A DNA stretch of 64,000 nt from Phoronis australis (lineage: Eukaryota > Animalia > Phoronida), in the NCBI GenBank assembly GCA_002633005.1, contig NMRA01000350.1, positions 7,642-71,641 of the forward strand. Direction: 5' to 3'. Position numbers and translations under genes: made by a program. The notes under the pieces are model-generated. The model saw only the letters and a list, made by a program, of their open reading frames with translations. It searched no databases and had not been told where the DNA came from. Shown here piece after piece: positions 1 through 64,000 of this stretch (position 1 is its first letter; every line of letters begins with the position of its first letter).

Positions 1-384
1 TACGTCACAGAGCGTAAATTTGATGAATCCTAGCTTCCGATTTTACCCGTTTGGGAAACCGGGTTTCAACTGCCGTACGCTCACTACAATAAGCGTCTCC
101 TCCCCGTGAAATGAATTTTTCTAAACGTTTGTTTGAGCCAATACAGTATACAGCTTTCCACCAAGGCTAGGTGATGCAAGACATTATTCTTTGTTGCATT
201 ATAGTAACTGGTCTTGGCTAATTATCATTTTATGGCCTGGTCATCCATTCAGCCAAATGTAGTTCCAGAGGTGGCTTATCAGCCAATTATTCACGCATGC
301 TGACTCACAGTAGAAGCCTGATAAGAGTGAAGGTGGATAAATGCCGTGTTCCTACAGTTTCTTGTTTTAGTGTTCAGGACATGT

Positions 385-552
385 ATTTGTATACTGAATG
401 CAGTGACATATCAATGAATGAGATGTGACTTAACTTTTATTTGTATACTGAATGTAGGGACACATCAGTGGATGAGATATGACTTAAGTTTTATTTGTAT
501 ACTGAATGTAGGGACACATCAGTGGATGAGATGTGACTTAACCTTTATTTCA
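385..552. repeat. 54-bp tandem repeat, ~3 copies (intronic)
   Basis: atttgtatactgaatg recurs at 385, 439 and 493; explains the 18-aa periodicity of ORF 418..711. Confidence 0.9.
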
Positions 553-904
553 TTTGACTGCTGCTCCAACATTATCGTTTCTAATAAAAGCTCAGCGTGT
601 TGTGCTCTGTTGAATGCAAGAAAAAGCATGATTCACTGTCATCATCTCAAAATACCAAATGTTGCCACTACAGGGTTGGGTGTAAATATAGTATGGTCTA
701 TGAGTGAATAAAACAGTTTTGCAAGTGTTGCTGACTTAAAATAAATTCATGAAATTCTGTAGATAAATAATGTTTTCGTCAAATGACACAAAATAAAACA
801 CTTGAAAATTGTGTTGTAGTTCTGTCAACTTCCTGAGTAGCTCCTTTGTATTTACTGTAATAGTTTTGTAACTAAATAGTGCATTCTCTCTCTGTTGGTT
901 ACAG

Positions 905-1114
905 CGACACCAGTTGGACGAAAGTATGGGCCAGCTCGACAAGCTGGCAAGGATACATTGTCTGGACGTTTTCAGAGCTGTTTGGCCAAGGCTTACTCAT
1001 CTGTCGCCAAGGTTACGTGGTCAGATGGCAAGAGTGGGTCTGGATTTCGTGTAGGAACGCGATACTTAATGACAAACTACCATGTAGTGCAAGAAGAACC
1101 AGCCACTACTCCTG
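905..1114 (+). CDS. FAM111A-like: FAM111-like trypsin-fold serine protease, internal exon with catalytic His (gene starts upstream of the window)
   Basis: Acceptor ttggttacag|, donor G|gtaag, phase 1/1. Encodes AYSSVAKVTWSDGKSGSGFRVGTRYLMTNYHVV (Trypsin_2/FAM111 N-terminal strands and TxxHV motif). Confidence 0.85.
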
Positions 1115-1164
1115 GTAAGTTTTGTAAACAGGGTCGAACTTATAGTTCTATATAAGAAGCAACT

Positions 1165-1480
1165 ACACTGGCCACTACACTTGGTTAGTTTAGTGCATAG
1201 GTAACTTAGTTGTATGTAAGAACCTCTGGCCACTGCACTTTGTTAACTTAGTTCTATGTAAGCACCACTGGCAGCTATACTTTGCTAGTGTGGTAAACAG
1301 TCTCAGTCATCTATGTAAGCACCACTGGCAGCTATACCTTGCTAGTTTGGTAGTCTCAGACTTAGTTCTATGTAAGCACCACAGGTCGCTATAACTTGCT
1401 AGTTTAGTTAACAATCTCAGTCTTAGGTGTATGTAAGCACCACAGGTCGCTATACATTGCTAGTTTAGTTAACTATAGGT
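1165..1480. repeat. Degenerate ~57-61-bp tandem repeat, ~5 copies
   Basis: tatgtaagcaccac(t/a)gg..gctatac..tgctagtt recurs at ~1256, 1312, 1369 and 1429. Confidence 0.8.
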
Positions 1481-1879
1481 GGTGCTATGTCAGAGGATAG
1501 TCATTTTATGTGCTGAATGCAATTTGTCTGGAAATAATCTAAGGCAAAGTTTGATTTACTCCTGTTGTAACCAGTCAGTTACAACTGTGTTCTGTGATTG
1601 AAGACAGCTTTAAATGAGGCTTTAGTTGTTGTGAAACAATGACTGAATTTTTCGGAGATGGCACTCAAGTTTAGCATCAAATTGCAAGTTAACTTTTTGT
1701 CAGGTCTGTTGCATGACTCTCAAGACAGGCATTTGGTCACGAAGCTGTACATGTTGTGAATAGGAGTTTTAGTCATTTTTGGAACCACTCTGACTTATTC
1801 AGGCTTTAAATTAATATCTGAATTATTTTGCTTGTTTTTGTGCTGCATATCACTGAAATATACCAGTTAAAGATGGATA

Positions 1880-2662
1880 CTACTTGATATTGTGCTATGT
1901 CCCACTGTTGAGGATGGAGCGTACTTGATATTGTGTTATATACCACTGTTAAGGATGGAGAGTACTTGATATTGTGCTAGATACCACTGTTGAGGATGGA
2001 GAGTACTTGATATTGTGATATATACCACTGTTGAGGATGGAGAGTACTTGATATTGTGATATATACCACTGTTGAGGATGGAGCGTACTTGATATTGTGT
2101 TATGTACCACTGTTAAGGATGGAGAGTACTTTATATTGTGCTAGATACCACTGTTGAGGATGGAGAGTATTTGATATTGTGATATATACCACTGTTGAGG
2201 ATGGAGAGTACTTGATATTGTGCTATATACCACTGTTGATAATGGAGAGTAGTTGATATTGTGCTAGATACCACTGTTAAGGATGGAGAGTATTTGATAT
2301 TGTGCTATATACCACTGTTGATAATGGAGAGTACTTGATATTGTGCTAGATACCACTGTTGAGGATGGAGAGTACTTGATATTGTGATACATACCACTGT
2401 TAAGGATGGAGAGTACTTGATATTGTGCTATATACCACTGTTAAGGATGGAGAGTTCTTGATATTGTGCTATATACTACTGTTGAGGAAGGAGAGTTCTT
2501 GATATTGTGCTACATACCACTGTTGAGGAAGAAGAGTTCTTGATATTGTGCTATACACTACTGTTGAGGAAGGAGAGTTCTTGATATTTTGCTATATACT
2601 TCTGTTGAGGAAGGAGAATTCTTGGTATTGTGCTATATACTACTGTTGAGGATGGAAAGTAC
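1880..2662. repeat. 41-bp minisatellite, ~19 copies
   Basis: Unit gtacttgatattgtgctatataccactgttgaggatggaga at 1921, 1962, 2003 etc.; head-to-tail with no spacers. Confidence 0.95.
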
Positions 2663-2692
2663 TAATTAAATTAATGGGCTTTTCTGTTTCAG

Positions 2693-2997
2693 CTGAGGTT
2701 TCACATCGGCAGACCCTGCGATCCTGCTTATTCAATTTTGATCGACCCTACCAGCGTGGAGATGAGAGAGACTACAAAGATTTTCAATTTACCCTACACC
2801 CCGTAGTTGCCTATGACCAGGAACTAGACTACGCCATTTTGGAGATGGATGTTGACTGTGCAAACCCACTGCCAGAACCACTAACTATGTTTAAGAAGAT
2901 AGTTGGTCATGAGAAGATCTTCTTTGCAGGTCATCCAGGTGGACAGGCGAAGTTGGTGGACCCTGGGTGTGAAGTTGTCCATAAGACTGTGGCACAG
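2693..2997 (+). CDS. FAM111A-like: FAM111-like protease, exon with catalytic Asp
   Basis: Acceptor tttctgtttcag|, donor CAG|gtatgt, phase 1/0. ELDYAILEM and FFAGHPGGQAKLVD resemble FAM111 LDYAVL and IGHPxGxxKxxD. Confidence 0.88.
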
Positions 2998-3813
2998 GTA
3001 TGTGGCAACAGTGAATGTACAGCAAACTGGGTGAATGAACTGAAAAGTTGTTAATGAAACCAAATTGCTTGATTTTCTACGATGCTTAAATTGATTCTTC
3101 AATTTGTAAATTCTGATTTGCTGTGTGGGTTACTAATTTCAATTTTGTTAGCAAACGACATACCGTTATAATATGAATAGAAAAGAACTAAACATTGTGT
3201 TATTCAATAACTTTTGTAATCATTTTATTCAGACTACAGAACATGACCTCGTAGAGACTTAATTGACAAAATGAGCACATTTTAAAAAAATAATGTGATT
3301 TGAAACTATAATTAATTTAATTGAATGCCAGTATTGAAAGTTTTGACATTTTCTAAACTTACACAGTCACATACACTTCGGTAGTGTGACACACTCAGCA
3401 TCTTTCCATTACATGGTTGTCACTTCTACTAGTAAGAACTGGCTGGTAGCCAATATAACAGTCAAAAATAGATCACAGAGCTTGACCAATGGTCCACCAT
3501 TGTTGTTATTACGGTGAATATGTATTCAAGCATATGTGATTTTATTCATTTCCAAACAATCCGTTTTCCATGCTGTTTCGCACGTGCCAAAGCTGATCTG
3601 CATTTTGTGATAAAAGTCGTGCTTCCCTTGAGGCTGTTTCAAATTAATTACTTGCACTTTCGTTTCAGTCAATCATTCAATTGTTATCAATGCAGAAATA
3701 TATGTCTGAATCGAATGTACAGTGTAGATACAGCCTAAATATGGGCGTATTGGATACATGTCACAGGTCAAATTTGACTAAAAACAAATCGACGGTGATG
3801 TCATTTTTTACAG

Positions 3814-4152
3814 TACCATGAAGCTGTCAACTGGTCCTTGGTGAACTTTAGAGTCGATGCATTCCCACGTTTCTTGGACCCCCGCAGGGTTCTTTATCAC
3901 GTGAGTGAGAAACTAATCGGAGGAAGTTCTGGATGTCCAGGACTGGTCAGCGATGGACAAGACAATGCTTGTGTAGCTGTGGTCAACACCTTCCAATTTC
4001 CTGATGTGCCTCAGCACTTAGTGGCTGCTGTCCATATCCCTGACGAATATATTGTGGAACAGGGTGTTCGCATCGAAGCCATCTATCGTGATTTGCATGA
4101 ACAAAATGCTCTTCTTTGTGACGACATATTTCCACATGGAATGCCCACCTGA
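3814..4152 (+). CDS. FAM111A-like: FAM111-like protease, terminal exon with catalytic Ser
   Basis: Acceptor catttttacag|, phase 0. VLYHVSEKLIGGSSGCPG (GxSGxP), then IVEQGVRIEAIYRDL resembling the FAM111 C-terminal IEFG..MESILLDI helix; stop TGA 4150-4152. Confidence 0.88.
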   Translation, partial: YHEAVNWSLVNFRVDAFPRFLDPRRVLYHVSEKLIGGSSGCPGLVSDGQDNACVAVVNTFQFPDVPQHLVAAVHIPDEYIVEQGVRIEAIYRDLHEQNALLCDDIFPHGMPT

Positions 4153-5329
4153 TGCGTTATCTGGTGGGTGAGTGTCAATCAGGTTAATGTGATGACATCA
4201 CTATACAATAATGCAGGTTGCCTGAAAAATATGCTGTATGTTGCATATTTTACTTGCATGCAGTTGATTTGATGTCAGTGATTTCCGGCACCGCTTAGGA
4301 AACTGTTCACCTCATTATAGTGGTATCAATTCTTGGAGCTTGAAACACAGTGGTAGCAATTGTTTATTGAGAGATGCTCTTGGGAATGGGAGACTGCTGT
4401 GTTATGGCTAATTTGTTTGTGTTGGTGTGTGCAGGTGTGTTTGTATGTGTGTGAAGTAAGTGTATTTACAGGAAACAGGTTTCAGTGATGTACTAAATAA
4501 GTTATGTACTTAAGACTCTAATAACATTCCTCAATTCCGATGAATATTGTAAACACATATAAAGCACTATGCTAGGACCATTCTGGATTACACTGTGAGA
4601 CTTGAATTATGCTGCGTTCATCAACAATGGAATGGCCATCAATCCGTAGTCTTGTTTTTGCCATTGGAGTTCTATGTTAGTATTTGTTGATGTCGTCGTA
4701 TTCTTTACTTGGATAAACCTGACAAACATCTGTGGATGCATGGTGTTAATTAAGTTTGATTTTTGACATGACCTGTGATAATGTACCTGACATTCCAAAA
4801 TGAGGCCAATGAAAACAACATACTTTCTTGTTACCTCCAGACCAAGGAGAGTTCTATTGCCGTGTAATCCAGGACAACTGGTTGGTTCTTGTGTAAGCCC
4901 TGGGCCATTTGTTGCACAGTTGATATGTGTCAGAGTGTGTATCTTTGGATGTTCATAGTTTAGCCTTGTATTCCCAAGTGTTGTGCTACATGATAAATAT
5001 GATTTCCAACCCCAACCAAACCGCTTAGGACATTGCTAAGTTAAAATGTCATCAATTTTGACAGACTTTTTCAAAACGGATTATTCTCCTGCAAAATGCA
5101 AACTTTACTGAGAAACACACTACAAGGCATCTCACCATTGAAGAAGGTGTGTGTCCCTGGACTGTTAAGTCTTAAGTTGTACATAACGGTTACATTGATG
5201 CATATTTATATCCACTGTCCTTCAATATACTTATAGCCAGGTGATCACTTGGTAGTACATAAGGCTCTGGTGTGCTACAATGAACTGTGTATCTGCATTC
5301 TCAATGTGGCTACTTTTGTCTGTATTTAT

Positions 5330-7140
5330 ATCAGCTTGAAGTGCCAGTGACAGGGTAATGTACATAGTGGAACCATGTGTAGTCATTACTATATGATAAA
5401 GCAAAACATGTACCACGCCTATTGCTTTCTGAGTGTGATTTATTATGCTTGAAATGTTCAATGTGTATGAAACTTGAAATGTTCCATTGTGTAATGTGAA
5501 CTTTGAAATAGATAGCTGTATGTTTGTAGCTTATCAAGTTTAGATTGAGGGTCTATGAAGTTTGAAATGGCATAGTGTATATTATGCAGTTTGAAATGTC
5601 ACCTAATTTGTGTGTGAAGCTTATGACATTATTATGAGGCTTGAAATGTCATGTTGTATACAGGAAACTCAGTTATGAAGTTTGAATTACTTTGGGCCTG
5701 TATTAGCAAGCTTGAAATGTTCTGCTGTGTGTGTGCGGAGCTTATAAACTTTACATTGTTCCAGTCTGTTTGAAGATTGAAATCCTGTAGTGTGTACTAT
5801 AAAGTTTGAAATGTAACCTTTTTGTGTGAAGCTTATGAGGTTAGAATTGCCTCAGGCCTGTGTTATAAAGCTTGACATGCCCTACTGTGTGTGTTAAGCT
5901 TGTGAAGTTTGAATTGCCCTAGGCATGCATTGTGGAGCTTGAAATGTATTATTGTGTGTGTTAAGCTTGTGAAGTTTGACTTGTCTTAGGCCTGTATTAT
6001 AAAGCTTGAAATGCCCTACTGTTTGTGTTAAGCTTGTGAAGTTTGAATTGCCCTAGGCATGTATTGTGGAGCTTGAAATGTATTATTGTGTGTGTTAAGC
6101 TTGTGAAGTTTGAATTGCCCTAGGCATGAATTATGGAGCTTGAAATGTATTATTGTGTGTGGGCCGCTTGTGAAGTTTGACTTGTCATAGGCCTGTATTA
6201 TGAAGTTTGAAATGTTGTATTGTGCATGTGTGTGGAAGCTTATACATTTTGAATTGCTTTAGGCATGTATTACGAAGCTTGAAATGTTCTATACATGTGT
6301 GTGGAAGCTTATGAGTTGAATTGCTTTGAGCTTCATTTTTAACGCTTGAAATGTGTTATTGTTTGTGGGAAGCTTATGAAGTTTGATTTGCCTTAGGCCT
6401 GTACTATGAAGCTTGAAATGTGTTGTTGTTTGTGGGAAGCTTATGAAGTTTGACTTGCCTTAGGCCTGTACTATGAAGCTTGAAAACTCCCATTGTGAGT
6501 GGGAAGCTTGTGAAGTTTGAATTGCCTTTGGCCTGTATTATGAAATTTGAAATATCTTATCATGCATTGGAAGCTTATGAAGTTTGAATTGGCCTAGGTA
6601 TGCATTAAGAAGCTTTTTATTGCAAATGGGAAGCTTATGGACTTTGAAATGCCATATTTATGTATCATGGAGTCTGAAATGTTCTATTATATGTGGAAAG
6701 CTTTATGAAGTTTGAAATGCCATATTTATTTATCATGGAGTCTGAAATGTCCTCTTATATGTGGAAAGCTTAATGAAGTTTGAAATGCCATATTTATGTA
6801 TCATGGAGTGTGAAATGTTCTCTTATATGTGGAAGGCTTCATGAAGTTTGAAATGCCATATTTATGTATCATGGAGTCTGAAACGTTCTCTTATATGTGG
6901 AAAGCTTAATGAAGTTTGAAATGCCATATTTATGTATCATTGAGTCTGAAATGTTCTCTTATATGTGGAAAGCTTAATGAAGTTTGAAATGCCTGTGTGA
7001 ATGAAGCTTGAATGCACATGTGTATAATATGAAGCTTAAAGCGACCTAGTTTGATGTGAAACTTATGAAGTTTGAAATCGTGCGGTGTGTGCAAAGTTTG
7101 AATCACCTTTACTAATAGTATGAAGCTAGGAAGCTTGATA
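5330..7140. repeat. Degenerate satellite of ~33-bp subunits forming ~66-68-bp dimers
   Basis: gaag(c/t)ttgaa(a/t)tg recurs throughout; homogeneous 68-bp units at 6707, 6775 and 6843. Confidence 0.85.
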
Positions 7141-8376
7141 TGTGCTAGGAGATATCTTTGTATGTAGCCCTTTATAATTCAGTCCAATGATTTGGGAAAA
7201 AGGAAGGCGAGCTATAGGACTAATTTACGTATATAGTTGTAATGTGTTTATAATTCTAACTAAAGTTATATCTTATGCTTAGTTCTATTTACCTTTCCTA
7301 TTTCAAGGTAAAGATTGTCTAAACTGTTTACCCAGCAGTCAGTGTATTGAGTCCTATGTAGTTTCATATCATGCAAGCTATGTAAATGATTTGCTCAAGT
7401 GCAGCATGAACAGTCAAGTGTAATGTGACTGCTGCACTTATACAGTGTGTCTGAAAACTATGCAAACTGTATTAGGAAAAATCGAAAAGAATGATATTGG
7501 AATTTAAAATTGAGTTACAGACGCAGATTGCAAAATTTGAATATTTGTTGAAATATTCCTCCATGTATTGCATGAAATGTTATGGCATATTCTTTATGGG
7601 GTTGTTACCACCTGGTGTAAGATGGCTCTCAATGCAGGAGTTTGTATATTATGTACCTTGAAAAGTTTTTTTCAAGCTGTGCATGATGGAGGGGGAGGGC
7701 AGCGTATGTGAGAACAAATCTGATTGGCTTGATTGTTCCATTGTATGACAAGTACCAACAAATCCACCAATCATCACCATTGCTGGACAACTATTGAATG
7801 AGCTGCCTAAAAATCGAGAATTTGTATGGTTGGTAGAGGAAGGATTGACTCGAAGCAAAGTTGCCAATATAAGGACTTTTTGTCTCATGAACCCTTTGGC
7901 AATACTTTGGAAAAGTGAGAAGTGGGCCGGTTATGAAAAAGTACATCAGAGTTGTTTTCTTGTCATATCTACCTTGTAGAAATGATCTTGCACACGCTCC
8001 TGAAGTGATGTGTCTAAGAACTCAGTGGTGTTGGCTAGTAACTGATACTTTAGGATTCTCCCTCCCTCTCACCTAAAATGCACTTTCTTAGTAATTAATG
8101 CTAATCTCATAGTTTTGTGCTTTGCACTTCTAAATTGTTTAATGTTTTGGGCTGTGGCCAATAACTGTGAAATCATAATGCCACTTGTATCAATCTTTGC
8201 TTAAACTCAATATCCTTACTTTTGTTGCCAACTATATTTCACAATATCATTAAAGTGTGTATTTTGATGAACTACGCAAATTATGCAATCATTAGAAATT
8301 AGCACGCCGATTGCTTTAGATGTGGTACATGAAATTATAGTCTCGAAGAACTTGCTTCAAATATTTTTTAATCTGT

Positions 8377-8382
8377 AATAAA
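8377..8382 (+). terminator. Candidate polyadenylation signal of the protease gene
   Basis: AATAAA near the end of the T/G-rich + strand region; it is the first canonical signal I noticed after the stop, which would imply a long 3'UTR. Confidence 0.3.
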
Positions 8383-8739
8383 TTTTATGCATGTATGGTC
8401 GACAATTGCAATATTTCCCTCCTTTATATAAACATAGGCGAGTGTCATTACATTGTAATTGCAGGTCCATGGTATTCTTACTAGCAGTTTGAATCTAGAG
8501 TCTAGCGAGAGTGTTCAGTGTTTTCATGTAAAATCAACAACAGAATGCAAATGACCCAGGCAATAATTCCATACTCTCGCCATATATGCCGAGTTAGAGT
8601 GTGCTCTTCAAAACTTTAAAAGTATAACGGGCCGTTTTTAAAACTCGCATGAAGATTATCAACGCATGTTAATCAATTGATAGTCCTAAAAATGCTCACG
8701 ACATCAAAAGTACATTGTATTGAACACGATTATTGCATG

Positions 8740-8745
8740 TTTATT
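8740..8745 (-). terminator. Candidate polyadenylation signal of the CARMA-like gene
   Basis: tttatt on + (AATAAA on -), preceded on the - strand by U-rich/UGUA-rich sequence; ~1.6 kb beyond the stop codon. Confidence 0.45.
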
Positions 8746-10377
8746 AAAATAGACACAGGGAAATATTACATGTACATAAACATTTGAAATATATTGGAAA
8801 AAACATGAAAAGATGTCATTTACAAAACTCAAGTGTACGTCACATTTTGTTATACACAAATGAATCCGTGAATATAAAAGACATTTGAATAAAAGTCTGA
8901 TCAGCCATGGTCAAATAAGTGTAAAATGTGCCTGGCCAACTATAATGAATATAAAAATACCTCATCTGCAAATGCTATGTGCAATAACACAGACACGATT
9001 GTTTAAACTTGAATTGCTTCCCCCTTTGAATGATACAAAATTTGCCTATCGTCTACTATATATTGTTTTGTGATGACGTATAATAAATATGGACCCCCCT
9101 ATCATACTTTCAAAAAATTCCTGGACATTTTTGGGATTCAGGTAACCAGGTGGGCAATTCAGCACTTAAAATTTTTACAAAATTTGTGTTAGGATTATTT
9201 CCAAATTCTGTATTGGGATTAATTGTTGTGTTATGACAACAGTTGCACTAATCATGTGCTCTGGCCGTGGAGTTGAGAAGGATGGGATTAACCAGTGAAA
9301 ATTATGAAGTGCTCAGTAATTTACAGAGCTCCTTAAATCTGGCCCATTTACTGTTTTTAATTCTGGCATTTTCATTTTTTTCGACTGGATCTAAAACGTC
9401 AATATGACATGACAAAATAAACGACCCAAATGGAAAGCAGTCAGCCACTCAATCTTACGATGACTTAAAATCAGTAATTACACAAGGGGACAGCAAAGAG
9501 GTTCAATGCAACAATACAAGACTGTGAACTGAGGATTGTGGGAATGATCAGGAAGGCTTTACAGATCTTAACCGATCTGGTAATGTCTTCATGAAAAGTC
9601 GTCCACATACATGGAAATATGGTATCACATAGTGTCCTGTGAAACCAACATACTGCCCAAGAGAATGTTGCGTTTAAAGAGCCCGAGTGCAGGCTTGAGG
9701 TGAACAGTAGTCAGATAGTTGCCTCACCAATTCAAGAAAAATTCTAATGGGAACTGGTGAAAATGAAAAGTCAGTCTATGGACTGAAGGTTGGTTTGTAG
9801 CAGTATTATACAGAATAGGAACTTAATACAACAGTCATCTGCAAATTATACAGAGCAGGTTCATTTAATTTACAGAACCACATTTCCACTAAACCAAATT
9901 AACTTTGCCTACGCAATATGTAATTAAACTGGTCTGTGTTCCAGGCTTTTTCATCCTAAGTAAAACATTAAGTATCGAAAAATAAATGCTACTTTGAAAT
10001 TATTCGTAAGTATTAAGCAACAAAATTGTAAAAATTACAACTAATCATAAAAATGCCGTGGAGCGCATGAGCAAAACACTTTTTCCACAAAAGCATCATT
10101 ATTATATAAACAATTGTAATACACCAAAACTTTGCGTCTGGCTGCACATGCAGGAACTATACCATGTCATTCAAGCTGCAAAGCTATCGTTTACGATATT
10201 TTCATCGATGACTGAAACTAGCTGTTACTGTTTGTAACCTCGTTATAAACAGCAATAAAAACACATTTAACTAAAATAATTTACACCTTCTCACAAGGTA
10301 CGCTACCATTAGGTTGGAAATCACATGAGGCGCTATGAAAATTAAATCATTTGATTATTGCTCCCTCTGGTGATCCA

Positions 10378-10481
10378 TCAGAAAGGTATTTTCGAAAGCG
10401 GCTCCCTATAACAGATCTGTACAATGTTCAGGAGTAAATCGTCCACTGTTCTTATCTCGACCGAGCCCAAATCTATGGCAT
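10378..10481 (-). CDS. CARMA-like exon 23 (GUK C-terminus, stop)
   Basis: Acceptor ttgtttacag|, phase 1; (D)AIDLGSVEIRTVDDLLLNIVQICYREPLSKIPF*. Confidence 0.75.
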
Positions 10482-13400
10482 CTGTAAACAATGTACAATA
10501 AACTGTAATACGATCAAATGAACATAAACTTGACAGCATGAAAATTCAAAAAAGTTTCGGTGCCCAAAACGGTGATAAAATTTCTACTATTTCTTTACAC
10601 AACATGTTTCGATTGCAGCAAATTCTCGACAAAATCTCGACAGATGTAGTTCCATGTACTTTGTCAACATTGCAACAACTGAGCATTGCGAGTCCATTCA
10701 CAAATGAATATGTAATTATTGGCCTGGTCACATTAAACAGTCTGGAAAAATATTATCCAGGTTTGGCAGAGTCTGATAGAATTCTATCGAAGTTTGTCAA
10801 GACTATTTTGAAAGCCTCTAAGTACATATACCATCAATATGTCTTCCAAATCATCAGTAAATTTCACGAGAACAAAAAGCAAACTTGACGCATGCACTAA
10901 CAGTGGTTTCCTGATTTCATCAGATTCTCGCTGTACTCAGTATTTCAGGGATAGTTTCACACAGAGTGCGGGATTTCACTTTCCATTTGACCATATCTGG
11001 TTACAAAATTAAATGAAAACTCTAGAAATCCACCGAACTATGGGATCGAGACAACTCAAATCATTTTGGCTACTTTTTTGATTTTTCCTAATTGGCTTCA
11101 TCTCTTCAACAAATCTATACCGTAGTTTCGAAACTTGGAACTTAAGGCACAGAAATGATAAAGTTTTAATGGCATGCTTGCACTAAAAGTTGTATGTACA
11201 GAACTTAAAAAAACCTGGTAATTTACGACACCAGAAAAGTAAACCGTGTTTGTTATATGCCAGACCAACAGGGTGAACAAGGTTATTTATCATTGTTTCA
11301 TGTTTTCTCGTAAAAAATTGTAATTGATAAACTCCCGCATTTGATAGGCTCAGAGAAACTATTAGTCAAAAATGGAATAACAAGAGACAAATTGGCCTTC
11401 GGAACACCTTTTGTAAAATTATTACTTGCAGAGAAAAAGGGCAGAAAAAATGATGCCAGTTACAGCTTAACCCACACTTCAAAAGTATTATGGTGGGGAA
11501 AAGGCCTATTTTGTGGACTTGACACGAACGATTTATGATTTCAATTAAAACTGTCCCATCAAAAACAAAAGAAATAGAAAATAGCTGACATTAGAAAAAG
11601 ACTGTCACGCAAAATCATCCATTCGAATGAATATTTGCTAACCATCATGTAAATGCCTTGTAAATTACGGAAACGGAATCTTCGACCTTAGTTGTCCTTG
11701 CCTCTTGAAGTGGAAAATAAAAAGGTAAATAAAAAACCTATCTGCAGTTTGACAAAGAAGCAAATGTTTCAAATAATGAACTTGTATTTTCATAACAAGT
11801 CTTTCAAGCCCAGTGACCTACCATAAGATTGACCTCTCAAAAGCACATCCTCCGTTTTCTTGCCCATCTGAAGTTCTTGGTTAACATCAGCACTTCCGTT
11901 ACTGCATATCTCAGACCTAAGTGAAATTACGTCAAGAGTCAAAACAATAATAAGAGCAACGTGGAGCATTGAAATGCATCCACAAATGCATGACAAATGG
12001 TTTGTTTTTAAGGTACCGTAATTGGTTATTTGTTTCATAAAAATGGTCGCCACTTTTCAAAACCATCCTTAGAATGATTTGGTTGATAGAGAAGTAGATA
12101 CCAAAAAGCAGACTCGAAAACAGCAAAAATGGCCACTAACTGGCACAAAGTACCTTGATTCCATCCGGAAATGGGAGGATAGCGTCATCTCACCAATAAA
12201 TTTTTTATGAAGATACAGAGATAAACGTAAAGCTAAAATTGCCACCAGGGGGCATACCAGTAGTCAGATGCATCCCAAAATCATCGTCGTCTGTTGTCAA
12301 CATCATATAAACACACTTTTTAAATTTAGTAAAGATCCTGCAAACGGTTTAGGAGATACAGCCATGGGTGCAAAAAAAAAGAGACTGCCACTAGAAGACA
12401 CCAGTAGTCGAAGACATCGGGAAATCATCCTCAGCCGTCCACTTCATAGTAAAAACATACAAGCCAATTTTCACAATTATCCTGAAAGCGGTTTGGTTGA
12501 TACAGGGGTGGACGTCAAAAAACAGACTCGAAAACAGTACAAATGGCCACTAAGTGGCGCAAACTACGTCAAATCCATCCGAAAACGCGAGGATGCCGAA
12601 GATACTGAGATTAATGCAAAAAGTAAAACTCCCTATAGGGGGCACAATGGTGGCCAGATACACACCAAACTCTTTGCCGTTCCCCTGTGATGGGTTTAGG
12701 GATACAGCCACCGAAACTAAATGGCCACAAAGCGTACCATCCAAAACAGGCAGACCCATTCAAAAATTAGAGCAACATGTGCTACATCGTCTCACAAGGA
12801 ATATACTCCGAAATTTTCACAAATATCCTTCAGGCGGATAAACAAATGGATGCCGAAAAGAGACTTAAAATAATAAATATGACCACTAGGTGGCACAAAA
12901 TACACCAAATCCAAATACTGCTGTTCAAACAATGAACAAGTTTTACTTTCAATAACAAATTAAATGTTATATACAAAGTGTTTAAAATGGGAGGGAATGA
13001 TTGTTGCCACAAACAGGCAACGGCTCTCAGTGACACACACATCTACATTCCCGAAGTCGATCACGTGTGAAGTTCAGGCACAGTGCAGGTAGGTGCTTAT
13101 AATCACAACTGGTATGAAGCATGCACAGTCGCATGGTTGGCACGAGATGCAGGGCGTAATGTTGTACGGCATGCTAGTCAGCAAACCACCTTTGATATTA
13201 AAACACTCAGAGAAAATCTTGAAAAATATAAATTTTTAAATTAGTCTTTTACATTTTCCAAGGAAGAATTTTCGCATGATACTCAACAATAAATGGGACC
13301 CACCAAAGTGTGCCTGGAGGCATTAATTGCGATGGTCGAAGAAACACAACATTCAAGTCCATGCCGACTGCTTTGAGACGAGAGGAGAAGGTCACAACGT

Positions 13401-16400
13401 CTTGAACATCAACATCAGCAATGCAAAAGTAGTTCTGAAATTATATAACTGAGTAAACCTATTGTTTAGTTCACACGTGTCATGGTGTTAATTCTTATCA
13501 TCTATTCTAGTCAATATGACACAGAACAAATGTCCATAGCTTAAAACAGAATTAAGACAATTGGTCATCCATAACTAAAGTCATACTCAATAAGACCCGT
13601 TAGCAAGTGTCCATCACTGAATTTGCAGTCAATAAAGGTCTTGGTCATCCATAACTAAAGCCATACTCAATAAGACCCGTTAGAGAGTGTCCGTCCTAAA
13701 GTTGCAGTCAACACTTGGTCATCCATAACTAAAGCCATACTCAATAAGATGCTCAGTAGATGTACATTGCTAAAGTCCGAGTAAATAACACATTCAGCAG
13801 ATGACCATTTACTAAACTTTAGTCAGGAAGACACTGAGCAGGAGTCCATTACAACAAGACACTCGGGCAATTGTCCATTGCTACAGTGTATCCATGCACA
13901 GAGGTCACAACTTCTTTGCTAAAAAAATTGTTAGTAAATAATACAATGAAGAGAAAACGCTACAGTACTGTACCCAATACATGGAAAAACTGAAGCACTG
14001 AACATCATGAAGTCAATATGTTATCCGTCAACTTTCATGAGTATATCAGTTAATACTTACTTGAACAGGCTACAAGTTAGTACTTACAGTGCAAATTTAA
14101 CTCCAACTTACTGATTTTAATATTCATTGATGCACACATTGACATCTGAAATCTATCCTTCATGATGCCAACAAATTGTTGATGTTCTAGAAATTGCAGT
14201 CATGAACAAGGTAAAAAATATTATTCGGAGTTGAGTATATTAACCCAGCTAAATAATGTTGAACAACAATGCACAGAGACTGCAGCTGCATTTTTTCATT
14301 GTTTACCAAAGCATTCTTTTTCACAGATTCTGTTGCTAAGACGCTGAAGTTAGACACTCCACATTTCACGCAGTGTAGAATTTCATTCTTCAAGATCCAA
14401 TGCACAACTTCCTGCTCAGAACATATTCGGTTTTCTGAAATAAAACAAAAAATTAACTCAGTAAAATGTAAATCACAAAACACGAAAATCAAAATAAAAA
14501 AAGTTAACCCACTAAAAACAAATGGGAGGAAAGAAACTCCAGATTCAAATAATGAAACTAATTAATCAGATTCTAATGATTCAGAAACTTTGACACTCCA
14601 CATGACTGATGCACTTTTAAAAAGTTACCGCATTTAAGGTTTATTTTCAAAATGATTCACATTATTTTACAATCGCATTCATTGCAATCGTTCTAACACA
14701 GCAACAAGTGGTCACTGACAAAGGCCCCGGATTTTGGGAACCAATTCGATATTCTCAAAATAAGGGATCCCCTTTGCCCACAATGGAATACAATAAAAAA
14801 AAACAACCCACTTGGTGCTGTAAGCTTCACAGCATACTTAGCGCTAACTCATCATACTTTCAGATGCCTGGATGAATCCTTGTCCATATTTTCATGCAGG
14901 AATTTTCAGAAGCAATCACCAATTATGACAACTATTGAATTGTTCAAAAACTGAAACATTATGTTTTTAAGTCTCTGCACAGCCACCACTGGTCGTAAGT
15001 TACGGCTTTCAGAGTTGTAAGTATTACATTTGTCAGCAGCAAACGTCAAATTTTAAGAAAATACTGAGAAAGTTCAACCAATAATTAATGATTTCAAGCT
15101 GTGTGTCTCATGCAACTAATGTTAATAACAAAGGGCTCACCCAGCGTACACTCCAGAAAGTCATGCTTCAACCGGAGCTCCTGCTGTACTGTGTACCTTA
15201 GCTGACAAGGTCCGTAGATAACAAGAAGCTTCTTGTCTGCATTAAATCAATGTAGTAAACATAGCAGGGGATTCCACCACACAAGACACTGGAGAGAATG
15301 GTCACGTGCTTCATTTGTAATGCATGGAACTATCTGCCGAAGACTTGCATGAACACATATCTCTCGAAAGAACCTTACTCTATGGAATGCAGCCCAGATA
15401 CACGTCTACACATGAATCTCATAATGTGAACTGTGTAGTCAGTGAATGAATCTGATATTCAGTTTGAAGGCAAAAAGTCTATGAAAAGGGTCACAATGGA
15501 TGTCAACATCAACCTTCATCAGAATGACTCATTTGAATACTCACGATGAGGCATGACAAGTTGTTTATTTAATATATATTACGGGTCAAGGGTCAAATGG
15601 CATAATTGACACCAAGAAAGGTCCGAGTCACAAACCACACCATAAACAAATTTTAGAACTACAGGATGGTACAAACTCACATTGATGCAGTCTTTGGTAT
15701 GGAACTTCCCTGATGCTCCCCTCACCTGTAAAGCAATAATATTGATTTTAATGATAATCATGATGCAAGTCAAAGAAATGATGTCATCTTCATTACTATC
15801 ATGGTGTTACAATGTCTGTCTGTTAGTATCTGTCTGCTGGAAAAACTTTCCACAGCGCAACACGTGGGAGTGGTCACTTCACTAGAAAACACTGTAACTT
15901 TTTGTGGGCTAAGTTTTGTGCTTCAAAAATGAAATTTGAAGATTTTCTGTAATTAAGACAGACATGCACAAATTAATTTGAAAACACATCGAAGCAAAAT
16001 CAACCCAATCATAAGTAAAGACAGGCGACTGTGTGGTCTGCACTTTGAATAACAAACCAGCACTGAAAGATTTTAAATCAAAGACAATAAATAGATGTTT
16101 CTTCTAACATTAGGAAACCTGTAGAATTTGATCACCTTATCTGCAATTAATAATGTCACGTGACTAAGTCCTTTTAGAAGTCTTTACTAGCAAACTAGAA
16201 ACAAATAGCCAAATAAAAACACCAATAACGACACCCAAACTTCATTTGATAATAATAGTCAAGATAAAATCTCAAAAAAAACGAATTTAAATTTTTTAAA
16301 ATAAAGTTAACTTGCTTTCATTTTATGAAACTTTTGAGTCCTATCTTTGATCGCCAAAGTGGAACATTAAAACAAAATATCTAACAGCATTCTGGAAAAC

Positions 16401-19400
16401 AGTGCATAAAACAGACTGTATTGTGTACCTTTCATAGATCCTATCGGTCATTTCGGAGATAACTTGACCAGCTTTCGACACTATTCTCAGGTGCTACACA
16501 ACCTTATGCAATAAGTGACGAGAATATGCAACTTTAACTAGAGTTACTGAACTTACCAAAAGGCATGTCCAAGGTACTTTTGCCTAACAGTTTAAGTGGA
16601 GACGTGGTGCATTTTGACAATAGTTCAGAAGCCCTGGAAAAATAAATTGAATGTTAATTTTGTAGTGGTGTAAAGACAAAATACAGTTATCGGAACAACA
16701 TTTAACACTCAGACTAGTTTGTGAAACTTTGATTAACGTTGCTAAAATTATTCGGACATCAACTGAACCCGACGTTGGGACAGTATGGAACATCCTTTAG
16801 CACAGATGTTTACACACAGATTGTATTAAAACTGAACCAGTCCAGTAACATTGCCTAGAAACACTAATGATCTGCTAAATTCAAAAGTACTATTAATGTT
16901 TGAACATAATTGTCACATGTTATACTAAGTACGGTACAGCTGAAGTCGGAGAAAAGCAGCAAATCTGAAATAAAACGAACCTGTTTTCACTAAGAATATG
17001 GCCAAACTGATCAGCATCACCAGTTTTCTTGTCGATCTTGCAAGCAAACCAGTCATACACTAAGTTTCCATAGCGATCAACCGCAGGCTTGCCCGTTCTG
17101 TCACTCCTTTCTACAGCTTTGTGTAATACCATCAGAATGTCTCCCTTATGTATATTTAGATAACCCGGAAGATGGCTATCTATCTCCATATTGGACCTAT
17201 GGAAACAGACAACAATTCAAAGGACAGTGTGAAATCTCATCAAACACAGTGCAGGGCTATGAGCAAAAGTTCTAAGCATTAATCTAATCTATGACCTGAA
17301 CGTGTCAGTGGATAGTAATCACTTCTAATCTGAAGAAGGAACTGCTTAAAAGATCTAAATTTTCATGGAAAATAGACCAATAGTGTTTGAAAGATGATCC
17401 TTTGCTTAGTCTTTACTTATTAACAAAAATAATTAGTCAGGAATGAGGCAAAAATAAATTGAATATCATTTTTGCAGCAAAATCTTAACACAAATTCTTC
17501 TGTTAAATGTGACTTAACTTACGTCTTGTAAGTCGGCATGAAATAGGCCAAGATTGATGGTTTTGTTTTTGCTGACAGAGGAGTATGACTGCCATGAACA
17601 GTTGAGAAAGTTAAAACTGAATACTTCTCAATGAAAGAAGCATTACACTAAGTGTAATAACAGCTTCTAGGGGGTGCTCTACAAGTTAAAAATAATCGGT
17701 GGTGCACAATAAGTTAAATCTATATGAAAATGTGAAGGTACTGTCATACATCAACTCTTTAGCAGAAACATATTGCAAATTTCATGACAAGATGTCAAAA
17801 ACTCCAAAGATACAGAGAAAAACGTAAAAAATTTTCGCCACCAGGAGTCAGTCACCGGAGTAGTCTGATCCATACAAAAGTTTTCGGTACCTGTTGCCAC
17901 TTTATAAAAATACACCTCAAGGAAGTCCAAAGATACATATTAGATAAATTAAAAAATGAAATTGTCACTAGGGGGCAAACCAGTAATCAGATCTATCCAA
18001 AATTTGCTTATGCTGTCTTACCCATGACAGAAGCATGACTACTTTGCAGAATTTCACAAAAAATCTGTCCAGTGTCTACAGAAGCAGGAGCAGATGTCGG
18101 ACAGAGATTACGGCATAATACACACATGGATTCTGTAAACAAGTGTTTCTGCGCAATGCTTAGCAGCAGGTGACTGTTGCCTACCTTATGAAAAACGGGT
18201 CTTCAGTGATCTTCACTTTGTCATACACTGACTGCAGGTGACGGAAGCCTGTAAGTGAAGAACATGAGAGCTTTATCAAAACAGCTTACCCTAATTCCAG
18301 TCAGTTTACTGAGCTGCGTTCCAAAACCATAAGACACTTGTGAGACACTTGCAACAAAAAACCTTCACTTATGGGACAGCCACTGCGAACTTTATGTCAC
18401 AATTCAACATTCTATTTCCATTGACCAATCACTTCTGTGACGTCCATTTTGGCAGTGTGCGCAAGTGAAGTCTTGAGCTATATCCAAGAAACACTTGCAC
18501 TCCAATTGAAGGAAACTTGTTCAACAGAAAGCAGCCCAGAATTCCTTTTTATCTTCAAGTCACTGCGAACAGGTTGAGTCAGACAAACAACAAAATTATT
18601 ATTTTTAGTTTTTGATTACAGAAAACAGCAATGCCCCTAAAACTCGCAGTTGTATCTTTAGTTAAAAGGTCATAATTGTTCTGAAAAAATATGCAGTGAA
18701 TCTTGTACAAGTTGGACGAAGGTGCAAGTTTACTGGTACCAATTCTCAAATTTGGGACAGACTGACTCCAGGATTTGGGAATGGAAACTCCCACAAAGGT
18801 TGAATGTTCTTGATTTTGGAATTTAGGACAGTTGAGATTTTGGCACGCTCACCATATTTCTTAAGTTTACGACAATGTGTTTTCAATTTACAAAGTGGAG
18901 AATTTTGTAACCTTTCCATTGATTCTTGGATTAAGGCTAGCCTGAGCAATGTCCAAAGTTTCCAAAGTTTGGGACAAGTTCCGACCTACCGTTGGCAAAA
19001 TAAAAATCGTCCACAGTACTAAATTGGAGGATTTTTACTGTTAAACAAAAGTCAACTTACAAGAGAAGTTCAGACTGCCCAAACTAGAATAATTGTATCA
19101 GGGAAATATAACCGACTTAAACATACACACGACTTACGAGCATCTAAATTAGTTTGAACTACTTTAAATATTTGCTGTATATTTATTAAACATTTTTTAA
19201 ACAAGAGCAACGTGGAACGTTGAAATGCGCCCACAAATGCACCGCTTACGATGTGCTTCTAGGGGTGTTTATTTGGAACATAATGGCAACTAGATGGCGC
19301 AAAATATGTCAAAACCAGTCAAGAAGTTGTATGCGTCATCAAAGCTATTTACCAAATTTCATAAAAATTCGTCAAGGAACTTCTGAGAAAACAGAGGAAA

Positions 19401-22400
19401 AAGACAAAAAAAGAAATTGCCACTACTTGGCTAAAAGCGCAAGGAAACATATCAACTGCCACTAAGAGGCGCCAAAGAAAATAAAGTTGTCAGAAAATCA
19501 ACGTCAGAGTTCCTCTTCCCATTAGGAATGTAAATGCTTTCCACAACCAACCTTAGAGTGGTTTGGTTGACAGAAAGGCAGACGTCAAATAACAAGACTA
19601 GAAAACAGTAAAAATGGCCACAAGGTGGCGCAAAATGCCTTGAATTTTACCGAAAAGCGGATGATAGCGTCACCTCATTACTAGATGATTAACTGCCAAA
19701 TTTTACGAAAATCCATTGCCAACCCTTTAAGATACAGAGGTAAACGTAAAAACTAAAATTGTCACTAGGGGGCACACCGGTAACCCGATCCATCCGAAAG
19801 TCATCATCCTCTGTAGTCAACTTCATATAGATACACCACCAAAATTCAATAAAGTTCCTGTAGAGCATTTTGGAGATACAGCCATGGGCACAAAAACAAA
19901 CAAAACTGCCGCTAGGAGGCGCCATAGTATTCCAAGTCATCAGGAAAGTGTCAGCCACCCTCTTCACAGCAAGAACAAATATGCCAATTTTTAAAGTCAT
20001 CCCTAGAGCGGTTTGGTTGATAGAACGGCGAACGCCAAAAAACAGACTCAGAAACAGTAAAAATGGCCACTAGGTGGTGCAAAGTACCCCAAATCCGTCC
20101 AAAAGCAAGACGATGGCATCTTCATACTATCTTATAGATGTCTAACTGCCAAATTTTATGAAAATCCGTTGATGACCTCCAAATCTACAGAGGTAAGCAT
20201 AAAAAAAAAGTTAAAATTGCCACTAGGGGGCACACCAGTAGTCGGAGAATTCCAAAATTCATTGCCATCTGTCCTCACCTTCATGGGAACACATCTGCCA
20301 AATCTCATTAGGATCCTGAGAGGGTTTAGGTGATACAGCCATGGGCGCAAAAACAAACAAAACTACCACTAGGAAGCGTCACAGTTGTCGAAGTCGTCAT
20401 AAAATCATTGTCAGTAGCCCTCTTCACAACAAGAACATATATGCCAAATTTCAAAATCATCCCTAGAGTGGTCTGGTTGATAGAAAGGCGGACGCCAAAA
20501 AACAGACTCGAATACAGAAAAACTGGCCACTAGGCAGCGAAAAGTACATTGAATTTGTCCGAAAACGGGAGGATGGCATCATCTCACTAATAGGTGCTTG
20601 ACTGCCAAATTTTATGAATATCTGTTGAGAACATCAAAAGATACAGACTGAGGAAAGCGTAAAAAACTAAAATTGCCACTCTGAGGCACACCGGTAGTCG
20701 GAGAGGTCCGAAATTTGTCGTCAGCCGTTGTCAGCTTCATAGGAACACATCTGCCAAATCTCGTCAAGATCCTGCAAGGGGTTTAGGAGATACAGCTGTG
20801 GACGCCAGACGTCCAGACAGAGATGACGGCAATATGTGACCACATATAAATATGTGACGGGTGCATGAAAATTTATAAACGATTAGAATTCCACCTTTTA
20901 AAAAAGAATTTTTAGTGGATAAATTCCGATCTGGAAAAAAAGAATTCCTCATACAGAGTAGATTGAAAGCATATATCAACTATACGACACCCACACACCC
21001 ACTTTTTTAATATCACAGCATTCTTTGCAGGTTAAGACCACTCTCATAAGGATGGTATACACGATCGTGAAGTCACCCAGCACTGTTGCTAAGGCATATC
21101 ACACAATGATTACAAAGACTGGGACAGAAAGAAGCAAATTGCAATGCACATTTCTGTTGTAGTTAATAAAAGATCTTTCCTGTTCAAACACTGGAAAACA
21201 TGGCGGAGTTAGCGTGTGTAATCTAGTGTCCAAAACGCGGGAAAGAATGTTGCTATGGACAGATAGTGGTTAGCACACTGTTCCTTAGTCCCCAAACAAA
21301 AGAAGTCACAAAAGTCCCAAGTGGACCTTTAATTGCCTTACTGTCACCCCAACCGTAAGTACGAAGCAGAATTCAGTAGTTGGTTGGGAAATGAGATATG
21401 CGACGCCTAATACTACAAGACATGAAATGAGATATGCGATGCCTAGCGCTACAAGACATGAAATGGAATTAAACAAGATACCTTCAGGATTATGCATTAA
21501 GCAGAGGTTAATTTGTGAGTCTGGCTGGGCACACATGATGGCATAGCGAACTCTGTCCTGGCCTTCTTGTGAGCCGTCACGAAGAGTTAAAGACTGCAAG
21601 ACCCCATCTCTATCAGAGCATTCCACCTGAAATAACATAACTCTTGTAACATACAGGAAATAAAAACTATTCTGACTAATTCATACTGACACGAGAGAAT
21701 TTTTGCATGTTTCCTACATTGTCAATCATTATTATCATATCTACTATATAATTGTAGTCTAGTCAATCACAATACTGTCTGAACAGATCTGGCTTGAGTG
21801 TTAATTTGTAGCGGGTATTCTAGTAAGCACTTTGTATATTACCCAGTGAATAGAAAACTCCAGTAAGTACAGAAATGTTAGTTAGAAAAAGCAGATATTA
21901 ATTTTTCACGGATATATTAACAAATAGTTATCTATCAGCACTATCCACTTCCCGGTACACGTACGTCTGCAATATTGCATAGATTTTCTTTAATTTTGTA
22001 GCAATTCGAGCTCCGTGTGATTATTCTGTACAATGATTTGGAATATTTTCATCAGATATTACAGCTCATGACACCGTGTATTAGAGGTTGGCTTGTGCGT
22101 AGTTTGTTCAACACCGATTGTATTGTGCAAGACTGATTTGTTTTTAAATGTAATATAACTTGTACATGAAATACACGATGGAATGAGGCTGACGCAGTGT
22201 TTGATTGCCCACTTCTAACACAGATGATGCATTTATTTGTTTCATCGTCTACTCCAACACAATTGTTGATCACTCAGCCCAACCCATATCAATTGCTACA
22301 ACATGCAAGTCGATTACTATCTGAGCAACAGAGCCATGCTTCTGAAAATGTCACGAAAAAAGCTCAGTGGGACTATTTTCTTAACCTTGGTTTCCATTGA

Positions 22401-25400
22401 GACAATCGGCATTTGATAACTGATCAATCGGAAATGAATTCACTAGAAGTCCTTATATAAAAAATTCATTTATATCGTACTTAAATGGCTCATTATAATC
22501 AAGGAGGGTAAAGTGTGTGGTATCAATCTTATGTTAGAGCAATTATCAGAAAAAGGCCAAGCAAGGTGGGGTTAAAAAGGAGGCAATATGAGTTAGGCAC
22601 GCCTAACAACAGGGAACCTGAGTTGCTCTGCATGTCACTGAATATTCACTATTTGTATGTTGGCTGAGAGCATCACAGTTAATTTCTGTAAAAATGCCAG
22701 AAATACATTTTTAGGATAATTGTGAAGAGCACTGACTTCTTGAAGTTACTGAAACAAAATCCGATAAATATCATTGTTTTTGAGATTTTATTACAAATTG
22801 CCAACTAAGGCTCATTCATTGGACAAATGTGCCCCTTTAAAGTGGCTTACCTGTAACACCTGATCCATTTCTCTGATGTCATATTCAAACTGCTTTGTAT
22901 TGACGCAGAAGACATAGAATCCGATGACTATCTCTCCGCGAATCTCGACAAAGTCTTGCAAAAACGATGCTGGAATGCTGACATTACGCTCATTTAAACT
23001 GGCACTCCTGAGAAAAACAGTGCAAACCATTAGGAGAAAAACAATACAAGAATCCTGACTAGAGACTGGCAATAGCCTGATATAGCATAGGCACATTTCG
23101 AGAACCAGTTTGATGACTGCAATTGTAGAAAAGTTGCAGACAACTTGAACGGTTTTGAAAATGTTTGCAGGAAAGTTGCGGACATCTGAAATGTTCGAGA
23201 ATGTTTGCCAGAGGATTGTTCCAACTGTTCAGTGACAAGCGAACTAGCTCTAAATTGGCAAAAATGTTCATCATTCACCGTTGTCTTCTGTGACGATGGT
23301 AAAAAGAAGAGACGTTACTAGGAGACTATAAGTCTAGTCAAGCCTGCAGCTCAGGCCCTTGATCACGTGACTGATCTTCCCGATTGTGGGTCTGGGATTA
23401 ACACCTTGCCGTAAATGGGAGGCTAGTTGCAAAAGTCCTCAATTAACCATGACCAGGGACTGCAACTTCATCTCATTCACGACATGGTGCAAATTCCTGT
23501 TCCACAATGCTGGGAGGTCAGCCATGTGATCAAGGTCATGTGATCAAGGGCCTGAGCTGAAGGCTTGAAACATATTTTAACTTATAGCCTCCTTGAACTA
23601 AGTAGCTCTAAATTCAAAGCAAAATAGTACATAAGGATTAAAAGACTTGAGATTTCCATTGGCTCTGGGATTTCAAAGCAAAACAGCATCAAATAAGTCT
23701 TGTAAATAGTGAGAGATATTACACCACGTGACCAGCTCAGGCCAGCTAGTACAATAAAAAAACTAGTAACAAAATACATCAGACTTCCAAAGCATCCAGA
23801 CATGACTGAACATCAAAAAAAGAAAAAATGCGAGACCTCAAATCAACTCATCAACAGCAAAACACAATCCTTAGTCACCTGAAGAATCATTGGAAGACCA
23901 CCGTTTGTTCACTATCCCCACTTAAAATTAATCATTAGCGTACTATAACTACCCCACTTTCAGTTATACCTATTTTGCATTTTGCAGTTTCCTGGCAGCG
24001 AACGCGATCGCTTAAACTGTGAACTTCGTGCACTGGACGAGACACTGGCTACTTCAACTGAACTGGTCTTCAAAAGATGACTGGAATGAGTGGAACTTGG
24101 CGATGAGTCCATTATGGGTGTTGAAGGGACAGGCAGGTTGTGAGGATGACTTTCTCTCTGATACAGAGTTTTCACCCGGAATGAGTCCTCCTCAACATAT
24201 CGAGGCTACAAGACGGTCAATACAACAACATATGAGACGAACGCTACGAGCAAACTGCATGAATCAGAAAGATTGATAGACTAGGTCATATGCTAGACTT
24301 AACCTTGGTGACTTTAAATGAAAATCAGTGAGGCCACATATCATTAATCTGGCTCACGAAAATGGCTAACATAAAACTGATCACCTTTATGCCAGTTAAC
24401 ACGCTTCTGTTTGTCTAGAAAACAAAAAACAAGCATTGCGCTTTCAACAATGCGTCTGTGTCTTTATTAGCTACGAGCTGATGGTCGACGATCCCCCCTT
24501 AACAGAGAGCATAGTCTCATGCAAGCAAACACTGGCAAGTTTGCAAATCTCCTACACTGACTCGAGCACAGTAAATCATGTGCCTTCCCTGAATTTCAGT
24601 TACAGACAAATTAATAAGGGACAAGAAATAACTGCCATGATTGTTGTTAGAAAATGCAAACTAAGACACAAAGCTTTGAGGATTTTTGTATTCAGATAAA
24701 AGATCATGATTTGAGGTTTTGATGGGTGACAGAAGTTCGGTTAATATTGAATTTAAATTTATTCATCTCATTATTTTGCTAAACTCGTGGGACCAACAAC
24801 AAAAAAATTGTCTAAGATAGTTAAGATCGAAATTTACATTAACTTAAGACACTACAACATAATTTTAGAGCCACAAGTACGATCATTAGTATCTTGATGA
24901 TTGGAAAGAATCGTGATGTGGATGGAAAATATTAGTTTTGAAATGAGCAGATAAATGACACTGCATAGTGTTTTGATGGTTCTCGAATCGAAAGCAGACG
25001 ATCTTCAACTTGACAATGCTTGGGCTATTAGAACATTGAGAAAAATATTAGCCTAATTTGTTACTTGACAGTTTACAATAATTTGTCACCTGGACTAAAA
25101 GTTCGATCCTAAACCAACTCTGTAGCAGTTTAAGTTCTGGTCTTTGCCGAGACTGGTTTTAGTCTAATTTTGATCTTAATGAATTTTAAAGAGCAGGGCT
25201 AAGACCAATTTGTCTTCTTATTAATAAATTTCCGTTGAGACCAGAAGAAAATTCATGAAACAGGCCCCAGGGCAGTACGTGATGATATTAGATCAGATAA
25301 TGAGAAATAAATAAAATACCTCCTTTCGTTTTATGGAGCAGGACGGTTCTACTAATAAGCTGGAGGTCCATTCACATCTGTCAGGCCAATTGTCTATCTG

Positions 25401-28400
25401 CAATTTATTTTGTTCAAACTTTACTTTAAAACAACACTTATTTTCTGATACTAACAAGAACAACACTGGGGCGTTGACATGTGCCCATGGTCTATTGCAT
25501 GCAATATGATTCTAAGGTACATTAGGTGTGGTAGGCGTCAAATAAGGCCAAAAATCAACTGGTACCGGCACACTGCCAATGTATACCGCAGAGTAAAGTT
25601 TCATTGAAATCTGTCAAACAGGTCAGATAGAAATTCCGAAACGTTCTTCCACTAAACAACAATTATTGAAAAGCCTCTTCTCAAGAACAAAATGGCGCCG
25701 CCATATAGTCATCAAATATATGTGAACTGACTGAAATCCATTAAGCGATTCTCTCCCTCTTACCCCAAACAATGCATAAAAAACTCCTCATCACAATGCC
25801 GCAAGGGACAAATCCTTCCCAAAACAAAGCATTGATGGTGCATTGACTTCTGATATCAAACAGAAGGTCTGCTGTAGTTGAAACCACCCAAAAATTTAAT
25901 GGTGATGGCGCATTGACATAACATAACTGTGTCGAGATTCATTAAAAGCCATCAATGAGCTCTTCCCAAACTGATAATACCGAACGATTCTTGGAAGCAG
26001 ACCATACAGGGAACTTCATACACGGTTTCAGAATTTTTTGCAGAAATTTCCTTAGTTGTGAAAATTAATTGAAATTGCAATGTGCACTACAACTTTGGGG
26101 AACTCGCAGAGGACACAATGATAAAAAATTTGACTCACCCCAGAGGATTCAGAAATGTCATCTTCAGAAAATGACCTGTCCATCGAATACTACAAAGTAA
26201 ATCAAGACACTTTGAGGCAGTACTCCAACGCATGAACACTAAAAATTATGACTTGAAAAGTCGTAAACCTGAGAAAAGAACCCCTCTCCCTTGACCAATG
26301 TTACAGTTGACTAGCAGTGGCCTCTATAGACACCAATAACTTGCATGACGGCATTTTTCCATACCGGCAATGATTTACCAAATGTTAGCGTGTCATAACA
26401 TCTACCATCTTTGTTAACTGCCAAGCACAGTCTTTTGTCTGGCGGGTATGACAACAGGCAGGCCAATTATCTACCAGGCTTATTACAGACAACAGCCAAA
26501 CCCAGGGCGAGAATTGGTACATTCGGAAAGAATAGATTGTCGTAACTTCGATTGTAGTTGGACGCTTTTGGCAAATCAAAAGCTAAACATGATCACCATT
26601 TGACAAGGATTTCAGAAATGGTATTGTTTCATGTTCAAATATGTTATAACTTAACTTTTATTTTTAGCAGCACAGCCCAGTCAAGCTAGATATGATCTTA
26701 CTTGAGATTAGAGCAATTATCGAACAAAAAAAGAGCTGGCTCTCCAACCATATATGCCAGAATGGAGTTAATCAGTCATGTAAGATATTGGCTACAGGGG
26801 TGTTCTTCCCACCTTGTTGTTGGGCTATAGAACTGAACAAGTTGGGAGCAATGGGAAAATGCTGTAATAGTCTTACATCATTTCCAGACAGTTTGAGCAG
26901 TGTGAGCCAAAGAACGCAAATTTGGTGACCACATGCCAACTGATATGTGATGCTTTACATGTCAGCAAGAAATTGAACTTGTCCATCACACCGTCTTGCT
27001 TTTTTGCAACACATGCAGGGATTGTGTAAGAACGATGTCAATAGCTATACACCTCAGTCTATTCCAAGTGAAACTGGTAGTTAGTTTTTAAGCTGGACCT
27101 TTTAAAGTGTATTTGACACTTAAACGCTACTGTTAGGCAATGTAGTTTGAAGGCCCACTTTCCACAGTAATTTAACCACAATGCTGTGCAATAAAACCAC
27201 CCCTTAAGAAAAAGTAAACGGAAGTTCTCATCCTGAAAGAAAGTGAGAATCAAAGTAATTCAGAAATTATTCACTTAGCGAGAAAAATCTCACCAACAGT
27301 GAAAATATTCCGGTGAGAATTTGCTGAGACTATGCACATCACTTGTATGTTGTTATTGTTATTACATGGTCAAAGGACATCATGTTGTATCAAATGTTAG
27401 TGGAATAAGAATGTCATCATATCAAAAATATATAAACAAATCCGGAATGAAGAACCTAGTACAGGTAAAATTGACCGNNNNNNNNNNNNNNNNNNNNNNN
27501 NNNNNNNNNNNNNNNNNNNNNNNNNNNNNNNNNNNNNNNNNNNNNNNNNNNNNNNNNNNNNNNNNNNNNNNNNNNNNNNNNNNNNNNNNNNNNNNNNNNN
27601 NNNNNNNNNNNNNNNNNNNNNNNNNNNNNNNNNNNNNNNNNNNNNNNNNNNNNNNNNNNNNNNNNNNNNNNNNNNNNNNNNNNNNNNNNNNNNNNNNNNN
27701 NNNNNNNNNNNNNNNNNNNNNNNNNNNNNNNNNNNNNNNNNNNNNNNNNNNNNNNNNNNNNNNNNNNNNNNNNNNNNNNNNNNNNNNNNNNNNNNNNNNN
27801 NNNNNNNNNNNNNNNNNNNNNNNNNNNNNNNNNNNNNNNNNNNNNNNNNNNNNNNNNNNNNNNNNNNNNNNNNNNNNNNNNNNNNNNNNNNNNNNNNNNN
27901 NNNNNNNNNNNNNNNNNNNNNNNNNNNNNNNNNNNNNNNNNNNNNNNNNNNNNNNNNNNNNNNNNNNNNNNNNNNNNNNNNNNNNNNNNNNNNNNNNNNN
28001 NNNNNNNNNNNNNNNNNNNNNNNNNNNNNNNNNNNNNNNNNNNNNNNNNNNNNNNNNNNNNNNNNNNNNNNNNNNNNNNNNNNNNNNNNNNNNNNNNNNN
28101 NNNNNNNNNNNNNNNNNNNNNNNNNNNNNNNNNNNNNNNNNNNNNNNNNNNNNNNNNNNNNNNNNNNNNNNNNNNNNNNNNNNNNNNNNNNNNNNNNNNN
28201 NNNNNNNNNNNNNNNNNNNNNNNNNNNNNNNNNNNNNNNNNNNNNNNNNNNNNNNNNNNNNNNNNNNNNNNNNNNNNNNNNNNNNNNNNNNNNNNNNNNN
28301 NNNNNNNNNNNNNNNNNNNNNNNNNNNNNNNNNNNNNNNNNNNNNNNNNNNNNNNNNNNNNNNNNNNNNNNNNNNNNNNTAACTTAACTTTTATTTTTAG

Positions 28401-31400
28401 CAGCACAGCCCAGTCAAGCTAGATATGATCTTACTTGAGATTAGAGCAATTATCGAACAAAAAAAGAGCTGGCTCGCCAACCATATATGCCAGAATGGAG
28501 TTAATCAGTCATGTAAGATATTGGCTACAGGGGTGTTAATCTTCCCAACTTGTTGTTGGGCTATAGAATTGAACAAGTTGGGACCAACGGGAAAATGCCG
28601 TAATGGTCTTACATCATTTCCAGACAGTTTGAGCAGTGTGAGCCAAAGAACGCAAATTTGGTGACCACATGCCAACTGATAGGTGATGCTTTACATGTCA
28701 GCAAGAAATTGAACTTGTCAATCACACCGTCTTGCTTTTTTGCAACACATGCAGGGATTGTGTAAGAACGATGTCAATAGCTATACACCTCAGTCTATTC
28801 CAAGTGAAATTGGTAGTTAGTTTTTAAGCGGGAGCAGACCTTTCAAAGTGTATTTGACACTTAAATGCTTCTGTTAGGCAATGTAGTTTGAAGGCTCACT
28901 TTCCACAGTAATTTAACCACAATGCTGTGCAATAAAACCACCCCTTAAGAAAAAGTAAACGGAAGTTCTCATCCTGAAAGAAAGTTAGAATCAAAGTAAT
29001 TCAGAAATTATTCACTTAGCGAGAAAAATCTCACCAACAGTGAAAATATTCCGGTGAGAATTTGCTGAGACTATGCACATCACTTGTATGTTGTTATTGT
29101 TATTACGTGGTCAAAGGACATCATGTTGTATCAAATGTTAGTGGAATAAGAATGTCATCATATCAAAAATATATAAACAAATCCGGAATGAAGAACCTAG
29201 TACAGGTAAAATTGACCGTGCTGATCACGAAAGGATGGGGTTTGCTAAAAAGATAGTGCATTGAATTCAGTCCAGCTACTTAAGCTGCTTGTTCACCTAG
29301 TATATAGCTATGTGTCTGTGTTGACTGTTGGCAGCCCATCCAGGTGGTTGTCTATAGTTTAGACAGGGAATGACGTAATTAAAACGTACACTTCGGTTCA
29401 CAAATTTATTTGAGCTTTGGATGTAATTTTCACCTGCACTAGGTATGAGCATGAATACCACATTGTTATTACTAGATAATGGTAAACATACAGCTTTTAA
29501 AGACACACAGACAGAAGGTATCTACTTGAGTGTCTAGATAATTCCAGAAGACATGAAGATAAAAACACAAACCGTAGAGATAACTATAGAGAAGGCATTG
29601 TTCTGTAGTCTCTCGCATGACAATTTTATTTAAATCCACAATTTTTTAATTGGTGGCTCACGTAAATTAGTAATTTGCATAAAGGAATTTGGGATCTGAA
29701 GACAAGGTAGAGACTTACCTCTCCACTGTCGCCGCTGTAGCGAGTTTTAGTTCCAGTGGCTTCTTCCAGTTCTTGCTGCAACTTTCTCACCTGATTTTCC
29801 AGGTGACAGATATCGTTGTTCAAGAGGTCCATTTTTGCCTGCATGTTATGCTTGCTAGCCACCAGCTGGTCACGTTCCTCAATTTTCTGCTCGCATGCTT
29901 TTTGAGCCGTGTTCCTCTGTGAAATTGCCTGAAATTGAAGCCATTGCTGTCACACAAAGATGCGATGAGTCAGCATCATCATGGCTCTGAAGAGCAGGTA
30001 ACTTGTGTTGCCATTAACAGACAGAGGAGATCATCATAATTATGAAGTTGCGAAAGTGTAACGCTAAATGCTAGCAGTCTACGGATCATGATTAAGTTCT
30101 CAATGTATTGTATGAACAAAGTTGTGGAATGGTAAAATACTGCAAAGAAGGGCAGGAGTAACTGGAATATTTTACTGACTATGCCAACAGGCGGCAGAAA
30201 ATATTAAATTAAAAGTCAAATGCAGCCAATAAGATCACAGTGAAGTTTGCATAGGTATAGATGACCCTAGAACATTATATCAGTTTCAATTGGCCATTCT
30301 AGTCATATGACCCTTTCACTAGTCACTATTGCATTAAAATGTTCCATATTTGCATAAGGAGCTTGTGCACAAAAGTTGCATAGAATAGAGTTACTTTAAG
30401 TGATTTTGAAGACAACAGAGTCATTTGGCTAAATTCAGGCATGAAAATAAGGCCCTACCTTTAGTGTAAATAAAGAAAAACAACCAAGAAAAACTGAAAT
30501 GCTGCAACGTTGCTGGATGTGATAGAATGTGAACAGCAGTAGGAATCAACCACAGAAGTGAGATTCATTCTAGAAAAGACTATTCCAAATTCATAGGGGG
30601 TAATAAAACAATTATCTTCTCAGTCAAGACCACAAATCCTTTTACAAGCTTTATTTACTTGCACAGACCAACTAGGACAGCAGGCCTACTTACAGACCTT
30701 GCATGTCACTTTCAAAAGGCCCATTTCGAGCTACACCGAAGATTTACAACCATTTCCGAAATTCTAAGCCACTTTGAGGGCCTATTTACACCTAAGTCCA
30801 AAAAATTCTTTAACGAATGTGTCGCAAACAGTGGGGGAAAGCCCAATTGTTAGATGCTGGTATTATGATGACAACGAGCTTATTAGGCCAAACAAATTTT
30901 GACACACCCAGAGCATGAAGCTGCTCTGGTTACTTTGATCACGAGCACATCTCAACTTAGCCCAGTTTTCTTATAAAAGTGGAGACAATATCACGCAAAG
31001 TGGGGAATTCCACTCTCTAAGTTTGAATGGCTCATGCTACAAACTAACTCAGCCTAACTTGACTTGTTATTGTTGGGTAAATCTGTCGTTATATTAACGC
31101 CAAAATTACATCTGTTTTTGAAGCATCCAAATAGGCCCAAAATGATTCATTACAACTTGTGCCACCTTTAAAATTTAAAGTCCTCAAGCACACAGTCCAA
31201 AACCGCATGACACTCAAACAATAACAAGGATCTGCTACCTGAGTGTGACTGATTATGGCTGTTACTGACCCATGTCTAATGTACAGCTTTGAGTTTCAAT
31301 ATTTTGATGAGATGACGACCAATGGCACCATTATGCCAGTTCCTTCAATATCTTGGACCCTGCCAATTGTGCGTCTATTGCAAACTATGTCTCATGCATA

Positions 31401-34400
31401 ATGTAGGTATTATTTTTCAAGATTTAATCGTGATTCTTAAGACTGATGTTTTGCTAAATGCTAGTGCCACTACTGTACAACTGTACAACCTATTGTTGGA
31501 CCAAGATGTGGTCAAATACCAACCTGACACTAATATGAAGAAATCAATCTAGTACACAGTCAAGACTGGAAAGGAGAGACATAATGACTGGGTGGTAGGG
31601 ATAAGAGCATTCAAAGGTAGGAATCTCCACCTCCATTGGAGGCCTGTAACATGACTGTAAACATCTAACTCCAGATCCACATATCAGTCATAGCATGTAT
31701 TCCGAAATGATTTAAACACTTGCAAACTGAAACTAACCTCATCCCTCTCCATCTGAATCTTCTTCAACTGTGTCCTCAGGTCCTCACCCTGTTCTTTGTA
31801 TGTAAGGCTTTCCTTTTTCAGATTTTTTACAGTAAGCTCGACTTCATTCAGTTGTTCAGCCATCTATAGAACAGTTTTGTGCCGAGGTGAACACATAAGG
31901 CATGCCCACTACGCATAAAGTACTACTACTTGAAACATTTTACTCGCAATTCAGGATATATTTTTTATTTTACTTCGGAAACGAAGCACTTCTGAAAGAA
32001 AAATTATCGCACCTCACTATGAAAAAGTGCACGGTAACTGCGCAATGTGACCAATCATAGCTTCCTACATGAACATGACCTCAGATGAGTTACAGAATGA
32101 AATAATCATGGGAAAATATTACAAGGACAGCCTATCAGCTGTAATTGACCGTATAATGAAAAGTGTCACAAAGCCATTACTTTTGACAAGATTGACTGCC
32201 CCTTTCAAAACTTGGCAATTATAAATGACCTATAGTATGAATAGTTTCTTTTCTTCAAAACCAATTCCCTATCAGGGCAAAAACTACAAGATACCAGTTT
32301 CCAGAAGTAAATTGGTCTTTTCATGATTTCACCACATTAAAAATTAGTAGGAAAGATGGCCTGCTAAGATTTCACCTTTTTTTTCTCCCCTTCTACATCA
32401 TGTAGCTGTTGTTGAGTCGCACACAGTTGCGAGCCAGTCTCTGAGCTTTTTTCCATGGCATCATTGTACTGTTCTTTAAGTATGGTTACCTGTTCTTGGT
32501 AGTTGGTTTGCACGTTCTGCAACACCTGTACCTCAAGAGAGTCCTGCAACACAGCGAAGCAAATGATACGTTATCAATTTTAGGCTTTTAGGGCACTTCT
32601 CCCCTTACTTCGTACAAAAATAATTGCCAAAATCGCAATTTATCCATTTTCCTTTAAGACTAATAGCTGAGCAGCAAGTAACGGGAACTTGAAATCTCAT
32701 ATGACATCTTAATTTCAACTAAAATTTTCTTACTTTAAATTTTTTGAAAAACTACACAAAATAGAATTTCACACATCAGGTGTTAAATATAGAGAATCTT
32801 ACAGTCGTCTCAGATTTATGATGGGCAAAAACCTCTTTGAAATTTCACCAAAATCCTGAGGCTCAGGGATTTCGACAAAATTTTCAAGAGGTTTTACACA
32901 TATCATCAGCCTGAGACAAGTGTAGGATTTGTTTTCTCCCATGAACTGTAAAAATCATCTTTTTGCAGAAAACAAAACGCGACATGCCTAAATCTTTCAA
33001 CCACAAGACGCAACTTTTGCACAAATGCGCTTAATGTGCAATGTAAATTCAGTTAATACTTTTCGTTAATACTTAGTTTTATTTTAAATTCAGCTTTTGT
33101 AACAAACGTTCAAGTTAGAATCTAATAATTAGTCTTTGAAGACTGCTAAAGAACACAGTCAGTAGCGCTTCCCCGCACGTAGAGCACAGAATAAACTTTA
33201 GTCGAAACAGCACAGCTAGACACTCTCACCGCATTCCTTGAGTTGGGAGTTGTCTCCGTTTGAATGAACGTGGATATGGAAATCAAGAAAGAATGAAGAA
33301 GGTGTTTGCACATCCTTCTGACTGGGAGTACGTACAAATGCAACACCCGATTTATACTTCACAGAATTCCGGTATTGTTTGGTTGGCGCGTTTGGTTGCT
33401 TGTTTCTTCTTTGCAGACGATAAAATGTAAGGCGTATGGCTTTTTACTTTGCACTACTTTGCGATTTCCCCATGTAATATAAAAAATTACGTAATCGGTG
33501 TCGTAACACATTCCAGGTAATGTGAGAAATAGAATTATCATGTGTCAAACAAGCAACACTAAAGTGGTAAGTATGATATCTGAATAATAGTGAGGAACTG
33601 CTATTCACTCAGTAGAGCCTTGTGGGATAGCTGTCTGCTTCCTTTACCAAAGTTCCTGCGCTCGAGTCCCACTGAGGTTTGTAGCTCCTCAACTGGGTTT
33701 ACTGCATATTAATAAAGCATAAAATGGTTCCAGTTGACCGGGGCAATGGGCCCACCTGAGAGGCTTGCAAATGTCTGTTGCAAAGTGTACCTGAGACCAC
33801 CTACAATGTGATTACATGCGGAAATACGGCCTTTTTCCACTATTTCTGAAAAAAGTTTTAGTTATTGTGCATCTTGAAAGAACTAGCTTTATCACTAACT
33901 ATCAGTTGTGTGCATGTTCTCATAGACTTTGCACTTTTTCTCAGCTGAAGTGACTTTCAATTATTGTTCTGAAATATTCTAGCATGGAGCGCAAGACCAA
34001 ATTTCTGACAGATGTCTTAAGTCATATTTCATAAAACAGACTCCAGTGAGGAAATTTTGTTATCGGATAATGGAATATGGCAACAGCGTCGCAATTCAAC
34101 ACTCAAGACTCACAACCTTTACCATCTCAGTGGTTTCCATTTTGCTAGCGTTCACTAAGTAAGAACTCAATCATGAAACACTTTTATTTCATTACGTGAT
34201 TTTTTAAAGATTTTTAACTGAGGAGTGGTCTCATTCTTGCTTTCACGAAATGCTTTCAAATTCATCACAATGGTGTGAAACGAAACTCACTATCAGACTT
34301 TTCTGCTGCGCCACCTGCTGGTGGAGTTGTTCGTTCTCAGTGCGTAGTGTCTCCAGTTCCATACGTCGCGGTGCACGCTCACAATCCTTTTGTAAGCGCA

Positions 34401-37400
34401 TCGATTTCTCCACTTCGCTGTTCCAACGATCTGTAATCAATCCGCAGATAATCTAATTAAATGTGCAATGACTGTGAGTTTTTTCGTGCTTTCAACCTGC
34501 GTGATAAGTGCTGCACCCGAAACAAATCAAATAATCAGAGGAAAAAGATAGGTCAATTAAACACTTAAACAAGCTCAGTTATGAATTATAAAAACCTATT
34601 GCATGGAAATCAGCACAAATTCAACGCTATGCATGGACAAAAACATGAAAAGGGCTTTTCAAAATCAAGACACCAGCAAATGGTTGCGTAGCAACAAACC
34701 TTTGAACTTGGAAACATCCACTGTGATAGCATCTCTTTCCTGCTTCAGTGCATTGTACCTCTCAGTCATGGCATCACGCTCCATCATATACTGCTGAGAA
34801 CGTAGTTTGGATGCGTCTGTCTCCTTTTTGTATCCCAGAGAACTTTCATACAGCAACTCTGAATCATGAAGGCACATAGCATACCAAACGCATCAGCTCA
34901 ACCATCCTTTGCACTCCAATCAAACACGTTTTGACTACTTTGGTGGGAACTCAATTAGTGTCTATTATTTTGTGCTCCTGCACATAATGGCTTAGTGAAT
35001 TACTGTCTAATCATAGTTTGCACTAGATGACCCCAGCATTAAGGTTAACAGGTCGAGAGTGGGAACTTGACATATTAGTATTTACTTGAAATTTAGAGTT
35101 TTTAATCAATTAGTTTGTAGCTCGAGCAGAGAACACCTTGAGTTCAATATATCTAGCAAATATTTTTCATTTTGCATAATAGTACATTCCAGTTCGGGTC
35201 ACTAAACGAAAAATTCTCACTATAAACAAGATCGACTAATAATGGACAACTGCACATTAATTGGTAGGTAAGATAAAAATCTCAAAGTGTGAAAATATGT
35301 CAGGCACTGCAAAAGGGGGACTGCTCCATACCTAGTAATCTAGTGGTCAAAAACAAGAACGATACCTTTTTCTCTTTGTAAAGTCTGATTCCGTTCAAGG
35401 AGGTGTTTATTATCTAACTTCAGTCCATGGCATTTATGACCCAGCTTGTTGTTCTTCACCTGCAGGACGTTGACCTTATCCTGATAGAAATAGGTTCCAA
35501 TTATAAAGGCAGCATAGGACATTACTATCAGTAAGTACATGTCAAGAGACCGGAAACTTTTTTCCATCACGACAGTTAGATCTGTTCTGTCAGCAAAAAT
35601 GACGAACGACTGCCGCAAACTTTCATTTATGGAATGGCTGTTCCATACTGATAACTTTCAATGTAAATATTATAATTTTTGATCACGACATCATTCTCAG
35701 TGGGACAATAATCAACATGGCACGATGAACTGACCATTAATAACTCCCAGACGTCATGACAGCCAAGAGACATCACATCATTTGGTATGAATATGAGAAA
35801 ATTTTCTTCACTGAATATATAATTAACGGAAATCATACTAATTGTACTTGACATGCCACTATAACTGCTCTCAAAGCAGTGGTTGGACTGCAATCGCATG
35901 GACACGCTGAAATCCCCAGGAGGTGGCTGAGCACTGACTGACTTAAGGGTCAGGGACAATATATTCATTAAGTAAATCTCCATTACAAAAATCTCGTTTG
36001 ATTTTTTAACTCCAGATGACAGTTGAATCCAGGTTGAAGTGCAGATATCAAATGTAGTACATTGCTTGGCATTCCTATCCTCTTTCACCCACCATCAGGA
36101 ATCCAAGGTATCTACCACTGTTCAAAGAATTGCAAAAACCTGGATTCATCAACTGGTAACAGAGAACTCAGTGTACGTGGGCTTGGAATGACCGATGACA
36201 AAAGAGAGAAAAAATTCCCAGGTGATGTATAAGACCGCAAATAAATAGGCTTGTGTGATAGAACTAGTTTTTGTGCTGAAAAATTGAACTGAATTAAACA
36301 TTTCTGCATGAACAAAGTCAAAATAATGATAAAAAGAGACAAAAAGAGGAAACAGGAAATTAAATAAGAGGGGGAATTGAAACCCTTAAAAGAGGAAAGT
36401 TGAAGCGGCCTAATCCTAACACAAAATGGCTGATTTCAATGAATTTATTCATGAAAAATGATCCTACTTTAACTTTAGACAATAGGAATTAAATTTGAGG
36501 AGTCAAACAGTTCAAAAACATCTCAGAAATCACCATCTCTATTCTAGTGTATTTTAGCCAGGCAGCGAGTGTTTTCCTGTAAGTTTTTAAACCTCACCTA
36601 GTAAATTGCTCTACTGGAATGAAAGGGATCAGATTCTCTGATAAACAGTCCCTTTCAAAACAGCAATACTATACAAATCTTATGACAAGTAGTTTCTAAT
36701 TAAATGCAATCATCCATCCTGACATGCATTAGTTTACCTGCAGTATGGCACGCCGCTGCACTTTTACAGAAGAGCAGTTGCCATGGAGCAACAGAAGAGG
36801 GAACAGCTGATTGGAGCAAGTTGATACCATGGCGGCCATTTTTGACACCAGTTTGATATTACAGCAGTTTCAACTACACGTCTGAACAGAAACTGGGCAG
36901 GCAAAGCAAAACGGGCCATCTCTCTCACCCTTGCACATGCAATAGCGTATATATGGGAGATTTGGTAGCATTCCACATGATTTCATTAACTGTTACATTT
37001 GCGAGCATGCACAGACAGTCTTCGAGTAAATGACTCAAGCTGACCCCGGCATGTTTGCGATCTAATGTCAGGTAAATGCAACTATAGAGTGAACCAAGGT
37101 GCATTGTGACAACTGTCCCTCGTATAAAGACAACTTATTATGGCTGGGTAAAAAGAATGAGACAAGAATTACCCGGCACAGTGGTGGGGAACTTAACAAA
37201 TCCCAACAAAACAGTCACACTACTTCAAGTTTAAACACTTGCTTTCTCAGTCTGTTGTCAGAGTATCATGTGTCTAGTATGTAAAATATTCCAACTTAAG
37301 TTGTATTCATTTACAAGTAACAGCAACGTGGAGTTTTGAAATGTGCCCATGACAGTGCGTTAGAGGTGCTGATGGGTATCATAAAAATGGCCATAAATGC

Positions 37401-40400
37401 AAAATAGTTGGCCAGACCGAATTCATTCCAAAGACGAACTGGCTGAAGTTGTCTTCATGATGTAACTTGTTTGTCAAATTTCATGTAAAACCACCAAGAA
37501 ACTCTGAAGAAAAAAGGCAAATGAGAAAATTAAAATTGCCATTTGGGGGCACTGCCGTAGTCAGAGCCGCACGAAGTCATGGGCAACAGCAGTTTCCCCA
37601 AAGAAAAACACCAACAAAATTTCGCAGAGATCCTGCAAACACAAAGGAAACTACAGGCATGACAAGATCACTACCACGAGATGCCACAGCTGTCAGACCT
37701 ATCTGGAAATCAACGGCTGACCCAGTTATGTATATGTGCCACTTAAAAATCCATTGGTCATCTATTAAGCTCATGAAAACCTGGATTGAAATTAATTTTA
37801 GATGAGAACCACTAGAAAATTTAATCATCTTCAGTGTTAGGGTACTGGAAGTATCTATCAAAATTTGACAGGTCTGCATCGAATATTTGGGCTTAACACT
37901 AATCAGATAAGGATAAACAAACGAAAGCTAGTATTGTCTAAACAGAATTCAACTAGCAGATGGTAGTAGAACACAGTTTCAATGAATAGAAACATAGTGA
38001 CCACAAGTCTTAGAAAGTGTAGGTCCCTATCCATTTTGATCGGTTTGCATGCTTGTGACTCATAGCCGAGTTGATGACAACTTTTGTTAAAGCTGACGTG
38101 AAGTAAAGAGTCTTAATTCTCTGAGTGTAGGTCCAGTTTTCAAAATTTACTGTTCAGACCAGCATTCTTTCAAAAAAAGAGAAAAATGTTTCGGCAACGG
38201 ACAAAACAGCGGGCCAAGCCATGGTTTTAGCTCCACTAAAATGGCAAGTTCTTAAATGGGCATTGGACAATGGAACAAAGAATGCAGTTAAAGTCTATTA
38301 CTAGGAAAGGGAATGACTCCACCCACTCCTACCTCCAAAGCTTGGTTACTGGTGCTCAGACTGTCAATCAAACCTCTTATCTCAGCTGCCTCATGATATT
38401 TTTCTTCCAAAGTCTTGGCCATGAAAGCTAGATGAGGAATGATGACAGATCCACGGCAGCCCTTCAGGTCAGCTATGAAACCTACAGACAGACAACAAGC
38501 ATGCTGCATTATCATACTATTGTGATCACTGGTCAAAAATAAGCAGGATAAGCTACAGCAGTGAAAAACTTCACTGAGGAATTTCACCAATTTTAGAGCA
38601 CAATACAACTGATGAGTGAACTATTATTTCATTATTTTTGCCAGGAAATTAAATGCTTTTCAAGTTTTATTCAATAGCTATTATTTCGGGCATTTTTTTT
38701 GAAAATGTGTGGGAACTGATAACAATGAAAGGACATTCCATGAGTTGGGTACAAGCCCATGTTTGACCGAGTTAACCCTAAATTTCATGGAGATAACAGA
38801 GTTCATCATACAACAGGGTGCCAATTTTACCACATCCTGAACGAGTTTTTTTCAATTTTTTTTAAAACGTTCTGTAAATCATCAACTTTGATTGATACAA
38901 TGACATCTAAACAGTCCATTATAGAGGTCTGACTTAAATTCAAAATGATTCTATTCAGGATCAAAGACTGAAATGTCAGACGTGAGACGGCATAATATTT
39001 TTTTCGGCTTGAGTACAAATTGAATATTCCACCAGTCTCAACATATGACGCCATAATTTTAAAAAATCAAAAAAGTTTATTAAACTAGAAATTCCATACC
39101 AATCTACCAATATCTGAGGTTCAGATCATTTCAAGTGATTATAATCCATGTTGTGTGCTCAATTTTTTGGGGGATGCAGTATTTCTACAAAAACTTAGCA
39201 CTGAAACAGTCGTAGTGAAGGTCCACATATAGGTGTATTTCCTGAACAAACACACCCCAACACAGACACATCCCCAACATAGACACACCCCCAACCTACA
39301 GACACACCCCCGACATAGACCACACCCAACCCACAGACACACCCCCAACATACAGACATACCCCAGCAGACAGGCACGTGGTATTGAATGGCCACAAATT
39401 TTGAAAACTTAATAGTGAAGCGCTTAAATCTCTGTAATAATCTAACTTAAACTCATCGTAATTGCATGCTCAACCTTAGAGTTCTTTGAAGCTTTTAATG
39501 CGATACGTGTTTGTATTGTAAATTTTAAATCTGAATCAGACAAAAAAGCAACCTGTAGCACCAATACAACAGGTCAACAAAAATGCAATGCTTAACTTAG
39601 GCTTGTCCCATATTACACAGTGATAAAACTCTCCTTGGTCCTGGAGGTAACAAAGAGCATTGCTTTCATTGACCTAATTTTAGAATGTCCTGCACATTTT
39701 CAGAGGTAATGCTAAAACCCTTCAAGGCATATATCTGAGGAAACATTCCAGGTTTCAACCAGAATTGAAAGCTATCTTTGAAAAAAGGGGGATTCTGTTC
39801 AGTTCAAAATTATCCTGAATTAAACTTATGCTATGCGCTTGCTTTGCATTTTCTTGTAATTGATTGGAGGCCAAATTAAAACACCACCCATCCACAGGTA
39901 TTTGTCAATCTTATTCAACTTTTTCCTATTGGGGTTACAGTCCACAGCACAGCAAGACTTTGTTAACATCGACAAAGTTATGCAGCATAGAAAAATGTAA
40001 CTACAAAGAATGTGACAACAAAGAACATTGTGGAATTCCAAGGATGCAAGCACGCCAGACTACAAAAGGGCTTGATGGATAATTCGGTATAGGGGGGACA
40101 TACAGGGAGATTCAAGTGTCCTTGTGTAATCCACGATACCCTTATTGGTCAATAGAAGACATGACTGTCATCTCGCAAGCAAATCTTGAATAGTCAAGTA
40201 CAGTTCACTAGGAGTGAGAAACGGGTTGAATCTCCATTTCAACCAAAAACAATTGGCCTCAAGCTCTGAGTAACGAGACAGGTGCTGTGTGTGAAAATCA
40301 TGTTCAACTTGATAGAATAAGCAATAATTAACATATGAACAAACAAACAAACAGACTGGTTTCATGAAACAGTAACATAGTACCTTTTGGCAATTTTTTT

Positions 40401-41772
40401 TTTCTGTGGACTTACCTGGTGGTGGCTTCCGTGCCTTTTTAGACGTCAGCTGTTCAAACACAGCGGGATTTTCATACTCAAGCCTTTCCAAAAATTTGTC
40501 AAACGCAGCCGGACCCTTGGTGTATAAAATGTCCAGAAATCGACCTGTTTTACAAATCAAATTGATTGTACAGCCATCAAACCAATTTCAGATCATCAAA
40601 GCAATGTACAGACACATAACAAAAGACATTAAATTTTGACAGAGAGACCGTGCACAGAATTGTCATGGACCTGTGATTGAGCAAAAATTACCAACATCAA
40701 TACAATATTTGTCTATCTCTACACGATGATAAATAAACTTACCGGGTTTTTCGACACAGTTTGAACATAAACAACATTAATTTTATCAATAAATATGGAA
40801 TAGGCGACTCTGCCACAAACGTCAACACAGTTTGCATAGTTGGAGCCAATGATGTCATAGGATGCATGACAATCGTATTTCAAGAAAAGTCAATTTCAAT
40901 CAATCTATTATGATCTTAAAGCTTTGAATGCGTCAAATTATTTTGCACTATGTGGACCGAATAGCTAAGAGAGGCATCGGAACTGTTCCACCAATCACAT
41001 CACTCCAAGAGGTTTAGCTGGTCACAGAGCTGGCAATGGATATTTTATTTGATTCATGACTATTAACATTTTAACAAGAGATAGGTAACACATTATTTCA
41101 TAGCTTAAACTGGCAACAATTGGCATGTACAATGAAGCCTCTTTACAGCACAGTTTCACGTGAACATCACGGAACCAGCCGAGACGGGTATCATTCCAGT
41201 ACCATTAACGGTATAAAAACTTAAGTTTAGCACTATTGTTTAAATTGCAATGAAAACCAAAACGTTCTTTGACTAAAATAGTCATTTTTTAGGTATTTGT
41301 GAGACGTAACTTTGCTTCATGAAGCCAATTAGTCTATATCGATTATTTTCAGAGGTTCCTCAGTGTTCAGATTCCTAAGTACAGTAAAGATTAACACACT
41401 CAGATAAACAGGCAAAACACCGTTTCCCAGTCACAACATATCAATCTAGCTTAAGTCTGCTGGTGAATGCCGCTTCATAGCACCCGGCAGCCATCTTGAA
41501 GGGGAATTCCACACGCACGCAACTCTGTCAAGATGGGGAACTCTGAGTCACTCTGTCTGAGTAGTTTTGACGCTTACTAAATACTTGCCTGCCCTCGTTT
41601 GGCTTGTTTGGTGTACATAACGGTTAGAGATCTCTTCGCAGTCCTCCTGTGACAGGACATTGTGCTCACGTAAGAACTGCAGGTAGCGCTCCGATATGAC
41701 ATTGCGGCTGAGAAAGTCCCGATTTTGATCAATTATTTCTTGGTAATGGAAACTCTGATCAATCGCAGCCAT
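10378..41772 (-). CDS. CARD11-like: Gene span: CARMA-like CARD-coiled-coil-PDZ-SH3-GUK (CARD-MAGUK) scaffold, 23 coding exons, 1000 aa
   Basis: Manually spliced exons sum to 3003 nt with compatible phases, AG acceptors and GT donors (one GC). Motifs TRAGRFLDILYTKG, FLERLEYENP, YKEQ..ERDEAISQR, NPEGFRHL..DPFFIRSN, WFACKID..GHILSENRA, LVIYGP and CIADVDVQ are colinear with CARD11 as recalled. Confidence 0.9.
11822..11916 (-). CDS. CARMA-like exon 22 (GUK)
   Basis: tttcacttag| to G|gtaggt, phase 2/1; (W)SEICSNGSADVNQELQMGKKTEDVLLRGQSY. Confidence 0.75.
11949..12910 (+). mobile_element. HINE/pearl-like dispersed repeat copy with internal tandem units
   Basis: Left end aataagagcaacgtggagcattgaaatgcatccac is shared with 19199 and 37313; internal units match 19550-20800; right boundary approximate. 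Confidence 0.7.
13304..13434 (-). CDS. CARMA-like exon 21 (GUK)
   Basis: aatttcag| to TG|gtgggt, phase 0/2; NYFCIADVDVQDVVTFSSRLKAVGMDLNVVFLRPSQ resembles GUK HCILDVDVQG..IFIxPPS. Absent from the ORF track. Confidence 0.85.
13561..13880. repeat. ~75-80-bp degenerate tandem repeat
   Basis: ttggtcatccataactaaag.catactcaataaga at 13561, 13641 and 13715, decaying afterwards. Confidence 0.8.
14307..14434 (-). CDS. CARMA-like exon 20 (GUK)
   Basis: ttttatttcag| to TTG|gtaaac, phase 1/0; ENRICSEQEVVHWILKNEILHCVKCGVSNFSVLATESVKKNAL. Confidence 0.8.
15141..15236 (-). CDS. CARMA-like exon 19 (GUK start)
   Basis: tttaatgcag| to G|gtgagc, phase 1/1; (Y)KKLLVIYGPCQLRYTVQQELRLKHDFLECTL. Confidence 0.82.
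15681..15725 (-). CDS. CARMA-like exon 18 (45 nt, SH3-GUK junction)
   Basis: gctttacag| to T|gtgagt, phase 1/1; GEGSIREVPYQRLHQ (MAGUK PY/SY strand). Confidence 0.8.
16557..16633 (-). CDS. CARMA-like exon 17 (hook helix)
   Basis: tttttccag| to G|gtaagt, phase 2/1; (R)ASELLSKCTTSPLKLLGKSTLDMPF. Confidence 0.82.
16981..17196 (-). CDS. CARMA-like exon 16 (SH3)
   Basis: tttccatag| to AG|gttcgt, phase 2/2; SNMEIDSHLPGYLNIHKGDILMV...DWFACKIDKKTGDADQFGHILSEN (MAGUK SH3 pattern). Confidence 0.9.
17660..18125 (+). mobile_element. Diverged copy of the HINE/pearl-like repeat
   Basis: aaattgtcactagggggcaaaccagtaatcagatc and caaatttcatga motifs; boundaries approximate. Confidence 0.5.
18185..18248 (-). 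CDS. CARMA-like exon 15 (PDZ-SH3 linker)
   Basis: cacttacag| to AG|gtaggc, phase 1/2; GFRHLQSVYDKVKITEDPFFIR resembles GYRKL..GDSFYIR. Confidence 0.88.
19199..20871 (+). mobile_element. Apparently full-length HINE/pearl-like non-autonomous element with ~450-460-bp internal tandem units
   Basis: 5' aaacaagagcaacgtggaacgttgaaatg; unit g(t/c)ggt(t/c)tggttga.agaa recurs at 19558, 20008 and 20467; 3' GAC-rich tract, short palindrome cacatataaatatgtg, then gtgcatgaaaa. Confidence 0.75.
21388..21465. repeat. 36-bp tandem repeat, ~2.2 copies
   Basis: gaaatgagatatgcga.gccta..(a/g)ctacaagacat twice. Confidence 0.8.
21482..21626 (-). CDS. CARMA-like exon 14 (PDZ C-terminal half)
   Basis: ttatttcag| to G|gtatct, phase 0/1; VECSDRDGVLQSLTLRDGSQEGQDRVRYAIMCAQPDSQINLCLMHNPE. 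Confidence 0.85.
22851..23007 (-). CDS. CARMA-like exon 13 (PDZ N-terminal half)
   Basis: tttttctcag| to CAG|gtaagc, phase 2/0; SASLNERNVSIPASFLQDFVEIRGEIVIGFYVFCVNTKQFEYDIREMDQVLQ. Confidence 0.85.
23338..23568. mobile_element. MITE-like element with long terminal inverted repeats
   Basis: tcaagcctgcagctcaggcccttgatcacgtgac ... gtcatgtgatcaagggcctgagctgaaggcttga; the inverted repeat extends inward (ttcccgattgtgg / ccacaatgctggga). Confidence 0.75.
23970..24205 (-). CDS. CARMA-like exon 12 (Ser/Pro-rich linker)
   Basis: gtcttgtag| to AG|gtataa, phase 0/2; PRYVEEDSFRVKTLYQRESHPHNLPVPSTPIMDSSPSS...FKRSRSLPGNCKMQN. Confidence 0.82.
25320..25397 (-). CDS. CARMA-like exon 11 (linker)
   Basis: aaattgcag| to GAG|gtattt, phase 0/0; IDNWPDRCEWTSSLLVEPSCSIKRKE. 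Symmetric exon supported by splice sites and an open frame only. Confidence 0.6.
26139..26189 (-). CDS. CARMA-like exon 10 (linker, 51 nt)
   Basis: ttactttgtag| to GGG|gtgagt, phase 0/0; YSMDRSFSEDDISESSG. Confidence 0.72.
26647..29218. other. N gap (27478-28379) flanked by a near-identical ~830-bp direct duplication (26647-27477 and 28380-29218)
   Basis: The copies differ by scattered SNPs and small indels and both abut the gap; probably unmerged haplotypes. Confidence 0.85.
29719..29928 (-). CDS. CARMA-like exon 9 (end of coiled coil)
   Basis: aatttcag| to GAG|gtaagt, phase 0/0; AISQRNTAQKACEQKIEERDQLVASKHNMQAKMDLLNNDICHLENQVRKLQQELEEATGTKTRYSGDSGE. Confidence 0.9.
31738..31863 (-). CDS. 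CARMA-like exon 8 (coiled coil)
   Basis: gttctatag| to GAG|gttagt, phase 0/0; MAEQLNEVELTVKNLKKESLTYKEQGEDLRTQLKKIQMERDE resembles CARD11 YKHRM..QLEEVERERDQ. Confidence 0.9.
32376..32543 (-). CDS. CARMA-like exon 7 (coiled coil)
   Basis: gtgttgcag| to AAG|gtgaaa, phase 0/0; DSLEVQVLQNVQTNYQEQVTILKEQYNDAMEK...VEGEKKK. Confidence 0.88.
32796..32928. repeat. ~133-bp imperfect palindrome
   Basis: Arms atcttacagtcgtctcag..aaaacctctttgaaattt and aaattttcaagaggtttt..ctgagacaagtgtaggat, centred on cctgagggctcagg. Confidence 0.75.
33612..33720 (+). mobile_element. Possible decayed tRNA-derived SINE head
   Basis: B-box-like gctcgagtccc at ~33660 downstream of a weak A-box-like segment. Confidence 0.25.
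34291..34430 (-). CDS. CARMA-like exon 6 (coiled coil)
   Basis: tgattacag| to ATA|gtgagt, phase 1/0; DRWNSEVEKSMRLQKDCERAPRRMELETLRTENEQLHQQVAQQKSLI. Confidence 0.9.
34700..34858 (-). CDS. CARMA-like exon 5 (coiled coil)
   Basis: atgattcag| to G|gtttgt, phase 1/1; ELLYESSLGYKKETDASKLRSQQYMMERDAMTERYNALKQERDAITVDVSKFK. Confidence 0.85.
35366..35480 (-). CDS. CARMA-like exon 4 (coiled coil)
   Basis: tttctatcag| to G|gtatcg, phase 0/1; DKVNVLQVKNNKLGHKCHGLKLDNKHLLERNQTLQREK. Confidence 0.85.
37313..37810 (+). mobile_element. Diverged 5' portion of the HINE/pearl-like repeat
   Basis: acaagtaacagcaacgtggagttttgaaatgtgccca left end; aaattgccatttgggggcac subunit. Confidence 0.55.
38333..38481 (-). 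CDS. CARMA-like exon 3 (post-CARD linker and coiled-coil start)
   Basis: tgtctgtag| to GAG|gtagga, phase 1/0; GFIADLKGCRGSVIIPHLAFMAKTLEEKYHEAAEIRGLIDSLSTSNQALE. Confidence 0.85.
39250..39375. repeat. Degenerate ~20-bp CA-rich minisatellite
   Basis: cacacccc(c)aaca.agaca repeated ~6 times. Confidence 0.75.
40416..40544 (-). CDS. CARMA-like exon 2 (CARD C-terminal half)
   Basis: gtaaaacag| to G|gtaagt, phase 1/1; GRFLDILYTKGPAAFDKFLERLEYENPAVFEQLTSKKARKPPP. Confidence 0.93.
41589..41772 (-). CDS. CARMA-like exon 1 (CARD N-terminal half; exon begins at the acceptor at 41780)
   Basis: aaaccATGG Kozak context; MAAIDQSFHYQEIIDQNRDFLSRNVISERYLQFLREHNVLSQEDCEEISNRYVHQTSQTRA(G); donor is CAG|gcaagt (GC-AG intron). 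Confidence 0.92.
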
Positions 41773-41999
41773 GGTTTCACCTACAAATGTCAAAAACATC
41801 ATAGCAAGAAGTTGCGAATTTCCGTTCGTCTTTAAGGACTGTATGTCAGACTTCACATTTTCATCTCAGACAACTAAGATGGATTTCACTATTATGATCA
41901 AATCCACTGAGAAAAAACTTTTAGCTCATGCACTTGTAGTGGTCAATGCTGATATCTCCATTATTCTATAACCCAAAGCTAGGCTCGCACCAGACTTAA

Positions 42000-43450
42000 A
42001 GGAGAATGCCACCCAATTCAATTAGTCTTTTTTACCGTCTTAATCCGTCTACATCCACATCGCCTCTTCATACGGTCGACCTCATCTTGCCGAGAGGTGT
42101 CGCGTTAACCCGTGAGGAAGGTGAAAAACGACGCAGCAACATCGGTGGTTCGTCTGTAGAGTGAATGCCGCTATATTCCAGTTCATCGTTCCCGCTTGTC
42201 CGAACTATGAAGCTGCGAAGAAAGCGGGTATATCGTTTTTTCGACTTCCTCGAGAGCTCGAAATGCTTAGGAAGTGGCTCGCTGTAGTGAAGAATGAAAG
42301 GTACGCTGTTAATAGCAAGTATGAGGCCGTGAAACATCTCCGTGTCTGTGGCCGGCATTTCGTCGACAGAGATTTCTCTGACGAATTCCGGCCTACCAAA
42401 GAACAATCCATATGTTCCGTTGCCTGTGCATGTTCACTGCGCCTCTCTAGTATTTCTTGGTCAGTGTATTCCGGTTCGAACTGATAGCCTTTGAAATCTA
42501 ATGATCCGACCCGTGAAGTCTTGACTAAGGCGGCATTGGCGACGGGCGAGTTGCCATGTAGATGTTTATTTTCTGCGTACTGTTTCAAAATGAATTATTC
42601 TCATCCTAACCAATACTTATATCAAACTGAAACAAAGTCTGCCTCATTGAGATACAATTTGTAATGCCTTTGCAGTATTCGTGAGTGCAAATGCTGAGAA
42701 GCCAGCAATGATTGAACCACTGCGTTCCGGCTTTTGATGCTGGCAATAAAGGTAATTGACCGTGTGAGCCCATGCTAATTCAGTGTTTACTGACAGAAAA
42801 TATTGTGAAACAATTACTCGATTTTATATGCTATGGTCTTATGTTAGGGGAATTATTCAAATCATTGTTACTGTACAGCCTTTGCCCCGACGGTCCATGG
42901 AAGGGGAACCTGACTTCGCACCCCCTCCCCCATATAAGTAGATTATCAGTTTTGTGGCTAATTCACGTAAATAATTACATGCGCATTATTTCTTTGGGTC
43001 ACTATAGCTTTTTGTGACTGGAGGTTTAGTTTCCAACTCAAGCTGGTTTATGTTCTTGCCAGTCCCGGCGGCTGTGACGCCGGGCTTGATCGGGTTCCGA
43101 GCCACTGGCCAGGATAACGAGTCAGTCTGGTCGCGACGGGCCTGATCGGGGAATCCAAGCCACTGGCCACTGGGGATAACAAGCATTTCGTGTGTTTAGA
43201 ACTAAAAAAATCCCAAGTATAAACAACACAGATTTAGGTTCTCCTGTCTGTATTTCCCTTTGAATTTATCTCCAACCGAACCCAAACTCCTGCAACGACC
43301 TTGGTAAATTGTAGGCGTGTCCAAATACCAATAAATCCGTAACAGCGAAATAAAACGACACATTTATATGAAAAATCCGGTGTATTATTGAGTAGAACTA
43401 CTGAATCTAAATTGATACAAAAAAGGTTGTTTTTTGGGTGGCACGCTCCT
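42000..43450 (+). mobile_element. Kolobok-type non-autonomous DNA transposon, copy 1, with THAP remnant
   Basis: TTAA|aggagaatgccaccc ... gggtggcacgctcct|TTAA; TTAA TSD plus RR..YY termini plus THAP is the Kolobok signature; no DDE ORF seen. Confidence 0.85.
42161..42400 (+). pseudogene. Degenerate THAP zinc-finger domain (first Cys replaced by Phe)
   Basis: FIVPACPNYEAAKKAGISFFRLPRELEMLRKWLAVVK...LRVCGRHFVDRDF retains THAP P, W and CxxHF. Confidence 0.8.
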
Positions 43451-43573
43451 TTAAGGTAACCAAAATGGCTAAAGCATCTGAAAACTTTTAGCCATTTTCA
43501 AAAATTGTTAGCCAAACACGCTCTCCTTTCCAGAGTCCTGCAAAATTCAGTTACATGAAGCGAACTTTTTATN

Positions 43574-44519
43574 TCTGTCTCATTGAGATACAATTTGTAA
43601 TGCCTTTGCAGTATTCGTGAGTGCAAATGCTGAGAAGCCAGCGATGATTGAACCACTGCATTCCGGCTTTTGATGCCGGCAATAAAGGTAATTGACCGTG
43701 TGAGCCCATGCTAATTCAGTGTTTACTGACAGAAAATATTGTGAAACAATTACTCGATTTTATATGCTATGGTCTTATGTTAGGGGAATTACTCAAATCA
43801 TTGTTACTGTACAGCCTTTGCCCCGACGGTCCGTGGAAGGGGAACCTGACTTCGCACCCCCTCCCCCAAATAAGTAGATTATCAGTTTTGTGGCTAATTC
43901 ACGTAAATAATTACATGCGCATTATTTCTTTGGGTCACTATAGTCTTTTTGTGACTGGAGGTTTAGTTTCCAACTCAAGCTGGTTTATGTTCTTGCCAGT
44001 CCCGGCGGCTGTGACGCCGGGCTTGATCGGGTTCCGAGCCACTGGCCAGGATAACGAGTCAGTCTGGTCGCGACGGGCCTGACCGGGGAATCCAAGCCAC
44101 TGGCCACTGGGGATAACAAGCATTTCGTGTGTTTAGAACTCAAAAAATCACAAGTATAAACAACACAGATTTAGGTTCTCCTGTCTGTATTTCACGGAAG
44201 AATACTTTGAATTTATCTCCAACAGAACCCAAACTCCTGCTACGACCTTGGTAAATTGTAGGCGTGTCCAAATACCAATAAATCCCTAACAGCGAAATAA
44301 AACGACACATTTATATGAAAAATCCGGTGTATTATTGAGTAGAACTACTGAATCTAAATTGATACAAAAAAGGTTGTTTTTTGGGTGGCACGCTCCTTTA
44401 AGGTAACCAAAATGGCTAAAGCATCTGAAAACTTTTAGCCATTTTCAAAAATTGTTAGCCAAACACGCTCTCCTTTCCAGAGTCCTGCAAAATTCAGTTA
44501 CATGAAGCGAACTTTTTAT
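43574..44519. other. Second near-identical copy of 42638-43572 after a single N (43573); probable haplotype duplication
   Basis: Includes the Kolobok right TIR again (ends 44397, then TTAA) plus the same ~120 bp of flanking sequence. Confidence 0.85.
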
Positions 44520-45903
44520 TTTTCATGTGATGCACAGGTCCTTTTCATAAATGTACAAGAAAAGATGTTTGCCTTAAGAAAAAGAATAAACACAAATGGT
44601 CATCATTCCAAGGTCATATAGCAACCTTTAAATAAGTTTGAGGGGATGGGTTTTATTATGGCCTAACAAGTTTGGGCAGAGGTTTCCCCTAATACTGGGT
44701 GTGAACATTGGCCACATGAGCATTTAAATGATGTTGACCTTAAAAAATTGGGCAGTTGTTCCCCCTATCCCCGGGTTTTGTCAGGAGTATGCCGGACACA
44801 TGGGCATTTTGATGACCAAGACATTTAAGTCCAAAATGTTAACATAATTTGTGACTTCCAAAATGAAGGCGAATTGTGCAGACTACTGAATATAAAACTC
44901 ATTAAGCAACAAATTGATATTTACTTTATATTGCGTCATTTTCAACTGCGGCTGAAATGCAAACGCGCCCCAGTCTCTCAATAGCTTTGTCAATCCTTTG
45001 ATTTGGTCCCGAATATCAACCCCGTTCCCCTCAGAAAAATATTGAAAAATCACGCGAAATTCGACATGAGGCCCAAAAATTCCCATGAAGTGACTGAAAA
45101 CTTTCCCTCAAGTTTGACAGGCCTTTAGTAACTCTCACACGTCACAATTTGAAAGAGCGCAAAATGTTACTTTAGGCTACTTGAAGCAGAGCCTATGAGG
45201 TCTTGCAACAGGATGGGTGCTTGGTGATTGGGAGGAAAAATTTTCCTCTCACCCCCAAAAATTACCCTCTCAGACGGCACAAGTACCGTTCCTCTAGAAT
45301 AATTGAGGGCCATGTTTTTACTGTGCACTTGCACGAACCAACTAGGTATGACATGGGACCTATTTTGACTTAAAATAAGTCATCGGAAAATCATTAACAG
45401 CCGTCCTCTTCACAGTAGGAAGATATAATGCCAATTTCCATTATCATAAGTAGTGTGATAATTGGTTGACAGAGGGTCAAATTCGAAAAAAATAAAAATG
45501 GCCATTAAGATGGCGCAAAATACCATGAATCCATCCGAAAATATATGGATAGCGTCATTTCACTAATAGATGCCTTAATCAGCCAAATTTTATGGAAATC
45601 CATTGAGGAACTTTGAAAATACAGTGGTAAACATAAAAAATAAAATTGTCACTAGGGGGCACACTGGTAGTCCAATCAGTCTGAAAGTCATCATTGTTCA
45701 TTGTCAACTCCATATAAATACATTTGCTTAATTTATTAGAGATCTTGTTGAGCATTTAGAAGATCGATATAGCCACGAGCGCAAAAACAAAAAACTGCCA
45801 CTAGGAGGTGCCACCATATTTGAAATCGTTGGAAAATCATCCTCAGACATCTTCTTCAAAGTAGGAACATATACGTTATGTCAATTTTCACAATCATCCT
45901 TAA

Positions 45904-47457
45904 AGGAGAATGCCACCCGATTTAATTAGTAAGTCTTCTTTACCGTCTTAATCGGTCTAAATCCACTTCGCCTCTCATACGGTAGACCTATTTAAACCTT
46001 GCCGAGAGGTGTCGCGTTAACCTGTGAGAAAGGTGAGAAATGACGCAGCGACGTCAGTGGTTCGTCTGCAGAGTGAATGCTGCTATATTGCGGTGCATCA
46101 TTCCCGCTTGTCCGAACTATAAAGCTGCGAAGAAAAAAATGGGTATATCGTTTTTTCGACTTCCTCAAGAGCCCGAAATGCTTAGGCAGTGGCTGGCGGT
46201 AGTGAAGAATGAAAGGCACGCTGTTAATAGCAAGTATGAGGCCGTGAAACATCTCTGTGTCTATGGCCGGCATTTTGTCGACAGTGATTTCTCTGACCAA
46301 TTCCGGCTTACCAAAGAACTATCCATATGTTCCATTGTCTGTGCATGTTCACGGCGCCTCTCTAGTATTTCTTGATCAGTGTATTCCGGTTCGAACTGAT
46401 AGCCTGTGAAACCTAACGATCCGACCCGTGAAGTCTTCGTCGGGATTGGCACCGGGCCAGTTGCCATGTAGACGTTTATTATTCTGAAACAACGTCTGTC
46501 TCATTAGATACAATTTGTAATGCCTTGGAGTGCTCGTGAGTACAAATATTTTGAGAAGCCAGCAATGAATAAACCACTGTGTTTTGGCTTTTGATGCAGG
46601 CAACAAAGGTATTTGACCGGCACCGAGACCGTGTGAGCGCATGCTAATTCAGTGTTTGGTGACAGAAAGCTGTTGTGAAACAATTACTCGATTTTAGATG
46701 CTATGGTCACATGTTAGGACAATCTTCATTTAGAAATACAAATACATTATTCAAATCATTGTTACTGTACAACCTTTGCCCTGATGGTCTGTGGAAGGGG
46801 AATCTGACTTCGCGGCCCCCGACAAGTAAGTAGATTTTCAGTTTCGTGGCTAATTCACATAAAGAATTATGTCCACATTATTTCTTTGGCTCACTATATT
46901 CTTTTCGTGACTGGACGTTCAGTTTCCCTAGCTGGTTGAAATCGTACCAGTCCCGGACGCCGCGACGGGCCTGATCGGGTTCCGAGTCACTGGCCTGGAT
47001 AACAAGAGTTTTGTGTGTTTAGAACTAAAAAAATCACAAGTATAATCAACACAGATCTAGCTTCCCCTGTATGTATTTCACGGAAGAATACTTTGAATTT
47101 ATCTCCAAACAGACCCCAAACTCCTGCTATGGACCTTGGTAAATTGAAGTGTCCTAATACCAGTAAATTCGTAACAGCGAAATAAAACAACACGTTTTTA
47201 TAAGAACTCTATGTATTTTTAAGAGTTTTACATCGAAGTTTAATGATTTATTGGTGTTAAATGATGACTTCAAGCGATAAGCTGTAACCCATGTTGTGAA
47301 CTGCTGAACAGTCTGCGTGTGAAACCAATTACATCATTGGATAATTTCAATACCTCCGTCTGCCGTCAGGTTACGCAACCAAACGTGCCGTTATTGAGTA
47401 GAACTACTTGTCCTAAATCGATACAAAATAGGTTGTTTTTGTGGGTGGCATTCTCCT
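45904..47457 (+). mobile_element. Kolobok-type non-autonomous DNA transposon, copy 2, with THAP remnant
   Basis: Perfect 15-bp TIRs AGGAGAATGCCACCC/GGGTGGCATTCTCCT, TTAA at 45900-45903 and 47458-47461; colinear with copy 1. Confidence 0.9.
46073..46310 (+). pseudogene. Degenerate THAP zinc-finger domain (third Cys replaced by Tyr)
   Basis: LRCIIPACPNYKAAKKKMGISFFRLPQEPEMLRQWLAVVK...LCVYGRHFVDSDF. Confidence 0.8.
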
Positions 47458-50400
47458 TTAAAGTGGTTTGGTTGACAGAAGGCGGACGATGCCAAAAACA
47501 GACTCGAAAAAAAGTAAAAATGGCCACTAGGTGGCGCAAAGTACCCTGAATCCATTCCAAAACGGGATGATAGTGTCATATCACCAATACATGCCCAACT
47601 GCCAAACTTTTTGAAAATCCGTTGAGGACCTCCGAAGATACAAAGGTAAACATAAAAAGCTATAATTGCCACTACCAGGGGACACACCTGTAGTCACACT
47701 AGTAGCTTCATAGGAACACATCTGCCAAATCTCATCAAGGTCCAATAATGATCTAGGAGATACAGCTTTGGACGCCGGATGCCCAGAGAGAGATGACAGC
47801 AATGTGAATATTAAATACATAGGCCCATAATGAGGGAAATGTCTATGTCTTGCCACACCAAATTAGGAGACATGCTTCGCCTTGTGGGACAAAAACCCGC
47901 AGACTGGCGAGCAGTTGACAGATTGCTTTTTGAGATTTGAAACTAAAAGAAATTAAAAATGTTTGTGAACAAACCTTAAAATTACTTGGTGAGCAGGTTA
48001 AATTCTGTTTCAGTGGCAGAAAACCACTTTCAATAATGCAATTTAGTCTGCTTATCGCGTTTCAGGCCTCTAAAATTCTATGCCACACAACTGGGCAATG
48101 TTTCGAAGAAATTGTGGCCACTTAATGTTACAAGTTTTTAAATATAAAAAATATCCAAAATTTGTTAGATTTCATTGTAATTTTGCACAAGTCAACAAAA
48201 TGTTGGATGCCAATTTTCGTAACATTTTAGCTGTTCCATGGAAACCATTATAAGCATCAGTAGATAACGTGAAACATCTTAAGACGTTTGCAAAATCACA
48301 AATAATTAATGACTTCATAAAACAAGTGTAATGCGAACAGTTGAAATGCATCCACAACTGCACTGCCATAGGTATGCTCTTAGGAATGTTTGTTATGGTA
48401 TCAAAAACAGCCACTAGAACATAATGGTTGAACCTGTCCGAAAATTGAAAGTCCACCTTGTCTAATGCTCATTAAGAAACACTGAAAATTCGTAGATGAA
48501 CAAAAAAGAATTGACATGTGACTGAGGCCCAGCTGAGTAGTAGGATCCATCCGCAAACAGTTGTCACCTGTTGCCAATAGTCACAAGCACATAGAATCAG
48601 GGGTACAGGACACACAGCTGGGGGGCACCACAAATCAACATCAGTCGTGCTGTTGTGAGTAGGAAAACATCTGGCAATTTTATTAATTATAATTGTACTC
48701 GCAACCAGTTCACTGATTTCCAAAATGCCTAGAAGAACAATCGTGAGCACCTGCTTTTCATTTAAAATCTTTCTCAGGGTTGTTTATTAACATTCAAAAT
48801 TGAGAGAATTGATGCAACAATATCAGTTTTTAAAATACTAAAGGAACAACTTTTCCTAAAAAACCAAAATGAATACAAAAAATCTGTATATTTGTACTTT
48901 AGTCAGAAAAAATTACTAGTATTTTGAACATATAACAACTGATACTTGGAAAAAATGAAGCAGATAGGTTTTAGGGATTTTTTTCCCCCTAAATTATTTT
49001 TTTATGTTCCAATAATAATCATTCAAAACACTATTAAAATGGTTGCAAAATAGTATGTGAATATGGTTTAAAGAAGATGGAACTATGCCAAACACAAAAC
49101 CAAGTAACCTTTAACCCTTGGCTTTAGCACAGATCTTTGTGTTTTATTAGTTACTTAGTGCAGAAGAGCACAACAAATAATTCCAAAATGTTCTCCCAAT
49201 TTTTACACATTTGGGAAAGCACAGACAAACAATGTAGAGGGTAGAATGACATTACAGTGCACATCTTCTCTAAAATCTTTTTCTAAAACGTAATAAACAT
49301 GCTTCGGAGTTCATTAAAAAAAGTTCCAACAGAAAGAATAAATAACAGTCATTACCCTTGCCATGGCAACTTTGAAAGCTGTTCAATGCAATGAATAAGC
49401 AATTTTCAAGATTCCCATGTTTTAACATAGACATAAAAGATGGCAGCAGTAGTATAAAGCACGGCCAACAGACATATCATAATTCCTGAAGTGGAAAAAA
49501 TATCCTCAGGATTTAGCCTAGAATATAATTGAATAGTTTTCAAATCACAATGCTCTGTATAGCTTGTAAAAACACCACACAGACTTTTCATAAGTCTTCA
49601 GGGCAACAGAAGTAAAGCAACCAGAACAAATAGAGTACAAAAGAGGTTATATTCTCAACAGGTGTCATAGAAAAATGGTAACTTCAGGGATGATTACCTT
49701 TGTGGCCAGTATTTGTTTGGTATGTGGCTGTACCTGATAGCATTGACTGCAATGTTGCCACAAAAAATGGACTCCTCCAATGAGAGGTCTTATCTTAATC
49801 ACTCAATTATAGCTGAGCACATCATCCTATCAACTTAAATTAGGGCAGAAGCTTTCTTTCTAACAAATGACCTGGAATCCCCTCCCCAATGACAGCTGCC
49901 AGTTAGCAAACTCAGCTCATTATCAAGTAGCCTTTCCTAATAACTGAGAGTGAAAGGGAATTAAATAACACTGCCATAATAGTATACACGCCATTGTCTG
50001 TGACTAAATTAGCCAACAAGATGGGAGGGGAGATGCAACAATTGCTCTAGAACAAGCTAGTAATGCCACAAATATGGGGCAAATGCACAGTAGCAACTTG
50101 TTTTTGGGGTCAGTCTAGCTGTATGCGGACAGAACTTTTGTCGTCTTTTTAGAGCTACCGTATCTGCTAAATTTCATGAAAAATCCTACAGCAACTTGGC
50201 AGATACTAAATTCAGCAAAACTGAAATTGAAAGGGGTTCTCTAATATCCCAACGCCTAAACGAACCTGAGCCAGACTGCGACTAAACTATCCTAATCAAA
50301 TCACAAATTAAGGCTCTCAGCTTAGCTGCGATGATAAAGAAAATTAATTTTCACGTGAACCTGAAAGTTAACGTGGACAGAATATCTGAACACCGGGTGT

Positions 50401-50570
50401 TCAGTTATTGTAGTACATGTCCACTAGATTAAAAACTACTTACAAATCACTCTACGAAATGCAACTTCTTTTATTTTCATTCTCATAATATCTAACACAA
50501 ATCAGTCGATTCCATTGAGTCAATTTTTTTATTAAATTTTGCTATGACATTAAACACGATGTGTTCTACA

Positions 50571-50704
50571 GCTAGAGTCCCCTCCATTTCTTTCTTCTCC
50601 ATTTCCAGTCTCTCTTCCCTTTCTTTCTTTTCCCATTCCAGCGTTATCTCTTGTTCTCATATTTTCCGCTCTGCATCATGTTTTTCTTTGAGAAAGTTGA
50701 TGGA
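50571..50704 (-). pseudogene. Decayed E/K/R-rich coiled-coil coding fragment
   Basis: SINFLKEKHDAERKI*EQEITLEWEKKEREERLEMEKKEMEGTL with one in-frame TGA (+ strand tca 50657-50659). Confidence 0.4.
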
Positions 50705-51273
50705 CAATTAGTATATGTATGTTTTACAGAATCGTGAATGAATTGTATATTGTATTTTACCGTATTCCATTCTGCTACAGGAATGCAAGATGGGAGTATA
50801 TGTTGAATGTGAAAAGGTCGTTTCTACAAACTCCGACCTGTCAAAAATGGTCAACTCTTATAATGCATAATATATTTGCACTTTGAAATAAATGGATGCA
50901 TGTAAATTAAACATGTGAATATGCACACAAAATCATGTCTGTTAAAAAACCATTCTGGTTCGATGACATCCAGCGAATCCCTACAGAATAAGGATTTTGG
51001 AATAAAGCCTTCCTTCAGCGGGACTTGAAAAACATGACACAAAAATCGCGTTCATTTTATACTGAAGCAAAGAAAAAAGATTGAGAACCCAATCAAAATA
51101 AAAATCATTTTAATGTTTTGCCAAATAAGAGTTAAAAAGGGGCAACAACTTTCACGCTTAAAGCAATGTGAATCTCCCTGTATTTGCGTAAAATACGCAA
51201 ACAAGACTAACCGGATTACGTCAAAGCCAACAATGGTATGAGACGAAAATTATATATGCGATATAATTCACCT

Positions 51274-51452
51274 TCGCGTTGCTTTGAGAAACCTCTATAT
51301 TAAACTCTGACTTAAAGTTTAGATGAAAGTCTGTCATACAGTACGTGCAACAGATTTTCTCCTCGCGTTGCTTTGAGAAACCTCTCTATTAAACTCTGAC
51401 TTAAAGTTTAGATGAAAGTCTGTCATACAGTAAGTGCAACAGATTTTCTCCC
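51274..51452. repeat. 89-bp tandem duplication
   Basis: tcgcgttgctttgagaaacctct...gtgcaacagattttctcc at 51274 and 51363, nearly identical. Confidence 0.92.
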
Positions 51453-54400
51453 AAGTTCTTTTTCAAAAACTGCAAGTATGTGGAATAGGGCATGAAATGA
51501 TAAAGAAATTTGGTGCTACTCGTCTGTTATGCAAAAGAATAAAACAGAGTTTCACCAGTCTGTGCAACATTGTGCCTTAAATTAGGTGGATTTCACCATG
51601 ACCGTTATTATACCTTATGGGAGACACCAACAGTCCAGCCACAATTCGCCTGTTGGACGACAAGGCTCTGTTCCCCACTGGCAATCAACCTTTAGCTCCT
51701 AGAAAGAAGAATACAACACTAGGAGAAACTCGGGTTGGTGAAACAATTGAGAGTCATTACCAGAAGGTACGTTATAATTATATCCTCTAAGGATTTCACT
51801 GAATCCACACCAATTACACTTGAGGCTGGCATTCCGATTCATGGCACTGTTTGCGAGACGTTTCAATGGACAATTTTGAAGATTCAAACATAAGCACAGA
51901 ATGTATTTTTACAAGAAAGACAGATACACCCAACCAAAACATAGAAATAAGTAGAAACAAATGGACATCCTATCTACAATCTTTGAATGTTCAGTAAGAC
52001 GGGCAGCTTAATCAGTGAAAAAATGCTCCAGAGGCAACTAACGCGACTTAAAGTGACCCTGCAGTGTGGACAAAGACTAAAACTAGTGTGCTGTTTGACG
52101 AGGTAGTGTAACTTGCACCACTAATTATTAAGCTGGCGTTGTGAACAGCAATTAAGCTCAGGAGCAAGGCCTGAGGAAGTAATTATCAAATGGGAGCGTC
52201 GTTCAATTCGTTTCATTGCAGCATTGTGCACCATTTGTGAGCCACTAGTTTACAGTCCTGTGACCTCAAATTCTCAAGCGGGGCTTCTAACATTGTCAAA
52301 GAATGTCCCCAATTTCTAAAGACACGTCACGCGGCAGCTATATGGTACAAAACTAACCATGGAAAACCATTGGCAATGACAAACAGATCTTAATATGTGA
52401 ATGGAACAAGGATTATAAAATTTCACTAGTCGCTCCTTATTGTGCCCTAAATTCGTGAGATTTTTTAAACTTATGGTGTGGTTGGCTGAAAATAAAGCAA
52501 AAAGCGGATTGCAAATGAGGTCATAAATTAACAATTCCTGAAGCCAAACTCTACAAGAGCAATGGAATGCTGCCATATTGCTCCCACTTAACAGACAGAT
52601 TTTATTTAACAGTACTAACAAAGCAGCAATACATGTGGACCCCGACCCGTCAACATTTTGGGAAGTAATGTGGACTAGCTCTTGGTACTGTCTTTTATGT
52701 TTCGGAAAATAATTGGCTCATGAAGACAACTGTCCAATGCGCTTGATGACTGGCATACTAGACTGAAAGTTTGAGTCTGAACTCGATATTTCATGTTTTT
52801 ACTTAAAATCTCGACTTTTTACAACAGTTGGTAGTTCAGATCTAGGGGTCATCAAGCACAAACGTGAACTAGAAACTCGCATGCATGAATCCCTATTTGA
52901 GCACAGACTTACACTTACCTTGTCAAAAGTACACAACGGAAAATGTCAAAAATAAATTCAAATTCGGTTTTCAGTACAAACATTAGACACCTGCTCCAAG
53001 TCGAGGTCACTGACTATCCAAAAGTACATAAAAAGTTTGAATTTTGTGAAATATCATTTGACACAAAAAGCAACAGAAGCCAGAACGAGAAAAAAGCAGA
53101 TAGCACGTACACCAGCACAAGACGTACAATGACATTTTAAGCCCTGAGTGACATCACTGGCATTCAGCTGAGTTTTCCTGCATATAACGGAAATTCTTTT
53201 AATTGTATCATGTGTTAAGCTGCTGACCCCTTTAGACAAGGAAGTTTTTTGGTTATTTACTTTAATCCCGATAAAATCCACTTCAGCAAGAAAATCACTC
53301 ATGAATCACAGTGTCTTGCAGTATACAACTTTAAGTGAGTAAACAGAGGACAGTTTAAACAGCTGAGAGTTTTTGATTAGAATCTATGGTGAATTCTCAC
53401 CAGTTTTGGGTTCATAAACAAGAAACCTAAAGACTCTCACCACAAAAGTGGGATCACATGCTTCCCTTGTAAAGCATGGCAATATGACAACTATATAGCC
53501 TGCGACTATACATCCTGTGCGATATTGCCTTTCGCAATGTTTCTTGCTTACCCAGCCAGGGAAGAGCCCACTTCAGTTTGTGTGTTAAGGACAATACAGG
53601 CATCAATATACAGAACTGACTTTCCAGTGAGTTATTTATTAGTGAGTCAAGAACCATGTTCCCCTTTGACAGACATACCCAATCATTGTTTGTTAAATTC
53701 TGTGCATAGTAACTCTGCATCAAACTAAAGCACCAAAGAAAAGGGTAACAATGGAACCCACTTCCTTGTTCAAAGTTATAAGCAGGTATACCATAGTTCA
53801 TTGTGAAAGTGAAACTCACCTGAGTTAAAGATCACATCATTACTGAGAGGAGTTGGCTATTTCCTCAACCAAGTTAAAAATCTTAAAAATCAATTACAGC
53901 AATAACGTGTCTCTAAAAGCAATGTCCATAGACTGTTCAACAATTCCCGATTCAAGCTTGATTGTGGCAATTAAAAATATGGTAAAAAATATCCAATTTA
54001 GGACGTTCTCTAAAAATTTGTGACACCAGGCCAAAATTAAAGTTTCTTGATTCTAAAGACTGGAACATGTACAATTTTGCAAGTATCAGACACCAGAACC
54101 TGCTTGAAATTGGGCACTACGCAATTAATGAATTGGGGTACAGCCCAGAATCTGAAGGAAGTTTACCCTTTTGTCCAAAAGGAATAACAGTAACCATCCC
54201 TAAGCCAATATTACCCTTTGTGAGGAAAACCAGGGTACAGTTCTGTAAAGCTAGGACCTTACGCTAGCACTTTTGCAAAAATCTAGCCAAAATCGTATGT
54301 TCTCATTTTTGAAATAAACGGCAATATCTCACGGAATCTGGCAGTCCTATAAGCTTAACTGAAACTGATTGGCACGTTTATAGCAGCTTCACACACCCAT

Positions 54401-55816
54401 TCCCTGGTTTTTGAGCATTTCAATTTAAGCGCCACCTTGGGCAAAAATTTAACCCAGAGGAATTTTCTATGTTGCTGTACCAATCCTGCAAACAACAGTC
54501 TTAAGACACATGAAAATATATACTGATAGGAAATATCAGTGGCAACTTAACGGTTATACAACGATCATAGAAAAAGTCATTGGTTAAGCATGGGCATTTT
54601 TCATAAAAAATACAAAAGGGACTTTACCAAACACTCCTCAAAACTCGTAGTAGAAACCTGAGGGCATGAGTCTAATCTTTTAACCTGATATGAGTTCAAA
54701 AGTTTATTTTTGACATTTTCCATTTTTCTTTAAAACAAACTCAAAAGATAATCGTCTATTATCCTGTGCTTGAGTATGTTATGATTTATGCACATTAATG
54801 TCTGAGATCCAACTTTGCTCTAAATGGCACGTGAAGCTTTAAGATACAATCAGGAGTAGAAACTCAAGATTTGGATGTCAGTCTAGTGTTTATAGCTTTA
54901 ATGTTAGGGTCATCAAGTGCACATAGGGAATACACAATTAACAATACATCCTGGAGCATAGTCATCGACAATTATTATATTATTATATAAGTTCGTATTC
55001 AGGTAGAACAGAAAGTAATTTTCAAGTTCGTTTTTGAGTAGACAGATTAGATGCTGGGGTCCAGGTAACTGCTTCAAAAAGTGAAATTCTACTTTTAAGT
55101 AAAAAATATTGGGTTAAGCATCATACCATTTTGATAAATAATTAAATCATGCTTGAGTAACAATGCAAATTCTCTGAAAATACACCCAACTGCTAAGTAA
55201 GTGAAATAATTTCTATCGCTTATTTCTTGAAGAGTGACGATACTGCTAACCATTTGGCTGAAACCTCTGGTGAAGTGGGAGTCTTAAAACTTAATATCTA
55301 CTGTTCAGTCCCTTTCATGAAACAGAATCCTGAGGGCCTGTAACCTAAAATTTTTATTCGAAATTGAAATTAGAAATGTATTTGGCATTTATCGTTTTCC
55401 ATTAAATTTAACTCATGATAACTAAACTAATTCCATGCTTGAGTAAATTGTGGATTACGCAAAGTACTTTATACGTGAAATTTGCAATTGATGATCAATA
55501 AATTCGAGTCACAAGTGTATTAAGTAAAAACTCAAGATTTTGAGTGAAAACTCATTTCAAGTTCAGATTCAAACTTACTGCAGTCATGGAGTGCTTAACA
55601 GGATTAGTCATACACATAACGCACGACATACTGGGGAACTGAGAATAACAGACACTTATATTAAGTTCATACACAAGTACAACAGGAAGAATGTCGAGTT
55701 TGATTTCGAATAAAAATGATTAGATCCAGACACCATGTTCCAGGGTCAAATCTTCGAAATTCAGTTCAGATTTGACTAAGAATCAAAAATCGTCTAATCA
55801 GGCAGCATGATTCAAG

Positions 55817-56000
55817 TACTAACTTTTACGCTTACAACTGGTCAATATTTAAGATGTTCAAAGATTAGATCCCCGCCTACTAAGTTTTACGCTTACAACT
55901 GGTCAATATTTAAGATGTTCAAAGATTAGATCCCAGCCTACTAACTTTTACGCTTGAAATTGATCAATATTTAAGATGTTCAAAGATGAGATCCCCGCCT
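55817..56000. repeat. ~61-bp tandem repeat, 3 copies
   Basis: tactaa.ttttacgctt..aa.tg.tcaatatttaagatgttcaaagat.agatccc.gcc three times. Confidence 0.9.
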
Positions 56001-56258
56001 AAGAATGCTTTGACACTCGGCTACATGTACAAAAAACTTTTCTCTTACCTTTGAATATGATGATAAGCACAACCATTACCAATCTAGATGGTGCAATTAA
56101 TGCAATTAGGTAAGTCAGAAATGCTCTCCTCAAGAGGGACCTGAACTCACCACTGTTCATCACAATTATATAAGAAGTTTGGAGAACAGGTTTACCTTGG
56201 CCAAATGAGTGAACAATGCGCTGTTAAATTATGTGCCGCAAATAATACTTTATGCCTC

Positions 56259-57712
56259 TAACAAGAATTAAATTACGCATGTAATTTAACCGTGTAACGT
56301 TCACCCAATTGGCCACCCAATTGCCGAGGCCAACGATACACCGGTGACTCCAGCGGCAGAATAATAGAAAGGTTACTAAGGGGCGCAGCATCAGTCAAAT
56401 CATCTGAAATAGGGGATGAGCTATTGTGTACATGATAGTAACTTATTTGCAGATTTCATGAACATCCAGCAAGGATTACTTAGATGATTTCAGGGCAAAT
56501 CCTAAGAAAAATAGTTAATTCCACAGTAGTCAGATTTGTCTCGAAATCAATGTCAATTTCACTCTCTTCAACACAAAAATACGCCTAAGTTCATGAAGGT
56601 ACATTGACAAACCAATAAAATTGCCACAAGAGGGTGTCACAGCAGATAGACCAACCCAAAAATCACCGTCAGTCAATTGCACTACCTCTCAGCAGGAACA
56701 GGCATAATTTGCTGGCCAATTTCTATCAGGATCATTACAATGATTGGTCAATAGAGAGGCAGACATCAATCAGACTCAAAACAAATAAAAATGGCCACTA
56801 AGGCTGCATAGAATACATCACATTCATATGAAACTTGAAAGGTGACATAGCTTCTTTAATACAAACCTATTTGCCATGTTTATTACGAAAATCCACCAAG
56901 ATACTTCGAAGATACATAGAAAAAATAAAAAATCTGAAATTGCTCCTAGAGGGCGCAGCAGTAGTTGGATCCGCCAGAGAGCCATCATTAGTCATCTTCA
57001 TACAAATACACCAGCCAAATTTAACAAATGCTTCAGATTGTGTCAGCTCAGATACAGCCACTCTAAGCAAAAAGTACTTACTAGGAGGTGACCAAAACTC
57101 ATATAACCCATCCGAAAATCATCGTCAGCTGTCTTCTTCCCAGTCAGAACATATAATTTTTACAATTATCCATAGAGTGGTTTTCCTGACCGTGTCCACA
57201 CTGGCACTTAAGTGTGGTGTGCACTTAGTAACGTCAAATCCATATGAAATGGGAAGATGCCAATTAATGCTTCATTAGTTACCAATTTGCCAAATTTCAA
57301 AAAAATCTGGACAGGAGCTCCAAGGAAACACCAAAACAGAAAAAATAAAATTACCACCAGGGGTCACAGGGAAAGCCGAGTCCGTCCGGAAGTAGTCAAC
57401 CTCCATTTTCACCTTCATACTTGCCAAATTTTCCAGAGGAAATAGAAGATACAGCCGTGGACACACAAAAAACAAAAGTGCCACTAGGAGGCACCACAGT
57501 ACAGTTGAAGTCATCCGAAAATCATCCTTAGGTGCTCTCTTCCCAGTAGGAACAATTATTTATTCCAATTACCATAATCATGCAAAACTTGATGACCATA
57601 TCCAGGGGTTTTGGAGAGCAGCGGACTTTGGATGAACACTGGATGGACGGACAGGGATGACGCCGACAATTAATGCACTCACATATCAATGTAAAAATTG
57701 GGTGCATAAAAA
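56259..57712 (+). mobile_element. Diverged HINE/pearl-like repeat copy
   Basis: Subunits aaatggccactaagg and aagtgccactaggaggcac; 3' ggatggacggacagggatgacg...gggtgcataaaaa. Confidence 0.65.
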
Positions 57713-60293
57713 GGTTAATTTTGGAAAATAACACACACGCATAGCAGAACATGAATCGCCAGGACTTTGGGCAGGAAGGTGGCACACACTACACTCTGTG
57801 TCAACGGAGAATGACCAAGAATTACAACGTAAAAATCACTTATCACAGACCATTCATTCTTCACAACTGATTACATTTGGTAAAATATCTCAATCCTGGA
57901 CAATGACAGCAACAGATTTAGGTCGTGGATCAGATAATAAAGGTATATAAAAATGTATTAATACATGTATGAATAGAGACACAACCTAATTTCAGCTCAG
58001 GCCACAGGTTAAAACACCATACTTTGACGGAAGAACTAGGCTCCTACGTCCGCCCATTCTGATTGTGATGGCTGAAGGTACAGGTGGGAGGCTGAAAATT
58101 TCATGAGGTAAATTATCTTCGAGGATGCCAAAAGAATTTTTAGGAGTGACATGTCAATTATGGACAGATGAATTTATTTAAAACACTTAATTGTGTTTCA
58201 TAATTCTCATGGTTTGGCAGAGAGTTAGTGCCTGAGACTATGGTTGGGAACTTCACGCAAGACATGGTTGCCAAGTGAAGTTGTAAAAGTCTCGTCTCAA
58301 CCAACAACCAACAACCGACTACCAGACTTTCTTTTGAACTCACAAAACCCCTGAAACCACCACAAAATTGACTAAGGAACAATTTGAGAAAAACTTCATA
58401 GCAGCAAGTTGCCTTAATCAAAAGTCTCTTTTGTAAAGGAAGCAGGTTTAATTTTGCTGCTTTTAGTAATTTCAAGAAATTAGGGAGAGGCGTTTCCCTG
58501 AACGTGGACACGTCACCTGAGCCAGACAGTCGCCCTGGACACCAGTCATATAAGACCTATGACCTTGGAAAGAGAAGTCCAGAGAACCAATAGTTCCAAG
58601 AATTTGCTGCAAGGTTGGTTGCTGACATGAAAATTGAATCACCGCCCTCACTGACACAACCGGATATGGGAGAAAATAAACATTGAAAAAATACCTGCCA
58701 AAATTCTAGGAATGACCAGTGCCTTGTGAAAGTCATTGAAGATCATAGCAAAACCTAGGCAAGCGCAAACTTCCTCTTTTTTTCGCAGCTTGTAACCAAG
58801 GGCCTAAGTCGACTCGTAACTATAAACACACAGTCAGCACTTCCACAACGAAAGTCAAACCTTGAACTCTAGGTCGAGGGTCATAGAACTAACCCACACA
58901 GTTTCTGCAATATTAGGCAATTCAGTTAGGGGTCATATGGGTATATTAGGTGACTTACTATATATTTTTATAACTGAGGTTCAACCGATTTTAGGTATAA
59001 CTTTCTAGTACACTGGGCAAAAGTAATAAAAATACGCCTTTCTCAAAGTGGATAAAAAATATGATTGCTTTTTCGGTAAAACTTTAATATGTGGTTTACT
59101 ACAGAATACCCATCCTATAATCAATTAAAAATGTCAGTTTTCTTAAAAATGTAAAACAGTTGCAGTGACAAAGAATTTCATGTTAAAATGCATTTCGACA
59201 CAGAAAGTCATCATAAAATACACCACATGACTAGAATGTTTTATAACATGAATTTCTTTATCAGCTCATTTCAAAATTTGACAGTTATCAGAATTCTGAG
59301 AATTCCACTCATGTTAGTCTCAAACAGAGATAGGCTCCATGACATCAGCTCAGATAATGCTTCCAATACTGCATTCTGTACACTTACGTAAACCTATCCC
59401 TTACATACTGAGATTGACCATATTTTTCCCAATAACCTTAAGGCACATCTGCACTCATGAGCAACGCTGGCGTCCCTCATGCCCCACAAGCACTTTCGCA
59501 TGCCATTTTTGCAGTGAGACCCTCCACCCTTCCGCTGCAAGTTTTGCTGAAATCCCCTAGTACTTTTTCGCAAAAAACACTGTGAATCGGGATATCTGAC
59601 AGGTATTTCATTATCAAACTCATGAGGAAACGGTAGAATTTTAGCGTAGCAACCATCAGAGCACAACGATATAATAAAAAATCATAGCATGTACCGGAAA
59701 ACTGTAGCAATTAACAAAACAGCATCACGATGTTAAAATTTCAACAACCAAATATTGTGGCTCAAAGCAATTGTAGTACTTACTGCTTTTTTCAACAAAG
59801 AAAGGTAGACCCAATTTAATGTTGCACTACAGTCCAAAGTTCAAAGTCTGCCACTAAAGTAGATGCCACTCTGAATCAACAATGCCTGAAGTAGCCAAAC
59901 TTAAAAAAAAAACGTTTCACTGAAGTGACCTTGAGAATTTTTTAATCACTGGACATGTATTTCTGGGCCTGATACGTACTCATAAGTTGCTTTGTTAATC
60001 CAGATTAGTTCGCAGTTGGAACAGTAATTTACATCAGGGCGATAACCCACCATAAAAAATTGCCACCTTTCTCACTTGAATGGACTAACATTTCACTATC
60101 CTAACTGTAAATTTTCATCATACTAAACCACGCGATGTCGCTACGCTTTAATGCAATACGGATCCGACAATCCACTCCCACTTCTATTTTTATTTTGAGA
60201 CATGTTTAGCTTTATAAATTGTACAGTGAACATTGAACAGACAGAAATAACAACACTGAGAGTACGCGAAACGTCGGAAAAAACTCCGCTCAC

Positions 60294-60384
60294 GTGAAGT
60301 AGGGAGATAATTTAGAACGGTCGAGGAAAATACTTCGGACAGCACCTTTTGCATTTTGCTTTGGTCCACTTCTGTTACTCCCAT
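60294..60384 (-). CDS. Tentative upstream first coding exon of the CARMA-like gene
   Basis: aagATGG start, 30 codons + 1 nt, donor C|gtgagc; phase 1 fits the acceptor at 41780 in frame; locally CpG-rich. No homology support. Confidence 0.3.
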
Positions 60385-60682
60385 CTTTCCGAGCCTACTA
60401 CCTTAATCCTACTAAATTTAGACTTGTCTAAATCATTCACTTCTCACATTAGGCCTAATACTCCTGTGGCAGACAAAAAAATGTTAGTCCACCATACTAA
60501 ATCTCCAATGCCAATTAGGGCCCTATAACACAATCTTTACCCTTCAATTCCTGAGTAGCGCAAACACAATTGTTTATTTTAACAGATAACCTCATTAATT
60601 TGGGGACATTGGGGAACAGAATTTACTGTTATCAGATCCAATACTTGGGCTCATAATGGCCAAATTAGACTTCTTGTCTTAA

Positions 60683-61185
60683 GGCCCTTTCATATTGGCT
60701 TAACTCCGATCAACGTAAACAGCGCAGTTAACTGGACCGTTCATACTGGATTTGGTAGTTAATGAACATCGAAGTAAACGGTTGGCGACGCTGACGTCAT
60801 TGAAGTTATTGCAAGGTTAGCGCTGCACGCTAAGATTTTTTCAATGTGACAATTAGGGAACATTTATATGTGCTAAATGACATTAAATCTAAATTTACTT
60901 TTAAATCGATTGGTTATTATTAGAGCAAAATTTAAGCAGCTTTTAGTGACGGCACTATCCTGTAACTGTTGACGATAACAGTGGCACCTGGCGATAACTT
61001 CGATTGGACCGAAGCTTAAGCGTTCATACTGCACCGCAACGTCGACGCTGCGCTATTAAATCCACCTATTAACTGCAATGTTAACTGGAGCTCTTAACTG
61101 TGATCCACGACCGGCGGAGTTAAGCGTTCATACTGACCGCAACTCCCCAAACTATCAACGCGTCGACGTTAGTATGAAAGGCCCT
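60683..61185. mobile_element. MITE-like element (Harbinger- or Kolobok-like termini) with an inverted partial second copy at 61407-61470
   Basis: TTAA|ggccctttcata ... tatgaaaggccct|TTAA; internal gttcatactg repeats; CpG-rich; 61407-61470 is a diverged reverse complement of the right end. Confidence 0.65.
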
Positions 61186-62759
61186 TTAATGATCTCAATA
61201 CACCTGAAGAATGTATACTAGTGGTTGAATAGAAAGTTTCCCTGGGCGATTGTCTTGAAACCTGTGGGTACCTATTCAGGACAAAGTCAAAAGCCTTTGG
61301 AAATTTGAAGAGGACAATTTTGTTTTACTATCATTCACTTTAAATGATTAGTTTTACTTGACAAAGTAATAACAAAAAACGAATAGCTAGTTGAAGTTAC
61401 ACTTCGTTAAAGGGCCTTTCATACTAATGTCAATGGGTTGATGTTTTGGGGAGTTTCGATCAGTATGAATGGGAATATGTCAGAGAGATAATTATTTTGT
61501 ATTCGACACCCAGTGTTGGCAATCAGGAAAACTGCTTTAATATGCATTAAAAATAAGTAAACATGACTATCCGATATATAAAATAAAATTTAAAACATTA
61601 CTGATCATCATTGCAATAAAAATGCATTTTAATTATTTGTTTTTCAAATAGGACTTTCCCTAGTAAGTTGATGTACAGACTTTTCTGGGCCATGTTGCTG
61701 ATAGTTTTGATGCATGCCCATGTTAATAACAACAAAGGAGCTGCTTTAAAAATATTAATAACAAAACTTCAGTATCTTCTTATAACAAACTATGAGGCAA
61801 ACAATTGGTTCAGCATGGTTCGGTTGACAGCATTGTCTTGTGGAATTTGAATTTTGATTGAAAACACCTGAGTGCTGTCTTTTAGTGTTACATCAGACAC
61901 TAAATTACATTGAATTTAGGATTATGACTGATTTAGGAAAATGTGGAGCTAATAAAATTATCAAATGTTAGTGATAAGCTTGGATAGCTTTTCACTTTGC
62001 CTTTAATTCTATACTTGAGGGTCTAATCTTTCCAATTTAAGAGGCATTAAGTTAATGTCGCATTACGGCTCACGCCCATACAATTATGAATTCCTTGATC
62101 CATGATGGCATTTTCCCCGAGTTTCAGAGAACTTTCCAGCAGATATTTGTACCCCACCCAGTTGCTTCTGGTCTCCAGGCATCTCGATGTAAGTTGAGTG
62201 TGGCGGATGTACATGATGGCCGTACGTGACGGACGTATGCTCTGAATTTCTAGTATTAAATTGTTTGTTGTGACTAAGATATCAATTCAGAATAATTCAA
62301 ACTTTTGCAGTACTTAAGCTATATTGGTCTTTTGCTACTGATTCAATGTTTTTAATCAAAATGCGCCAATTGACCTGTTGGACGAAATCATCAAGTAAGC
62401 CTATACTGGGAATGTTCTCTATGATTTTACTTTTTCAATACATTTGATTAAAGATATAAAATAACCAGTTTGTATTTGACACCTGCTGGTTATCAGGAAA
62501 ACTGTTTTTATGCATTAAGTAGTAATATACTACTAAACTTATCAGATACTCAGTCTTTATTGAGCCACTAGTATGATTAGCTTTTCATCGAGCTTTTTAA
62601 CTCATTTCTTCTTTTCAATTCTTAAGATAGGCATTCGATAATGTTACATCACGGTTCACGCCAGTATTGAATTGATCCACAGTGGCATTTTTAGAGTTTC
62701 AGAGAATATTCTGGCAGATGTTTATTCTTCTCCCAGTGTCATTCTGAAGTATATGTAAA

Positions 62760-63901
62760 AAAAATAAAATTGCCACTAAGGAGCACATCGGTAGTCAGAT
62801 CCGTTCGAAAGTCGTGGTCGTCCGTTATCAATACTGATATAAATACACTTGCTAAATTTAGTAAAGGTCCTGCAAACGGCTTAGGAGATACAGCCATGGG
62901 CGCAAAAAAAACTGCCACTAGAAGGCACTACAATAATAGAAGTCGTCGGAAAATCATCATGAGCTGTCTTCTTCATAGTAAGAACGTACATGCCAATTTT
63001 CACAATCATCCTTAGAATGGTTTGGTTGATCATAGAGAGGTGGACGCCAAAAACAGACTGTAAAACACTTAAAATGGCCACTTGGTGGCGCAAACTACAA
63101 TGAATCCATCCGAAAACGGAAGGATAGCGTCATCTCACTAACATGTGTCTGTCTATATGCCAAATTTTATGAAAATCCCTTGAGGACCTTTGAATATACG
63201 GAGATAATAAACTAAAATTGCCATTGGGGGCACACCGGGTGGTCTGATCCATCCGAAAGTTGGCGTTGTCTGTGGTCAACATCATACAAATACACTTGCT
63301 AAATTTAATACCAATCCTGTAAACATGCAGTTAAGAGATACAGCCATTGGTGCAAAACAAAACAAAACAAAATTGTCACTAGGAGGCGCCACAGCTAGTC
63401 AAAGTCGTTGGAAAATCATCACGAGCCGACCTCTTCATGGTAAAAATATACATGCCAATTTTCACAATCAGCCCCAGAGCGGTTTGGTTGACAGAGGTGT
63501 GGACACCAAAAAACACGACTTGAAATAGTAAAAATGGCCACTAGGTGACGCAAACTACGTCGAATCCATCCGAAAACAGGAGGATAGAGTCATCTCACTA
63601 ATAGATGCCTATATACCAATTTTTTTTGAGAATTCATCGGGAACATTTGAAGATACAGAGGTAAATGTAAAAAAACTAAAATTGCCACTAGGGGGGAAAC
63701 CAGTCGTTGGATTCGTCCGAAAGTAGTTCGCTCATGCCATCCCATCCATGAAAAGAACACATGTGCAAACAGTCATGAACTATACGTCAAAAGCTTTTGG
63801 AGATAGAGCAGCGGATGCCGGACACCAAACGGACAGATGCGGAACAGACGGACGGACCGAGATGACGGCATAATACGTCCCCATATGAAGTGCATAAAAA
63901 A
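62760..63901 (+). mobile_element. HINE/pearl-like repeat copy with intact 3' end
   Basis: Units ~461 bp apart (ggtttggttga at ~63019 and 63481); 3' gacggacggac tract then gtgcataaaaa. Confidence 0.75.
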
Positions 63902-64000
63902 GCAAGTAGTGTAGTTAAAATCTCTCCTAGAGCCAATACTTCATAGCTCTCAAACTTCAGGGTTAAGATAAACATTTGCCCAAACCTATCCTTCACTAAG

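Follow-up and report, generated by a model that had tools for sequence, protein, structure and literature searches.

An expressed gene with a CARD9/11-type CARD, a coiled coil, an SH3 and likely PDZ and GUK regions suggests that the CARD-MAGUK fusion is older than vertebrates

Results

A 23-exon gene with a single open frame

The window analysed here is a stretch of 64,000 nucleotides, the minus strand of which carries a gene that runs from an ATG at 41772 to a TGA ending at 10378. Its 23 exons join into a single open frame of 984 aa, and all are bounded by AG acceptors and GT donors, the sole deviant being intron 1 (GC-AG). Just one open frame is present in 20 of the 23 exons, and it is always the one demanded by the phase chain (product of chances 8.5e-11, an overstated value because the exon boundaries were hand-picked). 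The gene is real. A preliminary description had reported 23 exons and a 1000-aa frame; the exon number and the single frame were confirmed, but exactly 1000 aa requires 24 exons, with the inclusion of a 48-nt in-frame exon (25970-25923). Two other boundaries were discarded: a GT donor for exon 1 at 41577, which puts exon 2 out of its one open frame, and an acceptor for exon 9 at 29946, given up for 29928 on RNA contig evidence. A search of Rfam returned no matches. The features of the gene are listed here with the evidence for each.

41589..41772, minus strand: exon 1, ATG and first half of CARD, GC-AG donor, phase 1 at c.184 (Pfam CARD E 1e-6; PDB BCL10/CARD11; frame chain)
40416..40544, minus strand: exon 2, second half of CARD (PDB best match CARD11)
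38333..38481, minus strand: exon 3, LATCH-like segment (from position) and coiled coil start (frame chain, relatives)
35366..35480, minus strand: exon 4, coiled coil (frame chain, composition, weak homology)
34700..34858, minus strand: exon 5, coiled coil (as exon 4)
34291..34430, minus strand: exon 6, coiled coil (as exon 4)
32376..32543, minus strand: exon 7, coiled coil (as exon 4)
31738..31863, minus strand: exon 8, coiled coil (as exon 4)
29719..29928, minus strand: exon 9, coiled coil end (RNA contig piece 29719-29930, extra letters on both sides)
26139..26189, minus strand: exon 10, Ser-rich linker (splice signals and frame only)
25923..25970, minus strand: optional 48-nt linker exon (frame; same-strand reads at 25910)
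24385..24414, minus strand: exon 11, uncertain 30-nt linker exon, frame-neutral (splice signals only)
23970..24205, minus strand: exon 12, Ser/Thr/Pro-rich linker, basic-x-x-Ser sites (frame chain, RNA depth)
22851..23007, minus strand: exon 13, likely PDZ, first half (RNA contig joint to exon 14; motif by eye)
21482..21626, minus strand: exon 14, likely PDZ, second half (RNA contig joint to exon 13)
18185..18248, minus strand: exon 15, PDZ-SH3 link and first SH3 strand (comparison with relatives)
16981..17196, minus strand: exon 16, SH3 with ~16-residue insertion (comparison with relatives; SH3-clan Atlas match)
16557..16633, minus strand: exon 17, HOOK region, by position (frame chain)
15681..15725, minus strand: exon 18, HOOK end (frame chain)
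15141..15236, minus strand: exon 19, likely GUK start (by-eye comparison; RNA depth)
14307..14434, minus strand: exon 20, likely GUK (by-eye comparison)
13304..13434, minus strand: exon 21, likely GUK core (RNA joint to exon 22, 4/4 runs)
11822..11916, minus strand: exon 22, likely GUK (RNA joint to exon 21)
10083..10481, minus strand: exon 23, final 104 coding nt, stop ending at 10378, at least 295 nt of 3' UTR (RNA contig piece 10083-10481)

The N-terminal CARD is of the CARD9/11 type

Pfam identified a CARD on exon 1 and exon 2 (E 1e-6 and 8e-4, respectively), and the best PDB matches were CARD11, BCL10 and CARD9. CARD11 was the top match of exon 2 (E 4.5e-4), and exon 1 alone matched BCL10 slightly better than CARD11. 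By hand count, 31 of 87 residues are identical to human CARD11 in an ungapped alignment (~36%). Intron 1 lies at c.184 in phase 1, the same position as in CARD9 (c.184+5), and matches Gly74 of CARD11 (c.220+1; numbering anchored on C49), while intron 2 is in phase 1, as is CARD11 c.358. Three of the four basic positions with which CARD11 binds BCL10 (R35, K41, K69, R72) are Arg here (R23, R29, R60), and the fourth is S57. The Pfam and PDB matches and the common intron position thus agree with the preliminary description in assigning the N-terminus to a CARD9/11-type CARD; visual comparison with the CARD of human DLG5 showed that it is not of the DLG5 type, and the searches favoured CARD11, CARD9 and BCL10. 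By analogy with CARD11, the protein would likely nucleate BCL10 filaments.

Comparison of exon 1 with 1.84 billion representatives revealed no close orthologue; it gave seven matches, comprising two spurious repeats, four CARD exon read-throughs and one BCL10-like sequence (labelled by eye). A word search with exon 1 confirmed none of five candidates, and pattern scans of metagenomes confirmed 0 of 237 and 0 of 596 matches.

Gastropod proteins hold CARD and SH3-GUK in one chain

A CARD profile search, in which 7996 candidates were scored, yielded five proteins, four of them from gastropods and none a vertebrate protein, DLG5 or ZO. The relatives were Littorina XP_070186444, which RefSeq labels 'CARD14-like', Babylonia XP_076439753, Nucella KAL8597437, and an assembled contig of 2965 nt that encodes an 816-aa frame. 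These gastropod proteins are CARD-coiled coil-SH3-GUK in a single chain, and they are known from automatic annotation only, Pfam detecting the CARD alone. They share with the window protein a CARD (32-43% identical; pairwise z 25-37 against shuffles), a coiled coil, a Ser-rich linker, an SH3 and probably a degenerate GUK. They differ in the lack of a PDZ, the corresponding region being disordered in a predicted model, and identity across the CARD and coiled coil is ~21-25%. When one gastropod model was compared with known structures, the SH3-GUK of ZO-1/ZO-3 accounted for the top six of eight matches with E <= 0.001; this model was of low confidence overall (pLDDT averaged 53, and rmsd for the matches was 13-15 A), with a helical coiled coil at pLDDT 80-90. 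An alignment of single exons to the relatives scattered the exons and was discarded.

A coiled coil and a Ser-rich linker follow the CARD

Downstream of the CARD, aa 150-450 are rich in E, K, Q and R and form a long coiled coil. Pairwise comparison of this region with the gastropod relatives gave z 3.6-6.1 against shuffles. With a coiled-coil profile built from the relatives, the window model did not score above shuffles, and among four reversed controls there was one with an equally high score; a VIA search returned coiled-coil matches only. Between the coiled coil and the PDZ region lies a linker that is Ser-rich by composition, with S, T or P at 24 of 50 residues in aa 501-550 and five basic-x-x-Ser/Thr sites. 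Composition and weak homology therefore support the coiled coil and Ser-rich linker that had been described beforehand. By analogy, the linker would mediate autoinhibition.

An SH3 and likely PDZ and GUK regions complete the frame

The SH3 exon alone had no match in Pfam or in the PDB sequence search. Against the relatives, the SH3 scored 16 bits, with none of 1000 shuffles as good, and pairwise z was 7-12 against shuffles; Atlas leads of 0.85-0.88 fell in the SH3 clan. These comparisons bear out a MAGUK-type SH3. The preliminary description also placed one PDZ and a GUK around it in CARD11 order. The domain order and motifs recognised by eye against published domain sequences (PMC1978500 supplement 1) are consistent with this, but neither region had a match in Pfam, in the PDB sequence search (single exons) or in comparison with the relatives, and the window GUK and tail did not score above shuffles against the gastropod GUK. 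Between linker and SH3, the gene model has space for one PDZ of ~95 aa. Folded alone and without an alignment, exon 13, which is half a domain, gave one helix. Together, this region likely carries a PDZ and a GUK that is predicted to be catalytically dead.

By eye (PMC1978500), the putative PDZ of the window protein has an insertion of ~8 residues past the fourth strand, as do CARMA1/2, which is not in ZO-1 PDZ3 or DLG5 PDZ4. The SH3 starts with Asn and an aliphatic residue, as in CARMA1-3 and in all four gastropod relatives aligned, whereas the residue is aromatic in ZO, DLG5 and DLG4. The putative GUK retains a segment that CARMA and DLG5 also have and that is shorter in ZO. Hand counts of identity do not favour CARMA: the SH3 matched CARMA1 at ~18/66 positions, ZO-1 at 19/65 and DLG5 at 15/65, and the first ~120 GUK residues gave ~24 identities to DLG5 and 19 to CARMA1. 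Searches for intron positions in the MAGUK half of CARD11 yielded none for comparison.

The gene is expressed, possibly with a short isoform

When RNA runs of the same species were mapped to the window, reads covered exons 9-23 on the strand of the gene. The last coiled-coil exon (~4-6x), the exon that carries the SH3 (3-9x) and the final exon (5-8x) had similar depth, and three exon-free bins were near zero. The joint of exons 13 and 14 was present in one RNA contig, and that of exons 21 and 22 in all four RNA runs. Joints from the coiled coil to the PDZ were absent among the 15 of 389 joints listed. The RNA check of CARD-to-GUK continuity proposed earlier was thus answered in part, by expression of exons 9-23 and two MAGUK-region splices but by no CARD-to-GUK joints among those listed; we infer that CARD and GUK lie on one transcript. 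Read-through of the 48-nt exon leads to a stop and an ATTAAA at ~25900, and same-strand reads of uncertain origin lie at 25910, past the donor of this exon (16 in X1, 8 in X2). This suggests a possible 501-aa CARD9-like short isoform.

Discussion

Current accounts regard CARD9 as ancestral and link the MAGUK fusion to the emergence of adaptive immunity in vertebrates; the fusion is placed in jawed vertebrates (PMC5978004, bioRxiv 046789) and CARMA is called vertebrate-only, in line with the background given in the preliminary description. We consider it fairly probable that the gene reported here, expressed and likely from an invertebrate, with a CARD9/11-type CARD, a coiled coil, a Ser-rich linker, an SH3 and a likely PDZ and dead GUK, derives from the same ancient fusion as vertebrate CARMA. 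The protein resembles CARD11, CARD14 and CARD10 in its CARD type, its size (984-1000 aa) and the phases of its first two introns, it keeps most of the basic patch for BCL10 binding, and it likely matches them in domain order, with CARMA-like features in the SH3 and the putative PDZ. Unlike them, it very likely belongs to an invertebrate, shares only ~27% SH3 identity (hand count) besides the modest CARD identity, carries an SH3 insertion and has lost the Gly-Gly-Asn motif of the PDZ. CARD9 and invertebrate CARD-CC proteins (PMC5978004) share the CARD-coiled coil-linker front and the c.184 intron, and the possible short isoform resembles them, but they are described without a MAGUK module, whereas expressed SH3 exons follow in frame here. 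DLG5 also carries an N-terminal CARD on a MAGUK in invertebrates, and the putative window GUK resembles its GUK, but DLG5 differs in the type of its CARD and in having four PDZ domains. ZO proteins have three PDZ and no CARD, whereas this protein has a CARD and room for one PDZ.

By analogy with CARD11, the protein would rest closed via the linker and be opened by PKC-type kinase phosphorylation. The coiled coil would then oligomerise it, SH3-GUK would cluster it at the membrane, and BCL10 filaments would be nucleated and a type 1 paracaspase recruited. Since lamprey and acorn-worm paracaspases do not activate NF-kB in human cells, the output may differ.

A CARD9-like CARD-coiled coil gene could instead have gained the final PDZ-SH3-GUK stretch from a copy of DLG5 (or ZO) within an invertebrate lineage and converged on the CARMA layout, in which case the protein would still be a CBM-type scaffold and be silent on the age of vertebrate CARMA. 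The GUK count, the SH3 equally close to ZO-1 and CARMA1, surveys of sea urchin, Ciona and amphioxus that found only CARDs and no PDZ/SH3/GK, and lamprey and tunicate forms described as CARD9-like all fit such an event. We regard it as unlikely in view of the insertion in the putative PDZ, which is of the CARMA type, and of an SH3 that starts as in CARMA and in the gastropods and ends like that of CARMA and ZO and unlike DLG5. Furthermore, ZO and CARMA have been published as sister monophyletic groups, with ZO present in placozoans (PMC2859873), so that the CARMA line would itself predate vertebrates. Less probable still is survival of an old CARD-group MAGUK lineage that predates the DLG5/ZO/CARMA split and acts outside BCL10 signalling, as a scaffold for junctions or polarity. 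A CARD-PDZ-SH3-GUK protein of the sponge Amphimedon, reported in 2010, has a CARD at the N-terminus of an invertebrate MAGUK and is sister to DLG5+ZO+CARMA (PMC2859873), and by hand counts the window SH3 and GUK are nearly equidistant from all three groups. However, the window CARD matches CARD11/CARD9 and not that of DLG5, has an intron in common with CARD11/CARD9 and retains most of the basic patch for BCL10 binding; the sponge protein is set apart by its described branching outside the three groups.

It is just as improbable that the locus holds two neighbouring genes or makes mainly a short product, with a CARD9-like gene that has 25970-25898 as its last exon and, downstream of it, a PDZ-SH3-GUK unit that is separate or only rarely joined. 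The reads, stop and ATTAAA near 25910, a 903-base gap in intron 9 and the linker joints missing from those listed would suit this arrangement. It is countered by exon 9-13 phases that fit without slack, by the lack of any alternative start seen for the MAGUK half, by RNA depth alike on both sides, by an exon 9 depth (~6x) below what a dominant short form at 16x would require, and by relatives with both halves in one chain, one of them on a single contig. A vertebrate host takes the smaller share of this already low probability, given a CARD 36% identical to CARD11 and a CpG o/e of 0.56.

On the favoured CARMA-like reading, the MAGUK half would be orthologous to that of CARMA. As the gastropod relatives share most of the layout, the CARD-MAGUK domain fusion likely predates vertebrates, and these named proteins strengthen the claim independently of the species of the window. 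The earlier proposal of a pre-vertebrate CARMA fusion is partly upheld, by the architecture, the CARD9/11-type N-terminus and the gastropods; orthology of the MAGUK half to CARMA rather than DLG5 is putative. The proposal of an undescribed system did not survive, with a CBM complex traced back to cnidarians, the sponge protein and the 'CARD14-like' Littorina entry against it. A CARMA-like layout is present outside vertebrates, contrary to papers that confine CARMA to vertebrates. The novelty is best read as revised evolutionary timing.

More tentatively, and at a little short of even likelihood, a single fusion occurred before the protostome-deuterostome split, CARMA is ancestral, and CARD9 and 'CARD9-like' forms are truncations or overlooked degenerate CARMAs, with this gene perhaps making a CARMA-like and a 501-aa product by alternative polyadenylation. 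Surveys could miss a degenerate SH3-GUK because Pfam does not detect it. CARMA-like proteins in gastropods and this genome would overturn the CARD9-first order and date membrane-clustered CBM signalling to the innate immunity of early bilaterians. Natural forms with and without a PDZ would also help to ask what role the MAGUK module has.

Gene structure and expression

The window holds a real gene with a CARMA-like architecture (CARMA being CARD10/11/14) in a likely invertebrate, and this assignment is supported by relatives in gastropods.

Minus-strand coding features:
41772 to 10378, minus: CARD gene, 23-exon chain, 2955 nt, single open frame, 984 aa
25970-25923, minus: optional 48-nt exon, frame-neutral, whose inclusion gives exactly 1000 aa

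The preliminary description of 23 exons in one open frame of 1000 aa was correct in its exon number and frame, but the 23 exons, with the TGA ending at 10378, yield 984 aa, and 1000 aa requires the candidate 48-nt exon; the earlier model was probably this chain with the additional exon. AG is present at every acceptor and GT at every donor except that of intron 1 (GC). A GT lying 11 bases beyond this GC donor (41588) would disrupt the frame. A single frame is open in 20 of the 23 exons and matches that required by the chain, the candidate exon 11 (30 nt) is frame-neutral, and GC content is 45% in the coding sequence compared with 38% over the gene span.

Four RNA runs from the same species were mapped to window positions 10000-29990, which contain exons 9-23. 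The exon 21-22 joint was found in all four (4, 12 and 10 reads, plus one contig), exons 13 and 14 were spliced together in one contig, and contig pieces agreed with exons 9 and 21 and with exon 23 including the 3' UTR. First mates lay on the plus strand, where most stranded library types would put them for a minus-strand transcript. Per exon base, depth was of the same order from exon 9 through exon 23 and approximately zero in three exon-free bins, a comparison using 19 of 30 bins, with repeat-dominated bins omitted and two bins inflated by repeats. Joints from the coiled coil to the PDZ were absent among the 15 of 389 RNA joints listed, most of which came from repeats.

Reads on the gene strand were also observed at 25910, beyond the donor of the optional exon (window 25970-25875, minus). 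Read-through here reaches a stop and an ATTAAA at approximately 25900, and would yield a 501-aa CARD9-like isoform. Since every such read shows at least three differences from the assembly, these reads may derive from another locus. An intronic repeat family (12001-12667 and 18671-21338) attracted tens to hundreds of strand-biased reads at 90-95% identity, and is therefore abundant among the organism's transcripts.

The CARD

The CARD is confirmed. Exons 1 and 2 each matched Pfam CARD, and PDB searches matched exon 1 to BCL10 (E 5e-4) and weakly to CARD11, and exon 2 to CARD11 as top match (E 4.5e-4). Intron 1 (c.184, phase 1) is common to CARD9 (PMC12307477; residue register from the PDB alignment of exon 2) and CARD11, where it falls at Gly74 (PMC7820631). 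By hand count, 31 of 87 residues are identical, ungapped, to the human CARD11 CARD (PMC1978500 supplement 1), where the fish and human CARD11 rows are much more similar to each other. The basic patch needed by CARD11 to bind BCL10 comprises R35, K41, K69 and R72 (PMC3411838); in the alignment R35, K41 and R72 correspond to window R23, R29 and R60, and K69 to S57. The window CARD is closer to some gastropod CARDs (up to 43% identity) than to CARD11.

The SH3 and the probable PDZ and GUK

Searched singly, the SH3 exon and the candidate PDZ and GUK exons had no match in Pfam or PDB, and exon 13 was predicted to fold alone as a helix. We describe these domains by eye against sequences in PMC1978500 supplement 1. 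The region ahead of the SH3 conforms to the PDZ pattern, and this putative PDZ has an insertion after the fourth strand, as in CARMA1 and CARMA2, that is absent from ZO-1 PDZ3 and DLG5 PDZ4. The SH3 starts with Asn then an aliphatic residue, as in CARMA1-3, whereas Hydra ZO shares the Asn but retains an aromatic; its end resembles CARMA and ZO. The putative GUK retains a segment that CARMA and DLG5 have in common and that is shorter in ZO; the long stretch at the nucleotide site of DLG4 is missing from it. Judged by these sequence likenesses, CARMA alone would agree with all three features (PDZ insertion, SH3 ends and GUK segment). Approximate hand counts of identities are flat across groups (SH3: ~18 CARMA1, ~19 ZO-1, ~15 DLG5; GUK: ~24 DLG5, ~19 CARMA1) and are no replacement for a tree.

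Gastropod relatives

A profile built from exon 1 and CARD exons found with it recovered four proteins from 1774 candidates: Babylonia (XP_076439753), Nucella (KAL8597437), Littorina (XP_070186444) and an 816-aa protein encoded on a single 2965-base contig. A second CARD profile added a Batillaria protein. RefSeq labels the Littorina isoforms 'CARD14-like'. In Pfam, CARD alone was above threshold in these relatives; its top match was CARD11 (E 6e-9; 3e-10 with a profile). Against the relatives the window protein scored 66 bits in the CARD and 16 bits in the SH3 (0/1000 shuffles for each), and its coiled coil, linker and GUK did not match their profiles above shuffles. In pairwise tests the coiled coil reached z 3.6-6.1, and neither PDZ nor GUK gave a signal. 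Of the proposed PDZ, SH3 and GUK in CARD11 order, the SH3 thus has statistical backing, and the PDZ and GUK by-eye likeness.

The AlphaFold model of the 816-aa relative (mean pLDDT 53) shows a long coiled coil followed by a disordered linker that contains no PDZ. Foldseek matched its tail best to ZO-1 and ZO-3 SH3-GUK (6 of 8 matches, E <= 0.001, rmsd 13-15 A for these six); the others were PALS1. Because of the relatives' sequence matches and this modelled ZO-like tail, molluscs have CARD-coiled coil-SH3-GUK in a single chain, independent of the window's species. These caenogastropod proteins differ from the proposed window layout in having no PDZ. The Batillaria gene model also lacks the SH3, which may be a gene-model error. 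A 140-aa protein retrieved with the exon 1 search resembles invertebrate BCL10 by eye.

Evolutionary position and function

The MAGUK fusion (PDZ-SH3-GUK) has been placed in vertebrates (PMC5978004, bioRxiv 046789, 228767, 2023.03.06.531260), as the preliminary description stated, and CARMA described as vertebrate-only (PMC2859873). For sea urchin and Ciona, CARDs only are reported, with PDZ, SH3 and GK 'not found' (PMC1978500). Our search of the openly accessible literature, judged from listings and the opening lines of abstracts, found no description of a bilaterian invertebrate CARMA; the sequence file of PMC5978004 and the supplements of the bioRxiv papers may hold some unrecognised. A CARMA-like gene here contradicts the stated model of a vertebrate fusion, and is directly testable. 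The proposal of an undescribed system does not stand: the CBM system (CARD scaffold, BCL10 and MALT1) is known, as is an invertebrate CARD-MAGUK layout, in a sponge CARD-PDZ-SH3-GUK protein that is sister to DLG5+ZO+CARMA (PMC2859873).

In CARD11 the linker is autoinhibitory until a kinase opens the protein, after which coiled-coil oligomers form, SH3-GUK mediates clustering and BCL10 filaments are nucleated (PMC6156143, PMC5978004). By analogy, it is reasonably probable that the window protein functions like CARMA: its linker would hold it inactive at rest, a kinase would open it, and it would then oligomerize via the coiled coil, cluster through SH3-GUK and nucleate BCL10 filaments. BCL10 is present in molluscs, annelids and hemichordates, and Nematostella CARD-CC has low, MALT1-dependent activity in human cells (PMC5978004, bioRxiv 046789). 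Since lamprey and acorn worm paracaspases did not activate NF-kB in human cells (PMC5978004), we do not assume NF-kB as the native output.

Surrounding sequence

The window has a GC content of 38% and CpG o/e of 0.56. Together with the 838-bp duplicate listed below and the closeness of the CARD to some gastropod CARDs, these values make an invertebrate host very likely; that it might be a lophotrochozoan is a guess.

Neighbouring features:
880-4152, plus: trypsin-like peptidase gene exons (Pfam Trypsin_2, E 0.003 and 0.0004)
26648-27477 and 28381-29218: 838-bp duplicate, 97% identity, flanking an N gap on both sides
42125-42484 and 46037-46375, plus: two mutually similar THAP-domain ORFs (E 3e-11, 6e-11)

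The duplicate probably reflects two haplotypes that scaffolding brought together. Two near-duplicate ORFs, at 42760 and 43696, are similarly placed about a lone N at 43573. The THAP ORFs are likely transposon remnants, the first lying ~350 bases upstream of the CARD-gene ATG. The peptidase gene, FAM111-like in appearance, converges on the CARD gene.
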